Shown here: piece after piece, positions 1 to 64,000 of the stretch | How the letters are laid out: the number at the start of each line of letters is the position of its first letter | How positions within the stretch are numbered: position 1 is the stretch's first letter | Virus record (IMG/VR): IMGVR_UViG_3300031726_000433 | Location: 34,722-98,721 of that record | DNA from: a virus | DNA: 64,000 bases | Direction: 5' to 3' (one strand) | Notes under the pieces: generated by a model | What the model was told of the DNA's origin: nothing | The model's input: only the letters and a program-made list of their open reading frames with translations | Databases searched by the model: none | Program-made: the position numbers and the translations under genes

Positions 1-1
1 G

Positions 2-2329
2 TCAGGATCTACTACTGATCAGATATCTGTTCCATTTAACGCCGGTGTCGCATCTTACTTTTGTTTTGCATATGATAGAAGCTCGACAAGTCCAGTGATG
101 AGTGTGTTCACCGGAAGCATCAGCACATTCCCTGTTCTTGCATCTTCAGTTACTGGAACGATTGCCGGAGCAATTTCTGCAGGATCTGGAAAGTTATATA
201 TTGGATCAGGATCATTAATTTCCAAGGTCGTAAGACCTCTGACTGGATCTCTTGATGAATTAAGATTGTGGAAGTCAGCAAGAACAGTATCAGACATAAG
301 TTCTAGTTTCAATGCAAAGATTTATGCACAAGATAATTTGTATGCTCTGTGGAGTTTCAACGAATCGGGATCTCTTGCATCTGGCGAAAACGTTCTTGTA
401 AAAGATGTGTCTGGTCATAGGCTAAACGGATCTATACAAAACTATTTCTCAGCTCTCAGAGGATCAGGTTCAATACTTCCATATGACATAGAAGATAAGA
501 TTCTTTCCTTAAATTCTCCAGAGGTAGCTTCTTACATTTCAGAACAGCAAGCGTCTGGATCTTTATACGACAGGTATAATGACAACATTATCACGAGAAT
601 GCTACCCGAACAATTCTTTCTTCTAGAAGAGTTTAAGAATACTGAGGTGCTCAAGAATTTTCTATATGTGCTCGGAAGATACTTCGATCAGATCAAAGTG
701 TCAATAGATCAATTCATTCACGTGACTAAAACAAATTACGGAAGATTTAATCAAACTCCCGATGCTTTATTACAAGACGTAGCTAAGATGTTTGGATGGG
801 AATTTACAGGAAACTTCCTAGATGCAGATGTTGTTCAATATCTCCTGGGAAAGCAAGTTCTAACGAATACTCAGAGTAACAAGGCTCTTGATGTAAAGCT
901 TTATGAAATTAAGAATGAGTTTTGGAAAAGAACTCTTATAAATTTGATGCATCTCTATAAGACAAAGGGAACAAAGGAAAGTGTCGAATCTCTTTTGAGA
1001 ATTTATGGTCTTAATAGAAACTTTGTAAGACTTAAGGAATTCGGTTACAAACCAGATTCTGGAATAGAGACTCACAGAATAGCTGCTGAAAAAAGTGTCG
1101 CTGCATTAACATTTGGAAGTGGATCTGCGACGAGTACAAACAGAGTGTTCTCGAAGAATTTCGTCAGGTCATATGATTCAGCAATAGAAACTCGTGTGTG
1201 TTTCCCAACTCAGATAAGTTCTAATTTGACATCAAGCATCTCAACTGGATCTATCTGGACGATGATGTCATCTTCAAAACTTCATCAGTTATATTTCACG
1301 AAGTCATCGGCAACATCTCAGACAGGCAGTCTCATATACACAGGTTCAGAGGGGTCTCTCTCACTCTCGAATGTACCAATTTTTGATAATAGGTGGTGTA
1401 ATGTAACTGTCCTAAGAAGTGCTACGTCGTCATCTATTGTGATTGATGTGCGTATATTGGACGATGACGAAATCACGTATCATCAATCGGCTAGTATGAC
1501 TGCTTCTCTTGCATTTACAACACCAAACAACTCGTTTTGGTTAGGATCATCTGGAACAATGGGCAGTCAAGTATGGATGCAGGAAGCAAGAGTTTGGAAT
1601 GGAACTTTAAGTGACAGCGAAATGAATGATCATGCTTTGAATTACCAAAGCTTCGGATCTGATAACTCAAACGGTGCTTCAAATTTATTGCTACATTGGA
1701 GATTGAATGAGAATGTTTCTGCAAATTCTGGCGGTTTGCTGTACAATCAGATTTACGATTTCTCTGGACAGAATGTATCAGGATCAGGAATTGGCTTTAC
1801 AGCAAGTGTAAATCCATATAAGAAATTTCTAAATTCTTATAACTACGTCGCATCTCCAGAGTATGGGTGGAACGAAGAAAAGATTAGAAGCTTAGACACA
1901 TCGACAGTTCTTCCAGCCGATGCGTTTATAGACAATCCAATGATAGCTTTAGAGTTCAATCTTGTAGATGCTCTCAATGAAGATATCTCACAAATACTAT
2001 CAACACTAGATAATTTCAACGAGTTTATTGGTGCTCCTGTCAATAGATACAGAGACACATATCCCGATCTTGATATTCTTAGGACAAACTACTTCAAGAG
2101 ATTGAATGGGTCTATAAACTTTAGATTGTTTGCTGATCTTTTGGAATTCTTTGATAGATCATTTATCGGTATGATACGTCGACTTATTCCAGCTAGAGCA
2201 GTATTTATAGGTGATGAATTTGTTGTAGAGAGTCATATGCTTGAAAGACCAAAGGTTCAATGGAATTATAGAAGAAGAGAAAAGGAACTCGATCTTGAAG
2301 GTGTGATCAGAGTTTATATTAGATCATGA
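2..2329 (+). CDS. Baseplate wedge/tail protein with LamG-like domains, 5'-truncated by the window edge
   Basis: Frame is open from nt 2 (SGSTTDQ...) through the ORF-track start at 95. LamG-type motifs (LDELRLWKSART; QEARVWNGTLS...LLLHWRLNE) and a P2 gpI-like stretch (LLQDVAKMFGW...KTKGTKESVESLLRIYG). Confidence 0.7.
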   Translation, partial: SGSTTDQISVPFNAGVASYFCFAYDRSSTSPVMSVFTGSISTFPVLASSVTGTIAGAISAGSGKLYIGSGSLISKVVRPLTGSLDELRLWKSARTVSDISSSFNAKIYAQDNLYALWSFNESGSLASGENVLVKDVSGHRLNGSIQNYFSALRGSGSILPYDIEDKILSLNSPEVASYISEQQASGSLYDRYNDNIITRMLPEQFFLLEEFKNTEVLKNFLYVLGRYFDQIKVSIDQFIHVTKTNYGRFNQTPDALLQDVAKMFGWEFTGNFLDADVVQYLLGKQVLTNTQSNKALDVKLYEIKNEFWKRTLINLMHLYKTKGTKESVESLLRIYGLNRNFVRLKEFGYKPDSGIETHRIAAEKSVAALTFGSGSATSTNRVFSKNFVRSYDSAIETRVCFPTQISSNLTSSISTGSIWTMMSSSKLHQLYFTKSSATSQTGSLIYTGSEGSLSLSNVPIFDNRWCNVTVLRSATSSSIVIDVRILDDDEITYHQSASMTASLAFTTPNNSFWLGSSGTMGSQVWMQEARVWNGTLSDSEMNDHALNYQSFGSDNSNGASNLLLHWRLNENVSANSGGLLYNQIYDFSGQNVSGSGIGFTASVNPYKKFLNSYNYVASPEYGWNEEKIRSLDTSTVLPADAFIDNPMIALEFNLVDALNEDISQILSTLDNFNEFIGAPVNRYRDTYPDLDILRTNYFKRLNGSINFRLFADLLEFFDRSFIGMIRRLIPARAVFIGDEFVVESHMLERPKVQWNYRRREKELDLEGVIRVYIRS

Positions 2330-2340
2330 TGGAGATTTGA

Positions 2341-3375
2341 ATGTCTAGAAATAGGGTTTGGTATACAGACATGAACGTACTCGCTGTTGATGTTTCAACA
2401 GCATTCAGAGCTACATGCAGCTCGGCATGGGCATACAAAGAATTCCTAAAGGGAACAATGACTGGCTCAAATGGACCAGAGGGTCCTCCTCTATCAAGTT
2501 CATTTTGGGTTGTAGCTGGTTCTGGAGACGGTGTTACATCCGCCATGGATGGTATCGACCGCACAGGAACAGGATCATTTGATGCGTCTAAGTGGGTTAG
2601 AGGTGCTGCTCATACAAACGTACATACTTGGGTAGCATTAAGAAATCAAAGTAGTTCAATGCACGTTCTGTTGTCTATAGTTGGAGCAACTGATGCTTCA
2701 TGTATTTCAATATATGGAGCGACAACAGCCTTTACGACAACGAATACTGGATCAAATGCTCGTCCAACATCAACAACGGAATGGGTCGGGTTCGGAAGAG
2801 ATGCTGTAACTAACGGTGCACCAACTGATATAAATCAATTCACTGACGGTCTTGCAGTACCATATAGATTTCATATGTGTAGAGATGCAAATGGAGAACA
2901 TTACTTTGCCGCCAGTAAAAATAGTTCCAACATATTTCAAACATTATATATGTTTGCTAGTAGAATTAAGGCTCCAGTTTCAGATCTAGCAAAATATTCA
3001 ATTGTCTGGGCATATTCTTCAACTGGAGTTGTTGGTACTGGTGCCACGTCATTTGCTGGAAGTGCTCCAATGGGTCGTAACATAGGTAATAGTGCGCAGG
3101 AAAAGCAGGTTATTCCGTTATTCTCAGTCGGTGGCAGCGGTAACAACTCAGTTTTTAATAACTCATTCGCCACCGTCGATGCTGACGGTAAGGCTAATTT
3201 GTTTGAAGTGCCAGTGCTTGCGTTATCGTCCTTCGCGTATCGCGGTATTCTTCCAGATGTTCATGTAGTTATTCCGTATGTTACTGCCGGATTAACAATA
3301 CCAGCTACTGGAAGCGTCGAGAGGGTCGGGTTCTCTGGTTGGACAGCACCCTTTTCTGTTGCGCCATTATTGTAA
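2341..3375 (+). CDS. Hypothetical virion-associated protein
   Basis: 344-aa ORF with GGAG SD; G/S/T-rich; lies among tail genes. Confidence 0.5.
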   Translation: MSRNRVWYTDMNVLAVDVSTAFRATCSSAWAYKEFLKGTMTGSNGPEGPPLSSSFWVVAGSGDGVTSAMDGIDRTGTGSFDASKWVRGAAHTNVHTWVALRNQSSSMHVLLSIVGATDASCISIYGATTAFTTTNTGSNARPTSTTEWVGFGRDAVTNGAPTDINQFTDGLAVPYRFHMCRDANGEHYFAASKNSSNIFQTLYMFASRIKAPVSDLAKYSIVWAYSSTGVVGTGATSFAGSAPMGRNIGNSAQEKQVIPLFSVGGSGNNSVFNNSFATVDADGKANLFEVPVLALSSFAYRGILPDVHVVIPYVTAGLTIPATGSVERVGFSGWTAPFSVAPLL

Positions 3376-3384
3376 GGAGATATC

Positions 3385-3897
3385 GTGACGGCATATAACG
3401 TCACAGCTGAAATTGTTTCTGGAGATGTTTCAGCATCTAGTCCAGACGGGATATCTAATTGGACTCACCCGTTCTTCGGCACCAATATCCAGGGCGAAGC
3501 TCAAATAAGCGTCGTTCTCTCAGAATCAATTTCATACGTCCTTTCTCAATCAATCACATACGTATATGTTACTGCGTCTGTTGGTTCTGCTCCAGTCGTA
3601 AGCAATATTCTTCCAACTCCTGGTTCCAATATTCAAGAAACAAACATTCTATCTTTTGACATAACTGATGATTCTGGACAATTCAAGAGGATTATCATTC
3701 ATGCCTACTTTCCAACTCTGAGGATAAAAGAGGTAGTTCACGACGGCGGCTTCGGTCCAACGTATACAGATTCAGCCAATATCGTTACAGTAATATCAGG
3801 TGGGTATAACTACGCCCTTCGTAGAGATGGTGGATGGCCTTCTAACCCGACAATCATACCTTATGTAATAGACATAAGCGGTTCAGAGAATTCATAG
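3385..3897 (+). CDS. Hypothetical protein, possible Ig-like C-terminal domain
   Basis: GTG start after AAGGAG SD; APVVSNILP...LSFDITD pattern resembles an Ig-like beta-sandwich. Confidence 0.45.
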   Translation: MTAYNVTAEIVSGDVSASSPDGISNWTHPFFGTNIQGEAQISVVLSESISYVLSQSITYVYVTASVGSAPVVSNILPTPGSNIQETNILSFDITDDSGQFKRIIIHAYFPTLRIKEVVHDGGFGPTYTDSANIVTVISGGYNYALRRDGGWPSNPTIIPYVIDISGSENS

Positions 3898-3905
3898 AGT
3901 AGACT

Positions 3906-3916
3906 CTATTTATAAG
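3906..3916 (+). promoter_or_regulatory. Putative late promoter (TANTTA motif)
   Basis: CTATTTATAAG just upstream of the SD of 3933. Confidence 0.5.
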
Positions 3917-3932
3917 TTGAGGAACAATTTAA

Positions 3933-6248
3933 GTGCCTACTTCATATTCTTGGGAAATAATCTCAGCACCTCTAAGCGGATCATCTCCTGGTCCAGGCGT
4001 CTATGTTCCGCAACAAGCTATTTTTGGAACTGATCCGAGAAAGAAACAATTTGAAAGAGGAATAAAGTTTGCAAATGCTCCTGGAAATAGAGCAGACATG
4101 GTTGTTCATGGTGGACCAAGAGTCCAACATATCAACAGCTTAGATGCTGCTCATATGAACCCAATGAAATCCATTCCAAGAGATGGAACATATTCTGGGG
4201 CTATGAAGTTTAGATTTAGAAGTTATAGAAACTTTGGCGTACCTTCGAGTGTAAATAAGGTTGAGTATAGATCTAGTGATAGATATACAAACCCAATTCT
4301 AGATGGAACCGGAGTTTATCAAGCTGATCATGTGTGGTTTACAACTGGCTCAGTGACATTCTCGACTAATCAGATGGCTCATGCAAGAACAGTTGCGACA
4401 GCAAACAGACTCAACGATTCGAGGATTATTGTTATTGGTGGTAATGAATCATCAAGTTTGGGGTTTGCAACGACACCATCGGCGTCAATTTTCGCGTCAG
4501 GAACAACAGGATCTTGGACACAGATAGCGTCAATGCCAACACCAAAGCAATATCATGCAGCTGTTACGTTATCTGGTTCTGGAGATGTTGTGGTTTTCGG
4601 TGGAGTAAATGACATCGAAACTTTAACAGAGGAAGTAAGAGCATACAGATACGTAACTACTTCAGGAACATGGATAGCGACATCAGCTTCTTCGTCTATT
4701 CCTAGATTAGATTTTCAAGTAGTACAATTACAAGACGGTACTGTGTTTTTGCCAGGAGGAAGAAAAACTGGCCTCACTCCAACTGGAATAACAGTTAACG
4801 GAAGTTCAAACACAAAAGCTTATTGGAACATGGATAGTCTAGGTTATTCTTCTGATAGTGATGGCGCCACTGACATGTATTTGCTGACAGTTGGTGCTAC
4901 TGCTTCTATTGTTCCTGGGATTTTAGGAAATGCTTTGCAAACAAGTGCTAGTGGGACGATATACGCAGTTGATGCAGCTGGAAAACTTCCAGGTATACTT
5001 TCTGGAAATTGCACGGTTGAGTTTTGGATGAATATTCTCTCAAGTTCAACAGCATCTCCATATGTTCAAGATCAAGGTGTCTTTGCGTACAGTGGAATTT
5101 TTTGGGATGATACGGGATTACAAACGACGAGACCGATGTTCCACATTCAATGGTCAAACTCTACAAGAAAGTTAAGTTTCTACATGAGCCACATGACTAA
5201 TGGGGTGTGGACAACACCAACACCTGTTTACAGTGCTGGGACAGCTTCTCTTGATACATGGCAGCATATAGCAATAACAAAAGAACATACAGGCGTATCT
5301 TTAGATGGATCTGTAAAATATTCAACTATAAAAATGTACATAAATGGAGTTCTTGATTCTACACACGTATCACAAGAAATGTCTACCATCCTCGGAGTAG
5401 CTGGAGAATACGTTTTGTTCGGAACGTCTCCGTCTCCAAGTAATGGTTTTGGTAGTTTAATTAACCTAACTGCCGCAAAATTTGATGACGTTTGTATAAG
5501 TTCAATAACGAAGACGGCATCTCAGGTAAGAACAACATATTTGAATGGAATTGGATATATTGAACGCTCAGAGATTTTTAACACTGGCTCTAATACATTC
5601 TCACTTGTCAATCCATTTCCGATAGAGCCTCTTTCGCGTCAAGGTTACACAACAACACTACTTGATGATGGGACAGTACTTGTGTGTGGAGGCTTAGAAT
5701 CAGGCGTCGCAACGTCCGCTTATAGTCACGCAATGAGATACTATCCAACACAACAAAGTTGGTCTCTTGAACCATCCATGTCTCTACCAAGAACATCTCA
5801 TGAAGCTGTACTGGTTGGAGGCGAAGTATATGTCATGGGTGGACAGTCGTCAATATCTCCAACTGTAATAGAAAATTCAGCTGAGGTTTATAATCCAGTG
5901 ACAAGAACATGGAGAAGATTAGCTGACATGAATGAACGACGCGTGAGATTTACTGCTCACGGATATAATAAGGAACAGGGTTCAAGAGTTATTGTCTTTG
6001 GTGGCAGAACAACGCTAGCTGGTGCTTTAAGTAAGACTGTAGAGGTCTTTGTTCCATCCGATTCAGATCCACTTGGGAGATGGTATTACATGCCATCTCT
6101 AGACTTTGAAGTAGCATATCAACGCGGAGCGTGTCTTAATCCAGGAGACACAGGATCAGTGTTCAAGTTCTTGATTCCGGGTGGTACAATGACATTAGGA
6201 CCAACAACTCTAACAACATCGTCTCAACTCTATACAACCACAGGATGA
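3933..6248 (+). CDS. Kelch-repeat beta-propeller protein with inserted LamG domain (putative tail/receptor-binding protein)
   Basis: Repeated Kelch blades (IIVIGG, VVVFGG, VFLPGG, VLVCGG, VYVMGG, VIVFGG; W...SM..PR..H); LamG motifs TVEFW, WQHIAIT, MYINGVLD, FDDVCIS. Confidence 0.75.
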   Translation: MPTSYSWEIISAPLSGSSPGPGVYVPQQAIFGTDPRKKQFERGIKFANAPGNRADMVVHGGPRVQHINSLDAAHMNPMKSIPRDGTYSGAMKFRFRSYRNFGVPSSVNKVEYRSSDRYTNPILDGTGVYQADHVWFTTGSVTFSTNQMAHARTVATANRLNDSRIIVIGGNESSSLGFATTPSASIFASGTTGSWTQIASMPTPKQYHAAVTLSGSGDVVVFGGVNDIETLTEEVRAYRYVTTSGTWIATSASSSIPRLDFQVVQLQDGTVFLPGGRKTGLTPTGITVNGSSNTKAYWNMDSLGYSSDSDGATDMYLLTVGATASIVPGILGNALQTSASGTIYAVDAAGKLPGILSGNCTVEFWMNILSSSTASPYVQDQGVFAYSGIFWDDTGLQTTRPMFHIQWSNSTRKLSFYMSHMTNGVWTTPTPVYSAGTASLDTWQHIAITKEHTGVSLDGSVKYSTIKMYINGVLDSTHVSQEMSTILGVAGEYVLFGTSPSPSNGFGSLINLTAAKFDDVCISSITKTASQVRTTYLNGIGYIERSEIFNTGSNTFSLVNPFPIEPLSRQGYTTTLLDDGTVLVCGGLESGVATSAYSHAMRYYPTQQSWSLEPSMSLPRTSHEAVLVGGEVYVMGGQSSISPTVIENSAEVYNPVTRTWRRLADMNERRVRFTAHGYNKEQGSRVIVFGGRTTLAGALSKTVEVFVPSDSDPLGRWYYMPSLDFEVAYQRGACLNPGDTGSVFKFLIPGGTMTLGPTTLTTSSQLYTTTG

Positions 6249-6263
6249 GGCATATTTATAGAC

Positions 6264-9200
6264 ATGGCTGATGACTTCGGCGTATACAACATAACTGGTA
6301 AACTTGAACCAACTGTGAGTGCTTCACTTAGTACAGCTCTGCAAGTTTCCGGAAATTTGAACATTAAGAGAAGACCAACAAGAATAACGAGAGACTACAA
6401 CGAAGTTCAGACTGCGAGATCATCTTCTACAAAGCTAATGAACACTTTCGTGATCCCAGAGATTTCATCATCTCACTATGAATCGACATCATTAAATGCT
6501 TATCTAAGTGGAACGCAGAAACTAGAGAGTACAGCTGTTCCAGCGTCTGGAGCGTTCTACTACTCAAAGCAGAATAAACTTGTCAAGTACACGTTTGCAG
6601 TTACTGCCTCAAGTCAACTGGCGACTTCTATAGGTACTCAAGACACAAGTCCTGCGACAGATGAATATGCTGCCAGAGCTACTTACCTTGCGCTTTCTGG
6701 AACATATATCAACTCAGACATGTTTACCCCAGCAGTTATAAATTTCACAGTTCCAAATCATGGAAAGATCAGAGACATTAAGGTGTGGTTGGAATTTATC
6801 AACGATCATCGCGGCGGCCCAGGTCAAACATACACAGGTAGCCCATTCAAGGCTGGGGGCGCTGGAGATTCTGTAAACAACATGCAACAGGGACTACAAG
6901 GAGTTCAGGTAGCGCTGAGAAGTCCGAATGTTTCATTTGAAAATGCTCATCCTTTATGGAACGATCCAACAGTGAGGAATTTTCAAAAGTGGCCGACTGG
7001 TACAGATAGAGTAAGTTCTCAATTTACATATGTTCCAGAACTCTTGAAGAATTCTTATCCATTATGGGCGGGACATAAATGTGAAGATGATCTTGGAGAT
7101 GTTCTTGGATATCATACAGGATCAGTTTCTGCATCTTTCTCTATAAGAAGAATAAACAGTTCTTCATTTGGTCCTGGTATATTAGGAACAGAATTTGCAG
7201 ATCAAACGATTCTGAATGCTTATCCACACGATTTAGTAATGTCTGCATTTAGAACGATAGATGTCATATCTACGCAAAGAACATTGAATGACGTGAATGA
7301 TCAAACTTCTCTGTACTCACCAGGTGCATCAGTATTATATCTCACAACGACAGGAACATTGAACACAGCTGGTGCTTCTTACACAAACATAGATGGGAAT
7401 GGCAACTTAAATAATTCATACACTGGATATTACGTGATGAGTAGTTCACTACCACAGTCTGGAACAATTCAAGTAATGATGAATTATAACGACAATGGCA
7501 CGTACACGAATGCAAATGTTTCTCAATTCGCATCAGGATCATTACAGTTTTTTTCTAGTTCTTTGTCTTTTAACTTTAACGGCATGACGAGCGGAAAATA
7601 TGTATATAGAGCTCCCTTCTCTATGCATAGTCCAAGAATAAGACAACAAAGAAATTCACAATACTTACATGCAATTTGTTGTGATTACTCGTATGGTATA
7701 GTTTACGGAATAAGAATAGCTGGTTCGAATAATTATTCTCCGTGGAGATTAAAGTCTCCGATAATTTCATATAACGGTGGACAAGCATTCGCATCTCCAT
7801 GGGGACCAAATCAAGAAATTCTACCTGGTCCATTTGTAGATTTTGCTCTTGATTCAAGAGGTAAACCACATTTCATATTTAGTTCTGTAAATCTTAATAC
7901 AATTACATCTCAACTCGAATATGCTTTTTTCTCTGGATCGACAGCTGTTTACGAATCAACTCCTCCAAATTCACTTCCAGTTACTAATACAAGCGACACA
8001 ATATATCCAAAACATTATGAATATTACACAGGATCAATACCAGGATTCACAAACGCGTCCTCATTCTATTGGCCTGATTTCATGGTCGGTGTGCTAGATA
8101 ATCCACAATTGAATCCTATCAAGGATAGTAAGAATCCTCAATCGTCAGCCGGACCATATTGTAGAATTGAAATTGATACAAGTGATATGATTCATGTCGT
8201 TTACGCCGATGTCATCAATAAATCTGTCAAATATGCGAAGAAACAAGTTGCATATACACAATGGTCTGGATCATGGGACTTTAATCTAGTTTTTAAACAC
8301 TCTGGTTCATCTGTATTTCCAACGTACATTTCTCTAGACATAGATAAAAATAATAAACCACATATTGCTTATGCTTTATCTGATGTGTCGGCTAATAGCA
8401 GCAGCATTTACTACGCTAAGTCAGGATCATCAGGATGGGAGACCAATCTTGTATCTTCAACACGCGGTGTTAAATTCGGAACAAACATAAAACTTGATAA
8501 CGATGATAACCCTGTGATAATTACGACTGCACAAAATTTTGATGGAAATAACAAATCAGCTCTTTTAATGTTCACATCCAATTCAAGTGGTTGGGATTTC
8601 ATAACACTCAATATGTCAAGCAGTAATGATCCAAGGACTACTTCGCTGATGTTCGACAGGAATAATAAGAAAAGAATTTACACGGGTGGAGAGGACTTGA
8701 CAGCGATATGGGAACTTTCATCTTCTCAAGATGCAACTCATACGTCATATGACACAGATATTGACATGAGAACTATTTTTACTGATAGCTCGAAGAATCT
8801 TAATCCAAGGAATCTCTCTTCGTTATATGACAGCTTGTCTGATATATCTCCTGGAGATTCAAAACGACCTTATCTTAGATTCTTTGATGGAAGAGCTTAC
8901 CCAAGTCCCTTTTCTGCATCATTGCCAATCCTTCAAGCTTTTGGTGTATGGGGATTAGTTTCAGCATCTCACTTGTTTGATCCACCAAAAGGTCAATCAA
9001 CTGCTCTCTCTGGAGCAAATATTCCATGGATGTTAGATCCTAGAATCCCACCAGGAATATTTCACGGTTTAAATTATCAACCAACGACAACATCTTCAAT
9101 CGGTTGGTCTCCTCCTACAGGCTGGCTAACTGGACCTGGAGGAACTGCAAATGTAAATGAGTTCCCAACGACTGGTTCAAATCTTGGTCCAGTTGACTTA

Positions 9201-9977
9201 CAACCAGTGTATCCATTACTAGATGACATTTACGTTGAAAAGATATGGGATCAAGAATCTCTTACTTCAAATCCAACAGTTCTACCGACAACGAGAGGCA
9301 AGATAGTAGGATTTAGACCAGGGCTTCGCGGAACAGATATCAATGGAACTTGGAAATTAATGATTGGAATGGCAGGAGCTCCTGTCGCAAATGTTCCAAC
9401 TGCAGGTGGAAGAAATGGAATTTGGTTCCGTCAAGCTCGTATAGAGTTTACAGTTGATGAAGGAGAAGGAACAAGAGCAACATATGATAGCAAGAAGCTG
9501 AGATTCAAGAAATCTGGAACTCCACAAAAGCCAGGTAAGAGACGCGTAGCTGTTATGTCTGGTAGTTCTGAATGGGACATCGGAATTAGCTACGTGTTTG
9601 TCGAGCAACAAGCAGACTACGGCAGAAGCTATGGAATTACAAGTCAAACAGACTCAAATCAATTTGCTGTCTTCTCTCAGTTGACGGGAACGTTCGTGGA
9701 CATACTGTCAGGTTCTGGTGATCTTGAATCAGTTCAGTCAACATATCTTACAAATGAGTTTGGAACTCCATATATTCCACTTTCAGCAGGATCAGCTGAG
9801 CCTCCTTCATTCGATGTCTTTAGTACAGAAGAGGTTAAGAAGTCAAGAGATTTGTTCACTACCACGTTGAATCCTAGCACACTGATTCCAAGAGACAATA
9901 CTCTAAGATCTGCTCTTGCAAGAGCAGACGTCATAAAGTCTACTAGAGATACAATCATATCTAAACTTAAGCCTTAA
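6264..9977 (+). CDS. Large virion protein with split proprotein-convertase P-like domain and beta-propeller-like repeats
   Basis: GKIRDIKVWLEF...VALRSP and GLRGTDINGTWKLMI halves; repeats such as FALDSRGKPHF, IEIDTSDMIHVVY, LDIDKNNKPHIAY, KLDNDDNPVI. Confidence 0.55.
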   Translation: MADDFGVYNITGKLEPTVSASLSTALQVSGNLNIKRRPTRITRDYNEVQTARSSSTKLMNTFVIPEISSSHYESTSLNAYLSGTQKLESTAVPASGAFYYSKQNKLVKYTFAVTASSQLATSIGTQDTSPATDEYAARATYLALSGTYINSDMFTPAVINFTVPNHGKIRDIKVWLEFINDHRGGPGQTYTGSPFKAGGAGDSVNNMQQGLQGVQVALRSPNVSFENAHPLWNDPTVRNFQKWPTGTDRVSSQFTYVPELLKNSYPLWAGHKCEDDLGDVLGYHTGSVSASFSIRRINSSSFGPGILGTEFADQTILNAYPHDLVMSAFRTIDVISTQRTLNDVNDQTSLYSPGASVLYLTTTGTLNTAGASYTNIDGNGNLNNSYTGYYVMSSSLPQSGTIQVMMNYNDNGTYTNANVSQFASGSLQFFSSSLSFNFNGMTSGKYVYRAPFSMHSPRIRQQRNSQYLHAICCDYSYGIVYGIRIAGSNNYSPWRLKSPIISYNGGQAFASPWGPNQEILPGPFVDFALDSRGKPHFIFSSVNLNTITSQLEYAFFSGSTAVYESTPPNSLPVTNTSDTIYPKHYEYYTGSIPGFTNASSFYWPDFMVGVLDNPQLNPIKDSKNPQSSAGPYCRIEIDTSDMIHVVYADVINKSVKYAKKQVAYTQWSGSWDFNLVFKHSGSSVFPTYISLDIDKNNKPHIAYALSDVSANSSSIYYAKSGSSGWETNLVSSTRGVKFGTNIKLDNDDNPVIITTAQNFDGNNKSALLMFTSNSSGWDFITLNMSSSNDPRTTSLMFDRNNKKRIYTGGEDLTAIWELSSSQDATHTSYDTDIDMRTIFTDSSKNLNPRNLSSLYDSLSDISPGDSKRPYLRFFDGRAYPSPFSASLPILQAFGVWGLVSASHLFDPPKGQSTALSGANIPWMLDPRIPPGIFHGLNYQPTTTSSIGWSPPTGWLTGPGGTANVNEFPTTGSNLGPVDLQPVYPLLDDIYVEKIWDQESLTSNPTVLPTTRGKIVGFRPGLRGTDINGTWKLMIGMAGAPVANVPTAGGRNGIWFRQARIEFTVDEGEGTRATYDSKKLRFKKSGTPQKPGKRRVAVMSGSSEWDIGISYVFVEQQADYGRSYGITSQTDSNQFAVFSQLTGTFVDILSGSGDLESVQSTYLTNEFGTPYIPLSAGSAEPPSFDVFSTEEVKKSRDLFTTTLNPSTLIPRDNTLRSALARADVIKSTRDTIISKLKP

Positions 9978-10009
9978 GATTTCTAATTAATAGATTGTCA
10001 AAAGACTTA

Positions 10010-10020
10010 CTATTTAGAAG
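10010..10020 (+). promoter_or_regulatory. Putative late promoter (TANTTA motif)
   Basis: CTATTTAGAAG immediately before the GGAGG SD. Confidence 0.55.
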
Positions 10021-10034
10021 TGGAGGTTCTCTGA

Positions 10035-10688
10035 ATGGCTGGATTCTTAGATAGAAATACACGAATTGTAGACATGGTTCTCACAAACAATGGGAAACGT
10101 TTACTTTCTAAGGGAGCTCTTCATTTTTGCTATTGGTCTCCATTTGATGACGAAATAGAGTATTCTCCAATCATAGCTGAAAGTGCTTCATTGACTCCAG
10201 TACAACTTAGTTCGTCGATCTACCAGTCAATAGAAACAACTCCAATTAGAGAAGCGACAACTGGATATAGAAATTTCAATGGTTTAGGTGAAGATACAAC
10301 CAACGTAATTCGTCCTTTATTTACAATGGCACAAGGACAGAGAATTCTTCCAAGGACACTATTCCCAGATAATTCTGCGAGAACGATTAAAACAAAACAA
10401 AGGAAAGTACAAAGAGTTTACATCCAGAATGGAAAGAGAGAGAAGTTTCTAAATCCAATAGAACCAGTAGATCTTGGAATGGAAAGATATGCATCAACAG
10501 CTGTCACTCTTGACTTTTCATATTCGAAAGATAGTTTTCCAACTGATTTTCAACCAGATGGATTTCACATGAAGATTCTAAGAAGCGGATCTCAGGGATG
10601 GACAGAGATTAATCCAAAGCGTGATATGAGTAATGATCTTTCATATCACAATGATATAAGGATTTTCACAGGTCGTAAGGGACGTTAA
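10035..10688 (+). CDS. Putative baseplate protein (paralog of 18875..19591)
   Basis: N-terminus GFLD...VDMVLTNNGKRLLSKG...DDEIEY aligns by eye with GFQD...IDAVLTDEGRERLAR...DDEIDY; GGAGG SD. Confidence 0.55.
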   Translation: MAGFLDRNTRIVDMVLTNNGKRLLSKGALHFCYWSPFDDEIEYSPIIAESASLTPVQLSSSIYQSIETTPIREATTGYRNFNGLGEDTTNVIRPLFTMAQGQRILPRTLFPDNSARTIKTKQRKVQRVYIQNGKREKFLNPIEPVDLGMERYASTAVTLDFSYSKDSFPTDFQPDGFHMKILRSGSQGWTEINPKRDMSNDLSYHNDIRIFTGRKGR

Positions 10689-10690
10689 AC

Positions 10691-13600
10691 ATGCCTCTAT
10701 TTTTTGACAGAAGTTCTCCAGGCACGTCGGTGAACATAGACTCTGACGTCGCTAAACGTTCTAACACAACTTTCACTTCTGCTCGCAAATTCTCTGCTCC
10801 AAACTCTGAAGAACAAGAAACAAAAGGTTCTCAGGTAATATCGAATGACGAACATCTCATAGAACAAGCTGCTACTCTCAAGGGCGTAGCTATAGCGGCT
10901 GAACAGATTGCACTTGTTGCTCGTGGTAATCTAGCGACCGTTAGAGATCAGATAAACTCTACTCAGAGTTCTCAACAGCAGGATTCTAGATCAATTGCTC
11001 CAGCTGTCATGCAATCAGATGTCGCAAATACATCTGATGCTAATTCTAAAAATCTATTCGATTATCTCCAAACAAGAGTTCCTCTTCTTGAAACAAGTGC
11101 TATAGCAGATGACCTACATAAGAACATAACAGAGACTGTTTTCAAGAATAAGACAGATGTTCCTGCTCCATCTGCATTTAATCAGAATGTTCCACAACTT
11201 GTGAGTATCACAGTAGACATGGCAAAGAACAGAGGAACTGTAGATTGCTTCTTCTCTCACTTGAGATTCAATCTTCCACTTTCACAGGTCTGGAACAAGA
11301 ATGTAAAAGCTGTAAGAATATTCAGATCCACTATCCTAAATCCAACTCTTAAGAGAGGAACGATGCCAGTTCTAACGATGAGAGGAATGGAAAGACTATC
11401 AACTCTTAAGTCTAGATCTAGAGCAAAGGGTGGAGATCAACTCGGTCCAATGGAAATCAGATATAGAGAAGCCGGAGTTATGACAGCAACTTCTATACTC
11501 AATCCAATAGATCCGGCAACAAATGCAAGAATTTCTACCAACATGTATGATGGCGTTATAGGATCAAAAGATTCATCAACGACTCCAGCTTCAGATACTC
11601 AAAGCACACAGACAGATATATCATCATTTCTTGATGCTTCAAGATTTTCTGGAATAGATGCAGGTGTAGCTCAGAATCTAAATGTTCTTAGAAATATCAA
11701 AATGCAGGATCCATCATCTGCTCACCTTGATATACCTCAGCAATTCACCTTGAACACTGCAGAGGCCCGCCAGAAGGGACTTCTTAATACCGGCCAGGTA
11801 ACTAGCCTGGCTAGTGATATAACATCACAGATCGTCATCGACAAGAATAACACATCTGAGTTTAGAGAAATAGCATTTATGTCTTTGGACAAGTTGAAGT
11901 CAACAATAACTGGAGATGTTGTAGAATATGACTTTGTAGATGAATCTGTAGGATTTGGAAGAGGATACAGTTATTACATTGTTTCTATAGACCATAACAT
12001 GATGGAGAGTATAAGATCTCAGATTGTTGATGTTACTATCGAAGGGATAAGGGTACCGGAGCGTCCAAAGAGAGTGTTCTCGTATAAGGTAAACAATGCG
12101 ATTGCTCTAAACATACTCGTAGATGATCAACTTGTAGAAAAGTTTGAAATCCATAAAAGAGAAGCAGATTCATCTCTTATCAAAGATAATAGTTTGATAG
12201 TGAGAAATTTCTCTGATGTTAAGGGTTTTAATGTAAATGCAAGTATTGTGAAAAGAAGCTCCAACATGTTCATAAAGGCTGGAGAATGTCTAAACGGCTC
12301 TAAGGGATCCGGAGCAACATTCTACGATAGAGATACTATCACCGGTCGCAAGTACATGTATAGAGTGTATTCTGTTGACGTTTTTGGAAACAAGTCAGAA
12401 AGTCCATACGAAGTAGAAATGTTCTTGCAAGATTCCTCAAGACCAAATGAGTTGATTAAGCCAACACTGTCTGCTGAAATGGACGCAAAGACAGGAAAAT
12501 CAAGAATAGTATTCAAGTGCACAGATAAAAGAGTCAGAATGTTGTTCTTGGCCAGAAGAGATTTGACAGTTGGACAGAGCGCGTTTACAACACCAAGTCA
12601 GGTTAATATGATAAAGTTCGGTACTCCTAAGTCTGGCGAGGGTTCTAAACATTTTGAAGACATTGTGCTACGTGGCGAGAATAAAGACTATTCTTGGACA
12701 GGCATGTTTCAGAATTCGCTAGAAGAGACGACATTCATAGATAAGACAGTTTCGCTAGATCACATATATCAATACAGTATTTATGGTGTTGATGTCTTCG
12801 GCAATGAAACATCTCATGAAATTTCAAAACCTTTCATGATTATAAGAAGACCAATGATAAATGCTCCCGTGAACTTAACTGCTGAGGTCACACAGGGTCC
12901 AGGTTTTACTGTTGGTGGTGTGAGATTGGAATGGCAAGACGGTGACAATGATACTTCGTCAGAAGATAGATTGGGTAATAGAGCTTCGTTGGCTGACTCA
13001 TCAGTTAGAACGTTATACCAGATAGAGAGAAGAAAGGTTGGAGATGAACGTTGGGAAGAATTCCCAATGATAGAAAATAGGATTCTCTTCGATCCAGCTC
13101 CATCTGTTGGTATTCCTGGGAAAAAACGCACGTTCATCGACGAGCCAGGAGTGAACAGACCCAAGTTTAGGCCGACATACATAGAGACCAATCAGACATA
13201 TGTATATCGTGTAAAGGCTGTACAGACAGGATCGTACGTCAGCAATTACAGTAATTACGCTGAGGTATTTGCTGCCCTGAAAATCTCTGAACCAAAGAAT
13301 TTTAGAGTGAGAGCAAGTGACGTGAAGGTTAAACCATTCTACATCGTTCTTAATTGGGATACATCAAATGACTCTGGTGTGGTTGATAAGTGGGAAATAG
13401 AAAGAGCAGATGTCAATAACTTTGCTGCTGCAAGGTTGAATCTTAAAAATCCAAGTGACTTTCAAACGCTAAACTTTAAGACGTTTAGAACAGTTTTTAG
13501 AGAATCTAGCAGATTCCGCTCTCAGGGAATGGATGAGACACTAGTTGTAAGCAATCAAAAGGCAAAGGTGTTTAACCAAACAAATCTTCAAAGCATAGAC

Positions 13601-14050
13601 AAGAATGCTTTTACTGGAACACACCAGTTTCAAGACACTTCAATATCATTTGGAAATACGTACTTCTATAGAATAAGAGCTGTGGGAGTAGATGGAACGT
13701 TATCTGCATGGGTTTACAGAGGAATGAAAGTTGCTGAGCAACATACCGATAAGATGATAAGAGATATGTTGACACCAGATATCAAGAAGAGTTTGTCTGA
13801 TAACAAGATTCCTATGATTGTTCCTGGAATTGGCGGAAGAAGCAGAGCTGAAACGAGTCTATCATTGCAACCTCAGTTCTCTAAGCCAGCAGACATTGCA
13901 CAGGTTAGAGTTGGTGTACCTCCTCCAGTTCAGTTAACTGTACAAAATCCATCTACTCTAGCTACTTATAATTTACAGACAGTGTCTGTGAAGCCAACTG
14001 TACCGAGTTCAACAACAGTAAGAGCTCAGCTTCTAGGTCTAGGAAAGTAA
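10691..14050 (+). CDS. Large virion protein with multiple fibronectin type III-like domains
   Basis: Repeated F.D..(V/I)..G..Y.Y.(V/I)..VD..GN.S motifs (e.g. FYDRDTITGRKYMYRVYSVDVFGNKSES) and P.NL...L.W starts. Confidence 0.65.
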   Translation: MPLFFDRSSPGTSVNIDSDVAKRSNTTFTSARKFSAPNSEEQETKGSQVISNDEHLIEQAATLKGVAIAAEQIALVARGNLATVRDQINSTQSSQQQDSRSIAPAVMQSDVANTSDANSKNLFDYLQTRVPLLETSAIADDLHKNITETVFKNKTDVPAPSAFNQNVPQLVSITVDMAKNRGTVDCFFSHLRFNLPLSQVWNKNVKAVRIFRSTILNPTLKRGTMPVLTMRGMERLSTLKSRSRAKGGDQLGPMEIRYREAGVMTATSILNPIDPATNARISTNMYDGVIGSKDSSTTPASDTQSTQTDISSFLDASRFSGIDAGVAQNLNVLRNIKMQDPSSAHLDIPQQFTLNTAEARQKGLLNTGQVTSLASDITSQIVIDKNNTSEFREIAFMSLDKLKSTITGDVVEYDFVDESVGFGRGYSYYIVSIDHNMMESIRSQIVDVTIEGIRVPERPKRVFSYKVNNAIALNILVDDQLVEKFEIHKREADSSLIKDNSLIVRNFSDVKGFNVNASIVKRSSNMFIKAGECLNGSKGSGATFYDRDTITGRKYMYRVYSVDVFGNKSESPYEVEMFLQDSSRPNELIKPTLSAEMDAKTGKSRIVFKCTDKRVRMLFLARRDLTVGQSAFTTPSQVNMIKFGTPKSGEGSKHFEDIVLRGENKDYSWTGMFQNSLEETTFIDKTVSLDHIYQYSIYGVDVFGNETSHEISKPFMIIRRPMINAPVNLTAEVTQGPGFTVGGVRLEWQDGDNDTSSEDRLGNRASLADSSVRTLYQIERRKVGDERWEEFPMIENRILFDPAPSVGIPGKKRTFIDEPGVNRPKFRPTYIETNQTYVYRVKAVQTGSYVSNYSNYAEVFAALKISEPKNFRVRASDVKVKPFYIVLNWDTSNDSGVVDKWEIERADVNNFAAARLNLKNPSDFQTLNFKTFRTVFRESSRFRSQGMDETLVVSNQKAKVFNQTNLQSIDKNAFTGTHQFQDTSISFGNTYFYRIRAVGVDGTLSAWVYRGMKVAEQHTDKMIRDMLTPDIKKSLSDNKIPMIVPGIGGRSRAETSLSLQPQFSKPADIAQVRVGVPPPVQLTVQNPSTLATYNLQTVSVKPTVPSSTTVRAQLLGLGK

Positions 14051-14052
14051 AA

Positions 14053-16356
14053 ATGCCAATTCCTGTAAACGAAATATCTGACATATTCCACCCTCAACCA
14101 AGTATTTCTCAAGCATTAACTCCATCTTCAAATGGTCCAGCTACAGATTTGCTCGGTCACAACAGTGGTCCATATGGTATTTCATCTCTAGTTGATCAAG
14201 TAACAGACATAGCATATCCAACAACGAATGGAAGAGAAACAAATGGTGCAGACATCAACGCTGCAATAGACATCATCGATTGTCTAAACAGACCACCACC
14301 CCAGATCACAGCAATTTATATGTCAATAATAGAAAGAGTATCTTCTATGCTTGGATTTAAGGCTGTAGATGCATCGTCAATGAGAACTACTGGTGCAAGA
14401 CCAGCTTGGACTCAATCACAATTTCCAGAACACCTGAACACAAATAGCAATACAAGTTTGATAAATCCACAAATCATAGGTGATATGCCTGATTCACAGG
14501 ATAAGCTTAGAAATCAAGTCAATAAATCAAGAAATGACATCTACGCTGTTATCAACAAGGTTAACTCATTTATCGCTAGAGCAAAGAACGCTGGATTTGT
14601 TCCTCCTGAGAATCCATTTGCTTTAGCAATGTCGTTCAATGTTGGGCGCATAGGATTTACAAGAGTTACTCCTCCACCTAACATTGCATCCAAAATAGTT
14701 GGAAATATAAAGTCGTATATCACACTACTAGATGCTGAGAGTTCAGGTAAACTAAACTTAGATACAAATGTGAACTTGGCTGCACAACTATCTTCGGCAA
14801 CTCTCTCACTTGATGGATTTGGAGGCTCTGGTAATACTTCCGTAGATCTTGCTAAGTTGCTACCAGACGCAGATGAGGTAAAAGCTCAAAAGGCATTTGA
14901 GTCTCTTTCTGTATTTGATTTTACAAAGAGAATTCCAAAGTTGATTTTCACATCCTTTTACGCGCCAGATGGAACACCAAAGGGTGTAATAATTGGTTGG
15001 AAGAAAGTCCAGGATGCATCTGGATACGTAATAAAGAGAAAGAATATATTCGACGGAACTGAAGTAACATATACGGTAGATAACGATCATGCGAAGGAAG
15101 ATACGGGAAGACTCAGGGAATATGTGAAGGCGTGGGTTCTATCTTTCTATGACAATATGAACCACGATCTAGTGTACACGTTCTTGGATTCAGATGTTCC
15201 TCCACATGGATATTACTACTATACTTTGAAGGCGTATCAACTACAGAACAACATTCCAGGTTCGTTATTTTCTACTGAGACATCTCCTGTATTCCTATCA
15301 TCTATTCAAAAGGAAAGCATGAGAAAGCAGATTGAGCAACTTGATCCAGGTGCAGGACCTGACACAATAAGTCCATACCCAATTCTTTCTCACGTGTTAT
15401 TCGGTGATAGTAAATTTGACTGGATTCTTGCTGCAATTAATGTTAGAAGTTCTATCAACAGGGGAGATCCGAGGTCGACAACAAGAAAGTATTCGTATCT
15501 ATCAGCACAGTTGGATTTCTTGTTTTCGCAATCAGATAACGGTTTGTTGATTGCTCCGAAGGGAAAAGACGTCTCTAAGGTGATGAACAACATAGAGACA
15601 TCCATATCAAAATTTGGAGTGAATCAGGTGTTGAAGGACGTGCTACAGGAGACTGGTGCTCTCTATCACTTCGACGGCAAGGACGCGAATGACAGTACTA
15701 TTTTCAGTAGTGTTGATTCTGGTAACTCACAGGATAATGGATTGATATCGATAGTGGCAGCATCAATAGATCCAGAAACAGCAACAATGAATCTTAAAAC
15801 TCTCTCAACAAACTTACCACTTCTTTTGTCTGGTGAATTCGTAAGTATCAAGGAGTCTCTAAAATCTGACGGGAGAAAATCATCAATTACATCTGTCCCA
15901 GCAGAGATAGAGTTTCCAAAAGAATTTGATAACACCACACAGACAAATGCAGAAGACGAAATACAGTATTTACAGAAGCTTGGCAATCTTGCAGATGGAG
16001 TCATTGATCTAACTACAGCTAATGGTATAGCTTCATTCATGAGAACTGTCAGAATATTCTCCGACATCGGTCCAGGAAGAGGTGCTCCGATTGCATCCAC
16101 TCCACAAGTTGTTGTTCCAGATCCAGCAACTCCAATGACAATGCCATACGCAAACAACGGTCCGATACAGCCATTTACTCCTCCACCACTACAAGCAACA
16201 ACACAGACTCAAGTAACACAGGAACCATTCAACGAAGGACCTGGCACATCTAATTCAGTTCCTCAAACGACAGGCACAGACCCGACTGTCGGAGATGGAA
16301 GAAATGGTGGAAAGAAACCAAATAAGCCAGGTGGAAATAACGGGAGTGCATTATGA
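14053..16356 (+). CDS. Virion structural protein, one FN3-like domain, Pro/Thr/Gly-rich tail
   Basis: IIGWKKVQDASGYVIKRK...FLDSDVPPHGYYYYTLKAY; context among baseplate genes. Confidence 0.5.
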   Translation: MPIPVNEISDIFHPQPSISQALTPSSNGPATDLLGHNSGPYGISSLVDQVTDIAYPTTNGRETNGADINAAIDIIDCLNRPPPQITAIYMSIIERVSSMLGFKAVDASSMRTTGARPAWTQSQFPEHLNTNSNTSLINPQIIGDMPDSQDKLRNQVNKSRNDIYAVINKVNSFIARAKNAGFVPPENPFALAMSFNVGRIGFTRVTPPPNIASKIVGNIKSYITLLDAESSGKLNLDTNVNLAAQLSSATLSLDGFGGSGNTSVDLAKLLPDADEVKAQKAFESLSVFDFTKRIPKLIFTSFYAPDGTPKGVIIGWKKVQDASGYVIKRKNIFDGTEVTYTVDNDHAKEDTGRLREYVKAWVLSFYDNMNHDLVYTFLDSDVPPHGYYYYTLKAYQLQNNIPGSLFSTETSPVFLSSIQKESMRKQIEQLDPGAGPDTISPYPILSHVLFGDSKFDWILAAINVRSSINRGDPRSTTRKYSYLSAQLDFLFSQSDNGLLIAPKGKDVSKVMNNIETSISKFGVNQVLKDVLQETGALYHFDGKDANDSTIFSSVDSGNSQDNGLISIVAASIDPETATMNLKTLSTNLPLLLSGEFVSIKESLKSDGRKSSITSVPAEIEFPKEFDNTTQTNAEDEIQYLQKLGNLADGVIDLTTANGIASFMRTVRIFSDIGPGRGAPIASTPQVVVPDPATPMTMPYANNGPIQPFTPPPLQATTQTQVTQEPFNEGPGTSNSVPQTTGTDPTVGDGRNGGKKPNKPGGNNGSAL

Positions 16357-18812
16357 TTAAGCTATTTGGTAAAGGACTCGGGCTGCTCGATCATCCATTT
16401 GATATCTCTAGCCCTGTAAAGATAAGTTCAACTGGATTACCGGGAAGAATAATAAGCGATACAAGTTCCAAGACTGATTCAACAAAAAGCAGTCTCAATA
16501 TAGATGGGTTATATTCTCATGTTCAAGTTCCAAATTCTGATCTGAGAAAAAATAAAGACGAAACAACGATAGCTAGACAAATCATAGACCACGGAATCAA
16601 ACCTCAGGTCTTTTCAGCTGAATCTGGTAGAGCTCCATTCGAGACCTTGTTTCATGATTTCAATCTTGAAGCTTACCCGTTCTATAATTTTTGGGCTCCT
16701 GATGAACTTACAAATGAAAATGATGTTAGAGGAGATAGAAAGCTTGAAGATCTGCCTCGATTTATCAAAGTCATATGGAATATAGCTCCTGATTTGAAGG
16801 ATCCTGAAGAAAAAGCTAAACCAAAAACAGTTGATAGTCGTCATATCAATCCTGTGATATTTTCTAGAGAATTAGAAAGACCAGTTACACACACGACCAG
16901 AGGGATCACGTTCACTCCAGATCACTTGCAGATCACTGGCTTTAGTTCCATAAAGTCAATGATAGCAAATGGTCATATGTCACCTGGTGTGCTCGAGACC
17001 ATTGTTGAGATGCCACTACACAACACAGGTGTCGAATCCAGTAGAGCTCATGCTGGAACAGATCCAATAAACATGGTCGATGAAGATGCATTCTTGACGG
17101 ACACTGGGATGAATGGAATTTCAATTCACGAACTCCAGGGACAGATAAGCCAAGTAACAAATGGAATCGCCAGCATGAATTCTATAGCTTCTGATGGCGT
17201 GTCTTCAAATATGACGCAGGTCAAGGAAACTTTAGTCGACGGAAAGACGATGATATCAAAGTCAATTCAGAGAGGAGGGTTCGCACAAATATCAAGTATT
17301 CATCCCTCATCTCCAACGTTGAGTTTGCAGTCAAGAACAGCAACACCAGCAAGACCGGCAATTTCAGATCCAGTTGTCGACATGACACAAAGGATATCTC
17401 AACCAGAACAAGTAACTGATGTACAATCAACAGCTCAGGTAAAAGTTAAGTTCTTTAATCCAGCAATCGGTGGACTAATTTCTAAGGACAAGGTTAACTT
17501 CATGAGTGAACCACATCATGTAGAGACGTTGTCGGCTATAGCGCCTTCACTTCACAGTCTTGAAGTTCTTTCTCGCACTGATATATTTGAGAAGCCAAGA
17601 CACATTACAATCCCTTCTCTTCCTTCTCCAAAGCTTAAGCCACTTGAATACACTGGATATATTATTGAAAAGTATAAGAGACAAAAGTCTGGAGCATTTA
17701 CAAAGGTTGAAGAGATTGATATACCAAGCAGAGAAGTAAATTTGTATATTGACACAAAGATTTTGTACGGAGAAGTGTACAGATACAGAATAAAGGCTGT
17801 GTTAAGGTGGACGAGACCTGGACACTGGGGAATTGATGGACCAGATCCACTTACGCAAACAACATTTGGTTCACACACTGCTAATTTCAGCGACCACAAG
17901 AGTTCATACTTCGTAAGTGAGTGGAGTCATAAATGGGCATATGGTACATGCATCGATGATCAGCCACCTGGTCCTCCTGATGAACTAACTGTAAGACCAG
18001 AGTCTCACAAGAAGAGAATTGTTGTAACGTTCAAGTTGCCAGAGAATAGCCAGAAAGATATTCTAAAGATGAGACTGTTCAGAAAGTTCCAAGATGAAAA
18101 TGGAAGAGATATATCTCACTGGCAACAAATAAAGGAATCGTGGTCGTCAGATAAGAACGTCGACTTTGCTCCAAACAATGTTATCTTCTTCGATGAAGAT
18201 GTAGAGTTCTTCCAGAAACATAAGACAAAGCACGTATATGCAGCTCAATGCATTTCTAGACACGGAGAAGATTCTGTTCTTTCAGAACAGCTTGCAACTC
18301 GTTTGAATGAAGAGTATTTCACAAGAGGTGAGTTTCCAGTTGACTTTGTCTCATCTGCTGGTGTTCGCTTAGACTACTATGGTGCGTTCGGAACTATTCC
18401 GAACAGAGTGACAAAGACAGAAGTGGTTGTTTCGCCTGCTCCAACGAGGAATGGAAAACCTCCAGGAATCACATCTTTAGTAATTGCTGGAAGAAATACG
18501 ATAGGAAATGCAAGTTTGAGTGATGCGAACTACCTCTGCAGGGTTCAATCTCTAGATACTGGCGAATCTATAGACATTCCAATCAATCTTTCTATTTTGA
18601 GCATGCAACCAAGGCAAACTGTGTCTAAGTTCGACTTCTTTATTCCACAACATTCAATTTCTAATAAGAATTCCAATAACTTTGATAGCGAGAGTGACGC
18701 AAGACTCAATGAAGAGCTCAAGAAACTTCAAGATGCAGCTCTCGTAGATGATAGAGACGAGGAAAATGAAGTACTTGTCTATGATAGATCTTCACCTGGT
18801 GAGAGATGGTGA
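16353..18812 (+). CDS. Virion structural protein with FN3-like domains
   Basis: GYIIEK...YIDTKILYGEVYRYRIKAV; PPGPPDEL; ATGA overlap with the upstream gene. Confidence 0.55.
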   Translation: MIKLFGKGLGLLDHPFDISSPVKISSTGLPGRIISDTSSKTDSTKSSLNIDGLYSHVQVPNSDLRKNKDETTIARQIIDHGIKPQVFSAESGRAPFETLFHDFNLEAYPFYNFWAPDELTNENDVRGDRKLEDLPRFIKVIWNIAPDLKDPEEKAKPKTVDSRHINPVIFSRELERPVTHTTRGITFTPDHLQITGFSSIKSMIANGHMSPGVLETIVEMPLHNTGVESSRAHAGTDPINMVDEDAFLTDTGMNGISIHELQGQISQVTNGIASMNSIASDGVSSNMTQVKETLVDGKTMISKSIQRGGFAQISSIHPSSPTLSLQSRTATPARPAISDPVVDMTQRISQPEQVTDVQSTAQVKVKFFNPAIGGLISKDKVNFMSEPHHVETLSAIAPSLHSLEVLSRTDIFEKPRHITIPSLPSPKLKPLEYTGYIIEKYKRQKSGAFTKVEEIDIPSREVNLYIDTKILYGEVYRYRIKAVLRWTRPGHWGIDGPDPLTQTTFGSHTANFSDHKSSYFVSEWSHKWAYGTCIDDQPPGPPDELTVRPESHKKRIVVTFKLPENSQKDILKMRLFRKFQDENGRDISHWQQIKESWSSDKNVDFAPNNVIFFDEDVEFFQKHKTKHVYAAQCISRHGEDSVLSEQLATRLNEEYFTRGEFPVDFVSSAGVRLDYYGAFGTIPNRVTKTEVVVSPAPTRNGKPPGITSLVIAGRNTIGNASLSDANYLCRVQSLDTGESIDIPINLSILSMQPRQTVSKFDFFIPQHSISNKNSNNFDSESDARLNEELKKLQDAALVDDRDEENEVLVYDRSSPGERW

Positions 18813-18874
18813 TGAGTTTTAGAAGCTAAATCTGAGATAGATTACTATCTATCTACAGTGAGGAGAATAACGAC

Positions 18875-19591
18875 ATGGGCTTTCAGGACAACTCGGGCGA
18901 AATTTTCATAGACGCCGTTCTAACAGATGAAGGACGTGAACGTCTGGCAAGAAACGATGGAAGTTTCTCCATTGTTCGTTTTAGATTGGGCGACGATGAG
19001 ATAGATTACAGATTCTGGAATGAATTGACAGGATCTGACTCTAAGGATAGAAAGATTCTCGATACTCCAGTCTTTGAAGCCTTCACGAATGAAGTCGTTG
19101 CTCTTCGTTTCCCACTGGTAACTGTGAGAAATGCAAGACTCCAGTTCCTTCCAACAATGACAGCCAAGCCAGATTCTGTAACATTGAAGGAACAGAATGA
19201 CTCAGTTGGCGGCGGAACAGACGTCACGGTAAGTCAAGAGATTGCAAGGTCACAGACTATCCTCCCATCAGAGATTATCGATGTCAACTACTCGGTTGAA
19301 GTTGACAACGATCTAATCTTTATTTCTGGAGAGACTCCAATCGCTATCACTCCATTTGGAACTGCGAGATATGTTATCCCAGCCGCTGCAGGAAGACAAA
19401 CATCTGCTGGTGGAACTGAATGCAAGTTCAATGTTAGAGTCCAGACACTCACAACTGAAGCTTTCGACACTCTCGTTGGTGCCAATGTAACTAGGCCAAG
19501 AACAATAGACACAACGATCGTCGTAACCGGTCAACAGTCTGGCATGAATGTCCAGATTCCGGTCTCAATAGTAGAATTTGCAACAACCTAA
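18875..19591 (+). CDS. Putative baseplate protein
   Basis: AGGAG SD; paralog of 10035..10688; adjacent to tail-collar-like genes. Confidence 0.55.
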   Translation: MGFQDNSGEIFIDAVLTDEGRERLARNDGSFSIVRFRLGDDEIDYRFWNELTGSDSKDRKILDTPVFEAFTNEVVALRFPLVTVRNARLQFLPTMTAKPDSVTLKEQNDSVGGGTDVTVSQEIARSQTILPSEIIDVNYSVEVDNDLIFISGETPIAITPFGTARYVIPAAAGRQTSAGGTECKFNVRVQTLTTEAFDTLVGANVTRPRTIDTTIVVTGQQSGMNVQIPVSIVEFATT

Positions 19592-19592
19592 T

Positions 19593-20342
19593 ATGAAAAT
19601 CTTGCTCCCAAAAAAGATTTGTAGAAATTGTGGAATTGAATATCCACGATCTGGAGCAAAGTTCTCATGTTCTACTAAGTGTCGTGATGAATACACGATG
19701 AAGAATTCTAGAGAAAGCATATCATGCGGAATATGCGAAAACATATTCGTAAAGATGAAGGTAGAAAAGAGAAAATTTTGCTCAATGAAGTGTGTTGGAG
19801 AGAACAACAGAAGATTAATTTCTGGAAAAAGAGATGAAAGTAAGCATGAAAACTTCAATTGCAAAACATGTGGAAAAGAATGTGACAGATTGAAGGGTGG
19901 TCAAGGTGGAAGTATTAAGCAATTCTGCAGCAGAGCTTGCAGGTCTAAATTTGTATGGACAGAAAAAAAACTTTCTGACAAAATGAGATCTAAAACATAT
20001 CTTGTCACTCTCAAGAATGGAAATGATTTAAAGGTTCGTTCTCGATGGGAAGCTGCTTTTATAAAGGACTATCTTGAAAAAGAAAATATAAACTTTGATT
20101 ATGAACCGACAATTAGATTACTGGACGGAAGCAGCTACACTCCAGATTTCTATTTAAATGAAAAAGATACATTCGTTGAGATAAAAGGATTTGAAAGAGG
20201 TCCTTCCTTAAAGAAGGTTAATTCTCTTCGAAACATGGGACGTACCGTTGTATATGCGACTGGGGAAGTACTGGAGAGAGATTTTGGGCTCAATCTCAAA
20301 ACAGATTATCTTAAAAGCATAACTCGGGAATACAATAAGTAA
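19593..20342 (+). CDS. Free-standing PD-(D/E)xK (TnsA-like) endonuclease with N-terminal Cys-rich zinc-binding repeats; putative homing endonuclease
   Basis: Three CxxC...(F)CSxxC repeats, then RSRWEAAF...YEP...YTPDFYL...FVEIKG. ATG at 19593 is in frame with the track ORF; AT-richer than its neighbours. Confidence 0.75.
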   Translation: MKILLPKKICRNCGIEYPRSGAKFSCSTKCRDEYTMKNSRESISCGICENIFVKMKVEKRKFCSMKCVGENNRRLISGKRDESKHENFNCKTCGKECDRLKGGQGGSIKQFCSRACRSKFVWTEKKLSDKMRSKTYLVTLKNGNDLKVRSRWEAAFIKDYLEKENINFDYEPTIRLLDGSSYTPDFYLNEKDTFVEIKGFERGPSLKKVNSLRNMGRTVVYATGEVLERDFGLNLKTDYLKSITREYNK

Positions 20343-20368
20343 TGTGTTAAGCCTAGGAGATTATTAAT

Positions 20369-21364
20369 ATTTCATTCAAAACTTTCGATTTGAGCCATGA
20401 CGTGGCGTCCATTGTATCCTCTATAAATGAGGTCGTCTCTGTATCAAGTTCTATATTCTACTTTGATCAGAACACAAAGAAGTATTCAAACATCGCCTCT
20501 TCATCTGCAGGAGCAGATCTTGGTGGCTATTTCCAGACCATATTCGATTCCTCTCCAACGAGTTCACTAAGTACTGCTCTCATGGATGTCACTTATGGTT
20601 ATGCAACCACATCATCGTTCAATCTTCCAGTAACAGCAACAGCTTCTCAGAACGAAAAGATTAAGATTTATAGAATGATGGCTTCTTCATTACTCGGGAG
20701 TCCAGATTCGCTCTTTACAGTCAACAGCGTTCAGCAACCAGAGTGCTTCTTCATCATGCTGAAGAGAGGAATTCAGAAGGACGAGATCAAGAAAGGTAGT
20801 ACGTCTCTTATCATCAATCAGACAAGCGCGCAAATAACTGCGTCTGACGATGGAGCAACGTCAAACTTCAAGCAGACTGTTGGTGGAGACTATGCTCCGT
20901 TGAAGTACAATGGAACGGGAAGTGAAATTGGGCAGGTGTGGTACAACGCCGGTGTGATTGTTATTCCAGATAGTACGGCCTGGGTAGCTGGCACGACGTT
21001 CTGGTCTGGAAGCAAGACGCTAGAGAACCTTCAATCGTCAGGAACTATCAATCAGTTGGCTGATGGTCTTAGAACTCACCTAGAAAAGATTAACATTCAC
21101 AACCAGACAAACTTGTACTCAACGATCTATTTCTGCAGAGCAACGAACTCTGAATTCAACTACTCAAGCAATCCAACGTTTGTTGATTCCAATAAGAGAA
21201 TCAGAGTAACATCAGGTAGCAACATCCTACAGACCAGATCCTATGTCACAACAGTTGGTCTATACGATGCAAATGACAACCTATTGGCAGTTGCTAAGGT
21301 CAACAAGCCTATAACCAAGTCACCTGATAGTGAAGCGATCTTCAGAATCAGACTCGACTACTAA
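20369..21364 (+). CDS. Putative baseplate/tail-collar protein; probable non-canonical ATT start at 20369 (track start 20390 is TTG)
   Basis: C-terminal YVTTVGLYDANDNLLAVAKVNKPITK...IRLDY resembles phage tail-collar/fibre-attachment domains. AGGAG at 20355-20359 precedes ATT-TCA-TTC-AAA-ACT-TTC-GAT. Confidence 0.6.
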   Translation: MSFKTFDLSHDVASIVSSINEVVSVSSSIFYFDQNTKKYSNIASSSAGADLGGYFQTIFDSSPTSSLSTALMDVTYGYATTSSFNLPVTATASQNEKIKIYRMMASSLLGSPDSLFTVNSVQQPECFFIMLKRGIQKDEIKKGSTSLIINQTSAQITASDDGATSNFKQTVGGDYAPLKYNGTGSEIGQVWYNAGVIVIPDSTAWVAGTTFWSGSKTLENLQSSGTINQLADGLRTHLEKINIHNQTNLYSTIYFCRATNSEFNYSSNPTFVDSNKRIRVTSGSNILQTRSYVTTVGLYDANDNLLAVAKVNKPITKSPDSEAIFRIRLDY

Positions 21365-21381
21365 GTTTATATCGAGAATAC

Positions 21382-23274
21382 ATGAGTGTCTTTAGAAAAT
21401 TCGACAGAAATGACATTCTTTTCTCTACTGTTCACACTAGACCTAAGGTGTCTGTTGGATTAAGAAGAAACCAAGATGGTGTAACTTGGGATTGGTTTGG
21501 TTCAACTGGTGCTTCTGGATCATTAAGTTTATACGGTGGAATTAGATCAAGATACAATGTAAAATCAAGTGACTTTAGTTCATCTGGTATAGCGATATAT
21601 CCACTTGATCCACTTGATACTCATAGTATAGATAAAGTTGTTTTTGTCTCTGGATCTTATCCGTCGACAGGTTCGATACGTCTCGTCACATGCGATAATA
21701 CTCCATACTCATCTTTTCTAGATGTCACGGACACACAGTGGTATGACGAGCATTTTAGTCCAATAGAATTGTTATTCGATCATTACTCAAAGTTTGATTC
21801 AAATTATTTTCTTGGTTCTCACGATTTTTATGTTCTTCACTCAAATCTCTGGTATCCATCTTCCGGATGGGGACAAAGCGTCGTGTTTTCAGGAGCGCTA
21901 TCTTCTCACCCAATAACATCAACCTCTTCATTTACTGCCGAAGCATGGATAAAACCAACGTCGCAGGTTATGACAAATCAATTCATAATTGGACAATCTG
22001 GATTGTGGAGAGTAGCATTAACGAGTTCAAACGGATCATCTGCAGATTTAGTTTTAAGTATCACAAGTGGATCAACTGTTGCAACAACTGGATCGAATAA
22101 TTTTGATGTTCAACCTGGAGTGTGGTCACATGTTGCTGTGGCTGTAAGTGGTGGTGTATCTGCGAGTTTTTATGTCAATGGACAATTGAAGTCTAATCTT
22201 CAAGTTCCTCTTACGATTCAAAGTGGTTCTTCTACAAAACCGTTGCTGTTGGTATCAGATGTATCATCTTCTGCTCCTGTATTAAGTCCTCTTCCGTCAA
22301 CGGGACTCATAGGCGGGCTGAATGGATATATTTTTGAAACAAGACTGTGGAATTCTGTCAGAACAGCAGCTGAGATCTCATCTAGTTTTTGTTCAACGCT
22401 TATAGCTTCTTCATCTTCTAATCTTTTACATTATGCAAGATTAAATGATGGAGCTTTTTCTTCATTACATGGCTTTAATCATGGCGAAGGTGTTTTTGAT
22501 TATAGCGCAAATGCAAATCACGGATACTTCCTCTTATCTTCTTCAATTGGGATCGGTTTCGAGTGGGAAAGAAATGATCATCCAACATTCAAAACAAGAT
22601 ATCAAATCGTAGATACTGATATAAACAGAGTTAAACTTTTCCACATTCCAAGCATGTTCTATGGAAGACAAATAGAACCAGGATCAGTAAAGATAGTAGA
22701 TAATTCAAGAAATGATTGGCAGCCTGGTTCTGGCATTACATTTTATTCAGGAATTAAAAAGGTATATATTGACGACGGAAAAGGTACGTTGTTCTTATCT
22801 GGATCAGTTTCAAGACAAATATCAAATGAAGACTATACGGGAAATACAAGGTGCAAAGTAGGAAATGTGTTTTATTCTGAGGGTTTGATAGTTTTCACAG
22901 ACAAGACGATAGTACAGACGTTTGTAGATAAGGAATCAACTCGTGCTCAAGTGTTTGATGCAGATGTACTTCCAGCTTTTACTCTAGAATTTAGAGGTAA
23001 TGCAAGAATCCATACCAAGACATTCAATTGCAGACTGTCGACGGCGCAGGCGAATGCATCCAATAATCCAACATTCAGCTACCTTGATGATAATGGCACC
23101 GAAGCCACGGATGATGATCGTATGGTGGTTGAGAGGGTGGATGGGATCACATATATTACAGCTGTCGGTCTATACAATGAGGATAGACAACTTGTAGCTG
23201 TCGCGAAGTTAGCTCAACCAATAAGAAAGAGAGAGAAGGACAAGATAAATATTAGATTGAAGATGGATTTCTAA
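21382..23274 (+). CDS. Putative baseplate/tail-collar protein with LamG domain (paralog of the preceding gene)
   Basis: FTAEAWIKP, WSHVAV, FYVNGQL, FETRLWN (LamG); C-terminal YITAVGLYNEDRQLVAVAKLAQPIRK...LKMDF. Confidence 0.65.
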   Translation: MSVFRKFDRNDILFSTVHTRPKVSVGLRRNQDGVTWDWFGSTGASGSLSLYGGIRSRYNVKSSDFSSSGIAIYPLDPLDTHSIDKVVFVSGSYPSTGSIRLVTCDNTPYSSFLDVTDTQWYDEHFSPIELLFDHYSKFDSNYFLGSHDFYVLHSNLWYPSSGWGQSVVFSGALSSHPITSTSSFTAEAWIKPTSQVMTNQFIIGQSGLWRVALTSSNGSSADLVLSITSGSTVATTGSNNFDVQPGVWSHVAVAVSGGVSASFYVNGQLKSNLQVPLTIQSGSSTKPLLLVSDVSSSAPVLSPLPSTGLIGGLNGYIFETRLWNSVRTAAEISSSFCSTLIASSSSNLLHYARLNDGAFSSLHGFNHGEGVFDYSANANHGYFLLSSSIGIGFEWERNDHPTFKTRYQIVDTDINRVKLFHIPSMFYGRQIEPGSVKIVDNSRNDWQPGSGITFYSGIKKVYIDDGKGTLFLSGSVSRQISNEDYTGNTRCKVGNVFYSEGLIVFTDKTIVQTFVDKESTRAQVFDADVLPAFTLEFRGNARIHTKTFNCRLSTAQANASNNPTFSYLDDNGTEATDDDRMVVERVDGITYITAVGLYNEDRQLVAVAKLAQPIRKREKDKINIRLKMDF

Positions 23275-23283
23275 GGAGATCTA

Positions 23284-23907
23284 ATGTTATTCGGTTGGGA
23301 CATCTCTACGTCAGTTATCGGTTTTACCGTCTTGGATGATTCTGGTAAATGGGTAAAGTCTGACTACTTTGATTTCAAGAAGTTAGATGCCAAGTCTCTG
23401 CACGATAAAATGGATGAATGTACTTGGTGGGTTCATGATCAACTAGAATCTTATTCTTCTGGTTCTCACCATCATTACTTTGAAGACAAGCTTGGAAATT
23501 TTGCATTTGGAAAGACTCAGATGCAAACATTGATGAAGCTTGCAGCATTCAATACTTTATTCTCATACGAAGTTATTAGAATTCACAACGAGATTTGTAC
23601 ATTCGAAGCTGGTGGATTAGGGATGGGATCAACTCATATTCATCCGTCTACTGTTAAGTCAATCATGAAACGAGAAGGTCTGATAATTCCAAAGGGATCT
23701 AAAGAAAAGAAGAAGATAACATTAGACTTTGTGATGAAAAAGCTTCCTGAATTTCCCATTGTGTATAACAGAAATGATAAACCACAGCCATTTTGCTTCG
23801 ATATGGCTGACAGTTTCATCACAGTTAGGGCTGGTTATTTGAGATCCTATTTATTAGGTGACTCCTCAACAAAAACTACAAGCGATTCGGAAGACTCTGA
23901 ATCATGA
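23284..23907 (+). CDS. RuvC-like Holliday junction resolvase
   Basis: RNase H-fold acidic residues: GWDIST..IG, FED, DMADS; HPSTVK motif; AGGAG SD. Confidence 0.75.
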   Translation: MLFGWDISTSVIGFTVLDDSGKWVKSDYFDFKKLDAKSLHDKMDECTWWVHDQLESYSSGSHHHYFEDKLGNFAFGKTQMQTLMKLAAFNTLFSYEVIRIHNEICTFEAGGLGMGSTHIHPSTVKSIMKREGLIIPKGSKEKKKITLDFVMKKLPEFPIVYNRNDKPQPFCFDMADSFITVRAGYLRSYLLGDSSTKTTSDSEDSES

Positions 23908-24778
23908 GCAGATAACGAAGGGTGACGAAGTAGTATTCTTCTGTCCTCGTTGCAATCATCATAAGCCAAAACTCAGTGTAAATCTACTAACTGAGATATT
24001 TCATTGTTGGATATGCGATTGGAAGGGCAAAAACATTGCACCTCTTCTTGAAAAGAACTCAAAAGAGAAACAGGAGTACATCGAAGAGTTAAAAGAAAAG
24101 TCGCTAACTCCAGTTGCAAAGCAGGAGAAGAAGTATGATCCACTTGTACTTCCAATAGAATTTAAAACACTTTCAAAAGAATGGTCAGGACCCTATTATA
24201 AAGCAGCAGTTAGATATCTCTCTGAAAGAGGAATCGAAAGAGAAGATATTCTTAAGTGGAAACTTGGGTATTGTGAAGATGGTGATTACAAATACAGGAT
24301 CATTATTCCGTCGTTCGACGATTATGGACATCTAAACTTCTTTACTGGTAGAGCTTTTTACGATAACAATCCCAAGAAGTATAAGAATGGAAATTTTTGT
24401 AAGGACATCATCTTTAATGACTATCTTATTGATTGGAATAAGCCAATTACAATTACTGAAGGTCCATTCGATGCTTTCAAGATAAGCAAGAACGCCATAG
24501 CACTCCAAGGAAGCACACTTAGTTATAGGTCAAAGTTGTTCTCAAAAATAGTTCTGTCTGGAGTAGATGTTCACTTCGCCATGGATACAGATGCTTTTGA
24601 AAAGCAATTAGACATTATTGACAATTTTCTATCGTACGGTGTAACATGTCATTACGTAAATCTCAATGGCAAGAAAGACGTCGGAGAAATGACGAAGAGT
24701 GAATTTGACACTGTTGCATCAAGATCAATCGAAATAAAATCGGATCTAGATATTCTTAGAATGAGGGCCAGAGTTTGA
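23858..24778 (+). CDS. DNA primase (zinc finger + TOPRIM)
   Basis: CPRCNH...FHCWICD zinc finger; YLSERGI; RIIIP; KYKN; ITEGPFDA; MDTDA; KDVGE. Confidence 0.88.
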   Translation: MTPQQKLQAIRKTLNHEQITKGDEVVFFCPRCNHHKPKLSVNLLTEIFHCWICDWKGKNIAPLLEKNSKEKQEYIEELKEKSLTPVAKQEKKYDPLVLPIEFKTLSKEWSGPYYKAAVRYLSERGIEREDILKWKLGYCEDGDYKYRIIIPSFDDYGHLNFFTGRAFYDNNPKKYKNGNFCKDIIFNDYLIDWNKPITITEGPFDAFKISKNAIALQGSTLSYRSKLFSKIVLSGVDVHFAMDTDAFEKQLDIIDNFLSYGVTCHYVNLNGKKDVGEMTKSEFDTVASRSIEIKSDLDILRMRARV

Positions 24779-27700
24779 AAATAGTACACATAAGCGATAT
24801 CCACATCAGAAATTTGAAGTATCACTCTGAGTACAAGAGAGTTTTTGAAAACTTGTATAAGAAGCTTGATCAAATTAAACCAGACTTGATAATCAACACT
24901 GGAGATACGGCTCATACAAAGACTCAGATTAGTCCCGAATTCGTAGAGATGGCATCGGAGCATATGAGAAGAGCCAGTGAGTATGCTCCTTATCACATGA
25001 TTCTTGGAAATCATGATATGAATATGATGAATGCAGATCGCCAGGATGCGATCACACCAATCATTGACAGCATTAAGAGCGATAAGATTTTCCTGCATAA
25101 GAAGTCAGGATTGTCATTTACTTTCAAGAGTGGTGGAGTAAACTACAATTTCTGGACTTTCTCACTAGCAGATAGAGAACGATATCCAATCCCATCAGAT
25201 TGGGCTAAGCTAAAGGATGATGTTAACATAGGGTTATTCCATGGTTCTGTTACTCACTGTGTAACAGATATGAATTGGAGAATGACTCAGGTAGAACATG
25301 ATCTGACAATATTCGACGGTTTAGACTTCGCTTTCCTTGGTGATATTCACAAACAACAATTCTTTAGAGAAAGAACAATAGCATATCCAGGTTCTTTGAT
25401 TCAGCAAAACTTTGGAGAAGAGCTTGAAAAAGGGTTTCTGTTGTGGGAACTGAATGGGAAATCAAAGTATAACGTTACTTCACATATCCTTGATGGAAGC
25501 AGAAAGTTCCATACAATAAGATTGAATACAGATCTCTCAATTCCAGACTTGAAAATTGAAGAGGGTTCAAGAATAAGAATAAGCCCTCCCGTAACAATAA
25601 CGTTGGCACAGCAGAAGGAAATTGAGAAGAAGGTAAAGCTTCAGTTCAAGCCTTATGATGTAATTACATTGTCTGCTGTTGATATGGGAATGCAGAAGGC
25701 CACATCTGGTAAGGACACAGCATCAATAGAAAATTTGCGTGAGCTTAATGCACAAGAAAAGCTCATACGTGAATATCTTAAGCCAAAGAATCTAAGTGAA
25801 AAGATTCTGCAAAAGGTTCTAGATCTTAATAGGAAGTATCAGATACATGTAGAACAGGATGATGATACAACAAGAAATATCCAGTGGAAAGTTAACAAAC
25901 TATTGTGGTCCAACTTCTTTAACTACGGTGAAAATAATCTAATTGACTTCTCTCAAATTCCAGGGTTGAGTGGTATCTTTGCACCGAACGCATCAGGAAA
26001 GTCTAACTTTATAGACATACTGTTAGAGACGTGTTTCGATGCTACAACTAAGGGTGTGAACAAGAACATTTATCTGATCAACGATAACAAGGATAATGCT
26101 ACAGCAATCGCTGATATCACAGTGAATGATCAGAATTACATGATCGAGAGAACTGTTGAAAGAATAAAGTATGGCACAAGAAAGCTGGAAGAGTCGAAGG
26201 AGTGGGGAAAGACATCTGTAAACTTTTCAATGTTGGACGGCCTTGGTGGAACAGAATCATTAGAAGGAACTCTTAGACCAGAGACTGAAAGAAACATAAG
26301 ACAGCGTCTCGGGACGTTCGATGACTTCATGCTCACTTCACTCTCAGCTCAGTGGAATCCGATGGACGTTATTGGAGTCAAAGAAACTAAGAGAAAGGAA
26401 ATCTTCTACAAGTTCTTTGACCTCGATATTTTTGCTCAGAAGGGATTGTTGGCTAAGGACGAGAGCAAGGAATTCTTTGGTAGATTACATGAACTTGAGG
26501 AAAGTGGTATTGAGGATGCAATTAAACAATATACATTCAAGATAAAGCAGAGAGAGGAAGCAATTGCTGAAATCAATAAGTTGATAACCACTAACACAGA
26601 CGCTCTCGAGATGATAGACGCAAATATTCTTCATTATACATCACTGAAGAAAAATGTAGACATATCTTGGAAGGACCTTGGTGACTGGGCAGGAAGAATC
26701 AAGAAAGCTGATCTTTCGATAGAGTCAAATGAGATTAAGTTAAAAGAGCTTGTAGAGAGACTGGCTGCTGTCGATATGGATCTCGCAAAGGTTCTTAAGT
26801 TAGAGCAGCGCTTTGATCTCGAAAAGTTCGAAGTTGCCGAAAAGAGAATAGAAGAGATTTTCGGGATCATAAGTGAAATCAAGATAAGAGCAAATGAAAA
26901 GACAGGCAATCTTAACTACCACAAGGAGAATGTCAAATTACTTGGTCAGGTACCATGTGGTGATAAATTTCCATCATGTAAGTTCTTGGTTAACGCATTT
27001 GATTCTAAGAATAAGATAACTGAAATAGAACTAGAGTTAGAGGATCTTTCTAAGAGAAACTTGACGCTTTATAATGAGCGTGAAGAATTGTGGCCGTTAA
27101 AGAACAAGCTTGATGCATACAGAGAATTTACAGGCGAGAAAGAATCACTAACATCTCGAAGTGATAATCTTAAACTTCAAATAGAGAATATGAAGTTAAA
27201 GATTGAAAGTCTGCAGTCTGAAAAGGAACAGGCTGTGGCCGACAAGGAGAAGTACGAAAAGGCAGAAGGCGATCTCGAAAACAATAAGATGTACGATCAG
27301 ATGATTAGCAATTGCCAGAATAACAAGATTGGAGTCGTAAAATCTTTGGAAGAACTGCAAAAAGATCTCTCGACTAATGATAGACTACTTGGAGCCGACC
27401 AGGGTATTCTAGAAAAGCTCTCTTCTCAAATATCAGAGCTTGAAGATCTTCGTGATATGTGCACGGCATTTGAAGTCTATGGCCAGGCTATGGGCAAGGA
27501 TGGAATCGCTTACCAGATTCTTGCGCAGAAGATTCCAATGATCAATGAAGAGATTAACAAGATTCTCTCCAACTCTGCAGACTTCAATGTTCACATAGAA
27601 CATGATCCGGAAGAACAATCCATCAGATTCTTTATTCAGTACGGTCAATACAAGAGTAGACTCTTGGAGTTGGGATCCGGAGCAGAGAAATTCTTAGGTT

Positions 27701-27954
27701 CTCTTGCTATCAGAGTTGGACTTCTAAACATGTCCAATCTTCCCAAGACAAACATGTTCATTATAGACGAAGGATTCGGTAAGCTTGATCCTAAGAATCT
27801 AGAGAGCATTCAGAGAATGTTTGACTACTTAAGAACAGTGTTTGAACATATCATCGTTATCAGTCACCTCGATACAATGAAGGACATGGTTGATAACATC
27901 ATAGAGATTACAACTGACGATGAAGGTTATGCTCATCTAAATGTTGGAGGATAA
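24775..27954 (+). CDS. Fused SbcD/Mre11 nuclease - SbcC/Rad50 ATPase (T4 gp47-gp46-like)
   Basis: HISDIH, TGD, LGNHD, FHG, GDIH, YPGS phosphoesterase motifs, then Walker A APNASGKS, long coiled coil, LGSGAEK signature, IIDEGFGKLD Walker B and ISH, all in one ORF. Confidence 0.92.
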   Translation: MKIVHISDIHIRNLKYHSEYKRVFENLYKKLDQIKPDLIINTGDTAHTKTQISPEFVEMASEHMRRASEYAPYHMILGNHDMNMMNADRQDAITPIIDSIKSDKIFLHKKSGLSFTFKSGGVNYNFWTFSLADRERYPIPSDWAKLKDDVNIGLFHGSVTHCVTDMNWRMTQVEHDLTIFDGLDFAFLGDIHKQQFFRERTIAYPGSLIQQNFGEELEKGFLLWELNGKSKYNVTSHILDGSRKFHTIRLNTDLSIPDLKIEEGSRIRISPPVTITLAQQKEIEKKVKLQFKPYDVITLSAVDMGMQKATSGKDTASIENLRELNAQEKLIREYLKPKNLSEKILQKVLDLNRKYQIHVEQDDDTTRNIQWKVNKLLWSNFFNYGENNLIDFSQIPGLSGIFAPNASGKSNFIDILLETCFDATTKGVNKNIYLINDNKDNATAIADITVNDQNYMIERTVERIKYGTRKLEESKEWGKTSVNFSMLDGLGGTESLEGTLRPETERNIRQRLGTFDDFMLTSLSAQWNPMDVIGVKETKRKEIFYKFFDLDIFAQKGLLAKDESKEFFGRLHELEESGIEDAIKQYTFKIKQREEAIAEINKLITTNTDALEMIDANILHYTSLKKNVDISWKDLGDWAGRIKKADLSIESNEIKLKELVERLAAVDMDLAKVLKLEQRFDLEKFEVAEKRIEEIFGIISEIKIRANEKTGNLNYHKENVKLLGQVPCGDKFPSCKFLVNAFDSKNKITEIELELEDLSKRNLTLYNEREELWPLKNKLDAYREFTGEKESLTSRSDNLKLQIENMKLKIESLQSEKEQAVADKEKYEKAEGDLENNKMYDQMISNCQNNKIGVVKSLEELQKDLSTNDRLLGADQGILEKLSSQISELEDLRDMCTAFEVYGQAMGKDGIAYQILAQKIPMINEEINKILSNSADFNVHIEHDPEEQSIRFFIQYGQYKSRLLELGSGAEKFLGSLAIRVGLLNMSNLPKTNMFIIDEGFGKLDPKNLESIQRMFDYLRTVFEHIIVISHLDTMKDMVDNIIEITTDDEGYAHLNVGG

Positions 27955-27957
27955 AAT

Positions 27958-28200
27958 ATGTGGATTAAGAATACTGACGGAAAGAAAGATGCAGTTCTAA
28001 CAATGGCTACGCTTGGATTTGCTGTGGTGCTCATAAAGGTGCTTCTAGGGGGTTCTCACTTCCACATAGGTAACCAGGAGGTTGTCATAGGAGTAATTGA
28101 CGGCAGTGTGATCGGCGCCCTTCTGACCCCAACCTTGGGAGCATATGTGGCCCGCAGGTACACAGACAAGAAGCTTCCTCCGCCAGCGGAACAGAAGTGA
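27958..28200 (+). CDS. Small two-TM membrane protein, putative holin
   Basis: Two hydrophobic segments, basic C-terminus (ARRYTDKK), GGAGG SD, upstream of a spanin-like gene. Confidence 0.45.
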   Translation: MWIKNTDGKKDAVLTMATLGFAVVLIKVLLGGSHFHIGNQEVVIGVIDGSVIGALLTPTLGAYVARRYTDKKLPPPAEQK

Positions 28201-28206
28201 GGATAT

Positions 28207-29016
28207 ATGGAAATTCCAGATAAAGTTGTCAAGATTACTTTACTTGTTTTTGTAGCTTTACTTCTTTCTGCTGTGATAATTGTTGGTGTAGTAAAGAAAG
28301 TCAATGATGATAAGGTAATTGAACTTCAAAACCAGATTGCGTCAAAGGATACTACGATAGAGACGCAGAAAGGTTTGTACGAAAAGTTATCATTGCAATC
28401 TGATGATCTTAAGGATCTACTTGACAAGAGTGACGCTCAAAATAAGACGCTCATCAAGGCTCTAGAAGCAAATAGAGAAGAGCTTTTAACTGCGAATTCA
28501 CTTGTAATTAAGTGGAAGCATGCATATGAAGCTGAAGTTGCTGGTCACCAGACTGAAATTCCTCCCGTTAATCCTGGAGGAGTTGCACGCAAGAAGGTAG
28601 AATTCGATAAAGACTTTGGTTATCTTGTAGTTCACGGATATACTTTAACAGATCCTCCACAAGCATACATCAATGTTTCACAGGGTAGACCTCTAAAGTT
28701 AACGATTGCAGTTTCTCAGGATAAAAACGGAGTGTGGCGATCAAGAACTACATCATCTGAAGAAAACATGCAAGTTGAAATAGCTCTAGCTTCAGTTAAT
28801 CCATTCATGTTAGAATCTCGTTGGTATGAGAATATTGGTGTTGGTGCAGATCTTGCCGGTGGTCAAGCTGGAACTGGATTCGGAATTTTAGCTGGAGTAG
28901 GTGCAAGTTATAAGATTGGCAAGTTCGAAGTTGGACCTCATGTCTGGATAGGTATCTCTGATAGAATTGATAAATATCTTGGCGTTCAATTCATTTGGCA
29001 TCCTTTTGCGAGGTAA
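28207..29016 (+). CDS. Membrane-anchored coiled-coil protein with C-terminal amphipathic beta-strands; putative spanin
   Basis: N-terminal TM helix, heptad coiled coil, and four Gly/aromatic alternating strands ending YLGVQFIWHPF. Confidence 0.5.
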   Translation: MEIPDKVVKITLLVFVALLLSAVIIVGVVKKVNDDKVIELQNQIASKDTTIETQKGLYEKLSLQSDDLKDLLDKSDAQNKTLIKALEANREELLTANSLVIKWKHAYEAEVAGHQTEIPPVNPGGVARKKVEFDKDFGYLVVHGYTLTDPPQAYINVSQGRPLKLTIAVSQDKNGVWRSRTTSSEENMQVEIALASVNPFMLESRWYENIGVGADLAGGQAGTGFGILAGVGASYKIGKFEVGPHVWIGISDRIDKYLGVQFIWHPFAR

Positions 29017-29018
29017 TT

Positions 29019-29327
29019 GTGCAATCAAAACAAAAGTTTGTACTCTATAATCTCCGCGAAACATATCATGAACTAGGGAATTACGAGTTCAAAATAGTTC
29101 TAGATCCAAGATCTTTTAAAAACGGACATCTTTCAGAACTTCTATGTTTAGATTCAGATGGTAAACCCATGAAGTTTGAATATGAAAAATGGGGAAGAAA
29201 GATAAACTGTAAGTTTCTAATAGACAAGAGTGTAGCAGACGGAGTTTCTACTATCAAAATGAACTTAAAAGATGATAGTGGACATCAACATGAGGGTAGA
29301 GCCTCATTCTGGATTATAAAGCCTTGA
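29019..29327 (+). CDS. Hypothetical protein
   Basis: GTG at 29019 after GAGGT SD, in frame with the track ORF 28995. Confidence 0.5.
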   Translation: MQSKQKFVLYNLRETYHELGNYEFKIVLDPRSFKNGHLSELLCLDSDGKPMKFEYEKWGRKINCKFLIDKSVADGVSTIKMNLKDDSGHQHEGRASFWIIKP

Positions 29328-29328
29328 T

Positions 29329-29535
29329 ATGACTAATGAATATAGAGTTCCAACATTCTGCCCTCAATGTGAATTTTTAATGAAAGGTAAGTCAACGTAC
29401 ACTTACATGGATCATGGTGTCTGCGTGAATTGTTTTATTCAATTTGTGGAAGGTAGAGAAGAAAGATGGAAGTCTGGATGGAGGCCATCGCCTGAACAAC
29501 TTGAAGCTTTTAAGAAATCTATTTCAAGTTATTGA
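29329..29535 (+). CDS. Small zinc-finger protein
   Basis: CPQC...CVNC, then EGREERWKSGWRP. Confidence 0.55.
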   Translation: MTNEYRVPTFCPQCEFLMKGKSTYTYMDHGVCVNCFIQFVEGREERWKSGWRPSPEQLEAFKKSISSY

Positions 29536-29564
29536 TATCTACGTCACTTTTCCACAGCTAGCCT

Positions 29565-29575
29565 CTAGTTAGAAG
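29565..29575 (+). promoter_or_regulatory. Putative late promoter (TANTTA motif)
   Basis: CTAGTTAGAAG in the gap before the terminase operon. Confidence 0.55.
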
Positions 29576-29604
29576 TGGGAAACTTTCTTTTCGGAGCACC
29601 CAAA

Positions 29605-29997
29605 ATGGATAAAAAGCCTGAGAGTTTTGAAATGACTGAATACGGTGAAGAGCACCGTCATTTAGATAAGACACTTTCTGTTATAACTGAGATAGTAAGA
29701 GATCAAGTTCATGATTCTCCAGCTGTTAATGTGAGGGTTACATTTACTGGAAACCTCATGAAGTTGACATATCATTGCTATGAAATGCACCTTCCAGTTA
29801 GAATGAGAGATGTTGAAGAGACTGCTAGAAAAGCACTAACAGAAACTGTAAAGAACATCAAGAAGGAATTTAAGTCTCGTACAAAGGAAACACTAGATCT
29901 TTCTGAAAAGAAGGAGATGGAGAATTACTCTGTACAGAAGGTTAGCTTGAATGAACGTTACATGTATGCTTCGTGGCGTTTCTTTGAGATTGGATAA
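29605..29997 (+). CDS. Hypothetical protein directly upstream of terminase
   Basis: ATG 29605 after GGAG; abuts the terminase start; preceded by a TANTTA motif. Confidence 0.55.
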   Translation: MDKKPESFEMTEYGEEHRHLDKTLSVITEIVRDQVHDSPAVNVRVTFTGNLMKLTYHCYEMHLPVRMRDVEETARKALTETVKNIKKEFKSRTKETLDLSEKKEMENYSVQKVSLNERYMYASWRFFEIG

Positions 29998-31683
29998 ATG
30001 AACAAATCAATTCTGCGCAATGAAATCATCATGTGCGGAAAGGATCCTTGTTACTTCATACGAAAGTATGTTAAGATCAAGCATCCTGTAAGGGGGCTCA
30101 TACCCTTTACAATGTTTGACTATCAAGAAGAACTAGTTCAAGACTACGTTAAGCACCGTTTTAACGTAGTCTTAAAAGCAAGACAACTTGGTATATCTGA
30201 AGTCACTGCTGCATATGCAACGTGGCTGATGTTATTCCACAGAGAAAAGAATATCATTGTAATGGCGTCCAAGGCAGATACTGCCAAGAACATTATTCGT
30301 AAGGTTGCCACAGCTCTAAAGAAACTTCCGAAGTGGTTGATGTTGGCAGATGTTACAACCGATAATAAGTTGTCAATAGAACTAAGTAACGGATCAAGAA
30401 TAGCTGCGATTGCAACGTCAGAAGATGCAGGACGTTCAGAAGCTGTTTCATTTCTTATCATCGACGAAGCTGCATTCGTCCAAAGATTCGATGAGTTGTG
30501 GACAGGACTTTATCCTACAGTTGCTGCTGGTGGTAGAGCTGTCGTGTTGTCTACTCCAAATGGCGTAGGAAACAAATTCCATCAGATTTATTCAGAGGCA
30601 GAAGAGGGTACCAACGACTTTAAGCCTCATGTGTTTATGTGGTGGAGGCATCCTGAAAGAATCTCTGACTTAAGAGACGATCCAGATAGAAAGGGTTTCA
30701 AGACATCGACGTGGCTTGTTAATGAAATCAAAGCAGCAAACATGTCTCCAAGAGACGTCGCTCAGGAACTTGAATGCAACTTTAATGCGTCTGGTGATAC
30801 TGTCATAACGACAGAAGCAATGAATTGGTTGAGAGATGGAACGATGCAGCCAGCAGAGAGAGCTCACTGGGATAGGAATCTTTTTCGTTGGTTTCAAGCT
30901 CACGGAAAGGCAAGATACGTAATATCGGCAGACGTTGCCAGAGGCGATGGAAGAGACCACTCTGCTGCACACGTATGGGATGCTCAATCAATGTCTCAGT
31001 GCGCAGAGTATTATGGAAAGGTTCCAGTCGAAGAGTTTGCTAAAATCCTATGTGATCTTGGACATGAATACAATAATGCGTTGCTTGTTGTTGAAAATAC
31101 GTCTATAGGTTTGGCTTGTATCGAACATATAAAACTTCTCAACTATGAGAATGTGTACTTCTCTAGAAGAGGAGATCAGAGACCAGGTGAAGCTGTTAAT
31201 ATGTATTGGGGACCAAACACTGAAGATCTTGTTCCTGGGTTCACAACTTCTCAAAAGAATAGATCGTTGATGATAGCAAAGCTAGAAGAGTATATAAGAA
31301 ATAAAATCATCACGATAAGATCTGAAAGATTCACGGAAGAATTAAGAACATTCATCTGGAATAACGGTAGACCTGAAGCTATGAAAGGTTATAACGACGA
31401 CCTTATAATGGCTGCCGCCATTGGTGTCTGGATTAGAGATACGTATCTATCACCGTCCTTTGCTTCTTCAGACATACAAGGCAAATTGCTTGGTGGAATA
31501 GAGATGGATAGGACATACAATAGTCAAATAAAAGGTGCCTCGAAGGATCCTCGTGCTTCTGCAAGCAATTCTCCAGCGCAGAGGGGTAATTATAAGGGTA
31601 GTATTGGAGCGAGAGTAAGACTACCAAATGGCATAACTGAAGATTTTAGTTGGTTGGTAGATGGTATCATAAGTAAGGGGTAA
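29998..31683 (+). CDS. terL: Terminase large subunit (T4 gp17-like)
   Basis: DPCYFIRKYVKI, Q motif (DYQE), KARQLGIS Walker A, LIIDEAAF Walker B, STPNG coupling motif, ADVARG and DDLIMA nuclease residues. Confidence 0.96.
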   Translation: MNKSILRNEIIMCGKDPCYFIRKYVKIKHPVRGLIPFTMFDYQEELVQDYVKHRFNVVLKARQLGISEVTAAYATWLMLFHREKNIIVMASKADTAKNIIRKVATALKKLPKWLMLADVTTDNKLSIELSNGSRIAAIATSEDAGRSEAVSFLIIDEAAFVQRFDELWTGLYPTVAAGGRAVVLSTPNGVGNKFHQIYSEAEEGTNDFKPHVFMWWRHPERISDLRDDPDRKGFKTSTWLVNEIKAANMSPRDVAQELECNFNASGDTVITTEAMNWLRDGTMQPAERAHWDRNLFRWFQAHGKARYVISADVARGDGRDHSAAHVWDAQSMSQCAEYYGKVPVEEFAKILCDLGHEYNNALLVVENTSIGLACIEHIKLLNYENVYFSRRGDQRPGEAVNMYWGPNTEDLVPGFTTSQKNRSLMIAKLEEYIRNKIITIRSERFTEELRTFIWNNGRPEAMKGYNDDLIMAAAIGVWIRDTYLSPSFASSDIQGKLLGGIEMDRTYNSQIKGASKDPRASASNSPAQRGNYKGSIGARVRLPNGITEDFSWLVDGIISKG

Positions 31684-31685
31684 AA

Positions 31686-32291
31686 ATGTTTGTATATGGA
31701 TTGATTGACCCATTTTCAAAACAACTTCGTTACGTTGGTAAAACGGAAGTTGGAGCTTCAAGGCCTAAGGCTCACTGGACAAGTCACAAAAATAGAAATG
31801 ACCGCTGTCATACGTGGGTACGATCTATTCTAAATAAAGAATCAATTCCGGAAGTAGAAATTTTGCAAAGTTGTAATAATAGAAATGAATTAAATGACGC
31901 TGAAATGTTTTGGATTGGATATCTAAAGATGACAGGGTGCAGATTAACAAATATGACTCCTGGTGGAGATGGTGTCGCGAAAGGGAATACACCCTGGAAC
32001 AAAGGAGCGACGTACTCAAGTCCAGCTATTTCAAAAGCAAAAAGAGGAGTCAAAACACGCCCATGCTCAGACGAAGTAAAAAGAAAAATATCTGAGAGTC
32101 TCAAAGGTAGAACACACTCTGCTGAGAGAGTAGAAAAGATCGCTGCAGCTCACAGAGGAAAGAAGCAAAGCAAAGAGCAAGTTGAAAAATTTACAAAGTC
32201 AATCAGGTCCTACTGGGATAGCTCTGAATCAGCCGAACATCGTCAAATCTTATCTGACAATATGAAAAAGATGAGAGTGACAAAGGGATAA
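31686..32291 (+). CDS. GIY-YIG homing endonuclease with NUMOD3-like DNA-binding repeats
   Basis: VYGLIDP...RYVGKT, E..WI, LTNMTPGGDG; PWNKG; KRKISESLKGRTHS repeats. Confidence 0.85.
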   Translation: MFVYGLIDPFSKQLRYVGKTEVGASRPKAHWTSHKNRNDRCHTWVRSILNKESIPEVEILQSCNNRNELNDAEMFWIGYLKMTGCRLTNMTPGGDGVAKGNTPWNKGATYSSPAISKAKRGVKTRPCSDEVKRKISESLKGRTHSAERVEKIAAAHRGKKQSKEQVEKFTKSIRSYWDSSESAEHRQILSDNMKKMRVTKG

Positions 32292-32294
32292 AGC

Positions 32295-34160
32295 ATGCCA
32301 GATCTAATTCAAAACAAAGAAAGCGTTTGGAAGAGACTTACAAGACTTTTTAGAAGTGGTCCTGTAGTTCGTCACAAGATTGCGTCTGGTGAAAAGTTTG
32401 CTGAACCCGAAGGAACAGCACAGGCATACAAGAGAGAACTATCACATCTTTATGTTCACTCATTAGCTTCATATGGACAGTATGAAAGAATGTCAAGATA
32501 TGCAGACTATAGTGAGATGGAATTCACACCAGAAATCGCATCAGCTCTTGACATTTATTCAGATGAAACAACGACATACAATGAAAAGGGTGGAATTCTA
32601 GAAGTTAATAGCAAGAATGCTGAGATAAAGCAAGTTCTTGAAACGTTGTTTTATGACGTTTTAAATATCGAATTTAATATCTGGAGCTGGACGCGTAACC
32701 TCTGCAAGTACGGTGACTTCCTTTTGTTCGTTGATGCAAATGAGACGAACGGAATTCTTAACCTTCTACCAATTCCAATCAACGAAATTGAAAGAGAAGA
32801 GGGATATGATAAACAGGATCCATTTGCCGTTCGTTTCCGCTGGCTAACTCAGGGAAACTCGATTCTTGAAAATTGGCAAATCGTCCATTTTAGACTTCTT
32901 GGAAATGATAGCTTCCTTCCATATGGTCAAAGCATCATAGAACCAGCTCGACGCATCTGGAGACAGTTGATTCTCATTGAGGATGCCATGTTGGTTTACC
33001 GCATTGTTCGTTCTCCTGAACGTAGAGTGTTCTACATTGACGTTGGAAACGTTGCTCCTGATCAAATTGACACATTCATGGAGCAGATCAAGACTAGACT
33101 GCGTAGAAATCAGATCATTGATCCTACAACTGGAAGAGTCGATCTTCGCTACAATCCTTTGTCTGTTGATGAAGACTACTTCATTCCTATTCGTGGAGAG
33201 AAGAGTTCAAAGATTGAAAATCTTCCAGGTGGACAGTTTACTGGAGATATCGAAGACGTTCAATACATTCAGAACAAGTTGTTCGCAGCACTCAAGGTTC
33301 CCAAGGCGTATCTTGGATATGAGTCTGATTTGGGTTCAAAGGCAACTCTTGCTCAGCAGGACGTAAGATTTGCAAGAACAATCGAAAGAATTCAGAAGAT
33401 ACTTGTTGCCGAATTGAATAAGATTGCAATCATTCACCTATTCCTTCTAGGTTACAACGGAACTGATTTAGCAGACTTCGAACTTAAGTTAGCAACATCT
33501 TCAACTGTTCATGAGCAGCAGAAATTGGAGTTGTGGAGAATGAGATTCGAAATCGCTTCAGCTGCAACCGAAGGCGTTCTCGATCGTGAATCAATATACA
33601 AGAAGATCTTTAGTCTATCTGATGAAGAGATTGAAAAGGTTCGTGAAGGAAAGAAGCTTGATAAACTAGAAGATCTTGTACTTGAACAAATGCAAGCACC
33701 TCCTCAGCCAGGAGAAGCAGAAGCTCCAGCTGCAGAACCAGTCTCTGGAGAAGAGAATCTTCCAGATACTCTAGGCGGCGAAGCTCAAGCGGAGACTCCG
33801 CCAGCTGAAACGCCTCCTGAAACGACTCCAGAATCAGTTATCCATGAAGAAGAGGAAATGGAATTAGAAAAGAAGAACATGGGAAGTACAGGAAACGACG
33901 CGTCAAGGGGTGACGGAAAAGGAAAGGATCTTTTCTCTACTGGAGAAGATCTACACCAGATGGTTTTCGGAACGAAGAAGCAGACAGGATCTGACCCTAA
34001 TGATTTTAGATCGTTGCGAAGATTGGTGACACGTCCGTTCTCAGAAGTTAAAACAAAAGAAGAAAAAGCACTAAATGAACAACTTGAAAGAGATTCCAAG
34101 AGAATAAATGAAATAGATAAAGATCTTAAATCTTTACTTAGAACGCTTAAGAAACGCTAA
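32295..34160 (+). CDS. gp20: Portal protein (T4 gp20-like)
   Basis: PEIASALDIYSDE, EDAMLVYRIVRSPERRVFYIDVGN, EDYFIP, LPGG, KLFAALKVP, DVRFARTIERIQ. Confidence 0.96.
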   Translation: MPDLIQNKESVWKRLTRLFRSGPVVRHKIASGEKFAEPEGTAQAYKRELSHLYVHSLASYGQYERMSRYADYSEMEFTPEIASALDIYSDETTTYNEKGGILEVNSKNAEIKQVLETLFYDVLNIEFNIWSWTRNLCKYGDFLLFVDANETNGILNLLPIPINEIEREEGYDKQDPFAVRFRWLTQGNSILENWQIVHFRLLGNDSFLPYGQSIIEPARRIWRQLILIEDAMLVYRIVRSPERRVFYIDVGNVAPDQIDTFMEQIKTRLRRNQIIDPTTGRVDLRYNPLSVDEDYFIPIRGEKSSKIENLPGGQFTGDIEDVQYIQNKLFAALKVPKAYLGYESDLGSKATLAQQDVRFARTIERIQKILVAELNKIAIIHLFLLGYNGTDLADFELKLATSSTVHEQQKLELWRMRFEIASAATEGVLDRESIYKKIFSLSDEEIEKVREGKKLDKLEDLVLEQMQAPPQPGEAEAPAAEPVSGEENLPDTLGGEAQAETPPAETPPETTPESVIHEEEEMELEKKNMGSTGNDASRGDGKGKDLFSTGEDLHQMVFGTKKQTGSDPNDFRSLRRLVTRPFSEVKTKEEKALNEQLERDSKRINEIDKDLKSLLRTLKKR

Positions 34161-34187
34161 GATCTTAGCCGGAACGTCTTTCAACGG

Positions 34188-34197
34188 CTATTTACGG
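34188..34197 (+). promoter_or_regulatory. Putative late promoter (TANTTA motif)
   Basis: CTATTTACGG in the gap after portal. Confidence 0.5.
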
Positions 34198-34224
34198 TAA
34201 GACAAAGACTGGAGCCATTATAAA

Positions 34225-35088
34225 ATGTCTTCTACATTTCGACACAACAAAAAGCGTAACACTGGGCTTGTCTACGAGCAGCTTGTGAGACGCATGGCTT
34301 TAAGCATGGTTGACCGTGATCCGGAGAACTATCTTAAGGCTCTATCAATCGTCAAGAAGTATTACTCTCCTGGCCAACCGCTAGCTAAAGAACGTGAGAT
34401 CTTTGAAGTCATTTCGAAGAGTCATGGATTATCTGAACAAGTCGCTAGAAAGGTTCTTAGTGAGATTGTCAAATATGCGTCGTCAATAGACGAAGCAAAG
34501 ATTGATATTAAGAAGAGCAATCTGATCAAGGACATACACCACACTTTCGGGCAGGACTTTTTCAACGTTCACAGAGTTTCTGAGTATAGATTGTTAGCCT
34601 CCGTACAACTCCTCATCGAACAAAGTAGAAATAAGAAACAGAATATTTCAGAAGGCGTCCAGAAAATTCAACTTGAAGAGTCGCTCATCAAGTACATGAC
34701 TGTCCCTCTACAGGAGAATTCCTCAAAGAATAGAGGAGAGAAGGTTGATGGTCTTGTTGCAGCTCTAGCAATGAAGAAATTCGAACAGAGATACTCTGGA
34801 TCACTTAATGAAAGTCAAAAGAAAACAATTCGTAGATTTATGAATTATTCAATGACTGGCAACAAAGATCAATTTAAACGTGAGATGGAAGAGGAAAGAA
34901 AAGGACTTCTAGAGAAGCTCGAGGCTTCAAGAGGGATGAAGTGCTTTAAGGATGATAATGTCATGGGGCAGAGGTTGAATGAAGCTCTCGACTCATTGAG
35001 AGCCCTTTCTGACGTATCCTCTGAGAAGGCCGTGCAGGAACTTCTCCTATTCCATAAACTTACTGCGGAGATTGACAGTGAAGAATGA
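34225..35088 (+). CDS. Putative head-assembly protein following portal
   Basis: Starts FRHNKKRNTGLVYEQLVR; helical; GGAG SD and an upstream TANTTA motif. Confidence 0.55.
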   Translation: MSSTFRHNKKRNTGLVYEQLVRRMALSMVDRDPENYLKALSIVKKYYSPGQPLAKEREIFEVISKSHGLSEQVARKVLSEIVKYASSIDEAKIDIKKSNLIKDIHHTFGQDFFNVHRVSEYRLLASVQLLIEQSRNKKQNISEGVQKIQLEESLIKYMTVPLQENSSKNRGEKVDGLVAALAMKKFEQRYSGSLNESQKKTIRRFMNYSMTGNKDQFKREMEEERKGLLEKLEASRGMKCFKDDNVMGQRLNEALDSLRALSDVSSEKAVQELLLFHKLTAEIDSEE

Positions 35089-36610
35089 AATGAACGCAGG
35101 TGGAGTTGCTGGTTTTCAAGTTCCAACCGGCATCAAAAAGCGCAAGACAAAAGTAGATGAACTTCTAGCTAAACACAAAGATTTAGATGAAGGCATGGCT
35201 CTTTCTTACTTTTCTTCATTGTCTGAAGAACAAGGCGAAGAAATAGGAGTACAACTTGATGGGATGCCAGATGAAGTCGCTCAGTTAATGCGTATGTTCA
35301 TGGCAAGAGAGCTAATCAAACACAAAGTAAAGGAAGTAGTTAGAAAGAAGGCTGGTGGCGGTGGCTACAATCTTTATGCTCCAAATCCTGGGAAGAAAGG
35401 AACTTCTAAGTCTGTTGGATCTTTCCCAACAAAATTGGGAGCCAAGAGAGCTGAACTTGCGAGGTTCCCTCCAAAAGAGCCAGGAAAGCTACAACGTCTA
35501 AGAAAGGAAGTAGACAAACTACAGAAGGATCCAAAGAAAGCAGCAGAGAAGGAGAAAGCTGCATCTAAGAAAAAAGGAACAGACAAGGGTCATAAGAAGG
35601 AGAGCGTCGTATTCGAAGCAACTCCATTCCAGACATCTGCATCTCCGATGGCCTCTACGTCTTCGTCTACACAAGCGAAGACTAGTAATGATGCTAAGAG
35701 TTTCATGACAGGGTTGAAGAGTCTACAAAAGGGTACAGATCAATATAACAATTATGTAAATGATCATGCGAAGTTATTAAGTCCAGCGGCGCAAGATAAC
35801 CCGTTCAGAAGAGATGTACAAAAACTTGATAAAACTCTTGCCGCGTCAGGAAAACCAACACTAACATCCATGCTAACAAAAATGGGTGATACGAAGTCAA
35901 ATGCTGGTTTTAAACCTGGACAGACAAAGACAACCGTTGGAACTCAATCTGCTCTGAGCAACATGCCAAGGGAAAATATCGAACGCAGAATTGAATTCAT
36001 GCATCGTACTGTATTATCAAAGATCATAACGAGAGATCTTACAGAATCTCTATTCCGTGAAGAAAGAACTGAAAGCGAATGGGATGATTATATCTCAAAG
36101 CTTTCAAAGAATGCATTGGCTGGTGATTCAAAGTTTCAAAGCCTTCAAAAGAATATCTCAAAGAAGACTGAGGGTATTCTTGATGATGCGTTCAATACAA
36201 TAAGAAAGGCCGTGGGAAAGGGTATCAAACTAAAGAGCTTCGGTGTGAAGCATGATGCCGACTCTGGCAAGACGTATCTAGCTTTCAGCGCATCGTTTAA
36301 TGATGTCACAGCGGAGCCAATTTACATTCATGTAGATGGCGGAGTACCAAAGATTCACCTTTCACAGAATGCAAAGGTATCTCTTACCAAGACTGACCCT
36401 GGCCAAGCCAAGTTATTCAGAGCAGAGCTTGTAACTGTTCAGGAAAGAGTTCTTGACAATATGGATGATCTTTCAAGAGCTATCGGTGCAAGAGATAAGT
36501 ATCTAACAAAACTTGAGAATGAAGTCGACTCTCACGTTGCAAGCATGTCGCCCTTACAGATTTCATTGTTGAAGCAATTGCTTGTTAAAAAATACAGGAA
36601 GGTAAGCTAA
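35078..36610 (+). CDS. Putative internal head protein
   Basis: Lys/Glu-rich; several (L/I/V)xE putative prohead-protease sites; between portal and protease. Confidence 0.45.
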   Translation: MKNEMNAGGVAGFQVPTGIKKRKTKVDELLAKHKDLDEGMALSYFSSLSEEQGEEIGVQLDGMPDEVAQLMRMFMARELIKHKVKEVVRKKAGGGGYNLYAPNPGKKGTSKSVGSFPTKLGAKRAELARFPPKEPGKLQRLRKEVDKLQKDPKKAAEKEKAASKKKGTDKGHKKESVVFEATPFQTSASPMASTSSSTQAKTSNDAKSFMTGLKSLQKGTDQYNNYVNDHAKLLSPAAQDNPFRRDVQKLDKTLAASGKPTLTSMLTKMGDTKSNAGFKPGQTKTTVGTQSALSNMPRENIERRIEFMHRTVLSKIITRDLTESLFREERTESEWDDYISKLSKNALAGDSKFQSLQKNISKKTEGILDDAFNTIRKAVGKGIKLKSFGVKHDADSGKTYLAFSASFNDVTAEPIYIHVDGGVPKIHLSQNAKVSLTKTDPGQAKLFRAELVTVQERVLDNMDDLSRAIGARDKYLTKLENEVDSHVASMSPLQISLLKQLLVKKYRKVS

Positions 36611-36927
36611 TGAATCCATGGAAACTTGCAGAAGCTAAAATTGAAGAAGGCGATGTCGTCGACTTTCAAAAAGCAAAGTCAAAGAAGTCACAAACACCTC
36701 CTGCACCTCCAACAGGTGGCACGTCAAGTGGAAGCTGCGCTACGGCAGTTAAACAGTTGATGGGCGGCAGAGCAGGTGGGCTTGTCGATAAGAACATGCT
36801 TCAATCATTAAAGCAACTCGCCACAGGGCTTGACAGTCTTGCAGGTGCATCTGACAATGGTAAAATGCTGCAAAAGTCATGGTCTGCATTCATAGGTGAA
36901 CTCGCCGAGGCCGTCAATTCACAATGA
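36610..36927 (+). CDS. Small putative head protein
   Basis: Overlapping stop/start with both neighbours; MNPWKLAE leader. Confidence 0.5.
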   Translation: MNPWKLAEAKIEEGDVVDFQKAKSKKSQTPPAPPTGGTSSGSCATAVKQLMGGRAGGLVDKNMLQSLKQLATGLDSLAGASDNGKMLQKSWSAFIGELAEAVNSQ

Positions 36928-37094
36928 GTGCCTGGGATATTCTTCAGAAAAAGATTGATGAAGCTTTCATAAGAGATCTTGTTAAGAGATATATCAAGGA
37001 ACAAGAAATAAAAGAGTCTCCAGTTGGTGGTGGAGCAGCTGAAGACGGAGAAGGTGGAGCTCCTGTTGAAACTGAAGTAGAGGAAACATACTAA
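36924..37094 (+). CDS. 56-aa acidic protein missing from the ORF track (MSAWDILQKKIDEAF...VEETY)
   Basis: ATGA overlap with the upstream gene and TAATG overlap with the protease gene; fills the gap exactly. Confidence 0.65.
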   Translation: MSAWDILQKKIDEAFIRDLVKRYIKEQEIKESPVGGGAAEDGEGGAPVETEVEETY

Positions 37095-37690
37095 TGGAAA
37101 AGAAACAGATCCTTAGAGAATGGCTGCAACTTGACTACAAGCCTGAAGTCATTAAGGAGTCTCGTGAGAAGAATGGTGGAAAGATTATTCTCAAGGGAAT
37201 CATCCAGAAAGCTGATACCAAGAATCAGAATAAGAGAATTTATCCAAGAGATATTCTTGATCGTGAGATTGAGAATTACCAGAAGGCTGTTCGTGAGAAT
37301 AGAGCCGTTGGTGAACTTGATCATCCAGAAACATCCTCTGTTTCGCTTAAGAATGTTTCTCATATTATTAGAGAAATGTGGTGGGATGGCAGTGATGTCT
37401 GTGGAAAGGTTGAAGTTCTTCCAACCCCACAAGGAAAGATCCTTGAGCAGCTTCTCGAAAGTGGAGTTATGATTGGTATTTCAAGTCGTGGCGTTGGCTC
37501 TACCGAACAGACAAACGAAGGAACAAATGTTGTTCAACAGGACTTCCAGATCATTTGCTTCGACATTGTTTCGGAACCATCTACTCCGGGAGCATATCTA
37601 TTTGGAGAAAGCAAGAAGATTGAAACAGATGTAAGATTCGAAAAGGCAGATAGGATCTACAGAGCTCTAAATGATATCGTGAGGAAGTAA
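37094..37690 (+). CDS. gp21: Prohead protease (T4 gp21-like)
   Basis: NQNKRIYP, AVGELDHP (His), VSH, LPTPQGKI, GISSRGVGS (Ser), FDIVSEPSTPGAY. Confidence 0.95.
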   Translation: MEKKQILREWLQLDYKPEVIKESREKNGGKIILKGIIQKADTKNQNKRIYPRDILDREIENYQKAVRENRAVGELDHPETSSVSLKNVSHIIREMWWDGSDVCGKVEVLPTPQGKILEQLLESGVMIGISSRGVGSTEQTNEGTNVVQQDFQIICFDIVSEPSTPGAYLFGESKKIETDVRFEKADRIYRALNDIVRK

Positions 37691-37734
37691 AGTGAAGACT
37701 CTTAAAGAAATCTTTGTTCTAAGGGTAGGTTAAA

Positions 37735-38289
37735 ATGAAAGTCAAAGCAAACGATCTTTTTGAAGTTGTTCGTCAAGTTGTTAGAGACGAGCTTAAAAAA
37801 GCTTTACCCGAAATGATTCAGAGACATTTGACAGAAGGTTATCTGAAGAAGATGGTTGCAGAAACTGTCAAGACAAATAAGAAAAACGTTTCAGAGCTTC
37901 TGACAGTTGTTGATAATACAGATGAAGAAGCAATTCCAGAACCGCAGCAAAATTCAGATAAGGGAATTTACAACAATAGCGACGACATGTTAAAGAAGGA
38001 AAGCGTAGCTTCTAGAATTATGTCAAAGAAAAAGAATCCTCTTCTATCAAGTGAAAATCCACTTTCATTTGTATATGAGAATGTAAAGATTCCCGGTGAA
38101 GATGAAGTGGCACCATCTGTACCACTTGATAATATCATGCCAGATTTTTCAAAGATGAATTCAATATTGGAAGCAACAGGAACAACAAGTAGAAAGCCAA
38201 TGCAACAATCTCCCGAAGCAAAGATGAGAGAGTTAGAACAACGTAGAAAGGCTTTAGACGTTCCAATCCAAGGAAATATTTATAAATGA
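37735..38289 (+). CDS. Putative head/prohead-core protein
   Basis: Acidic, helical N-terminus with LxE sites; head-gene context. Confidence 0.45.
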   Translation: MKVKANDLFEVVRQVVRDELKKALPEMIQRHLTEGYLKKMVAETVKTNKKNVSELLTVVDNTDEEAIPEPQQNSDKGIYNNSDDMLKKESVASRIMSKKKNPLLSSENPLSFVYENVKIPGEDEVAPSVPLDNIMPDFSKMNSILEATGTTSRKPMQQSPEAKMRELEQRRKALDVPIQGNIYK

Positions 38290-39005
38290 AAGTAAGTCGT
38301 CTACTTGAAATACTTCTTGAGTTTGACCGTCTCGGATTCGGCGGACACCCAGATGACTCTGGAATCAGAGGTAAAGGCGCAAACCGTAAGCCAGATCGTA
38401 GACTTCAAAATTTTCCATACGACAGAGATATATTTTACGGTCAACCAACTGCATATGATCGAGGATCAAGTGCGACTGGCCCTTTGAGTAAACCACTGAC
38501 GCCAAAAGATGATCTTCACTATTCTCTTAAACTTCTTGGAATAGAATTACCAGATGAAGTTGAAGAAGCAATGGGAACTCCAACAAACTTTGGAATAAGT
38601 GGTAAGAGTAATATGGGAAGCACAGTCCCTGGAGTTGGATCTGGATGGGCCACAAACCCTCCACGAAGCTGGGATAAGAGTGACATTGATGATGAGATGG
38701 ACGAAGGTCCCTTGAATATCGACACCAGTCCTCCCGAGACTGAAGAGATTCCATCAATGCAAGCTCCAGATTTTAGATTTCAGACAGATGATGATCTAGA
38801 AACTAGACTTAATAGAATCTGGGGAAAGGATAGCAACATGAATTTTGTTAATCCTAAAGATTTTGCAAACCCTGATTTTCATTTGATTAATAAGGATCCG
38901 CTTGGTCAAATCATGGCGCATTTGACAAACAGGGGAACTTTTGGACTTATGCCAAAAGAATCTGCATGGGATAGAGTTACTGGGCAGTCAAGAAATAAAA
39001 GATAA
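38286..39005 (+). CDS. Putative internal head protein
   Basis: MKVSRLLEILLE leader; low-complexity Pro/Asp/Gly-rich body. Confidence 0.45.
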   Translation: MKVSRLLEILLEFDRLGFGGHPDDSGIRGKGANRKPDRRLQNFPYDRDIFYGQPTAYDRGSSATGPLSKPLTPKDDLHYSLKLLGIELPDEVEEAMGTPTNFGISGKSNMGSTVPGVGSGWATNPPRSWDKSDIDDEMDEGPLNIDTSPPETEEIPSMQAPDFRFQTDDDLETRLNRIWGKDSNMNFVNPKDFANPDFHLINKDPLGQIMAHLTNRGTFGLMPKESAWDRVTGQSRNKR

Positions 39006-39031
39006 AATTCTAACAAAGATTGTCTGTAATT

Positions 39032-39040
39032 CTATTTAAC
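39032..39040 (+). promoter_or_regulatory. Putative late promoter (TANTTA motif) upstream of the 39055-bS21 pair
   Basis: CTATTTAAC in a short intergenic gap. Confidence 0.5.
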
Positions 39041-39054
39041 GAAGAGGCAACGAG

Positions 39055-39462
39055 ATGAAAACATCACTTTATGAAATCAAGAAGCTAGTTTCAGAGGTTC
39101 TACTTTCTGAGGCGAAGAAGAAGAAAGAGAAGGCTGAGAAGCTTAAGTATGCCGCTAAGCCAGGTGCTTATAGCTACGATGAGTCATTTGATTTCTCTGC
39201 TGCTCTTGGTGCATACAATCTTTATAGAAGTCAAGGTGCTACAAACTGGGGCCCAATGACTGGTCCTGGAACAAAGATTGACGATCGCATTCTTGGACAG
39301 AGAGCTTCTTCAGAAGCTGCTCTTAGAGGTGTAGTAAAGGAAGCTATCAGAGAACAAGTAAAGGGAAATCCATCTCCCTGGGTGAAGGCAAATCAAATGG
39401 TTGAGCAGAAGCTATCAGAAAATGTCTGGGAAGCGGCTCTTCAAGTATTGGGGAAAAAGTGA
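39055..39462 (+). CDS. Putative internal head protein
   Basis: MKTSLYEIKKLVSEVLLSEA leader; upstream TANTTA motif. Confidence 0.45.
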   Translation: MKTSLYEIKKLVSEVLLSEAKKKKEKAEKLKYAAKPGAYSYDESFDFSAALGAYNLYRSQGATNWGPMTGPGTKIDDRILGQRASSEAALRGVVKEAIREQVKGNPSPWVKANQMVEQKLSENVWEAALQVLGKK

Positions 39463-39686
39463 CAAAGAATTCTAAACGAGATTCATTGACTGTATCATTC
39501 GCTAAAGGCGAAGATCCGGAGCAGCTAATAAGAAGATTCACGAAGAAGGTAAGGAATAGTGGTCTTGTTCAAGATCTTCTTCAACGTAGATTTTATGAAA
39601 AGCCTTCAATAAAAAGAAAGAAGAAACATATCAGGGCCATTCATTCTCTAAGAAGTGAAGATCTAGAGAGCGAAAAAGAAGATTGA
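39459..39686 (+). CDS. rpsU: Phage-encoded 30S ribosomal protein bS21
   Basis: GEDPEQLIRRFTKKVRNSGLVQDLLQRRFYEKPSIKRKKK matches the bS21 pattern (E..E..LRRFKK...G.....R..YEKPS..R). Confidence 0.88.
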   Translation: MTKNSKRDSLTVSFAKGEDPEQLIRRFTKKVRNSGLVQDLLQRRFYEKPSIKRKKKHIRAIHSLRSEDLESEKED

Positions 39687-39720
39687 AAAAAAATTTTCCG
39701 GCAGAAAATTTATTGGCCAT

Positions 39721-39731
39721 TTACTTAGAAG
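39721..39731 (+). promoter_or_regulatory. Putative late promoter (TANTTA motif) for scaffold-capsid
   Basis: TTACTTAGAAG upstream of the AGGAG SD. Confidence 0.55.
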
Positions 39732-39755
39732 TTAGAATCATTCAGGAGAATTAGA

Positions 39756-40916
39756 ATGAAAGAAGGAAGAGATTTAGTTAACGAAGCCGTAAATGATGCC
39801 AAGGCATTGAAGGAAGCTGCCTTGACTGCTGCAAAAAATGAGCTCCTGGATTCCATGGCACCTGCCATCAAGGAGCTTCTCGAAAAGAGCATTGGAAACG
39901 TCTTGGGTGAGAAGAGAGGCCTAACAGGACGAATTGGACAATCCCAAAGGGGAGATCATTTCAGTCCTCAAGCCCAGAAGTGGGAAGAGGATGCAGATAA
40001 AGGAGAAGCACAAATGGATAAGGAAGCACCAAAGAAGGATGATCAGGAACTCGATCTTGAGTCACTAGCAAGCTTTTTCCCAGCAATGTCTGAGGAACCA
40101 GAGGCTGTTCCTGGAGAAGAAGTCAAGGTGGAAGATCCGGGTGCTATGATGTCCGGAATCCCTACTCTCGGCGAAGCTGAAGAAGAGGAAGGAGAGGAAG
40201 TAAAGGAAGGAAAGAAGAAGAAGGAAGGCGAAGAAGAGGAAGAGGAGGAAGAAAAGATGGAAGAGACAATCGAGATCTCTGAGTCAGAACTCAAGAAGGT
40301 CTATGAGGCTGCTCTTGCAACTGAAGCTTCTGTTAAGAAGGGATTTGGTGATATGACCAAGGCAGGTGAGCTTGATCAGGTTGTTAAGGACACAGGCAAG
40401 GGTCTAAACCCAGAGAAGAAGGGCGAGAAGATGTGGGGAGAGAAGCCTGACTCTGAACTAGAGGCTCAGCAAGATTTCACTGTCAAGGAGATGATCCAGA
40501 AGGGAATGGCTGAAAATAAGTCTCTTCGTGAGAATCTTAAGAAGGCAGTTGACATCATCCGTACTCTTGGTGCTCGCCTCCACGAAGTCAACCTTTTCAA
40601 TGCAAAGGTTCTTCATGTTAATAGCGTGCTTAACAAGCACAATCGTCTAACTGCTGAACAGAAGCAGGTCGTTCTTGAGTCAATCGACAAGGCCAAGACC
40701 ATTGACGAAGTCAAGATGGTTTATGAAGCCATCACAAACAGCTTTGCAGCAGCAGGAAAGCTTACTGAGTCTAAAACTAATAAGCCAACTGCCAATGCAC
40801 AACGCGCTCGCTCTTCAGGAGCAGCGAACCAGAAGGTCCTCAGCGAATCTGTGGATCGCAACCAAAACGAAGGCTTCTCAAGGCTACAACAGCTTGCGGG
40901 TCTCGTAAGTAAGTAA
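39756..40916 (+). CDS. Prohead scaffolding/core protein
   Basis: Very Glu-rich coiled coil directly upstream of the capsid gene; LHEVNLFNAK; C-terminal RLQQLAGL; AGGAG SD. Confidence 0.75.
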   Translation: MKEGRDLVNEAVNDAKALKEAALTAAKNELLDSMAPAIKELLEKSIGNVLGEKRGLTGRIGQSQRGDHFSPQAQKWEEDADKGEAQMDKEAPKKDDQELDLESLASFFPAMSEEPEAVPGEEVKVEDPGAMMSGIPTLGEAEEEEGEEVKEGKKKKEGEEEEEEEEKMEETIEISESELKKVYEAALATEASVKKGFGDMTKAGELDQVVKDTGKGLNPEKKGEKMWGEKPDSELEAQQDFTVKEMIQKGMAENKSLRENLKKAVDIIRTLGARLHEVNLFNAKVLHVNSVLNKHNRLTAEQKQVVLESIDKAKTIDEVKMVYEAITNSFAAAGKLTESKTNKPTANAQRARSSGAANQKVLSESVDRNQNEGFSRLQQLAGLVSK

Positions 40917-40956
40917 CGTCCACAACAGCCTATAAGGCAAAAGGAGAATCGTAAAA

Positions 40957-42636
40957 ATGGATTTAAATTCGATCATGACTGAGGGGATCACACAAGTTGA
41001 TCGTCAGAAGGAGACGACAAAGCTTGTTGGAAAGTGGGATAGGACAGGACTCCTAAAGGGTCTTCAGGATTCCAAGACGAACCCAATCAAGTCAAACATG
41101 GCTCGCCTCTTGGAAAACCAAGCTGGCCAGCTTCTTAGAGAATCTACTTCAACTGGAGATATTCAAGGGTTCCAGAACGTAGCATTCCCTATCGTACGTA
41201 GAGTGTTCGCTGGCTTGATTGCAAACGAACTCGTCTCCGTTCAGCCAATGAGCCTTCCATCTGGATTGCTCTTCTATCTAGATTACAGATATGACACAGT
41301 AAAGGCAGGTGATAAGGCGAAGGACTTCGCAGCGGGCGGTTCGTTGTTTGGCGATCGTAACTCACTCCAGGATTCTCAGGGCGCAGGTTCGTTGTACAAC
41401 CTTGCAACCTCATTCTCCCAGCGTGAAAAGATTGCAACTGGTTCATTCTCTGGTTCTCTTGCTACGGCATCTCTATCAGACATCAACTGGGATCCAGAAC
41501 TCTCTGCAAGCATTGGTGCCGGTACACTTAAGGCATTCACTGTTACGAACGCATGGTCTGGTGTTGGATCACTCGGTGGCGCAATGACAGATACTGCTTC
41601 TCTTAAGCAGTGGGTCGTTGTTTCTGGTTCGTCAACTGTTTCTTCTGCAAGCACTGACGGTACTCCAGTACGCCTTGGTCTAGCAACCGTTGTTCGTCGT
41701 CACACTCGCAAGAGCGGAAACGACATCGTATTCATCCTTGATACTACGGATGGATTCCCAACTGCGATGGAAGCATGCAAGGTTTCATACCTTGTCGGTG
41801 CAACCCTCACTGGTGGAACTTCTGGTACTCTTACATCTCCAGACTTTGAATCTGACCTTGGTGCATCTCCAATGCCAGTTATTCCAGAGTTGGATATCAG
41901 AATCGAATCACAGGCCGTTACAGCATCAAGCCGCAAGCTACGCGCAAAGTGGACTCCTGAACTAGCGCAGGACCTCGCAGCTTACCAGAACTTGGACGCA
42001 GAAGTTGAGCTTACTCAGGTTCTTTCTGAGGCAATCGCCCTAGAAATCGACCGTGAAATTCTTGCGGACCTTCTCTACGGAGCAACCGGAGCTAACTACT
42101 TCTGGTCACGTATGCCAGGTAAGTTCCTTGATAAGACCAACGGTAACACTGTGTCGGGTGCTTCATTCACTGGTACGGTTCGTGAATGGTACGAAACCTT
42201 GATCGAAACGATCATCGACGTTGCCAACACAATCCACAGAAAGACACTACGTGGTGCTGCTAACTTCGTGGTTACTTCTCCAGACGTTGCAACTATTCTT
42301 GAGGCTTCAGTCCTCTACAAGCCAGTCCTTTCGATGGATCCACAGGAGACCATGTTCTCCGTTGGAACCGAGAAGGTCGGTACGTTGAACAGCCGCTTCA
42401 CGGTCTACAAGGATCCATACTTCCCAAGAAACAGAATCTTGGTTGGTTACAAGGGATCAAGCTTCTTGGAAACTGGATTCGTATATGCTCCTTACGTTCC
42501 ATTGATTGTAACTCCAACAATCTATGCTCCAGAAGACTTCACTCCACGTAAGGGTGTTATGACCAGGTACGCCAAAAAAATGGTCAGGTCAGATTTTTAC
42601 GGGACGGTCACCGTAATGGACATGAATGTAATCTAA
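40957..42636 (+). CDS. gp23: Major capsid protein (T4 gp23-like)
   Basis: LLENQ, PIVRRVF, VSVQPMSLPSGLLFY, SRKLRAKWTPELAQDL, DAEVELT, EIDREI, YAPYVPL, FTPRKGVMTRYA. Confidence 0.97.
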   Translation: MDLNSIMTEGITQVDRQKETTKLVGKWDRTGLLKGLQDSKTNPIKSNMARLLENQAGQLLRESTSTGDIQGFQNVAFPIVRRVFAGLIANELVSVQPMSLPSGLLFYLDYRYDTVKAGDKAKDFAAGGSLFGDRNSLQDSQGAGSLYNLATSFSQREKIATGSFSGSLATASLSDINWDPELSASIGAGTLKAFTVTNAWSGVGSLGGAMTDTASLKQWVVVSGSSTVSSASTDGTPVRLGLATVVRRHTRKSGNDIVFILDTTDGFPTAMEACKVSYLVGATLTGGTSGTLTSPDFESDLGASPMPVIPELDIRIESQAVTASSRKLRAKWTPELAQDLAAYQNLDAEVELTQVLSEAIALEIDREILADLLYGATGANYFWSRMPGKFLDKTNGNTVSGASFTGTVREWYETLIETIIDVANTIHRKTLRGAANFVVTSPDVATILEASVLYKPVLSMDPQETMFSVGTEKVGTLNSRFTVYKDPYFPRNRILVGYKGSSFLETGFVYAPYVPLIVTPTIYAPEDFTPRKGVMTRYAKKMVRSDFYGTVTVMDMNVI

Positions 42637-42657
42637 GTTCGTAGCTAGAAAAATGAT

Positions 42658-42690
42658 AAAGGCTCCCGTGAGTTTCCGGGAGCCTTTTTT
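42658..42690 (+). terminator. Intrinsic terminator after the capsid gene
   Basis: AAAGGCTCCCG-loop-CGGGAGCCTTT followed by a T tract. Confidence 0.85.
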
Positions 42691-42734
42691 ATTTCATTTA
42701 ATGACTTTCCATAGAAGAAAGTATAGTTATTTTT

Positions 42735-43259
42735 ATGGAAAATAAAATCAATGAATGCTTAGAGTGTAAAGAACAAACTTCCGAAATAGCTTATCACGTG
42801 AAAGTTATTCACAAGATGAGTTACAACAATTACGTTTCAAAACATAACCTTCCTAGAGTATGTCATTGTGGAAAAGAGTTATCGATCCCGAAGAACACGA
42901 AGGTCGAATCTGGCCGCGGCGGCGGAAGAACTCGCCAACACTGTTCACCACTTTGTAATCAACATGCAAATACTTGGTGGAGAGTCTATGGTCTTGAGCC
43001 AAGTGACTATTGGGATACTTTAGAAAAACAGAATGGCGTTTGCGCCATTTGTCATCAACCACCAGAAGATGGAGATAGACAATTTGCAGTAGATCATGAG
43101 CATGTCGACGGATATGAGAATATGACTCCAGAAGAAAAGAAAAAGTATTTCAGAGGTTTGCTCTGCATCGTTTGTAACAGGTTCAGACTTGCAAAAATTG
43201 ATCTTGAAATTGCTCGCAAGATTGTCTCATATCTCGAGTCGTACCATTCTAAGATATAA
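42735..43259 (+). CDS. Endonuclease VII-family (His-Me finger) putative homing endonuclease
   Basis: YGL...QNGVCAIC...FAVDHEH...RGLLCIVCN; N-terminal Cys/His-rich fingers. Confidence 0.85.
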   Translation: MENKINECLECKEQTSEIAYHVKVIHKMSYNNYVSKHNLPRVCHCGKELSIPKNTKVESGRGGGRTRQHCSPLCNQHANTWWRVYGLEPSDYWDTLEKQNGVCAICHQPPEDGDRQFAVDHEHVDGYENMTPEEKKKYFRGLLCIVCNRFRLAKIDLEIARKIVSYLESYHSKI

Positions 43260-43300
43260 CATTTCTTTTTTCTAAACATGTCTTTTCTTGAAACTCACAT

Positions 43301-43308
43301 CTAGTTAG
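43301..43308 (+). promoter_or_regulatory. Putative late promoter (TANTTA motif)
   Basis: CTAGTTAG upstream of 43324, where transcription must restart after the capsid terminator. Confidence 0.55.
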
Positions 43309-43323
43309 CTAGAGGCTTGTCAA

Positions 43324-44118
43324 ATGAAATCTATTCTGCTATTAATAGAAAAGTGGCATGATAAACTTCATGGCGGCGAAGCTGACAAAAAGAAACCGTC
43401 CGATTTTGATCCAGAGCAACTTAAGATTGGAATCAAATCAGAGATGGAACACACCAACGATAAGCACATCGCAGCTGAAATCGCAATGGATCATTTGAAG
43501 GAAGATCCAAATTACTATGAGAAACTTTCTAAGATCGAGAAAGAATCACGGGAGAATAAAATGAAATTGCCTAAACTTAACGAGGTTTTCGTAGCAAAAG
43601 AAGCCTGGCCACAGGATGATATGAAGGATGCTGAAGGACAGCCAATGGGCCAGAATCCATATGGTGTCTACGGGCCCAAGGCTGACGACGATAAGCGAAA
43701 GAATATGGACAAGGCTAAGCAATCAGGTAAGCGCTTTGACACACTCCAGAAGCGTCGAGCCAACACAGCTGCAAAGAAAGGAACAGCTCCAAAAGAACCT
43801 CAACAGATGGACCTTCCGGGGATGAAAGATGTCTTCTCTTCTAAGCCACAGTCAAAGGCGGCATTTGCTAAACAGAATGATGGTCGCCCTGCTCTTGATC
43901 AAGTTAAGGGAAAGTTTGTACATGTACCACAAGACAGTGGACTAGAACGTGGTTTCTCAAAGGATGCAGGTTACACATGGGAAACAATGCCAGGAAAGAT
44001 TGCTAAGCAACTTAAGCCAGATGACAAGCAAAAAGCTGCTTGGGGTCACGCAACATACAGAATTGAAGATGATGGAAGTTTCAAGATGGTAGATTCAAAT
44101 TGGGATTCAAGCGGGTGA
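43324..44118 (+). CDS. Putative head protein: N-terminal DUF5661-like domain fused to a basic domain with its own internal start
   Basis: QLKIGIKSEMEHT...EIAMDHLKEDPNYYEKL motif; in-frame GGAGA-ATAAA-ATG at 43561. Confidence 0.55.
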   Translation: MKSILLLIEKWHDKLHGGEADKKKPSDFDPEQLKIGIKSEMEHTNDKHIAAEIAMDHLKEDPNYYEKLSKIEKESRENKMKLPKLNEVFVAKEAWPQDDMKDAEGQPMGQNPYGVYGPKADDDKRKNMDKAKQSGKRFDTLQKRRANTAAKKGTAPKEPQQMDLPGMKDVFSSKPQSKAAFAKQNDGRPALDQVKGKFVHVPQDSGLERGFSKDAGYTWETMPGKIAKQLKPDDKQKAAWGHATYRIEDDGSFKMVDSNWDSSG

Positions 44119-44129
44119 GGAATTGATTA

Positions 44130-45275
44130 ATGGCATTTCAACCTGGCAATACGCCATTTGGTATATTCGATAACGATTCGCAGTTTCAGTTAGAAGCTGA
44201 TAGGATCGTAGAATTTACATTGCTTAAGCTGGGCGCGCCAGTTATGGCTGTCCACATGAGCTCGAGTCAGATCTATGCTTCATTTGAAGAAGCAGCGCTA
44301 GAGTACTCAGCAATCATCAATTCATATCAAGCAAAGTCTGTCATAACTTCATTCCTCGGAGCTCCAACTGGATCTCTATCTGGATCTGAACAGAAGTATG
44401 TTACACAGAATCTAGAGTTCCAGAAGAAGTTGGCAGAACCATATGGTGACTCTGGTCCTCTGATGGTCAACACGTCATTGCCTTTGTACAGTGGATCCAT
44501 CAATCTTCAGACAGGACAGCAGAAGTATAACCTCAACGGCTTGTTTGCATCTCAATTAACAGGATCGGGAAATACAAAGTTGGTCGTAAGACAGATTTAC
44601 CACTTCAGTCCAATGTCTGCTTACAGATTCTTTGGTACAACTTCTGCAATGAATTACTTGCATAATCAGTTTAACTTCGAATCATTCACACCAGAGACTA
44701 TCTTCTATCTTCTTCCAATCTGGGAAGACATTCTTCGCGGAATGCAGTTTGAAACTTCGAATAGAGTTCGTAGATCAAATTACAGCTATGAAATGCATAA
44801 CAATGAGTTAACTGTGTTTCCAGCTCCAGCGAACAATATGCCGTTGTGGATAACGTGGCAGTACCCACCAAATCCAACTCAACCAGCAGCTATAAACGGA
44901 TTAAGTGGGTCTGTTGATCAAAGTTTCTATGGCGTTTCTAATCTTTCAAATGTACCGTTTGGAAATATTGAATATTCAGGACTTAACTCAATTTCAAAAC
45001 AGTGGATAAGAAGATTTGCGTTTGCTCTTGCAAAGGAAATTGAAGGACAAATCAGATCTAAGATGTCTAGCATTCCAATTCCAAATGGTGATCTAAACCT
45101 AAATGGGCCAGAGCTTATTGCTGATGCAAGAGCAGAGCAGGATAGATTGAGAGAAGAATTGAAGGCAATGCTTGAAGACATGACATACGACAAGTTGGCA
45201 GCTCGTCAAGCAGAACAGGCGGCATCTCTTGAACAAGTTATCATGAGAATTCCACTGGGAATCTATATTGGATAA
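44130..45275 (+). CDS. Neck/head-completion protein (T4 gp13-like)
   Basis: LKLGAPVMAVH, KQWIRRFAFALAKEIEGQIRSK...IP..DLNLNGPELI; position after capsid gene. Confidence 0.75.
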   Translation: MAFQPGNTPFGIFDNDSQFQLEADRIVEFTLLKLGAPVMAVHMSSSQIYASFEEAALEYSAIINSYQAKSVITSFLGAPTGSLSGSEQKYVTQNLEFQKKLAEPYGDSGPLMVNTSLPLYSGSINLQTGQQKYNLNGLFASQLTGSGNTKLVVRQIYHFSPMSAYRFFGTTSAMNYLHNQFNFESFTPETIFYLLPIWEDILRGMQFETSNRVRRSNYSYEMHNNELTVFPAPANNMPLWITWQYPPNPTQPAAINGLSGSVDQSFYGVSNLSNVPFGNIEYSGLNSISKQWIRRFAFALAKEIEGQIRSKMSSIPIPNGDLNLNGPELIADARAEQDRLREELKAMLEDMTYDKLAARQAEQAASLEQVIMRIPLGIYIG

Positions 45276-46999
45276 TGTCAAGAAAATTCATAACAGATCG
45301 CGAAATTGCCTTTATCAATTCTATAAACAAGGAATTGATTCAGTCTGTCGTTGGACAGGAGATATCGTATTACTCAATTTCTCTTGAAAAGAGCAGAGCA
45401 AATAGACTTTATGACGAAGCCATAGAAAAGGTATGGGACCCACCAGTTCTAATAAATGCAAGAATAATGTGGGATAACACACAGTCTGCTTCTACGTCAT
45501 TCGGTGTAGACTCAAAATACTCACTGGAAGTTTACTTTCACAACAAAGAACTTGAAGAAAGAAATATACTTCCTAAGGAAGGCGACTTCATAGAGTTTGG
45601 AGAAGTCTTCTTTGAAATCACATCTGTCACACAACCACAGATAGTGTTCGGGCAAATCAACAATAAGATCATGACGAAGTGTGTTTGTGTTCCTTCACGC
45701 GAAGGTCAGTTTCAGGCTGGTGCCCGAGACAGCGAGGGAATTCAACATACACATCCAGTTGAACAGGTCATAGATCCAGATCTCGTAGATGTCCCACCAC
45801 AGATAACTTCACTAAGATTCACAGGAAACTATCCAGGATCCCAAACTGAATTGAAGGCCGGAGATACATTTCAGGTAACTGGAACGACGAACAAGGCGGC
45901 TGTAGGAGTTAGAGTTCTAGACTTCGGAGCAGCCACATTATCTGAGATAAGCTTCTCGTCAACCACGACATTCACAGTCACTGTAACAATAGCTGACAGA
46001 GGAACCACTACACAGAGTCTCACAGCCAAGCTTCAAGCAAGAAATAATAGAGGTTCATATGGTAATCCTGTTGCAACTTCAAACACTGTAGTTCTAAACA
46101 ACACTATCCCATCATTACAATTACTTTCAATAAGCTATCCAATAAATCAAATGGCACTGAAGAATTCAGAATCAGCTTTGGTGGACATTCTTATATCAGA
46201 TGCAGATACCATGTTGTTTGAAAGTCCAAACAACGAGTTGAGTGTGTTAGATCCGACAGTTATTGAAACACCAAAGACTGTTACAAGAATAGCTGGGACA
46301 TACAATATTTCAGCAACGAATTTCAGAGCAACAGCTAATAGAGCTGCAAATAATTCCCAGGCAGTTCTCAATACAAATGTTGCAATAGTGAATGTAGCTC
46401 CATCTGTTTCAGCTATACTTCCAGCAGCACGTCTAAGATCTGGTGGAAATGATGGTACAGTTGTTCAAGATCATGTGATAGCTCTATCTTCAGATCAACC
46501 ACTTTATGTTGTCCCTGTCATGGATGAAGCTATAGGTGGTGGTACGTTCCTTGCAGATTGGTCAGGGTTTGATGCGACGTGGACCAGAACACTTCAGGTT
46601 CATGATAATCAAACAAAGGGAATCTACAGTTGGAGAAACATGTCTTTCGTGGGGTTGTCAGGTTTGACAACAACTACGCTAAACTCTGGAACAACATATG
46701 AGCTTGGCGGATTTGTAGCAAGAACAATAACATTTGCACCATTCAGTCATACGGCAACTATAAATGTGGCAGTTTCTCAATATTCACTGTTGCAAGCTGG
46801 CGTATTTACGGCGACGAATCAACAGTCATTTCTTAATGTGACACAAGGAAATCACAGTAACATTGCAGATACGTTCACTGTTAATTCAGTTGGTTCAAAT
46901 CCAACAACTGTCTACTGGAATGATGATGCGGCTGCTGGATCTAACTCAAGTGGGTTAGCCCAACTTCTTAGCTTAGAAGAATTGATAACAAGTAATTAA
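45275..46999 (+). CDS. Neck protein (T4 gp14-like N-terminus) with ~400-aa beta-rich extension
   Basis: ELIQSVVGQEISYY...LYDEA...FG.D...PKEGDFIEF..FFEIT in the first ~150 aa; Thr-rich Ig-like remainder. Confidence 0.65.
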   Translation: MSRKFITDREIAFINSINKELIQSVVGQEISYYSISLEKSRANRLYDEAIEKVWDPPVLINARIMWDNTQSASTSFGVDSKYSLEVYFHNKELEERNILPKEGDFIEFGEVFFEITSVTQPQIVFGQINNKIMTKCVCVPSREGQFQAGARDSEGIQHTHPVEQVIDPDLVDVPPQITSLRFTGNYPGSQTELKAGDTFQVTGTTNKAAVGVRVLDFGAATLSEISFSSTTTFTVTVTIADRGTTTQSLTAKLQARNNRGSYGNPVATSNTVVLNNTIPSLQLLSISYPINQMALKNSESALVDILISDADTMLFESPNNELSVLDPTVIETPKTVTRIAGTYNISATNFRATANRAANNSQAVLNTNVAIVNVAPSVSAILPAARLRSGGNDGTVVQDHVIALSSDQPLYVVPVMDEAIGGGTFLADWSGFDATWTRTLQVHDNQTKGIYSWRNMSFVGLSGLTTTTLNSGTTYELGGFVARTITFAPFSHTATINVAVSQYSLLQAGVFTATNQQSFLNVTQGNHSNIADTFTVNSVGSNPTTVYWNDDAAAGSNSSGLAQLLSLEELITSN

Positions 47000-47010
47000 G
47001 AGGAATTTCG

Positions 47011-48744
47011 ATGAGTGCTTTTGAAACATACGTAAATACCGAACTTCCAAATAGACCAACTCTATTGACATATGAATTGACAAGTTATCAGGGAAATCCC
47101 AATAGCGGTAGCATTCCAGCTATCATGCAGAACTGTCCGAAGGGAACGCTATTTCTAAACAATATAGATTCAAGTCTGTGGAAGAAGCATAGTGCTGCTA
47201 CTGGATCTTGGGTAGAGATGATTGACAGTGGAGATCTTTATACAAGTGCAGTGCAGACTTATTACGTAGATCCTGTTTCTGGAAGTGATGCAAATACTGG
47301 AAGCGCTTCCAATCAAGCATTCCAGACGTTGACGAAGGCTTTGTCAGTCATACCACTGATTGTCAACCACGACCAGACCATTCAAATTGCGGCTGGGACC
47401 TTGGTGGATACGATACCAATCTATGTATCGCCGTTCGACTGTGTTTCGGGTTCAGTTATTGTCCAAGGAACCATGCAGGACGTTTTCCCTACCCAAGGGA
47501 TAGCTACCGGCACATTCGACGCTTCTTTTGCTGGTCAAACCTATGTGCAGACGGCCACCTGTGCGGGTGGTGGGTGGGCAGTTGATGCGCTCAGGGCTGG
47601 TACTTGGGTAGAACTGACCTCCGGTCCGGGTCTTGGAATGCGTTTTCCTATTTCGTCCAATACGGCAACTTCATTGGAAGTAGCCTGTCAAGTAAATAGC
47701 TCCACCGGAGGAGGTATTGATTTCCAAAATCAGACGTTTAAGTTTGTGCGTCCGGCAACAACCATAAGCACATCCGGCACTACGCCTTCAATGATTTTCC
47801 GTGGCGGGTCGAGCTATCACCTTGGTACACCATCTACACCTGCCATACCCGCAACCGGGGTGTTTGAAGCTCAGGTAAGCCTACGACAAATTTCTTTTAA
47901 AACCGCAGCGTCTAGTAGCGCAGCGTCCATATACACAACAGGTGGGGCTGGCATTCAGTTGGTAGACTGTGGGTTTTTGGACGCCAACGGAAATGGCGGA
48001 GTCGCAATAAACGCAGCCCCCGGAAACGGAGCGCTCAACATATTGCGCTGTCTTTTTAGTTGCAACAACTCAAATCGTCAGCACTGCTCATTTACGGGTC
48101 GTGTCGGCTTTGTTTACTACTCGTGCTTTGACAGAGGTTCATCGGGGGTATCGGCGACGGTGGGTTCGATTGTACAGATTGGAGCAATTTTTAACGGCCA
48201 AACTGTCGGTCTACTGTGCTTAGCAGCCTCAAGGGTGACGGGAACTTGGATATTGGTTAAGGGTTGTATTAACTCTGGCTGTCAAGTATATGGAAACTCG
48301 GTGATTTCCTTCACTGGGGCGGTTCCCGGCCGTGTTTATTTCGACGCCAACGCAACGGCCATAACGGCCGAGATTACCACATTGGCAAACCAGCGCGGCG
48401 GGAGGTCTTCTGTACAATTTAACGCATCTGTAGCTGGGGGTGTTGTCTTGAATGGTGGTACCACACTGATATCGCTCAACAACAACTCTGAACTTTTGAT
48501 TACCGGTACTGTGGCCGGAGGTGTATCTCTACTGAACGCTTCCGGATGGGCGGTCAACATGGCACCGACCCTTAGCGCAGTTTACAACACGGCACAGGCT
48601 TCGACTGGCCTCACTATGTCTGGCAACGTTTCCGGAGATTTCACCCTCGATGGCACAACCATTACCAGCTTGGCTTCGCTGAGGGCTTTGACTCCGAAGC
48701 GGATTGTAGACTTGACGAATTTTAACAGGTTGGTGGAGGTCTAA
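47011..48744 (+). CDS. Putative fibre/spike protein with beta-helix (pectin-lyase-like) region
   Basis: YYVDPVSGSDANTG...AFQTLTKAL...TIQIAAG is a typical beta-helix N-cap; G/S/A/N-rich repeats follow. Confidence 0.6.
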   Translation: MSAFETYVNTELPNRPTLLTYELTSYQGNPNSGSIPAIMQNCPKGTLFLNNIDSSLWKKHSAATGSWVEMIDSGDLYTSAVQTYYVDPVSGSDANTGSASNQAFQTLTKALSVIPLIVNHDQTIQIAAGTLVDTIPIYVSPFDCVSGSVIVQGTMQDVFPTQGIATGTFDASFAGQTYVQTATCAGGGWAVDALRAGTWVELTSGPGLGMRFPISSNTATSLEVACQVNSSTGGGIDFQNQTFKFVRPATTISTSGTTPSMIFRGGSSYHLGTPSTPAIPATGVFEAQVSLRQISFKTAASSSAASIYTTGGAGIQLVDCGFLDANGNGGVAINAAPGNGALNILRCLFSCNNSNRQHCSFTGRVGFVYYSCFDRGSSGVSATVGSIVQIGAIFNGQTVGLLCLAASRVTGTWILVKGCINSGCQVYGNSVISFTGAVPGRVYFDANATAITAEITTLANQRGGRSSVQFNASVAGGVVLNGGTTLISLNNNSELLITGTVAGGVSLLNASGWAVNMAPTLSAVYNTAQASTGLTMSGNVSGDFTLDGTTITSLASLRALTPKRIVDLTNFNRLVEV

Positions 48745-48745
48745 T

Positions 48746-49045
48746 ATGGGTTCTCAAATTCAGGGAAACACTTACGTTTCCAACATCCAGATGGTCAACA
48801 AAATCACAACCGATACGACCATTTATGTCACCACTACTGGAAACGACACGACTGGCGACGGAAGCGTTGGCAACACTAACGGCATTGTACTTAATAAGGG
48901 TGCAAAAGCGCAGATTGATGCAAACGCAATTTTAGGTGCGACTACTGATATCACCTACGACGGTGTGAACGCCACCCTAGCTTCCATGCGGTCAGCCTCA
49001 CCTAAGTTACTCACTAATGCCTATGGTACAATAATCTACGAATAG
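48746..49045 (+). pseudogene. Probable internally deleted paralog of the preceding fibre gene
   Basis: Keeps the N-cap (IYVTTTGNDTTGDGS) joined directly to a C-terminus (ITYDGVNATLASMRSASPK) matching the neighbour's (FTLDGTTITSLASLRALTPK). Confidence 0.5.
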
Positions 49046-49104
49046 AACATAAGAAGATATTTAGGCATTAAGCAAATTGTCGACCATAACTAGAATTAGG
49101 TGTC

Positions 49105-49136
49105 ATTTCAAAATGTATAATTTCAAAATGTATAAT
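49105..49136 (+). repeat. 15-bp tandem duplication (ATTTCAAAATGTATA x2) giving two TATAAT boxes
   Basis: Read directly; immediately upstream of the GGAG SD and ATG 49146. Confidence 0.8.
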
Positions 49137-49145
49137 GGAGCTTCT

Positions 49146-49916
49146 ATGCATAAACTAATTCTATCGATCTTGATGTCATTACTTCTTGTTTCATGTTCTT
49201 CATGTTTTAGAAGATATCCAGATCCATCTGGAAGAGATGCAAGAGAGATGATGTCACAGACTGTAAAGATAGACGTCACAGTACATGGAATGTCACTATC
49301 TTTAGATAAGGATGGTAACGTCATAAAGAAAGAAGATAAGGCTGAGTGGACCGGATCTGGTGTCGTTGTTGTCGTTGACCACGATTCAAATCTAAGTCTT
49401 GTCCTATCAGCTGATCACGTTGTCGATATTCCAAAGTTAATCGAGATGGAAGATGAAGAAGGCAATCCAAAGTTATTCTTTTCTAAGAGCGCTGTTATAA
49501 CTGTAGAAAGACTCAATGGATCAACTTGTAATGCAATTCCAGCTGAAATGGATCCAGATAATGATATCGGGACGATTGTAACAGATTGCATCGCTGGAGA
49601 GGCTGTTGTAATAGCTGACAGTCTTCCTCCAGTCGGATCTATAGTTACTGCTTCTGGAGCTCCACTTGGTATTCATCCAGCTGGAGTGTTCATCGTGACA
49701 GATGGTAGATACGTCGGTCTTGAAGAGAATGGCAAAGTAGTTGTTACACTTGCAACAACGTTTGGTGGTTCTGGTGGAGGAATCTTCTACAGAGGAAAGC
49801 TTTTTGGAATAGTTACGAATAAGGCTGGAAGATTTGAACATGCCAATACGGGGACATCTTTAGATCCAATCAAGAAAATAGTAAAGTCCGTCCTAGATAA
49901 AGCAAATGCCAATTGA
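49146..49916 (+). CDS. Trypsin-like serine protease, predicted lipoprotein
   Basis: Signal peptide with lipobox (MHKLILSILMSLLLVSC); GSGVVV, LSADHV (His), DNDIG (Asp), GGSGGG (Ser), LFGIV. Confidence 0.8.
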   Translation: MHKLILSILMSLLLVSCSSCFRRYPDPSGRDAREMMSQTVKIDVTVHGMSLSLDKDGNVIKKEDKAEWTGSGVVVVVDHDSNLSLVLSADHVVDIPKLIEMEDEEGNPKLFFSKSAVITVERLNGSTCNAIPAEMDPDNDIGTIVTDCIAGEAVVIADSLPPVGSIVTASGAPLGIHPAGVFIVTDGRYVGLEENGKVVVTLATTFGGSGGGIFYRGKLFGIVTNKAGRFEHANTGTSLDPIKKIVKSVLDKANAN

Positions 49917-50763
49917 GCACTCAGAATACCAGAATGTCACATTCGAAACAATAGATCAGGCTGTAGTATCGTGGTTTGATCAGACAGTTGATGCTCATGT
50001 TCTACAACCAAATGGTGATAGAAAAAAGGTAGTTGTTAACTTTTCAGCTGGAGAGCGCTGGATCACCGCACGTGAGCGCCGAGGCCTCCGTGATAAAAAT
50101 GGTGTACTTATCCTTCCGCTCATCTCTTTGCGTCGTACGGGCATCGAGCCTTCTCCAACCATGTCTGCTTTAGGTACCGAGACAGCCACTCTACAGATAT
50201 CAAAGAGAATTTCACCAAAGACAAATGACATTCAAAATCTTTACAAGAATAGAGATCCTCAATTTAGAACTCCATCTAAACCAACAGTTTATGAAGTTAC
50301 AACAATTCCATTTCCAGATAGATCAATCATATCATATGAAGTTCAAATTCAGGCACAGTATATTACACAAATGAATACTATCCTTGAAAAGATGTTTCAT
50401 GAACTAGATCTTAATAAATCATTTGTCGCACCATTTGAGAATGAAGGAAGACATCCGCCAATCGGTGTTCCATTCGAAGAAAGAAAACTTCTAGATAAAA
50501 GCTATGTCGTAGGATTTTTTGATGCTTCTGTTACTGATGGTGGTAACTTCGAAGAGTTCACAGATCAAGAAAGAATTGTAAGATTCAATACTTCCATTAG
50601 AGTACCAGCTGTTCTTCAATTGGATCCAGAGGGTGAGAAGCCATCTGTTCAAGTTGAAAGAACAGCATTCAAACTAGGATTCGCAGAAGAAAAGATCAAG
50701 TTTGTAGATGATCCATACGAACTAGAACTTATCTTCGGAGATGGAAAAGTAAGAGAGAAATAA
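49906..50763 (+). CDS. Tail terminator/sheath stabiliser (T4 gp15-like)
   Basis: ERW...LRDKNGVLILPLISLRRTGI, P.....ISYEVQI...QMNTILE; directly upstream of the sheath gene. Confidence 0.7.
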   Translation: MPIEHSEYQNVTFETIDQAVVSWFDQTVDAHVLQPNGDRKKVVVNFSAGERWITARERRGLRDKNGVLILPLISLRRTGIEPSPTMSALGTETATLQISKRISPKTNDIQNLYKNRDPQFRTPSKPTVYEVTTIPFPDRSIISYEVQIQAQYITQMNTILEKMFHELDLNKSFVAPFENEGRHPPIGVPFEERKLLDKSYVVGFFDASVTDGGNFEEFTDQERIVRFNTSIRVPAVLQLDPEGEKPSVQVERTAFKLGFAEEKIKFVDDPYELELIFGDGKVREK

Positions 50764-50802
50764 GAGAAATTGCAAGAAACGGTCATTTGAACCGCGTCTT
50801 TG

Positions 50803-50813
50803 CTAATTAGAAC
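50803..50813 (+). promoter_or_regulatory. Putative late promoter (TANTTA motif) for sheath
   Basis: CTAATTAGAAC. Confidence 0.55.
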
Positions 50814-50871
50814 GTGAAGGTGTCACCTTATATGTAGGTGCCCATCGTTAAATTTTCGGAGAGATAAAGAC

Positions 50872-53163
50872 ATGCAGAAATTTATGTCACCTGGGGTTTT
50901 TACCACTGAAGTTGATTTAAGCTTTCTGGCTCAAGGAGTTGCAGGAATCGGAGCCGTCCTCGTTGGTAGAACTCTGAAGGGACCAGCAATGGTTCCAATG
51001 TTTGTAAATGGTCTTGATTCATTTGCAAGTCTTTTTGGAGCTCCTACTCCAGGATACCAGCTTTCATATGCAGCCAAGAATTATCTAAAGAATTCAAATG
51101 CTTTGACTGTCGTAAGAGTTCTTGGACATGCTGATGGTACCACAACTACAAATGGATATACACTACCAGGAATTACAGGCATTTCAGACTCAGCTTCGGC
51201 TGGTCAACTTCTAGCAGTTCTTCACCACTCTGGTGCGGTATCTGTTGCTGGTGTTCCACTTGATGCAAACAACTTCATCGTTAGAGTTGGTTCAATCTTC
51301 GGTGCAACTGCTTCATTCCTCACATCTTCTGCGAACTACATCGAAAAGGTTCTTAACACAGACCCAACAAAGTTCTCTACATATGGTCACTATCTTTACC
51401 AGAACTTTAGCTATGTTACTCCAGCAGCTTCAGCTTCATGGGCTCCAGCCGGAGTAAGCGGCTCAACTCTTTCTTTTGCAAGAGACTTTACGCAAGGAAC
51501 TTCTGCCTGGACTACTTCACAACCAGTCGGTGGACAAGTATTCAATCTATTTAGATTCCACACATTGGCTCACGGTCGCGCAACAAATAATGATATCAAG
51601 GTGTTGATCGCGAATGTGAAGCCATCTCCAGCTCCAACAGCAACTCCGTTTGGAACATTCGATGTTATCGTAAGACAGTTCTCAGATACAGATCAAAGAG
51701 TTGTGACGCTCGAGACCTTTACAGGTTGCAACCTCGACCCATCTTCAAAGAACTTTATCTCTCGTGTAATCGGTGATCACCTAGAAGTATTCGATACAAC
51801 TCAGAGAAAGTTCCTAGGAAGCGGAGACTTCAACAGCAAGAGCAAGTTCGTCCGTGTAGAACTTGACACCTCAGTTAATGCCCCACTTGAAGCAATTCCA
51901 TTTGGACATAGAGGATACACTAAGGGACTCTTCTCTGGATCTGTCGCAACGATTCCAGATATGAAGTTGACACAGACTCAGTTCGATAGAGTTGGAAACC
52001 TTGATCAAAATATCTGCTGGGGAATTTCATTTGTATCTGGTGGAATCGAAGACAGAATGCGTGCAGATCCAAACAGCGCAGTTCTCTCTGCTGACTCTGA
52101 CTTCACGATGGCAAACTTGTCAGCCTCATGGCTAAATGGTAGACAGATTTGGACTCACGTTCCAAATCTTGCAGCAGCTTCACAGACAACTGCAATCTAC
52201 GCATCAGCTTCACTCTACAAGTTTAATCTTCCATTCCAGGGCGGGTTCGATGGTTGGGATCTTCGTGTGAATGATCCAACGTATCTATCAAACGTTTCAG
52301 ATGACACTGACATTGGCGTTCTATCTCTCAAGAGATCACTTGACACCATTGCAAATCCAGATGCATTCGATATGAATCTATTGGCGGTACCTGGTGTTCA
52401 CAACATCAAGGTAACAGATAAGGCTCGTGGAATCGTCAATGATCGTGGTGATGCTCTCTTTATCATGGACGTCACAGGATCGTCTGTATCAGAAGTTGTC
52501 GGTCAGTTGAAGGCTCGTGAAGTTGACGATAACTACACCGCATGCTACTACCCAGACATGAAGTTGAATGACAAGACAAATAACAGAATCATTAGAATTT
52601 CTCCGTCTGTCGCTGTTGTTGGTGCAATCGCATTCAGCGATAGAGTTGGACAAGTCTTCTTCGCTCCAGCTGGACTGAATCGTGGTGGACTTGGACAATT
52701 CGATATTGTCGACGTTGTCGATAGACTTACATTCCAGGACCGTAACGATCTATACGACAACAGAATCAATCCAATTGCGACATTCCCAAATGAAGGAATC
52801 GTTGTGTTTGGACAGAAGACACTTCAGATCAAGGCATCAGCCCTTGATAGAATCAATGTTCGTAGATTGTTGATCTATGCCAAGAAGACGATTGCTTCCG
52901 CAGCTAAGCTTCTTCTATTCGAGCCAAACAACTCTTCAACTTGGCAGCGTTTCTTGAACACAGTCAATCCTATCTTGGAAACTGTGCGTCAGAATCAAGG
53001 ACTTGAAAGATTCAAGGTTGTAATGGACACAACCACGAATACTCCAGACTTGATCGATAGAAACGTAATGACTGGAAAGATCTTCTTGCAACCAACGAAG
53101 GCAGCTGAATTCATCGACCTTTCATTCATCATCACAAATGCAGGTGTTGCATTCGGCGAATAA
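50872..53163 (+). CDS. gp18: Contractile tail sheath protein (T4 gp18-like)
   Basis: SPGVFTTEVDLS, VGRTLKGP, FAPAGLNRG, RINPIATFP..GIVVFGQKTLQ..SALDRINVRRLL, LFEPN, LQPTKAAEFI. Confidence 0.96.
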   Translation: MQKFMSPGVFTTEVDLSFLAQGVAGIGAVLVGRTLKGPAMVPMFVNGLDSFASLFGAPTPGYQLSYAAKNYLKNSNALTVVRVLGHADGTTTTNGYTLPGITGISDSASAGQLLAVLHHSGAVSVAGVPLDANNFIVRVGSIFGATASFLTSSANYIEKVLNTDPTKFSTYGHYLYQNFSYVTPAASASWAPAGVSGSTLSFARDFTQGTSAWTTSQPVGGQVFNLFRFHTLAHGRATNNDIKVLIANVKPSPAPTATPFGTFDVIVRQFSDTDQRVVTLETFTGCNLDPSSKNFISRVIGDHLEVFDTTQRKFLGSGDFNSKSKFVRVELDTSVNAPLEAIPFGHRGYTKGLFSGSVATIPDMKLTQTQFDRVGNLDQNICWGISFVSGGIEDRMRADPNSAVLSADSDFTMANLSASWLNGRQIWTHVPNLAAASQTTAIYASASLYKFNLPFQGGFDGWDLRVNDPTYLSNVSDDTDIGVLSLKRSLDTIANPDAFDMNLLAVPGVHNIKVTDKARGIVNDRGDALFIMDVTGSSVSEVVGQLKAREVDDNYTACYYPDMKLNDKTNNRIIRISPSVAVVGAIAFSDRVGQVFFAPAGLNRGGLGQFDIVDVVDRLTFQDRNDLYDNRINPIATFPNEGIVVFGQKTLQIKASALDRINVRRLLIYAKKTIASAAKLLLFEPNNSSTWQRFLNTVNPILETVRQNQGLERFKVVMDTTTNTPDLIDRNVMTGKIFLQPTKAAEFIDLSFIITNAGVAFGE

Positions 53164-53184
53164 CAGAATTTGAATAACGTTTAC

Positions 53185-53224
53185 TTGGGGATTGGGGTCT
53201 AAAGTCCCAATCCCCAAATTTTTA
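53185..53224 (+). terminator. Intrinsic terminator-like hairpin after the sheath gene
   Basis: TTGGGGATTGGG / CCCAATCCCCAA 12-bp stem followed by ATTTTTT. Confidence 0.7.
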
Positions 53225-53237
53225 GGAGAATACAAAG

Positions 53238-53633
53238 ATGCCAGCAATAGGCGACGCAATGGTAGCTCTTCCGCTATCTTCATCATTCAACGATCCTTGG
53301 GTTCACCAAAGAACAGTTATGCACACGAGAACCGCGACTGTGACTGTTATAACTGGATCAACCTCAAGTCAGTTAGCTCTTCCAGCTAATGCAAGTCGTC
53401 TCGGATATATTTTAGTAAATGATTCTCCAAGTCTTGTATATATGAAGTATGGATCTGGGCCAGCAAATTCAAACGCATTCTCAGTTATTCTTCCGCCGAT
53501 TGATCTTGCAGCAACTGCGTGGAAGTCTGCAATAGAACATGAGAACGTTGGTGTGGGTGTGTTCACGGGACAAATTCATGTTGTATGGTCGAGCGGTTCA
53601 ACTGGAAGTTTGAGGATCACGGAATTCACATAA
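53238..53633 (+). CDS. Small beta-rich virion protein (paralog of 54546..54917)
   Basis: ANASRLGYILVNDS..LVYMKYG...FSVIL...FTGQIHVVW...GSLRITEFT. Confidence 0.55.
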   Translation: MPAIGDAMVALPLSSSFNDPWVHQRTVMHTRTATVTVITGSTSSQLALPANASRLGYILVNDSPSLVYMKYGSGPANSNAFSVILPPIDLAATAWKSAIEHENVGVGVFTGQIHVVWSSGSTGSLRITEFT

Positions 53634-53634
53634 T

Positions 53635-53949
53635 ATGTCATGGTTTCCAGATAGCATAGTTGGATATCCTGTAAGTGGCTCAGAGCTAGGATTAATTGTA
53701 CGTCCTATTGGAGCCGGAGTTAACGGAGCTGTTCCTGTTCAACTTGCGGGATCATCTGGAAGTGGATCACTTCAGGTATCTGGATCAGTTAGTGTTTCTA
53801 ATCTATCTGACATTAGAGATGTAAATGTCGGGTATCTACTTGGAAGCATACTTATGGAGTTGAGGTATGTTAACTTTCATCTTTCAAAGATGACTGGGAT
53901 AGAAGATGTAGAAAGTGAAATAGATGCAGAAGAAGATTCCGAGGAATAA
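53635..53949 (+). CDS. Small hypothetical protein
   Basis: SGS-rich centre, LLGSILMELRYVNFHLSKMTG helix, acidic tail. Confidence 0.5.
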   Translation: MSWFPDSIVGYPVSGSELGLIVRPIGAGVNGAVPVQLAGSSGSGSLQVSGSVSVSNLSDIRDVNVGYLLGSILMELRYVNFHLSKMTGIEDVESEIDAEEDSEE

Positions 53950-53951
53950 AA

Positions 53952-54536
53952 ATGATTATTAAAGATCCATACACAGGTTTAGCTGCAAGAGTTGAAGAAG
54001 GTGGAAAACTCTTGACTGAATCTACAACAGAGTCTGAATTTCATGCTATATCCGAAGAAGGCGGAGGATATTCAGTAGGCCTTTATCAAACAGCTAATGC
54101 TTTTGTTGTTCCTCCAACTAGCGGATCTGCACTAATTTTTCTAAAAAACACGAGTGATAGTCAAGATATCATCTTAGAAAAGATCATGGTGTCTTCAAAT
54201 TCATCTCAACCAATAAGATTTGACGTAGAAGTTGGAAACACAATTGGTACAATTAGCAACGGTGCGGCTGTCGTACCAATCAACAACTCGACGCAACACT
54301 CTAATCAACCACCCGTTACATGCTACATTTGGGATGGCGTCAGTTCGATGAGTGGCATAAACGCAAATGGTGATAAGGTTTACAATTTTTATGCCGGTCC
54401 TGGACTTACACAATGCTCAACTGAATCTTCTAGATTCATAGGACCAAATAGCTCGTTTGTTATAAACGTGTATGGAGATGATGTGACGAAGATAACATTC
54501 TTTATATCATTTTATATGGAAGACATTTCGGAGTGA
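53952..54536 (+). CDS. Hypothetical beta-rich protein
   Basis: 194-aa ORF with GAGG SD inside the cassette. Confidence 0.5.
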   Translation: MIIKDPYTGLAARVEEGGKLLTESTTESEFHAISEEGGGYSVGLYQTANAFVVPPTSGSALIFLKNTSDSQDIILEKIMVSSNSSQPIRFDVEVGNTIGTISNGAAVVPINNSTQHSNQPPVTCYIWDGVSSMSGINANGDKVYNFYAGPGLTQCSTESSRFIGPNSSFVINVYGDDVTKITFFISFYMEDISE

Positions 54537-54545
54537 TAGAAAAGG

Positions 54546-54917
54546 ATGCCACTAGACATCCACATAATAGATCCAGGAACTGGAAATACAGCCAAGGTTA
54601 CAGATGGAGCCGTTCATGTAACTGGATCTGTAGTAACAGAGACGTGTCCCACATATGGATCATCAAGCTTAGCATATGCAACTTCTTCAAGTATTGCTCT
54701 TTTAGCTGCGAAAACAAGAGCTGGATTTTCTATTTATAATCATTCAATGGGTGTTTTGTATATCAAAATGGGAACAACAGTTTCGACTTCTTCATTTTCA
54801 GTAGCACTAGTTCCAAATGCATTCTATGAGTCTCAGAATGCATACTCAGGACAGGTATCTGGAATTTGGGAACCACCTTTGACAGGGAGCGCTCAGGTAA
54901 CTGAGTTTACTTGCTAA
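54546..54917 (+). CDS. Small beta-rich virion protein (paralog of 53238..53633)
   Basis: AKTRAGFSIYNHS..VLYIKMG...FSVAL...YSGQVSGIW...GSAQVTEFT. Confidence 0.55.
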   Translation: MPLDIHIIDPGTGNTAKVTDGAVHVTGSVVTETCPTYGSSSLAYATSSSIALLAAKTRAGFSIYNHSMGVLYIKMGTTVSTSSFSVALVPNAFYESQNAYSGQVSGIWEPPLTGSAQVTEFTC

Positions 54918-57900
54918 TGCCATTATACTCTCCTGGACAACAGATTTCAATAAACCTTTCACAGACAGTGAATGGTGTAGCTTCTATTTCTGCAGGAACT
55001 GGTGGAGTAACAGGTCCCGCTGTTTCATTTGCAGATTCAAATGGTGTTTCGTTCGGAATAGTTACTGACTCGAATGGAGGAACCATCACTGCTTCCGCAG
55101 CTGGAGGAATAGGTGGATCTGGAAATAAGATTGCGGCAGGCACACAGACTGCTAATGGAACTGCCACTGTAGTATTCTCGAATAGCAACGGTTTGACGTT
55201 TGGTATGTCGAATCAGTCTGTCATTACAGCCTCATATACTCAGTCAACTCATTCACACTCGACAGCTCCAGCGGCCATCGGAGCAGGAACGACAAGAGGT
55301 ACGGCTGGAACGATTTCATTCTCAAATAGTAATAACATCACGTTTGGAATGAATGGAAATACAATTACGGCATCTGCTTCATATTCTCAATCAACCGCAC
55401 CAGGTGCTTTAGCTGCAGCTGGTTCAACGTTAACGAATGGAACGGCTGTATTTTCTAACTCTAACAATATAAGTTTCGGTCTAAATGGAAGCACGATCAC
55501 GGCTTCTGCTTCATACAGTCAATCTACGTCTCCTGGAGCAATAGCGGCAGGCACACAGACTGGAACATCTGGGACTGTGGTGTTCGCTGACTCAAATGGA
55601 ATAGCATTTGGTATGTCTGGTTCTAGCCAGATAACAGCTTCATACACTCAATCTACTCACTCACACTCAACAGCTCCAGCTGCAGTATCTGCAGGAACAA
55701 CATTGGCTACAAGTGGAACGATTTCATTTGCCGATGGAAACAATGTTTCATTTGGAATGGATGCTGGAACAATTACAGCTTCTGCATCATATAGTCAATC
55801 AACCCATTCACATTCTACAGCTCCAGGAGCTATAGCTGCAGGAACGCAGACTGCAACTTCTGGAACTATAGTCTTCGCAGATTCAAATGGGTTATCGTTT
55901 GGACTATCTGGTTCAAGTCAGATAACAGCATCTTACACTCAGTCTACACACTCTCATTCTACGGCTCCTGGAGCAATCGCAGCCGGAACAACGAATGCTA
56001 CGAGTGGGACAGTATCATTTGCAAATTCAAACGGTCTTGCGTTTGGCATGAATGCTGGAACGATAACTGGTTCTTACACTGTCCCAACACAGTCAGTACA
56101 GTCATACAATGTAAATGCGGCTGGTACACAGACCGCTAATACTACTGGAACTGTAGTGTTTAGTAATTCAAACAATATATCGTTTGGAATGACTAACAAT
56201 TCTATAATAACAGCGTCTGCTTCTTACTCACAGTCAACTGCGCCGGGTGGATTGGCTGCAGGAACTCAAACGGCAACGTCTGGTACAGTGGTGTTCGTCA
56301 ACTCAAATGATTTTACATTTGGTATGACGAACAGTTCTCAGATCACGGCTTCATTTTCTCAGTCAACACACTCACATTCGACAGCCCCTGCCGCTATAGC
56401 TGCTGGTGGGTCAACTGCGACGAATGGTACTATCGTTCTTTCTAACTCGAACAATGTATCATTTGGATTCAACGGTTCAACTATAACAGCGTCAGCTTCG
56501 TATAGTCAGTCTACATCACCGGCTGGCTTCGCAGTAAATGCATCCACTGAGACAAACGGAACAATCGTCTTCACGAATAGCAACAATGTTTCGTTCGGAT
56601 TCAATGGATCAACTGTCACTGCCTCTGCTTCATTCCCTGCTCAGACTGCTCAATCAGCTATCAGAGGTCTTGGCGTAAGCAACACTGGAACCACAGCTGG
56701 AAACACTGGAGTGTCGACCGGAGTCGATTGGGTAATTGCCGGCAGTGGTAACATTACAGCATCGCAGTCGACAGCTGCAGGTGGTCCGAACACAATCTGG
56801 TTGTCAGTACCAGCAGCTGGAGCATTTGGTGGAGTGGCAGCAGGTGGTTCCACTGAGACGAATGGCACAGTTGTATTCTCGAACTCAAATAACGTTAGCT
56901 TCGGATTCAATGGTTCTACGATAACAGCGACAGCTTCTTACTCTCAGTCTACTGCTCCAGCAGCAATTGCAGCAGCTGGTTCTACAACCACGAATGGAAC
57001 TGTCGTATTCTCGAACTCGAATAACGTTTCATTCGGAATGAATGGAAGCGTTATAACAGCAACTGTAACGATGACTCCAGGAGCCGGAGACGGATTCAAT
57101 AATATCGCAGCAGGTACTCAGACGGCAGGAACTTCTGGAACAGTTGCATTTTTGAATTCTAATAATGTGACATTTGGCATGACTAACAGCTCTCAAGTCA
57201 CAGCTTCATTCTCTTATAGTCAATCAACGGCTCCATCTGGTATCGCTGCATCAAATGCTTCTACCGTAACTAACGGTGTCGTCCAGTTCGCGAATGGAAA
57301 TAACGTAACATTCGGACTGAACGGTTCTACTATCACTGCTTCAGCTTCATACAGTCAATCTACACAACCAACGATCAAGGGTCTTGGTGCTTCCAATACT
57401 GGAAACACAGCTGGAAATACTGGAACATTCACTGGTGTAGACTGGGCTATAGCAGGATCTGGCGGAATTACAGCTTCTGGTTCTACCACGAACGCAACAG
57501 GTCCTCATACTCTATGGTTGTCAGTTCCAACAGGAGCTTCTGCGACAGGAAATCTTGGCGGAGTTGCTGGATCTGGAGCATCAACTGTAACGGGCGGGAC
57601 TGTTCAATTTGGAAATGCAAATGGTGTGTCATTCGGTCTAAACGGATCGACGATGACTGCTTCTTATACTCAGTCTACATCTCCTTCTGGCATTGCAGCA
57701 TCAAATGCTTCCACTGTCACGAATGGCACTGTACAATTCGCAAATGGAAATAACATAACATTCGGATTGAATGGAAGCACGATTACAGCATCGGCCTCTT
57801 ACTCACAGTCAACTGCACCAGGCGGATTTGCAGTCAACGCTTCCACAGAGACAAATGGCACGATCGTCTTCACCAACTCTAATAACGTAAGCTTCGGATT

Positions 57901-60900
57901 TAACGGTTCGACGGTGACGGCTTCAGCATCATTTGCTCAAACTAATCAATCTGCAATTAAGGGATTCGGTATTTCTAATACAGGAACAACTGCTGGAACA
58001 TCTGGCATGTTTACTGGTGTAGATTGGGTCCTTGCAGCTTCTGGAAACATTACGGCTTCTGGCTCTACAACGAATGCTACTGGTCCTCATACTCTATGGT
58101 TGTCAGTACCTGCACAATCAACTGTACCAGCTGCAGTTGCTGTAAACGGTTCAACTGTAACAAACGGAACTGTCGTATTCTCCAATAGCAACGGTGTTTC
58201 ATTCGGAATGAATGGATCTACTATCACCGTTACAGTTACTCCAGGTGCCGCTGCTGGAATCGCAGCTCAAGCAGCAGGAACTCAAACTGCAACGTCTGGA
58301 ACTGTAGTTTTTGCTAACTCTAACAACTTCACATTCGGGATGAGTGGAAGTTCTCAGATTACAGCATCATTCTCTGAATCTACTCACGGTCATACTTTCA
58401 ATCAGCTTGCAGCAGGTACTCAGACAGCTGCAAATGGAAGTACGGTTGTATTTTCAAATAGTAATAACTTTACATTCGGAATGACAAATAGCAGCATCAT
58501 TACTGCTTCATTCTCAGAATCTACTCACGGACACACGTTTAATCAATTGGCGGCTGGTACACAGACTGGCGCTAATTCAAGTACCGTAGTCTTCTCGAAC
58601 AGTAACAATGTAACGTTCGGCATGACAAATAGTTCTATTATTACAGCGTCCTTCTCATACACACAGTCTACTTCTCCAGCAGCACTTGCAGTTAATGCCG
58701 CAGGGTCTATAACTGGTGGTACAGCGGTCTTCTCAAACTCTAACAACGTGACGTTCGGTCTGAACGGTTCTACTGTAACTGCCTCAGCTTCATTTGCTGC
58801 CCAGACAACACAATCTGCAATCAAGGGTTTAGGTGTTTCAAATACAGGTACAACAGCTGGTAACACTGGAGTCTTTACTGGCGTAGACTGGGCAATCGCA
58901 GCGTCAGGAAATATCACAGCATCTGGTTCTACCACCAACGCGACTGGTCCTCACACACTCTGGCTTTCAGTTCCAGCTCAATCAACTGTTCCAGCTGGCT
59001 TTGCAGTTAACGCTTCGACCGAGACAAATGGAACCATTGTCTTTACAAATAGTAACAACGTTTCATTCGGTTTCAATGGATCTACCGTAACAGCTTCAGC
59101 TACATTCGCCCAAACAGCTCAGTCTGCGATTAGAGGTCTTGGAGTTTCTAACACTGGAAACACAGCTGGAAACACTGGTGTTTCAACAGGAATAGATTGG
59201 GTTATTGCTGGTTCGAATAACATAACTGTCTCACAGTCGACAGCTGTAGGTGGTCCGAATACGATTTGGATCAACCAGACTGGAGGCGGAGGCGCTGGCG
59301 ACGGGTACAATATTCTTGCAGCTGGTACTCAGACAGCAAATACGACAGGAACAGTTGTCTTTGTAAATAGTAATAACTTCACGTTCGGAATGTCTAATAA
59401 CTCTCAGATCACAGCTTCATTCTCTGAGTCAACGCACGGACATACATTCAACCAGGTCGCTGCAGGAACTCAAACTGGTGCAAATGGAAGTACTGTAGTC
59501 TTCTCGAACTCCAACAACGTGTCCTTTGGAATGACGAACAGCTCTATTGTTACTGCTTCGTTCTCATACACACAGTCTACGTCACCAGCTGGTATCGCAG
59601 GTTCTGGCGCATCGACCGTAACAAATGGAACAATTCAGTTTGCAAATTTGAACGGCATCTCGTTTGGACTAAATGGTAGTACCATGACAGCTTCTGTATT
59701 TCCACATGCTCATGCGGCAGGTGGAGTTACATTTACTGGTACTTCTGGTACAGTTGTATTCTCGAACTCAAATAACGTTTCATTCGGATTGGGCGGTGCT
59801 GGTAGCACCATAATGACAGCTTCTGCTTCGTTTGCTCAGACGACGCAGTCTGCAATTAGAGGTCTAGGTGTTTCTAATACTGGAACGACTGCTGGTAACA
59901 CTGGTATATCAACAGGTGTAGATTGGGTAATTGCAGGATCTGGAAATATTACAGCCTCACAATCTACCGCTGTTGGTGGACCAAATACAATTTGGTTGTC
60001 CGTCCCAACTGGCGGTGGTGGAGGTGCTGCAATTTCAGCCGCTGGTGGTTCTCAATCTACTGGAACTGTTATATTTTCTAACTCAAACGGTATATCGTTT
60101 GGATACAACGCTGGAACGATAACTGCTACAGTAACTCCAGGTGCCGCTGCTGGAATCGCCGCTATGGGTGCTGGAACACAGACAGTGACATCTGGAACAA
60201 TAATATTCGCTGACTCAAATGGAATTGCATTCGGTCTATCTGGCTCAAGTCAGATAACGGCATCATACAATGATGTAGATTTTAACTTTGCAGTTCCAGG
60301 AACAACTCTTGCGTCAAATGCTGGCGGCTCAATTGTATTCTCAAACTCAAACGGTGTTTCTTTCGGAATAAACGGTTCAACGATAACTGCGTCTGTAAAC
60401 GGATTCACGGCGTCAACTGCTCAAAATAGACAATTGGGAGCATCAACCACAATCGCCCCAGGACAAAGCAGTTTGTGGTTATCTCCAATTAGACTTCCAA
60501 ATCCTCTATCTGCTTCAACGATGATGATCATTCAGAGCTTTTCTGGCACAATAACATCTGCTGCAACTGCACAATTTGGACAGAGTTTGTTGATGGCTCT
60601 CTATTCTCAGAATGCAACCAATACTTCTAGATTCGATACATACTGGACTGGAGCAAAGAGCATGACGTTCTGGAACAGCGGAACTTCAAGTTACTCTTAT
60701 AGCTACGATACTTTTAGCAGTTCTAGCGCAGGAAGCAACATCGGAACTGCAAGCATCATGGGATTGAGAATGCACAACTTCACAATAGGATCAATAATTC
60801 CAGCTGGTTTGTATCTGGCTGCGTTTCTTCCAATAACATCTTCTGCTGGATATTCTGCTGCAATGTCAAGAGCTGTTATGGTATACGACGCACCAATTCC

Positions 60901-61063
60901 TCTTGGAATGGGAACGATAGGACAGGCAACGAACAATACGGTTGGATATGTTGATGGAGGAGTACTCAGCGCACAGACAGGGGCGTTACCAGCTTCTATA
61001 GCACTTGGCGACATTCGTCAGACATCAAACATAATGCCATACTTTAAGATTGGAGCAATTTAA
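54917..61063 (+). CDS. Giant (2048-aa) Ser/Thr/Gly/Ala/Asn-rich repeat protein, putative long fibre/appendage
   Basis: ATG overlaps the upstream TAA. By hand count about 32 type-A repeats (GT.VF.NSN..[ST]FG....[IV]TAS), 6 type-B repeats (I[RK]G.G.SNTG.TAG..G..TG.DW) and 9 HxH motifs, then a non-repetitive C-terminal domain. Confidence 0.7.
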   Translation: MPLYSPGQQISINLSQTVNGVASISAGTGGVTGPAVSFADSNGVSFGIVTDSNGGTITASAAGGIGGSGNKIAAGTQTANGTATVVFSNSNGLTFGMSNQSVITASYTQSTHSHSTAPAAIGAGTTRGTAGTISFSNSNNITFGMNGNTITASASYSQSTAPGALAAAGSTLTNGTAVFSNSNNISFGLNGSTITASASYSQSTSPGAIAAGTQTGTSGTVVFADSNGIAFGMSGSSQITASYTQSTHSHSTAPAAVSAGTTLATSGTISFADGNNVSFGMDAGTITASASYSQSTHSHSTAPGAIAAGTQTATSGTIVFADSNGLSFGLSGSSQITASYTQSTHSHSTAPGAIAAGTTNATSGTVSFANSNGLAFGMNAGTITGSYTVPTQSVQSYNVNAAGTQTANTTGTVVFSNSNNISFGMTNNSIITASASYSQSTAPGGLAAGTQTATSGTVVFVNSNDFTFGMTNSSQITASFSQSTHSHSTAPAAIAAGGSTATNGTIVLSNSNNVSFGFNGSTITASASYSQSTSPAGFAVNASTETNGTIVFTNSNNVSFGFNGSTVTASASFPAQTAQSAIRGLGVSNTGTTAGNTGVSTGVDWVIAGSGNITASQSTAAGGPNTIWLSVPAAGAFGGVAAGGSTETNGTVVFSNSNNVSFGFNGSTITATASYSQSTAPAAIAAAGSTTTNGTVVFSNSNNVSFGMNGSVITATVTMTPGAGDGFNNIAAGTQTAGTSGTVAFLNSNNVTFGMTNSSQVTASFSYSQSTAPSGIAASNASTVTNGVVQFANGNNVTFGLNGSTITASASYSQSTQPTIKGLGASNTGNTAGNTGTFTGVDWAIAGSGGITASGSTTNATGPHTLWLSVPTGASATGNLGGVAGSGASTVTGGTVQFGNANGVSFGLNGSTMTASYTQSTSPSGIAASNASTVTNGTVQFANGNNITFGLNGSTITASASYSQSTAPGGFAVNASTETNGTIVFTNSNNVSFGFNGSTVTASASFAQTNQSAIKGFGISNTGTTAGTSGMFTGVDWVLAASGNITASGSTTNATGPHTLWLSVPAQSTVPAAVAVNGSTVTNGTVVFSNSNGVSFGMNGSTITVTVTPGAAAGIAAQAAGTQTATSGTVVFANSNNFTFGMSGSSQITASFSESTHGHTFNQLAAGTQTAANGSTVVFSNSNNFTFGMTNSSIITASFSESTHGHTFNQLAAGTQTGANSSTVVFSNSNNVTFGMTNSSIITASFSYTQSTSPAALAVNAAGSITGGTAVFSNSNNVTFGLNGSTVTASASFAAQTTQSAIKGLGVSNTGTTAGNTGVFTGVDWAIAASGNITASGSTTNATGPHTLWLSVPAQSTVPAGFAVNASTETNGTIVFTNSNNVSFGFNGSTVTASATFAQTAQSAIRGLGVSNTGNTAGNTGVSTGIDWVIAGSNNITVSQSTAVGGPNTIWINQTGGGGAGDGYNILAAGTQTANTTGTVVFVNSNNFTFGMSNNSQITASFSESTHGHTFNQVAAGTQTGANGSTVVFSNSNNVSFGMTNSSIVTASFSYTQSTSPAGIAGSGASTVTNGTIQFANLNGISFGLNGSTMTASVFPHAHAAGGVTFTGTSGTVVFSNSNNVSFGLGGAGSTIMTASASFAQTTQSAIRGLGVSNTGTTAGNTGISTGVDWVIAGSGNITASQSTAVGGPNTIWLSVPTGGGGGAAISAAGGSQSTGTVIFSNSNGISFGYNAGTITATVTPGAAAGIAAMGAGTQTVTSGTIIFADSNGIAFGLSGSSQITASYNDVDFNFAVPGTTLASNAGGSIVFSNSNGVSFGINGSTITASVNGFTASTAQNRQLGASTTIAPGQSSLWLSPIRLPNPLSASTMMIIQSFSGTITSAATAQFGQSLLMALYSQNATNTSRFDTYWTGAKSMTFWNSGTSSYSYSYDTFSSSSAGSNIGTASIMGLRMHNFTIGSIIPAGLYLAAFLPITSSAGYSAAMSRAVMVYDAPIPLGMGTIGQATNNTVGYVDGGVLSAQTGALPASIALGDIRQTSNIMPYFKIGAI
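55020..60400 (+). repeat. Degenerate intragenic tandem repeats (~120-150 nt units)
   Basis: Protein repeats are highly similar while synonymous positions differ between copies. Confidence 0.8.
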
Positions 61064-61100
61064 AAATTTCTTTGTCATATGAAGTTGTAATTAAACACAT

Positions 61101-61844
61101 ATGACAGACAAAATTAACGTTGAAGATGTTGTCTCTGATTTTAAATCAAAGGGTTTCAAAAACGTAGAGTTGATAAGTGGAACAACCTACAAGGATAATT
61201 CTACAGTTGTTATAATCCCAACTAGAGGAACTATCAACTACAAGGTTGTTCAATCATGGCAGAATATGATTGCTCCTATGAATCAAAAGAGAGCTTTCAT
61301 ATTTGCTACAGGTCACGAAGTTGGTCAAGCATATAATGAAATGATTAAGAACATACTTCTTAATCCTGAACTTTCAAAGTGGAAGTATGTTCTAACTTTA
61401 GAAGATGACAACATACAACCATCCGACGCTCACATCAGACTTCTTGAAACAATAGAAACACATAAGTTTGATGCAGTATCTGGTCTATACTTCACAAAGG
61501 GTGAATATGGAATGCCAATGGCATATGGCGATCCTGATCAATATAAGCAGACTGGTGTTCTTGACTTTAAGCCACGTGATGTAAGAGATGCTATCAAGAA
61601 TGGTCACGTGATGCCAGTAAATGGAATTGCCATGGGATGCAGTCTTTACAGGATGGATCTATTCAGAGAGATTCCAGCTCCTTGGTTTGTAACTTTGAGC
61701 GACATAATTCCAGGGAAAGGTCCAGCTTGTTTCACACAAGATCTTTATTTCTGTGAAAGAGCAGTGAAGGCTGGTAAGAGATTCGCTGTAGACATGAGAG
61801 TAAGAGTAGGACACTTAGACATAAATTCAGGGGAAGTATACTAA
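61101..61844 (+). CDS. GT-A fold (GT2-like) glycosyltransferase
   Basis: VVIIPTRG, AYNEMI, YVLTLEDD (DxD-like), AVSGLY, IAMGCSLYRMDLF, QDLYFCERA..AG....D..V.VGH. Confidence 0.82.
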   Translation: MTDKINVEDVVSDFKSKGFKNVELISGTTYKDNSTVVIIPTRGTINYKVVQSWQNMIAPMNQKRAFIFATGHEVGQAYNEMIKNILLNPELSKWKYVLTLEDDNIQPSDAHIRLLETIETHKFDAVSGLYFTKGEYGMPMAYGDPDQYKQTGVLDFKPRDVRDAIKNGHVMPVNGIAMGCSLYRMDLFREIPAPWFVTLSDIIPGKGPACFTQDLYFCERAVKAGKRFAVDMRVRVGHLDINSGEVY

Positions 61845-61853
61845 GAGGAAAAT

Positions 61854-62489
61854 ATGGCAAAGAAAAAGAAGGTATCACCAGCGGTTGTTCCAGCAGCTCC
61901 AGTTCTTGCAAAACCAACGACACTTGTGAAGCTAGATCTCGCAGCAGGACAAAGACCGAGAGAAGGATTTGAAGGAGTCGATATCTGGCCTCAGTCAAAG
62001 CATGTTGTAGATTTGACCAAGTTCCCATGGCCATTTGAAGATAACTCAGTTGAGGAACTTCATTGTTCTCATTACGTAGAACATATCCCAGCAAGAGAGA
62101 TTGAAGCGAGAGATCTTGCTGATCCAAAGAGAACTGATCTTCTTGGCAAGGATCATCTTTTCGCATTCTTCGATGAGTGCTTTAGAATCTTGAAGCCAGG
62201 TGGAGATATGAGAGTGATTGTGCCAGCTCTAAGAAATAACAGAGCGTTTCAGGATCCAACTCATAGAAGATTCCTACCAGCTGAGACCTTCCTCTATTTG
62301 AACGCCGAGTGGAGAAAGATGAATATGCTTGATCACTATCGAGCTGATTGTAATTTCGGTGTGAATATCAATCCAACTGTTCCTGTCGAAATTAATCTTC
62401 TAAATCCAGAAACTGCCAATGTAAGGATGAACAATTACTGGAATGTCATCATTGACTGGGATGCGACATTGAAGTCATTAAAGACTTAG
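61854..62489 (+). CDS. Class I SAM-dependent methyltransferase (Methyltransf_11-like)
   Basis: KLDLAAG (motif I variant), GVDI, DLTKFPWPFEDNSV, SHYVEH, ECFRILKPGG, DPTH. Confidence 0.85.
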   Translation: MAKKKKVSPAVVPAAPVLAKPTTLVKLDLAAGQRPREGFEGVDIWPQSKHVVDLTKFPWPFEDNSVEELHCSHYVEHIPAREIEARDLADPKRTDLLGKDHLFAFFDECFRILKPGGDMRVIVPALRNNRAFQDPTHRRFLPAETFLYLNAEWRKMNMLDHYRADCNFGVNINPTVPVEINLLNPETANVRMNNYWNVIIDWDATLKSLKT

Positions 62490-62511
62490 ATTCCAATCAT
62501 ATTCTAAGTTT

Positions 62512-62543
62512 AGAAGACCCATCTTATGATGGGTTTTCTTTTT
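62512..62543 (+). terminator. Intrinsic terminator closing the inserted cassette
   Basis: AGAAGACCCATC-TTAT-GATGGGTTTTCT followed by T tract. Confidence 0.75.
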
Positions 62544-62708
62544 GTATAATATGCTCCTATTATATCATCTTGAACTTTTCTGTGACGATCTGGAGTGATT
62601 CTGACTGAAAGATGAATGCTTCCACCATTTTAAGGCAGATTCACACAGACGACCTCGAGATGATTTGATAGAGAATTTAGAAATTCTGTTAAAAAAGAAA
62701 TCTCATCA

Positions 62709-62719
62709 ATAGTTAGAAC
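62709..62719 (+). promoter_or_regulatory. Putative late promoter (TANTTA motif) for tube
   Basis: ATAGTTAGAAC downstream of the cassette terminator. Confidence 0.55.
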
Positions 62720-62760
62720 CGAAGGCTTTGAAGTTTTATGCCTGGAAGGAGATCTAAGAG

Positions 62761-63249
62761 ATGAGTGAAACACTTGACATTGCGCAACTTTTGGCCAATA
62801 ATTATGAACCGAAACGCAAATTCAGATGGATACTTCAGATTGATGGCATTGATGCCTTCGTCTTGAAGACTGCTGCACGTCCACAGGCAACTTTTGAAGA
62901 AACAGTTATTGACTATATCAATGCTAAGCGCTATGTGTCTGGTAAGATGGCATGGAATCCTATTGCAATCACCACTCACGATCCAGTCGCTCCTTCTGCA
63001 GCTCAGAAGATCATGGACTGGCTTAGACTTGACTATGAGCCTCTAACTGGAAGAATGGGTTATGCTACGTTCTACAAGAAGGATATTTCATTGAAGCTCC
63101 TTGATCCTCAAGGAACTGTCGTTGAACTATGGGATATCAAGGGCGCCTGGCCTCAGGACGTCAACTTTGGCGATCTTGACTATGCTTCTTCTGACAACGT
63201 GGAAATTTCATTTACTCTACGTTTTGATAATGCAACTTTGCAGTACTGA
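62761..63249 (+). CDS. gp19: Tail tube protein (T4 gp19-like)
   Basis: YEPKRKFRW, ARP, YVSGK..WNPI, GYATFYKKDI.L..LDP.G.VVE.W...GAWP.DVNFGDLDY; AGGAG SD. Confidence 0.9.
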   Translation: MSETLDIAQLLANNYEPKRKFRWILQIDGIDAFVLKTAARPQATFEETVIDYINAKRYVSGKMAWNPIAITTHDPVAPSAAQKIMDWLRLDYEPLTGRMGYATFYKKDISLKLLDPQGTVVELWDIKGAWPQDVNFGDLDYASSDNVEISFTLRFDNATLQY

Positions 63250-63257
63250 GGTGAATC

Positions 63258-63482
63258 ATGGTCAAGCTATCAAATGTATTTGTGTTGTCTGAGGGTCCAA
63301 TTCAACCTAATCAGAAAGTAGAAAAGCTGTTTGATAGTCCAGTGCTTTCGCAGTTCTCAGAACGTGATTGGCTAGATCTAGCTCTTTCTTCTTTAGATCA
63401 AGCTGGCATACCATCTTCCATTGTAAATAAAATACAGAAAATGGCAGAAGATAGTATGCCTAGCTTAGGTGACGGGCAATAA
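63258..63482 (+). CDS. Small hypothetical (putative head) protein
   Basis: GAGGTG SD; MVKLSNVFVLSE leader resembles that at 43561. Confidence 0.5.
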   Translation: MVKLSNVFVLSEGPIQPNQKVEKLFDSPVLSQFSERDWLDLALSSLDQAGIPSSIVNKIQKMAEDSMPSLGDGQ

Positions 63483-63485
63483 TAC

Positions 63486-63686
63486 ATGATCTCAACAAAA
63501 ACCATAACAATTATAGTTGTTCTCGTTGCAATCGCCGTCGTGATTGCTTGGGATATCTTTGCCGTATCGAATCCTATTCCAGGTGACACAGTTTCAGAAA
63601 TGACGTTTAATGCAGCTAAAGCAAATCCTATTATCCCGTTCGCACTTGGTGTAGTATGTGGACATCTATTTTGGGGACAAACATGA
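63486..63686 (+). CDS. Small two-TM membrane protein
   Basis: Hydrophobic N-terminal segment and PIIPFALGVVCGHLFW. Confidence 0.55.
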   Translation: MISTKTITIIVVLVAIAVVIAWDIFAVSNPIPGDTVSEMTFNAAKANPIIPFALGVVCGHLFWGQT

Positions 63687-63922
63687 ATATCTGGGAAAGA
63701 GCATTAAGAGAAGCAGATGCAACGCCAAAGACTCCAAGCAACACATCTCAGGATTGGAAGCCAGAAGTTCCATCAAACTCAAGAACTGTTCTTGGTGATC
63801 TTAAGGATGACGAACTTCACGCTGTTCTTTCTGCTCTCTTTATGTTTAGAGATGATCAGGAAGTTCAGAAGAGTCAAAGAGATATCGTTGCAAAGGTATT
63901 GGCAAAAATTAGTGGTAAGTAG
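63683..63922 (+). CDS. Small hypothetical (putative head) protein
   Basis: ATGA overlap; MNIWERALREA leader. Confidence 0.5.
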   Translation: MNIWERALREADATPKTPSNTSQDWKPEVPSNSRTVLGDLKDDELHAVLSALFMFRDDQEVQKSQRDIVAKVLAKISGK

Positions 63923-63952
63923 TTCACTTTAACTTATAGAAAGATATATAAT
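63923..63952 (+). promoter_or_regulatory. Possible sigma70-type promoter
   Basis: TTCACT-N18-TATAAT. Confidence 0.35.
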
Positions 63953-64000
63953 TTTATGAACGAACCAAACCATCACGAATCAAGCCATCACGGATTCTGA

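Follow-up and report, generated by a model that had tools for sequence, protein, structure and literature searches.

An order-specific serine tripeptide on the exposed virion proteins of T4-like phages is a candidate O-glycosylation sequon

The cytoplasmic GT-B pair GtfA/GtfB (PDB 4PQG, 5E9T), one member of which is a GT4 enzyme, glycosylates serine in the S-A-S/S-V-S repeats of serine-rich-repeat adhesins. TibC, a soluble cytoplasmic GT9 enzyme, modifies serine and not threonine at N-S-G-G and T-S-A-A and hyper-glycosylates short loops of a beta-rich substrate with ADP-heptose (PMC4358343). Chloroviruses use host-independent, soluble, virus-encoded machinery to put methylated sugars on their capsid (PMC5408694, PMC9614988). 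Among phages, the capsids of the mycobacteriophages Che8, Rita and relatives are glycosylated by phage glycosyltransferases (GTs), according to the accounts of Freeman et al. 2023 (Cell Host Microbe 31:1216) given in PMC11256854 and PMC12801897.

Here, we analyze a 64,000-nucleotide stretch (the window) of an uncultured T4-like phage genome and show that the ordered tripeptide [S/T]-G-S is strongly over-represented across its outer virion proteins, with a weaker excess of [S/T]-A-S. The best explanation, which we hold at slightly less than even confidence, is that this is a selected recognition motif on exposed virion proteins, probably a sequon for serine O-glycosylation served by a glycosylation island upstream of the window. 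Such a system would resemble that of the mycobacteriophages, whose GTs are, as far as those accounts go, proposed or shown to glycosylate capsid or tail proteins in the host cytoplasm and give the particle a glycan shield. The mycobacteriophage carriers are Actinobacteria-infecting siphoviruses that encode two to a few GTs, whereas the present case concerns a T4-like myovirus clade with an island of ~20 kb. We know of no short dispersed sequon described for mycobacteriophage virion glycosylation; here, by contrast, an ordered tripeptide spans many unrelated outer proteins, and its modification is putative.

An unbiased scan of the 98.7-kb genome, covering all 8000 tripeptides, puts TGS first and SGS second in over-representation (44 observed against 12.0 expected, and 49 against 16.5). 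The first-pass annotation had noted the motif by eye, and shuffled controls place it far beyond composition: the pooled structural set contains 84 [ST]GS against 20.2 in whole-protein shuffles (z 14.6, with single-protein z reaching 9.9) and 23.7 in 10-residue local shuffles (z 13.4). A first-order dipeptide expectation likewise falls short (SGS 49 vs 23, TGS 44 vs 20). Enrichment is about 4x for the [ST]GS core and about 2x (2.2x) for [ST]AS, but only marginal for SSS and TSS (z 2.6), so the [G/A/S] originally proposed at position 2 is too broad. The permuted orders GSS, SSG, GST, TSG, GTS, AGS and GGS all stand at about 1x, making the excess order-specific.

Position 1 of the motif is S or T only, position 2 is G in preference to A, and position 3 is S only. 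A motif of the turn type would normally admit N and D, the usual turn residues, as well as T; neither N nor D was enriched at positions 1 or 3. This residue specificity reads as chemical rather than geometric. No signal is present at the DNA level, where GATC occurs 362 times against 365 expected, and codon choice at motif sites does not depart from background, with serine codons drawn from both families. Selection is therefore on amino acids, not DNA. The flanks of the motif are beta-like, with hydrophobic residues enriched at −1/+1, charged residues depleted and an alternating pattern downstream, and short even-numbered gaps between sites are over-represented. Predicted models, which are poor (pLDDT 49.5 and 57.2), place the sites in mixed secondary-structure contexts.

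Table 1. Structural and candidate enzyme genes of the window, with motif counts (observed vs expected)
Feature	Position	Strand	Basis	Motif counts
LamG-containing fibre, C-terminal 775 aa of 974 aa	2..2329	+	Laminin_G_3 domain	[ST]GS 12 vs 1.2, z 9.9; [ST][GAS]S 20 vs 4.7; orthologs: G006 14 vs 2.1, G007 7 vs 1.3
Kelch/LamG fibre or baseplate-periphery protein	3933..6248	+	Kelch + Laminin_G_3 domains	[ST][GAS]S 17 vs 5.7, z 5.1; [ST]GS 6 vs 2.0
1237-aa fibre-like protein	6264..9977	+		[ST]GS 11 vs 2.6, z 5.4; orthologs: G006 13 vs 2.8, G007 5 vs 1.2
Three large Ser-rich (about 10% Ser) tail-module proteins	10691..18812	+	motif counts	[ST][GAS]S 2, 0, 1 vs 4.1, 3.1, 2.8
Two partly paralogous fibres, 324 aa and 630 aa (LamG)	20390..23274	+	Laminin_G_3 E 5e-19	[ST][GAS]S 9 vs 3.0 (324 aa), 16 vs 4.8 (630 aa); [ST]GS 7 vs 1.4 (630 aa, 21382 ORF)
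Major capsid protein, gp23-like	40957..42636	+	phrog_138 E 2e-75	8 sites vs 2.5
Neck / head-tail adaptor protein, gp13-like	44130..45275	+	phrog_211	[ST]GS 5 vs 0.3, z 8.2
577-aa tail-associated protein	47011..48744	+	weak tail and hydrolase PHROG matches only	[ST]GS 5 vs 1.6 (moderate)
Tail sheath	50872..53163	+	phrog_23 E 4.5e-66	[ST][GAS]S 9 vs 2.4
Four small cassette proteins, sheath-giant fibre interval	53238..54917	+	position, motif counts	[ST][GAS]S 5 vs 1.1, 4 vs 0.9, 6 vs 1.4 (three of four)
2050-aa giant fibre, almost uncharged, S/T/G/A/N-rich	54911..61063	+	composition, motif counts	[ST]GS 8 vs 13.2
Candidate GT-A glycosyltransferase (P0001)	61101..61844	+	phrog_12406 glycosyltransferase E 2.5e-5
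Candidate SAM-dependent methyltransferase (P0002)	61854..62489	+	phrog_6636 methyltransferase E 8.8e-8

The excess is limited to fibre, neck, sheath, capsid-insertion and small cassette proteins (Table 1), which together reach an observed-to-expected ratio (O/E) of 4.1 against 1.1 elsewhere. The hand counts of the first-pass annotation hold up well. Its 11 [ST]GS in a 744-aa first ORF rise to 12 once the open frame is counted at 775 aa, in what is the most motif-rich protein, whose start lies upstream of the window; the 7 or so of the 21382 ORF are exactly 7, the quoted neck, sheath and capsid strings all occur as given, and SbcCD, primase and terminase indeed contain no [ST]GS. Clustering in the variable central insertion of the capsid protein is also borne out, with 7/8 sites within residues 161–232, as is the motif's presence in the small cassette proteins, three of which are strongly enriched (those at 53238 and 54546 are paralogs). 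Three large Ser-rich proteins of the tail module, which act as an internal negative control, and the giant fibre are unenriched.

Relatives show the same distribution. Structural orthologs in this phage and two near-complete relatives (G006 and G007, 91–96% complete) have O/E values of 4.11, 4.07 and 4.59, against 1.12, 1.00 and 1.01 respectively for the other proteins. Phage T4 structural proteins, the homologous sheath included, show no excess (7 vs 11.7, O/E 0.6). Across the three genomes, 60 of 104 motif columns are lineage-specific while the density per protein stays, and motif sites are nonetheless more conserved than background tripeptides. Turnover differs among proteins: none of 11 capsid columns is common to all three phages, four sheath columns are kept across 19 homologs while the remaining sites turn over in variable regions, and the neck sites are kept across 11 homologs, with a G/A exchange at S121-x-S123. 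We looked for avoidance of the motif in non-virion proteins and saw none (O/E 1.0), so a simple cytoplasmic enzyme reading the tripeptide would modify other proteins too.

Directly upstream of the fibre genes lies a glycosylation island of ~20 kb (G000:C1, about 7.3–26.5 kb), hidden from the first-pass annotation because it is upstream of the window. The domain types GT4, GT9, GT2 and Glyco_trans_1_2 are spread over at least 7 ORFs, two of which form an adjacent GT4 pair. They are accompanied by three NDP-sugar epimerases/dehydratases, one UDP-sugar dehydrogenase, several methyltransferases, and a PfkB kinase adjoining a CTP_transf_like nucleotidyltransferase, an HldA/HldC-like sugar activation pair; we looked for GmhA and GmhB of ADP-heptose supply and found neither. 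No transmembrane segment was found in any island protein, so the island is all soluble, and no flippase, polymerase or ligase lies within it. At least 5 contigs, the 91% and 96% complete genomes among them, share it gene for gene and in synteny at 38–78% identity.

Beyond this clade, a search of 50,697 phage records turned up the GT4(a)+GT4(b) pair only in Flavobacterium phage immuto and Microcystis phage Mel-JY01, and both show the motif excess (2.8x; sheath 4 vs 0.9). RM378 and LR756508, with GT4(a) alone, have no excess, nor does T4, which has neither gene. The pair thus tracks the excess over about six lineages, three of them with low expected counts, a correlation confounded with phylogeny. 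GT4(a) is best matched among solved structures by the chlorovirus GT4 protein B736L (PDB 3OY2, E 4e-8, nucleotide-binding half only), itself of unassigned function. This recalls the chlorovirus system, but there, in a virus of eukaryotes, N-linked glycans occupy atypical sites of a single major capsid protein, whereas O-linkage is proposed here. As with GtfA/GtfB, an adjacent GT4-type gene pair tracks an S/T-G/A-S motif. Membership of the GtfA family was rejected: 4PQG and 5E9T were matched only by GT4(b), and there without significance (E 0.19–0.38), with no match from GT4(a). GtfA/GtfB substrates are moreover long low-complexity repeats, in contrast to dispersed sites on folded virion proteins.

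The island also shares a GT9 catalytic domain, present twice, with the bacterial autotransporter heptosyltransferase (BAHT) systems (TibC/TibA, Aah/AIDA-I), and its HldA/HldC-like pair is a candidate for a comparable donor supply. PF01075 matches lie at 17692–18591 (E 1.7e-10, a 299-aa protein against about 406 aa for TibC; PMC4358343) and inside 9597–12887 (E 2.6e-11, embedded in a 1096-aa triple GT). The likeness concerns the catalytic domain. As a BAHT member the phage GT9 was rejected, its best solved match being the LPS enzyme WaaF (1PSW, E 1.3e-3), with TibC not retrieved. Immuto has the motif and lacks GT9, and the register differs, [ST]-G-S against the TibC-type S-G-G.

The first-pass annotation had instead assigned the motif to the candidate GT-A and methyltransferase of the tail operon. 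These are plausible enzymes, placed among structural genes beside motif-rich small proteins. P0001 matches no Pfam family at E<0.01 and no solved homolog was found for it, but in the ESM Atlas it falls closest to viral GT2/Anp1 clusters (neighbours score 0.98), 14–71% of members in some neighbouring clusters being GT2 or Anp1, and by pattern a DxD-type motif (EDD, in L-E-D-D-N near residue 100) follows an N-terminal Rossmann-like strand (VVIIPTRG near residue 35). P0002, which has a sub-threshold Methyltransf_11 match, always adjoins P0001, the two occurring together in 5 loci. Their distribution across relatives largely refutes them as a general explanation. G006 and G007 show the full excess with no P0001 homolog even at tblastn E<1, and relatives that lack P0001 carry motif-rich fibres downstream of their sheath gene (114 vs 23.5). 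Two further loci (L005, L010), in which the tube directly follows the sheath, still have enriched neck and sheath proteins, while two distant ones that carry the pair (L024, L025) have an O/E of 0.6–0.8. That the motif is the sequon of this pair is therefore highly improbable. The pair always follows a giant-fibre homolog (directly upstream of the GT in L017, L024, L025 and L026), and these fibres are motif-poor when pooled (27 vs 38.1, O/E 0.71). The giant fibre is likely the substrate of the adjacent candidate GT-A, and the pair would then form a separate accessory module for it.

The most serious alternative is that the motif is structural or physicochemical and carries no modification. A hydroxyl-small-serine sequence would suit short connections or solvent-facing strands in the Ser-rich surfaces of beta-sandwiches, and could be favored because it aids folding, solubility or hydration, or because it makes weak contacts with glycans and receptors, with the island serving otherwise, for example in DNA or host-envelope modification. 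The beta-like flanks, the even spacing, the fixed position of many sheath and neck sites, the lack of avoidance in cytoplasmic proteins and the unenriched phages with GT4(a) all fit this account. Large aquatic phages, moreover, commonly carry GT islands, whose genes are usually taken to modify the host envelope or DNA (PMC12801897), and the core island GTs adjoin a nuclease and both G006 and G007 carry a gene for a divergent ThyA-family enzyme, which makes DNA glycosylation possible. Against it, only S/T-G/A-S is enriched where a turn motif should accept N, D or T, neither T4 structural proteins nor the Ser-rich proteins of the same module share the excess, positions turn over strongly at constant density, and the sites are predicted to lie in several secondary-structure contexts. 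On balance we consider an unmodified motif unlikely, though a serious contender. Residue specificity and surface restriction would fit equally well a site for serine phosphorylation, acylation or a host cytoplasmic glycosyltransferase, and the motif does occur in phages whose hosts span phyla. That span, Cyanobacteria to Bacteroidota, however disfavors any one host enzyme; the annotated stretches of the genome yielded neither a kinase nor any other candidate modifier, and a conserved phage-borne glycan island is the obvious candidate, so we judge such a modification improbable.

What survives of the original proposal of a surface motif accepting a phage-made, possibly methylated glycan is the glycan acceptor, now paired with the conserved island rather than with the enzymes first named. 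Modification of the motif, a glycan as the group attached and initiation by the GT4 pair are our inferences. In this O-glycosylation model, the motif serine on fibres, neck, outer sheath domains, the capsid insertion and small tail-decoration proteins would be the acceptor for cytoplasmic O-glycosylation by the soluble enzymes of the island, with the GT4 pair initiating the glycan. With somewhat more reserve, we suggest that a widespread aquatic T4-like clade (genomes about 185–205 kb) may cover all of its exposed virion proteins with a partly methylated O-linked glycan that the soluble island builds and for which the GT4 pair reads [S/T]-[G/A]-S. The question is directly testable because immuto and Mel-JY01, which combine the GT4 pair with the excess, are cultured.

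Were the motif unmodified, the genome's most over-represented tripeptide, confined to the surface, would still call for a structural explanation. If it is a sequon, bacterial viruses would have their first described short linear O-glycosylation sequon, one that would allow exposed and glycosylated phage proteins to be predicted from sequence alone and provide a simple marker for both such proteins and glycosylated phages in metagenomes. Virion glycosylation would then count among the core, genome-encoded traits of a large environmental T4-like group infecting several host phyla, not a peculiarity of a few mycobacteriophages, and the glycan coat would influence adsorption, particle stability, grazing and recognition.

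Occupying the final 64 kb of a 98.7-kb viral contig (G000:C1:34722-98721), the window carries all of its long ORFs on the + strand. These encode a T4-type particle module (large terminase, gp20-like portal, S77 prohead protease, gp23-like capsid protein, gp13-like neck protein, sheath and gp19 tube), several LamG/Kelch fibre proteins at the 5' end, a primase and a fused SbcCD. The closest cultured phage is Microcystis phage Mel-JY01 (37% sheath identity), followed by the uncultured 484-kb phage LR756508, the Flavobacterium immuto phages and Rhodothermus phage RM378. The host of vB_FspM_immuto is Flavobacterium sp. LMO8. Megablast found no match to the window among cultured phages. Uncultured relatives are frequent in IMG/VR (49-76% sheath identity), and as near-complete members of the clade measure 185-205 kb, the contig represents about half a genome.

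Several individual genes in this module deserve mention. A 574-aa protein looks, from its sequence, like a lineage-specific fusion: the N-terminal ~165 aa share homology with a neck/tail protein of 165-190 aa that is encoded separately in all relatives, and the ~400 aa at the C-terminus match the corresponding part of tail-sheath PHROG phrog_15433. It shows no motif enrichment. A candidate trypsin-like serine protease in the tail module contains GGSGGG near the C-terminus and an N-terminal signal/lipobox-like LLVSC, and has same-position homologs in four loci of relatives (L017, L022, L010 and L015). The conserved block is interrupted by free-standing nuclease genes between terminase and portal and after the capsid gene. 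The bS21 gene reported in the first-pass annotation has a counterpart in Mel-JY01, where an annotated ribosomal protein bS21 gene sits at the matching head-operon position, between protease and capsid gene.

The same annotation had proposed a virion-wide motif, [S/T]-[G/A/S]-S, and its hand counts hold on recount. In whole-protein shuffles, Ser/Thr-Gly-Ser ([ST]GS) exceeds expectation in the first ORF, in two further ORFs (table) and in the neck protein (5 observed vs 0.3 expected), with smaller yet significant excesses in the capsid protein, the sheath and three small cassette proteins. Block shuffles yielded 84 vs 23.7 for [ST]GS (z 13.4), an excess that survives 10-, 20- and 40-residue blocks, 40 vs 21.9 for [ST]AS (z 3.9) and just z 2.6 for [ST]SS. 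Across the genome minus the 2050-aa low-complexity ORF, TGS ranks first (44 vs 12.0, z 9.2) and SGS second (49 vs 16.5, z 8.0) among all 8000 tripeptides. Residue order matters, as the permuted forms GSS, SSG, GST, TSG, GTS, AGS and GGS occur at 0.8-1.5x. Position 1 is restricted to S or T (all other residues ≤1.3x), G (3-3.7x) outranks A (1.8-2x) at position 2, and position 3 accepts only S. The core motif is [S/T]-G-S, and [S/T]-A-S is a weaker form of it; from the pattern originally proposed, SSS and TSS are to be dropped.

The enrichment goes beyond composition: both kinds of shuffle, together with the permuted-order controls, rule out composition or local Ser/Gly-rich patches as the cause. 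Dipeptide frequencies do not explain the excess. Many sites read GGA-TCN, hence GATC, but a DNA-level cause was rejected: GATC occurs 362 times vs 365 expected, and hexamer counts do not depart from expectation. Motif sites use codons as the background does, drawing on both TCN and AGY serine codons. A shared inserted domain was likewise rejected, since paralogy within the window is limited to three weak pairs of proteins; most motif-bearing proteins have no sequence relationship to each other.

We compared the contig, G000, with two near-complete relatives, G006 (91%) and G007 (96%). Observed-over-expected ratios (O/E) for [ST]GS are 4.11, 4.07 and 4.59 in the window structural proteins and their orthologs, and for [ST]AS 2.24, 2.24 and 2.27. 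In the remaining proteins of the three genomes [ST]GS stands at 1.0-1.1, so outside the virion the motif is neither over-represented nor avoided; avoidance by cytoplasmic proteins was not found. TGS is again the top tripeptide in G007, with SGS fourth, and ranks sixth in G006. All significantly enriched proteins of these relatives are orthologs of window fibre, sheath, capsid or cassette proteins, or further fibres. Phage structural proteins do not show the excess in general, as those of T4 contain 7 vs 11.7 (O/E 0.6). Within the window, shuffles detected no enrichment in three large Ser-rich proteins, the portal, the tube or the giant 2050-aa fibre. Relatives carry very large uncharged fibres 3' of the sheath that, contrary to the giant fibre of the window, are extremely motif-rich.

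Coordinates of features discussed in the text (motif counts are [ST]GS, observed vs expected)
Feature	Location	Detail
First ORF, cut by window edge	window 1-2329; full gene G000:C1 34126-37050	974 aa in full; motif 12 vs 1.2
Enriched ORF	window 6264-9977	motif 11 vs 2.6
Three large Ser-rich proteins	window 10691-18812	
Enriched ORF	window 21382-23274	motif 7 vs 1.4
Fused SbcD-like phosphoesterase and SbcC/Rad50-like ATPase	window 24775-27954	one 1059-aa protein
Free-standing nuclease gene	window 31686-32291	NUMOD3-type
bS21 gene	window 39459-39686	
Free-standing nuclease gene	window 42735-43259	EndoVII-type
Fusion-like protein	window 45275-46999	574 aa
Candidate serine protease	window 49077-49916	
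Small cassette protein	window 53635-53949	
Giant fibre	window 54911-61063	
Candidate GT-A glycosyltransferase P0001	window 61101-61844	
Candidate methyltransferase P0002	window 61854-62489	
Glycan island	within G000:C1 ~400-30000	loci L031, L032
GT4(a)	G000:C1 7309-8637	442 aa
Triple GT (GT4(b)+GT9+GT2)	G000:C1 9597-12887	1096 aa
Free-standing nuclease gene in island	G000:C1 21391-21888	EndoVII-type
Motif-rich uncharged giant fibre	G007:C1 91557-95765	motif 38 vs 7.3
Motif-rich uncharged giant fibre	L019 14211-22652	motif 43 vs 10.3
Divergent ThyA-family protein	G007:C1 124678-125358	E 1e-31
Divergent ThyA-family protein	G006:C1 47411-48025	E 8e-23
Mel-JY01 bS21 gene	record 22183-22410	in L027

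The first-pass annotation had assigned the motif to a GT-A/methyltransferase pair in the tail operon, with which enrichment was to co-occur. Judged by its sequence, P0001 is plausible as a small GT-A. It shows a PHROG glycosyltransferase match (E 2.5e-5), resemblance to viral GT2/Anp1 proteins and a DxD-like EDD, with no Pfam match. P0002 is a plausible methyltransferase, and PDB searches with either protein returned no match. The pair occurs in five loci, each time directly downstream of a giant S/T/G/A-rich fibre homolog. These linked fibres are motif-poor (27 vs 38.1), and the fibres that occupy this position in relatives lacking P0001 are rich in the motif (114 vs 23.5). Two distant GT-bearing loci, L024 and L025, have a motif O/E of 0.6-0.8, and G006 and G007 display the full excess with no P0001 homolog by tblastn, even at E<1. 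Four relatives' contigs without P0001 are just 14-34% complete, and that absence alone was not used. In two further loci (L010 and L005) the tube directly follows the sheath, and neck and sheath are enriched nonetheless. That the motif is the sequon of P0001 is thus very improbable. The pair is best regarded as a module dedicated to the giant fibre, which has ~1% charged residues (D+E+K+R), 80 N-x-S/T vs 55.8 expected and the strongly repeated tripeptides FGM, ITA, QST and HSH.

Rather than replication genes, the 34 kb upstream of the window hold a glycan island of ~20 kb, directly before the fibre genes. In order, it encodes a PD-(D/E)XK nuclease, the GT4 protein GT4(a), an epimerase/dehydratase, a 1096-aa triple GT (a GT4(b)+GT9+GT2 fusion), another GT4, a DUF2334 protein, two Glyco_trans_1_2 proteins, a GT9, two further epimerases/dehydratases, a UDP-sugar dehydrogenase, a nucleotidyltransferase adjoining a PfkB kinase, and four or five methyltransferases, bringing the totals to at least seven GT domains, three epimerases/dehydratases and 4-5 methyltransferases. 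No TM segments were predicted in any island protein, and no flippase, polymerase or ligase was found in the island. Gene-for-gene synteny at 38-78% identity extends over at least five contigs, among them G006, G007 and the 204-kb contig on which sheath locus L021 also lies. Immuto possesses a positionally homologous 11-kb island, likewise starting after a PD-(D/E)XK nuclease; GT4(a), GT4(b) and an epimerase are common to both. A free-standing nuclease gene lies inside the island of the window's own contig.

Among 50,697 phage records, GT4(a) was found only in Mel-JY01, LR756508, the immuto phages and RM378, and GT4(b) only in Mel-JY01 and immuto, adjoining GT4(a). The motif O/E is 4.1-4.6 in the window clade, 2.8 in immuto (sheath 7 vs 1.3; one 373-aa protein 12 vs 1.3), 1.5 in Mel-JY01 (sheath 4 vs 0.9; neck 2 vs 0.3) and 0.6 in T4, with counts of 5 vs 3.5 in RM378 and 7 vs 5.6 in LR756508. 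From these values and the GT4 distribution, the excess is present where the GT4 pair is present and larger with a larger island, in a comparison of about six lineages that are not phylogenetically independent and three of which have low expected counts. GT9 was rejected as the tracking enzyme, being absent from motif-bearing immuto, as was GT4(a) alone, which is present in RM378 and LR756508, where no clear excess is seen.

Individual sites turn over. Four motif columns of the sheath are kept in most of 19 homologs and other sites shift columns within variable regions, while one neck-protein site switches among SGS, TGS and SAS from homolog to homolog. In ortholog trios (28-65% identity), 20 motif columns are common to three genomes, 24 to two and 60 are unique, with per-protein counts staying similar; in fibre proteins 17-33% of motif columns are common to all three, vs 3-5% of background tripeptides. 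Sites cluster mildly at short range (gaps of 4 and 6-7 residues), and their flanks are beta-like, hydrophobic at -1 and +1 with few charges. AlphaFold models were weak (pLDDT 49.5 and 57.2 for two models); sheath sites are placed by these low-confidence predictions in hairpin loops, strand ends, strand interiors and one helix N-cap.

We consider it rather unlikely that the motif is an unmodified structural surface element. A recognition motif fits better than a fold element given the strict hydroxyl-small-Ser specificity, the confinement to exposed proteins of the particle, the steady density despite site turnover, and the conserved, soluble, phage-borne glycosylation island adjoining the fibre genes. 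Recognition for another modification, or by a host enzyme, is improbable. Several points count against a sequon served by the island: cytoplasmic proteins do not avoid the motif, the core GTs adjoin a nuclease, the island GT9 proteins do not resemble BAHTs, and GT clusters of aquatic phages are usually taken to modify the host envelope or DNA (PMC12801897). A further such point is the divergent ThyA-family enzyme of the relatives, which may act as thymidylate synthase or as pyrimidine hydroxymethylase; the distinction matters for a possible role of part of the island in DNA glycosylation.

The GtfA/GtfB pair of serine-rich adhesins is a precedent for cytoplasmic, Ser-specific hyper-glycosylation beside small residues. 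TibC/Aah provides another (PMC4358343), and virion glycosylation is established in mycobacteriophages according to work cited in PMC11256854. We tentatively favour the reading of [S/T]-G-S as a putative sequon of virion proteins served by the upstream island, for which glycosylation would be the obvious candidate modification.

Follow-up and report, generated by a model that had tools for sequence, protein, structure and literature searches.

A phage envelope protein with a predicted N-terminal membrane helix and barrel-type C-terminal strands: a candidate single-protein spanin analogue

Introduction

Two classes of spanin are known. The two-component spanins, among them lambda Rz/Rz1 and T4 PseT.3/PseT.2, combine an i-spanin, which has an N-terminal inner-membrane anchor and a periplasmic domain of two coiled coils, with a lipoprotein partner in the outer membrane. 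The u-spanin, typified by T1 gp11, is one polypeptide proposed to reach both membranes: it has an N-terminal lipid anchor for the outer membrane, a β-rich periplasmic domain and a C-terminal TM helix for the inner membrane. No spanin was recognisable in 91 of 677 phages of Gram-negative hosts, Bacteroides and Croceibacter phages being among those without one (Kongari et al. 2018, PMC6139136), and for Bacteroidetes phages recent surveys report spanins of the unimolecular kind only. The way in which spanin-less phages of Gram-negative hosts breach the outer membrane still calls for an explanation, and the protein family described here would offer a concrete candidate. The member that we analysed, p269, is encoded in a 64,000-nucleotide stretch of viral DNA, to which we refer as the window. 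It appears to be suited to a spanin's task, yet it is built differently from both known classes.

Results

The locus

The window makes up the right-hand 64 kb of an IMG/VR virus record that is 98.7 kb long and has a CheckV completeness of 48%; all large genes lie on the + strand. Among cultured phages, Flavobacterium phage immuto has the closest terminase (40% identity), and the host is probably a Bacteroidota bacterium. Searches by blastn and tblastn with the locus and P0217 against 50,697 phage records gave no match. The first-pass annotation had singled out two ORFs, which we call tm80 and p269 after their lengths in residues, and both are real genes, each with a Shine-Dalgarno site and packed against their neighbours (Table 1). 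The p269 gene, which closes an operon of replication genes, is placed between the SbcCD nuclease gene and those of the terminase; scans for promoters and terminators around tm80 and p269 gave site counts that were not above those of shuffles. A protein identical to p269 is also encoded on a 176.8-kb contig.

Table 1. Features of the p269 locus and of the p269 protein, with positions in the window
Feature	Position	Strand	Basis or remark
Primase	23858-24778	+	
Fused Mre11/Rad50-type SbcCD nuclease	24775-27954	+	
tm80, 80-aa small membrane protein	27958..28200	+	ORF; SD site GGAGGA, 27946-27951
p269, 269-aa envelope protein, candidate single-protein spanin analogue	28207..29016	+	ORF; SD site GAGGA, 28199-28203
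p269 residues 10-30, N-terminal hydrophobic segment	28234..28296	+	within AF2 helix 5-47
p269 residues 31-94, helix, conserved β-hairpin and second helix	28297..28488	+	DSSP
p269 residues 95-197, eight-strand soluble β domain, periplasmic (predicted)	28489..28797	+	DSSP
p269 residues 206-267, W-Y lead-in, four strands and W-x-P-F end motif	28822..29007	+	predicted outer-membrane-embedded
Three small conserved genes of 110, 68 and 140 aa (p110, p68, p140)	between p269 and TerL		
Large terminase (TerL)	29998-31683	+	
GIY-YIG endonuclease, then portal	after large terminase		

The upstream protein, tm80, has two hydrophobic segments, at residues ~13-33 and ~44-66, and its C-terminal tail is basic; it thereby fits the shape of a class II (two-TMD) holin, which is small, with two TM segments and a charged C-terminal tail. 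Its Atlas model is a two-helix hairpin, and the Atlas neighbours of this model are unnamed viral two-helix proteins. It belongs to no Pfam or PHROG family, holin families included, and its gene neighbourhood contains no endolysin. The description 'holin-like' given to it earlier is thus sound as to the two segments and the basic tail, and gains nothing from family assignment or from endolysin adjacency. Of 21 related loci, 14 have a tm80 homolog directly 5' of the p269-type gene; tm80 may be a holin or a partner of p269.

A conventional spanin was sought in the same record. It had been remarked that no lipoprotein o-spanin is evident nearby, and a search of all six frames of the 98.7-kb record for lipoboxes bears this out: there is none near p269, and the lone candidate (256 aa, window positions 49146-49916) is 21 kb off, among tail genes. 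No embedded + strand ORF of at least 40 aa occurs within 28207-28994, and the only + strand ORF that overlaps p269 is the downstream p110, which starts at 28995 and is without a lipobox. Literature searches turned up nothing relevant on a barrel-anchored spanin, DUF6808 or DUF6549, and no description of the p269 architecture.

The p269 family and its predicted structure

Homologs of p269 number 43 when clustered at 90% and are 257-285 aa long; at E<=1e-3 the family comprises 212 representatives (50%-identity clusters), which share length and architecture. All members are metagenomic, some on contigs of 160-200 kb, and the family is confined to phages and unannotated. A profile scan of genome contigs found no convincing cellular relative. 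In one 905-aa cellular protein of a Bacteroidota MAG there was a single weak internal match, which we judged to be probable chance. No Pfam family matches p269. The sole PHROG matches are weak, of the Rz-like spanin kind and together confined to residues 14-93: phrog_739, 'Rz-like spanin' (E 1.5e-3, residues 16-93), and phrog_89 (E 0.035).

An AlphaFold2 (AF2) model computed from 146 sequences has a pLDDT of 95.5 and a pTM of 0.81, and its strands were assigned by DSSP. Most of what the first-pass annotation had described in p269 can be recognised in it. The claimed TM helix corresponds to the apolar stretch at the N-terminus, embedded in a longer helix; the β-rich middle resolves into eight strands; and the segments quoted as four amphipathic strands at the C-terminus coincide with DSSP strands at residues 210-221, 224-237, 240-250 and 254-264. 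The lipobox is indeed missing, since p269 does not contain a single Cys. The coiled coil, on the other hand, dissolves into short helices (31-47, 68-71 and 77-88) around a β-hairpin at residues 51-61. This hairpin is conserved, carries the motif T-I-E-x-x-K-G-x-Y-x-K-L, and is accompanied by an invariant T50 and E52 (alignment A1 of the family); the weak Rz-like and coiled-coil matches of p269 arise from the surrounding residues 31-94. The features described for p269 are conserved across its family and are not chance.

Neither the model of full-length p269 nor that of residues 49-269 retrieved any PDB entry at E<=1e-3 with Foldseek, and a sequence-profile search of the PDB gave coiled-coil noise and one weak, non-significant match to OmpA.

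Membrane anchor and topology

An N-terminal hydrophobic segment occurs in 200 of 207 family members, and its apolar run has a median length of 19 residues. By eye, p269 has no small-x-small cleavage site, and the AF2 helix continues unbroken to residue 47. We conclude that residues 10-30 are probably an uncleaved inner-membrane anchor in the N-in/C-out orientation, as the model would have it. The charge pattern around the helix, with basic residues after it, resembles that of lambda Rz.

The distribution of Cys in the family bears on the location of the remainder. In some 20 members a Cys pair flanks the loop between C-terminal strands 3 and 4, and one subfamily has a CxxC-type pair near residue 120. 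The members of these pairs are gained and lost together, so they presumably form disulfides, and the parts that carry them would then lie outside the cytoplasm. The pattern suggests that the part of p269 after the helix is not cytoplasmic. A Cys directly after the hydrophobic segment is found in 31 of 207 relatives, in some of them in a lipobox-like context.

The C-terminal strands

Column statistics over the 146 sequences separate the last four strands from the middle domain. Charged residues make up 7% of all strand columns in the former versus 19% in the latter; on the non-hydrophobic face they account for 15% versus 33%, and Gly there for 35% versus 7%. Hydrophobic and charged columns alternate in the middle-domain strands. 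The middle domain thus resembles a soluble sandwich, and the last four strands are predicted, from composition and model, to be of the transmembrane-barrel type. These are two-faced, amphipathic strands of 11-14 residues with conserved aromatics at both ends (W206, Y207, Y235, F240, W247, Y257, W264 and F267), and a short basic turn, K-I-G-K, joins strands 2 and 3. An even number of strands would put the two ends of the segment on the periplasmic side if it is membrane-embedded. The W-x-P-F motif that closes the segment is found in 171 of 207 members and is the very end of the protein in only 11; usually two to three mostly basic residues follow it, so that it is not a canonical terminal β-signal.

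We compared the model of residues 49-269 (pLDDT 95.8) with 48,161 solved chains by VIA, the same comparison with full-length p269 having been swamped by the long helix. Of the best 50 rows, 23 align a membrane barrel or pore to residues 205-269, with Z of 4.4-5.5, and no match exceeds Z 5.5; scores of this size do not suffice to tell real arrangements from common ones. The barrels include OmpA, OprF, OmpW, KdgM, CarO, PagP, PagL, NspA, BrkA, TamA and designed transmembrane barrels, and they are joined by the autotransporter anchors AtaA and Hia and by gasdermin-type, MAC and secretin pores. In our reading the matches reflect a shape akin to a stretch of barrel wall and do not imply homology. 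We considered a 12-strand barrel formed by a monomer over residues 95-264 and rejected it, because the middle strands are short, highly charged on one face and resemble a soluble sandwich.

Relatives and their gene neighbourhoods

Against predicted viral structures (BFVD), Foldseek returned 11 matches at E<=1e-3, ranging from E 1.2e-12 to 1.5e-6. They include the 'structural protein' gp059 of Cellulophaga phage phi17:2 (R9ZZB8, E 1.3e-10), a Maribacter phage protein and DUF6808 proteins, one of them at E 1.5e-6; below the cut-off, at E 1.5e-3, is a protein of a crAss-like phage that bears the annotation 'lysis regulatory protein-like'. The link to gp059 extends to sequence. A p269-family profile (A2) finds it in a search of the phi17:2 genome (E 2.6e-6), and hhalign of this profile with one of 12 gp059 relatives (A4) gives a probability of 96.1%, E 2.8e-9, over 212 columns. 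The motifs T-I-E..K-G-x-Y-x-K-L and P-L-x-L...Q..D-G-x-W are common to both proteins. We describe p269 and gp059 as remote homologs, and p269 and DUF6808 as linked by fold only: p269 does not match Pfam DUF6808 or DUF6549 at E<=0.1, neither is among the 25 most-matched of 48 Pfam families hit by the 146 p269 members at E<=0.01, and hhalign of the p269 family with one DUF6808 protein is not significant (probability 5%). Flavobacterium phage immuto was matched neither by the A2 profile nor by DUF6808, and crAss001 was not matched by DUF6808. A DUF6808 model cross-matches a cellular protein with an OMP_b-brl_2 domain.

The remote homologs are found next to endolysins. In phi17:2 the gp059 gene overlaps the end of the Amidase_3 endolysin gene, and in IMG/VR relatives the gp059-type gene (X) closes cassettes of the order holin (PF05105), Muramidase, X; holin, GH19-type endolysin (phrog_181, E 3.6e-48), X; holin, DUF5675, X; or Amidase_3, homing endonuclease, X. 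DUF5675 has been grouped with peptidase-type lysins (2026 preprint). An exact C-terminal Phe ends 11 of 12 gp059-family proteins. In a Bacteroidota prophage, a DUF6808/DUF6549 protein with an N-terminal hydrophobic segment and the end ...I-I-R-F is preceded by a small TM gene, a Glucosaminidase gene and another small TM gene. The cassettes with differing endolysins belong to one phage lineage, having in common an upstream 650-aa gene and mostly also the downstream virion gene; since the upstream gene is shared, the endolysin swaps are events at one position, and the independent lineages with endolysin adjacency are only two.

The surroundings of p269 itself are of another kind. Eight syntenic relatives keep SbcCD, tm80, p269, p110, p68, p140, TerL and portal, and in none of them is an endolysin adjacent. 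Elsewhere, one lineage has its p269 homolog between GroEL and SbcC, after an unrelated 62-aa ORF with two TM segments, and another has it between ClpP and an aminotransferase. Six endolysin Pfam families were sought in the 48%-complete record and none was found. The inspection of homolog neighbourhoods for endolysins, which had been proposed as a check, accordingly has a divided outcome: remote homologs do follow endolysins, and neither p269 nor its eight syntenic relatives stand beside one. T4-type phages scatter their lysis genes, and the gene context of p269 therefore speaks neither for nor against a role in lysis.

Discussion

We suggest that p269 is a lysis-stage envelope protein that does a spanin's job in one polypeptide, and we put the probability of this at about one half. 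Judging by its sequence, its AF2 model and the Cys pairs of its relatives, it would be inserted in the inner membrane through the uncleaved N-terminal helix, N-in/C-out, which would place the β domain in the periplasm. The last ~60 residues would reach the outer membrane and there form part of an oligomeric β-barrel, the strands probably being inserted by the host BAM machinery. Once the endolysin has cleared the peptidoglycan mesh, p269 oligomers anchored in both membranes would destroy the outer membrane, either by pulling the membranes together or by opening a large pore. In the AF2 model the periplasmic part is compact, at an estimated 6-8 nm or so, which is short for spanning the periplasm; the proposal therefore calls for an extended state before action or for the pore variant. 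That p269 spans the envelope as a spanin does was already the view of the first-pass annotation. The architecture common to the whole family, the Cys pairs, the OMP-like strands and the relatives that follow endolysins are all in keeping with it; against it stand the p269 locus, where no endolysin is near, the finding of a homolog in virion preparations and the compactness of the periplasmic part.

More tentatively, and with rather less confidence than we have in the proposal for p269 itself, we raise the possibility of a third spanin architecture common in Bacteroidota phages. It would consist of an N-terminal inner-membrane helix and a BAM-inserted oligomeric barrel to which each protomer contributes four strands, would include the phi4:1 gp057 family and DUF6808/DUF6549, and would explain why recognisable lipoprotein spanins are missing from many of these phages. 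If true, a phage protein would be exploiting the host barrel-assembly pathway for lysis, and two Pfam DUFs and one PHROG, all three without an assigned function, would acquire one. The candidate can be tested in culturable systems, namely the Cellulophaga phages phi4:1 and phi17:2, and by Flavobacterium genetics.

For one p269 homolog, gp057 of phi4:1, which MS/MS detected in virion preparations, the annotation reads 'structural protein, experimental MS/MS proteomics'. Taken at face value, this would make p269 a virion-associated protein, such as a tail or ejection accessory that inserts in the host envelope at infection, and the position after the endolysin would merely mark the start of the structural block. 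The conserved virion structural gene (phrog_31752) that follows X in phi17:2 and in loci L031-L033 and L035 fits such a role, as does the gp059 lineage, in which just holin and endolysin are swapped and X stays with the structural genes. However, the gene downstream of X differs in L030, L034 and L041, and in the lineage of the window, in L009 and in L018 the p269-type gene lies among replication and auxiliary genes, outside the structural module. Small membrane proteins accompany it in three lineages, and an abundant late membrane protein could co-purify with virions on vesicles. We regard a virion role as unlikely.

We are just as sceptical of an explanation that keeps p269 in lysis as an outer-membrane pore former instead of a membrane-fusing bridge. 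The protomers would each give two hairpins to a large barrel, much as in gasdermins or secretins, and the helix would hold p269 at the inner membrane until release. Such a pore would make use of the four strands per protomer and would suit a compact periplasmic part that seems, by our estimate from the AF2 model, too short to bridge both membranes; RCD-1, gasdermin B/D/E pores, C5b8 and the pIV secretin are among the best VIA rows (residues 205-269, Z 4.5-5.5). Small monomeric barrels and autotransporter anchors score equally well, however, the C-terminal aromatic motif favours BAM-type insertion over self-insertion, and no mechanism that would release the N-terminal helix is visible. Somewhat less probable again is that p269 is a non-lytic envelope protein of the infection stage, serving superinfection exclusion, control of lysis timing or outer-membrane remodelling. 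Its gene does stand last in an operon of replication genes, without an endolysin in the vicinity; in T4-type phages membrane proteins of such kinds are strewn among the early genes, and the label of the crAss-like fold relative points to lysis regulation. Against this, the remote homologs are exactly in the position of a spanin, and the exclusion proteins and antiholins that are known are small, with no OMP-like strands.

Taken as a candidate single-protein lysis factor, p269 shows both likenesses to the two-component spanins and differences from them. Like an i-spanin, p269 has an N-terminal inner-membrane anchor with the remainder predicted to be periplasmic, the anchor and adjoining helix give the weak Rz-like match in PHROG, its remote homologs are placed after the endolysin, and the presumed task, disruption of the outer membrane, is the same. 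It differs in having no lipoprotein partner gene, in being mostly β (residues 95-264 in the AF2 model) where the i-spanin domain consists of coiled coils, and in that its contact with the outer membrane would be made by its own β strands, in a protein free of Cys. With T1 gp11 it shares the proposal that one β-rich polypeptide reaches both membranes, and the arrangement is inverted: the TM helix of p269 is N-terminal, no lipobox is present, and the C-terminus consists of four barrel-type β strands. The reading is thus one of spanin-like work by a protein in which the defining features of both known spanin classes are missing, namely a lipoprotein partner, a periplasmic domain of two coiled coils, a lipobox and a C-terminal TM helix. 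Disruptin, gp28 of phage phiKT, offers a precedent for disruption of the outer membrane by something other than a spanin, in a phage without recognisable spanins (bioRxiv 10.1101/515445). It is small, cationic and peptide-like, and unlike p269 it has neither membrane anchors nor a β domain (bioRxiv 10.1101/515445).

The nearest likeness for the C-terminus is to the oligomeric barrels of YadA/Hia/AtaA and TolC, with which p269 has in common four long amphipathic strands and an aromatic end motif. The trimeric autotransporter anchors AtaA and Hia are weak structural matches (Z 5.0 and 4.7), and we found no sequence relation between p269 and the four-strand barrel anchors, so that the resemblance is in form only; p269 also differs in that it has no apparent cleavable signal peptide and sends no stalk through the barrel. 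The DUF6808 protein of L041, for its part, seems to have one C-terminal hairpin only, according to a non-significant alignment, where p269 has four strands. The phi4:1 gp057 and phi17:2 gp059 proteins (phrog_38578) and DUF6808/DUF6549 are less than 20% identical to p269, end exactly in Phe and adjoin endolysins; these proteins of Bacteroidota phages and prophages nevertheless have the architecture and conserved motifs of p269.

Variation within the p269 family

The two ends of p269, the 269-aa candidate single-protein spanin analog, are conserved even in relatives whose middle differs. In alignment A1, the broad family alignment, unrelated sequence stands in for the initial section of the middle beta domain, at residues about 105-160, in three members: P0035, P0038 and P0039 (loci L002/L013 and L018). 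Both ends of these proteins remain conserved, and the pattern looks like a module swap within the periplasmic domain. At the N-terminus, 31 of the 207 relatives have a Cys directly behind the hydrophobic segment (P0041, P0077, P0081 and P0118, for example), and in part of these its surroundings are lipobox-like (LLASC, IFSSC, VISC). Some lineages of the family may carry a lipid anchor in place of the helix. In the 98.7-kb record itself, a six-frame lipobox scan gave a single candidate, a 256-aa ORF located amid tail and baseplate genes; Pfam and PHROG searches with this protein returned zero matches.

Neighbouring genes and related loci

The Mre11-like/Rad50-like single-protein fusion is also kept in related contigs; locus L018 differs in that SbcC is its own 575-aa gene. 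In related loci, p269 and the large terminase gene are always separated by the three small genes. No family was found for any of their products; the 68-aa protein has a zinc-ribbon pattern (CxxC...CxxC), and the 140-aa protein may, by its position, be the small terminase. The 201-aa ORF separates terminase from portal gene, which are directly adjacent in several relatives.

Features of the window and of related loci
Feature	Position	Strand	Remark
Fused Mre11-like phosphoesterase and Rad50/SbcC-like ATPase, 1059 aa	window 24775-27954	+	
Three small genes, 110, 68 and 140 aa	window 28995-29997	+	
201-aa ORF, putative GIY-YIG endonuclease	window 31686-32291	+	called by eye
256-aa ORF, putative lipoprotein	window 49146-49916	+	textbook lipoprotein signal MHKLILSILMSLLLVSC
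Homing endonuclease	L030:4225-4932		phrog_314, E 1.2e-48
Cellular 395-aa protein with OMP_b-brl_2 domain	L042:7557-8744		Bacteroidota genome G064

In one IMG/VR phage (L030), the homing endonuclease interrupts the pair formed by the Amidase_3 endolysin and the gene of the type of gp059, the remote p269 relative of Cellulophaga phage phi17:2. The model of DUF6808, the Pfam family linked to p269 by fold, also matches the cellular OMP_b-brl_2 protein, which adjoins an ECF sigma factor; this match suggests that DUF6808 picks up generic barrel strands.

Follow-up and report, generated by a model that had tools for sequence, protein, structure and literature searches.

The tail sheath and tail tube genes are neighbours in the Microcystis phage Mel-JY01 (94 nt apart) and in the Flavobacterium immuto phages (57 nt apart); in an uncultured peat phage, 9,597 nt (∼9.6 kb) separate the stop codon of the sheath gene from the start of the tube gene. 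This arrangement raises the question of what has come to occupy the junction and on what the enzymes encoded there might act. The window analysed here is a stretch of 64,000 nt from the 98.7-kb contig of this phage, which is 48% complete by CheckV.

Organization of the sheath–tube interval

The first-pass annotation of the window had described a packed cassette separating sheath and tube, with a hairpin at each end and a motif of the tube gene's own, and all of this was borne out. The interval contains four small genes, a gene for a 2048-aa repeat protein, and predicted glycosyltransferase (GT) and methyltransferase (MT) genes, all tightly packed on the plus strand and with a strong hairpin at either end (Table 1). 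Profile matches to the sheath family and to gp19-like tube families identify the bordering genes as a sheath/tube pair of a T4-type contractile tail. The sheath has Pfam sheath domains above cut-off (PF17482 at 1.5e-11) and is 37% identical to that of Mel-JY01, and the tube matches PF06841 with 29.2 bits against a cut-off of 28.2 and shows 70–88% identity in those viral-contig relatives where a tube was found.

Table 1. Features of the sheath–tube region (positions in the window).
Feature	Position	Strand	Remarks
Tail sheath gene, 763 aa	50872-53163	+	Upstream border of the variable gap; phrog_23, E=4.5e-66
Terminator-like hairpin and T-run	53185-53227	+	Directly 3' of sheath gene; 14 pairs, 7 GC; stem site 53185-53217
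s131, small protein of the S123-domain family	53238-53633	+	Paralogue of s123
s104, small protein	53635-53949	+	Conserved N-terminal segment, acidic tail
s194, small protein	53952-54536	+	
s123, S123-family protein	54546-54917	+	Stop overlaps ATG of giant gene
Giant repeat protein, 2048 aa	54917-61063	+	ATG shares one base with s123 stop
Repeat region of giant protein	54917-60250	+	∼31 units of ∼45 aa, with 6 longer 'GVDW' units interspersed
CDOM, conserved C-terminal domain of giant protein	60251-61063	+	∼250 aa
GT, predicted soluble GT-A-like (GT2-like) glycosyltransferase	61101-61844	+	phrog_12406 'glycosyltransferase', 2.5e-5
MT, predicted soluble class I SAM-dependent methyltransferase	61854-62489	+	phrog_6636, 8.8e-8
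Terminator-like hairpin and T-run	62512-62549	+	Closes CDOM–GT–MT trio; 12 pairs, 5 GC; stem site 62512-62539
Candidate promoter motif of tube gene, TAGTTAGAA	62710-62718	+	51 nt upstream of tube start
Tail tube gene, 162 aa	62761-63249	+	Downstream border of gap; phrog_4542, 3.6e-33

The two bounding hairpins are the best terminator-like sites between positions 50500 and 64000, a region whose total of 11 such sites is not above that of shuffled sequences (9.4 ± 2.5). In L012, a relative that has no cassette, the sheath gene is likewise trailed by a comparable hairpin (12356-12385); in the closest relative, L019, none was detected directly after the sheath, and one lies 3' of the MT gene in the same place as here (21407-21434). 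The upstream hairpin probably serves the sheath gene itself, as a terminator or attenuator. The motif TANTTAGAA occurs in 9 copies in the window against 2.98 expected, a count reached by 1 in 100 shuffles. Its plus-strand copies lie 9–90 nt upstream of six ORF starts, those of sheath and tube included, and there is no copy within the cassette (53238-62543).

The junction as a hypervariable hotspot

Relatives of the sheath were collected in 22 viral-contig loci, in 11 of which the tube was reached. Among these relatives the gap ranges from 159 bp (L012) to more than 10 kb and contains differing fibre-like genes, being 611 bp with one S123-family gene in L007, 2.55 kb in six near-identical loci, 5.2 kb in L006, 7.1 kb in L024 and 9.3 kb, with the same cassette, in L019, while no tube was found within 10 kb in L018 and L021. 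The region is thus exchangeable, as had been proposed.

Iterated HMM searches seeded with either s131 or s123 arrived at one common set of 26 ORFs from 22 loci, and ORFs of this S123 family are present in 16 of the 22 sheath-relative loci. Variable fibre-like proteins of the gap can likewise end in an S123 domain. In L025, L038, L041 and L065 an S123-family ORF immediately precedes the first gene for a CDOM protein (defined below), and in L057 and L069 such ORFs also stand ahead of a CDOM gene. The s123 protein is 56% identical to its counterpart in L019, the N-terminal ∼60 aa of s104 resemble those of gap proteins from L005, L006 and L019, and the only homologue of s194 among the fetched loci is found in L019, at the same position and with 33% identity. 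Searches of Pfam, PHROG, NCBIfam and PDB gave no match for s131, and neither s104 nor s194 matched a family in the profile collections searched. The sheath–tube gap in this phage clade is a hypervariable hotspot with the S123 small-domain family as its hallmark, and no description of this site was found among the literature listed. Such a clade-specific hotspot would gather fast-evolving fibre-like proteins; its S123 domain is represented here by s131 and s123, and s104 and s194 may be further clade-restricted partners. The four small proteins might, as first proposed, be adaptors or anchors.

Variable repeats and a constant C-terminal domain in the giant protein

The start assigned to the giant protein is supported by its L019 homologue, which begins MPLYQ. 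The repeat region (unit consensus TxTxGTVVFxNSNNVSFGxNxSTITAS) consists to 68% of S, T, G, N and A and has 33 charged residues in 1790 aa; at the DNA level only one 141-nt tandem array is visible. N-x-S/T sequons number 75 in this region against 52.4 ± 5.7 in shuffles, a modest enrichment that follows from the structural repeat motif; many units carry NG instead of NN and so lose the sequon.

A profile built from the last 270 aa of the giant protein, which thereby served as seed, defined the family termed CDOM. In viral loci it matched 93 ORFs, in each of them at the C-terminal end, and in MAG loci 88. At E<=1e-3 the family has 4415 cluster representatives, of which 2083 pass E<=1e-30. Among the 150 representatives listed, the best-scoring stretch ends no more than ∼30 residues from the protein end, apart from a few in which it is a single repeat unit. 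No relative of CDOM was found in Pfam, PHROG or PDB, and comparison with PHROG structural families gave just 2 weak tail-fibre matches among 72 members. Y118, G186, Y188 and G237 are nearly invariant, and no Ser, Thr or Asn is invariant. Minimal CDOM proteins of 226–246 aa with no repeat or a single one (L113, L114, L030 and L035) keep both GT and MT. The constant, family-defining part of the giant protein is CDOM rather than the repeats, and it is this C-terminal domain that makes up the conserved partner of the enzymes.

Two predicted soluble enzymes

The GT of the window had no Pfam or NCBIfam match. Three of 35 close homologues match PF00535 (best 1e-5), JGI labels one homologue 'GT2 family glycosyltransferase', and the best 120 of 1220 homologues are all >=62% identical. 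Across 66 sequences (36–80% identity) an acidic DxD-type motif following a β-strand, LTLEDDN, has E101 and D103 invariant and N104 nearly so, and LEDDN may form the metal/nucleotide-sugar site. Among solved structures the family profile agrees best with STIV A197 (PDB 2c0n), a glycosyltransferase-like protein of GT-A fold from an archaeal virus, but the match is weak (E=0.0055) and covers only 52 profile positions, in the C-terminal conserved block. Weak to moderate profile matches thus suggest a glycosyltransferase. Matches of the same order point to a Rossmann-fold SAM methyltransferase in the case of MT, whose family profile found PDB 3dli 'methyltransferase' (5.9e-7) and 27 weaker matches, mostly methyltransferases, while the window MT itself remained below cut-off with PF08241 (19.4 versus 21.2 bits). 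The family consensus KLDLGCGQ with its nearly invariant G32, which presumably corresponds to the glycine-rich motif I of SAM binding, reads KLDLAAGQ in the window MT, degenerate yet aligned. Neither enzyme has a hydrophobic segment, the maximum 19-residue hydropathy being 0.91 in GT and 1.23 in MT.

Phages in which an MT and a GT together hypermodify DNA are known, according to the available part of a preprint (bioRxiv 10.1101/2023.12.21.572611), and GT and MT could in principle do so here, by methylating and then glycosylating bases of the phage DNA. The MT profile, however, matches Methyltransf_11-like small-molecule/O-methyltransferase structures, none of the 28 PDB matches listed for it carries the name of a DNA methyltransferase, structural operons and not replication or DNA-metabolism modules harbour the genes, and bacterial chromosomes too have kept the trio, all of which makes DNA hypermodification extremely improbable.

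In temperate phages, seroconversion genes are situated near tailspike genes, and GT and MT might similarly remodel an envelope glycan of the host, for superinfection exclusion or receptor masking, their adjacency to a fibre reflecting the joint travel of receptor-related genes. The same contig carries a larger sugar island, with three NDP-sugar epimerase/dehydratase genes ∼30–45 kb away from the cassette and at least four further GT domains above cut-off, and since the phage has GT genes elsewhere the cassette enzymes might serve another acceptor. The cyanophage literature, in the available part of PMC12801897, reads phage GTs as modifiers of cell wall or LPS, and in Saccharimonadales the trio stands among signal-peptide and membrane-anchored proteins. 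Against this, GT and MT are devoid of membrane segments, the contig, at 48% completeness, showed neither PF02397 (Bac_transf) nor PF01943 (Wzx-type flippase) and hence no Gtr-type set of membrane-embedded transferase and flippase partners, and 37 unrelated viral contexts, within operons for head and tail, preserve the order CDOM–GT–MT. We consider action on host glycans unlikely; soluble enzymes and a contig lacking lipid-linked export genes accord with the initial proposal that the virion, and not host LPS, is modified.

Linkage and mobility of the trio

For the first-pass annotation, an absence of linkage between GT/MT homologues and the repeat protein elsewhere would have told against its reading. 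An MT gene follows GT at a distance of no more than 5 kb in all 74 viral loci with enough flank and in 70/70 GTDB MAG loci; CDOM lies within 5 kb upstream of GT in 66 of 77 viral loci (and elsewhere in the locus in two more) and upstream of it in 65/69 GTDB MAG loci. The full trio is found in 58/69 viral and 60/64 MAG loci, so that the linkage holds and the reading is not refuted on this count. Among the nine viral misses, four or more are immediately preceded by low-charge ORFs rich in S/T/G/N/A, that of L056 with a CDOM-like end, and the counts are therefore lower bounds. In the reverse direction, the repeat motif alone found 12 loci, each with a CDOM ORF; 8 of the contigs were new, and 7 of these 8 have GT and MT downstream. 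One repeat-protein locus, L188, is without GT and MT within 9 kb.

After dereplication 56 viral loci remain, and these sort into 37 flank groups that share no flank homologue. As would be expected of virion glycosylation, GT lies within or next to structural operons, between sheath and tube here and between portal and protease (portal-CDOM-GT-MT-protease, L030) or portal and major head protein (portal-...-CDOM-GT-MT-...-major head protein, L085) elsewhere. In L100 and L079 the trio adjoins tail and connector genes, and a further context is L107, a 42.6-kb record described as 'Podoviridae sp.'. GT and MT might in these positions glycosylate other virion proteins such as capsid, sheath or tube, CDOM being an unmodified fibre that is merely co-transferred. 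The glycans of mycobacteriophages are located on capsid and tail-tube C-termini, as stated in the available part of PMC12619734, citing Freeman 2023, and the trio is beside major structural genes in the peat phage, L030 and L085. The structural genes around the enzymes nevertheless change between loci (sheath/tube, portal/protease, tail genes), with CDOM as the sole neighbour that stays the same, and the trio persists in Saccharimonadales chromosomes, which renders this explanation very unlikely.

In the Saccharimonadales locus L133, the trio is chromosomal, its neighbours include a P-type ATPase and a sigma factor resembling rpoD, and a Pfam scan of ten neighbours matched no capsid or tail family. 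CDOM is therefore not intrinsically a virion family. The CDOM protein might even be a cell-associated or released glycoprotein (coat, matrix or decoy) whose role in Saccharimonadales was borrowed by phages, a view favoured by the 38 of 49 dereplicated MAG loci that fall into one flank group, by the chromosomal setting of the annotated member L133 and by the scarcity of PHROG structural matches to CDOM. On the other hand, the CDOM proteins examined have no signal peptide, the viral CDOM genes are co-oriented within late structural operons, and in L133, L027 and L051 the CDOM gene is preceded by that of a small protein with a C-terminal motif that occurs in phage fibre proteins. A non-virion protein thus appears distinctly unlikely.

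GT and MT have been passed on together (Spearman 0.61 between their distance matrices, Mantel p=0.005). CDOM distances barely track those of the enzymes (r=0.07–0.09) and give no sign of enzyme–substrate co-evolution, although CDOM is near saturation at a mean identity of 23%. Towards L019, identity is 81% for GT, 83% for MT and 86% for the tube, and just ∼39% for the giant protein. CDOM protein, GT and MT form a horizontally mobile trio, separate from the hotspot set, and the cassette is a composite of the two. The earlier notion of an exchangeable module stands, whereas that of a single self-contained unit does not, the clade-specific S123-family set having been joined to a widely mobile trio.

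A model for the composite cassette

The joint travel of the trio in unrelated phages and ultra-small bacteria suggests that a phage may sugar-coat its own fibre. The best reading, to which we assign a probability of about 0.5, is that the mobile trio in the hotspot encodes a virion fibre together with the soluble GT/MT pair that modifies it. Gene content, linkage, mobility, family size and the absence of membrane segments are observed, whereas the CDOM protein as substrate, its membership of the virion, the place of attachment and the sugar used are inferred. Against this reading stand the weak GT assignment, the absence of an invariant Ser, Thr or Asn from CDOM, the poor agreement between CDOM and enzyme distances, the chromosomal trio of Saccharimonadales, the L188 locus, the modest sequon enrichment and the other GT genes of the phage. 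Upon the hotspot, as a second layer, would be set the three-gene module, comprising a CDOM protein with variable N-terminal S/T/G/N-rich repeats and the conserved ∼250-aa C-terminal domain, a soluble GT-A-like GT and a soluble class I SAM MT. The trio would be transcribed late alongside the structural genes, and the cytoplasmic GT would recognise the CDOM protein via its C-terminal domain and move sugar onto it from a nucleotide sugar. MT would then methylate the added sugar, methylation of the protein being less likely. The modified fibre, nearly uncharged and probably β-solenoid-like, would be assembled into the virion as a surface appendage; repeats and C-terminal domain would diversify fast, and the enzymes would remain conserved.

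More tentatively, and with some doubt, CDOM–GT–MT may be an undescribed mobile system for a self-glycosylated surface fibre, used by phages of many lineages and by Saccharimonadales/Patescibacteria, with the enzymes docking on CDOM. Were fibres indeed self-glycosylated, carriers would include myo-, podo- and small head-operon phages and perhaps archaeal viruses, a coat of methylated sugars would yield a hypervariable appendage resistant to proteases and antibodies, and virion glycosylation would be common in environmental phages instead of a mycobacteriophage curiosity. Glycosylation of phage structural proteins has been 'rarely identified' according to the available part of a jumbo-phage paper (PMC5852040), and the module, which at its smallest is a ∼230-aa protein with two soluble enzymes of ∼200–250 aa, has thousands of relatives and stays linked across dozens of genomic contexts that are unrelated to one another, would offer a portable and simple system for testing it. 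CDOM itself is a large unannotated family linking phages with ultra-small Saccharimonadales bacteria. The sheath–tube junction, as a hotspot for swapping surface appendages in one phage clade, bears on host range and on the annotation of large 'hypothetical' fibre genes in environmental phages.

Comparison with known systems

The junction resembles the hypervariable regions of T4-like and cyanophage genomes in that a conserved core-gene junction gathers variable host-interaction genes, and differs from them in splitting the sheath–tube pair. For the trio, an analogy is offered by bacterial adhesins (HMW1/HMW1C, AIDA-I/Aah, TibA/TibC and serine-rich-repeat proteins), where the gene for a long protein with repeats rich in N-x-S/T or Ser/Thr adjoins that of its dedicated soluble transferase, which modifies it ahead of assembly. 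It is an analogy only, as these substrates bear secretion signals and have no obligatory methyltransferase partner. The adhesin transferases belong to other GT families (GT41, heptosyltransferases, GT-B).

Among viruses, chlorovirus PBCV-1 builds and O-methylates its capsid glycan by means of A064R (a GT-A domain, a second GT and a class I SAM MTase domain) and A061L, a 209-aa class I methyltransferase, as described in the available part of PMC9614988. Virus-encoded soluble GT-A-type transferase and ∼200-aa class I SAM MTase would be common to both, and enzyme classes and sizes match those predicted for the cassette; PBCV-1 is, however, a eukaryotic giant virus whose acceptor is the major capsid protein and whose enzymes form fusions encoded away from the acceptor gene. 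Closer at hand, phage-encoded glycosyltransferases modify virion proteins in the mycobacteriophages Che8, Corndog and Myrna (Freeman et al. 2023, as reported in the available part of PMC12619734). Their acceptors are the C-termini of capsid and tail-tube subunits, whereas in the peat phage the constant partner of GT is a dedicated fibre-like family accompanied by a constant MT.

Gene organization between sheath and tube

The window forms the final 64 kb of a linear 98.7-kb virus contig (48% complete by CheckV), and its + strand carries all large ORFs, in the order terminase, portal, protease, major head protein, connector-like genes, sheath, cassette and tube. Among cultured phages, Microcystis phage Mel-JY01 is the nearest relative (37% identity in the sheath and 44% in the tube), and the region as a whole had no megablast match in GenBank phages. 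The stretch was present in 24 peat-metagenome DNA runs, with no RNA run among the holders listed. Contigs from three non-source runs aligned to the region at ≥99% identity, parts without such cover not being evidence, and one weak joint inside the repeats (side 21) is not interpretable.

Gene calls and a hairpin scan confirmed the first-pass annotation in that sheath and tube are split by a packed cassette with a hairpin at each end. The interval holds four small genes (s131, s104, s194 and s123) followed by genes for a 2048-aa repeat protein (the giant protein), a 247-aa glycosyltransferase-like protein (GT) and a 211-aa methyltransferase (MT), with spacers of 1–38 nt or a one-base overlap; the two hairpins are the strongest two terminator-like sites of the region. 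The motif TANTTAGAA is enriched in the window (9 copies versus 2.98 expected), its + strand copies lying 9–90 nt 5' of ORF starts, including those of sheath, tube and the gene preceding the major head protein gene, and we regard it as a candidate promoter element of the phage. The same annotation had taken the cassette to be self-contained, which did not hold: the hairpin after the sheath also occurs in the cassette-less relative L012, and TANTTAGAA was not found inside the cassette, though present upstream of sheath and tube. In the cassette-bearing relative L019 the sheath-side hairpin was undetected and the MT-side hairpin is kept. This distribution of hairpins, together with the lack of TANTTAGAA in the cassette, suggests that transcription probably reaches the cassette by running through the sheath hairpin. 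The T4 late-promoter consensus TATAAATA was rejected as a promoter, its 5 matches (1.95 expected) all being on the minus strand.

Positions of features in the window, its parent contig and loci fetched from other contigs
Feature	Sequence	Position	Strand	Remark
Sheath gene	window	50872-53163	+	identity secure
Tube gene	window	62761-63249	+	identity secure
TANTTAGAA copies	window	10011, 29566, 34135, 39722, 50804, 62710	+	
Homing-endonuclease-like gene	window	31686-32291		between terminase and portal
EndoVII-like gene	window	42735-43259		directly after major head protein gene
Sugar-metabolism island (L200-L207)	contig G000:C1	about 6.5-26 kb		5' of window
Open-ended giant ORF, >2814 aa	L021	14211-22652		fills sheath-tube gap
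900-aa Gly-run protein with S123 domain	L020	3066-5768		fills sheath-tube gap
Seven tandem CDOM paralogues (124-444 aa), then single GT	L041	2720-9900		
Seven tandem CDOM paralogues (124-444 aa), then single GT	L065	3525-9910		
CDOM-GT-MT locus	L133	4671-13904		chromosomal
Features of megaphage locus	L001 (LR756508.1 203000-219000)	5539-9653, 13516-15036		

The sheath–tube gap in related phages

Sheath and tube are spaced by 94 nt in Mel-JY01 and by 57 nt in Flavobacterium immuto phages. When their synteny was compared in relatives, the gap was found to vary from 159 bp to >10 kb. Among 22 viral-contig relatives identified by the sheath (49–76% identity), the tube was reached in 11, the shortest gaps being those of L012 (159 bp) and L007 (611 bp), followed by six near-identical loci (2.55 kb), L006 (5.2 kb), L024 (7.1 kb) and L019 (9.3 kb); in L018 and L021, >10 kb followed the sheath without a tube. 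Judged from these spacings, the sheath–tube gap is a hotspot in this phage clade. The same cassette was found, among the sheath relatives, only in L019 (identities to the window: s123 56%, s194 33%, giant protein ~39%, GT 81%, MT 83%, tube 86%), and the remaining gaps contain different long low-charge proteins, many with an MP(I/L)... start. Neither GT nor MT was found in the fetched flanks of L021 and L020, and GT was not found in four sheath-relative contigs, which are fragments 14–34% complete and therefore uninformative. In the distant megaphage LR756508 (484 kb), the gap is 7.3 kb and holds unrelated genes. Two large paralogous ORFs rich in CxxC pairs (589 and 795 aa) lie there, which we take to resemble paralogous nuclease-type genes; a third copy of 506 aa lies 3' of the tube and a second sheath-like gene 5' of the sheath.

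The common denominator of the gap proteins is an ~85-aa domain, S123, present in both s131 and s123. Whichever of the two was the seed, iterated searches gave an identical set of 26 ORFs spread over 22 loci. S123 is standalone (96–148 aa) or C-terminal in longer proteins (205–1026 aa), and 16 of the 22 sheath-relative loci carry it. A simple s123 homologue search gave 2 matches only, a number limited by its word-based sensitivity. No annotated relatives were found (nothing in a PDB profile search, scattered single-member matches at most in Pfam and PHROGs), and a relationship to the C-terminal domain of the giant protein was rejected (hhalign probability 0.3%).

A conserved domain as the constant partner of GT and MT

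In the N-terminal part of the giant protein a ~45-aa unit (TxTxGTVVFxNSNNVSFGxNxSTITAS...) recurs ~31 times, and six longer units are also present; S/T/G/N/A make up 68% of this part and charged residues 33 of 1790. Short hydrophobic strands alternate with Asn/Gly turns, a pattern which suggests that the repeats may form a beta-solenoid-type fibre. An excess of sequons was set aside as evidence of N-glycosylation, being real but modest and explained by the structural repeat.

The conserved ~250-aa C-terminal domain (CDOM), for which the last 270 residues served as profile seed, matched 4415 of 1.84 billion cluster representatives at E<=1e-3 and 2083 at the stricter E<=1e-30, which makes it a large family. 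Among the matches listed, the proteins reach 3125 aa and the best-scoring stretch is C-terminal in nearly all. Pfam and PHROGs gave scattered single-member matches only, a PDB profile search none, and the source names were uninformative; tblastn against GenBank phages gave no match, so that no cultured phage with CDOM was found.

GT carries invariant E101/D103 within LEDDN, and its profile match to 2c0n and its PF00535 matches are weak; MT is clearly recognizable as a class I SAM methyltransferase. GT had 1220 homologues, the best 120 of which were all >=62% identical, and it is more conserved than the sheath among the sheath's own relatives. Around GT homologues, 82 viral (38–81% identity) and 80 metagenome-assembled genome (MAG) loci were fetched, and a profile search placed CDOM in the ORF immediately 5' of GT in most of them. 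Counted by ORF ends with a 5-kb limit, MT lay 3' of GT in 74/74 viral and 70/70 MAG loci and CDOM 5' of GT in 66/77 (with two more elsewhere in the locus) and 65/69, respectively. The linkage of giant protein, GT and MT, for which a search in other genomes had been suggested, was borne out by complete trios of CDOM gene, GT and MT in 58/69 viral and 60/64 MAG loci (50/61 and 52/56 after dereplication at 90% GT identity). At least four of nine viral loci without a CDOM match have S/T/G/N/A-rich, nearly uncharged ORFs in its place. A reverse search by the repeat motif alone found a CDOM ORF in 12/12 loci, and on 8 previously unseen contigs GT and MT followed downstream in 7, the exception being L188.

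Even where the CDOM protein is only 226–246 aa long, with zero or one repeat unit, GT and MT are retained, so that CDOM is the enzymes' constant partner. The distances of GT and MT are correlated (Spearman 0.61, Mantel p=0.005), and those of CDOM are not correlated with the enzymes' (r=0.07–0.09); mean identities are 52% for GT, 45% for MT and 23% for CDOM.

Genomic contexts of the trio

The 56 dereplicated viral loci fall into 37 groups with zero shared flank homologues, and on this comparison the trio is a mobile module in its own right. It is found in the orders TerL-portal-CDOM-GT-MT-protease (L030) and TerL-portal-o100-CDOM-GT-MT-...-major head protein (L085), adjoins tail and head-closure genes in L100 and L079, and also occurs in a 42.6-kb genome named 'Podoviridae sp.'. 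Two or more CDOM paralogues are present in seven viral and seven MAG loci, often in tandem 5' of one GT; the arrays of L041 and L065 (table) resemble a cassette array in which each paralogue would be an alternative fibre head. Trios on MAG contigs binned as Bathyarchaeia and Nitrososphaerota (L180, L184) may represent archaeal viruses or binning errors.

Of 49 dereplicated MAG loci, 38 belong to a single flank group, that of L133. On an 805-kb Saccharimonadales MAG contig (L133), and similarly in most of L130–L178, the trio is chromosomal, adjoins an rpoD-like sigma-70 gene and a P-type cation ATPase gene, and is surrounded by paralogous signal-peptide/C-terminal-anchor proteins; in L133 the gene immediately 5' of CDOM encodes a 234-aa protein whose C-terminal motif is fibre-like. 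This chromosomal setting among signal-peptide proteins weakens a simple virion story, and the CDOM protein might instead be a non-virion glycoprotein.

Possible function and comparison with known systems

We propose that the CDOM protein would acquire a modification from GT and MT while still in the cytoplasm and only then join the virion; we put the probability of such a modification at about 0.5. The two enzymes might instead act on other virion proteins or, improbably, on DNA. Modification of CDOM is favoured because the strict CDOM-GT-MT order recurs in dozens of unrelated structural operons, and because the enzymes are soluble (no membrane segment in GT or MT) and have a chlorovirus precedent: there, a GT-A domain and a class I MTase build and O-methylate a capsid glycan (PMC9614988).

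The simple virion story is further weakened because a sugar island with other GT domains lies elsewhere in the same phage, and a rival reading is that GT and MT remodel a host glycan. This island, 30–45 kb upstream, contains three epimerase/dehydratase genes (PF01370), two GT2 domains (PF00535; one in an ~1100-aa ORF also bearing a GT1 domain), a further GT1 domain over the cut-off and a weak one below it. Searches of the 98.7-kb contig for Bac_transf, Wzx, DegT and NTP_transferase were negative.

Searches of the published literature gave no description of the trio, the CDOM family or the sheath–tube hotspot. Virion glycosylation by virus-encoded enzymes is already known from chloroviruses and mycobacteriophages, and to this the present analysis contributes CDOM as constant partner, the linkage counts, the diversity of contexts, a cellular Saccharimonadales locus and the hotspot.
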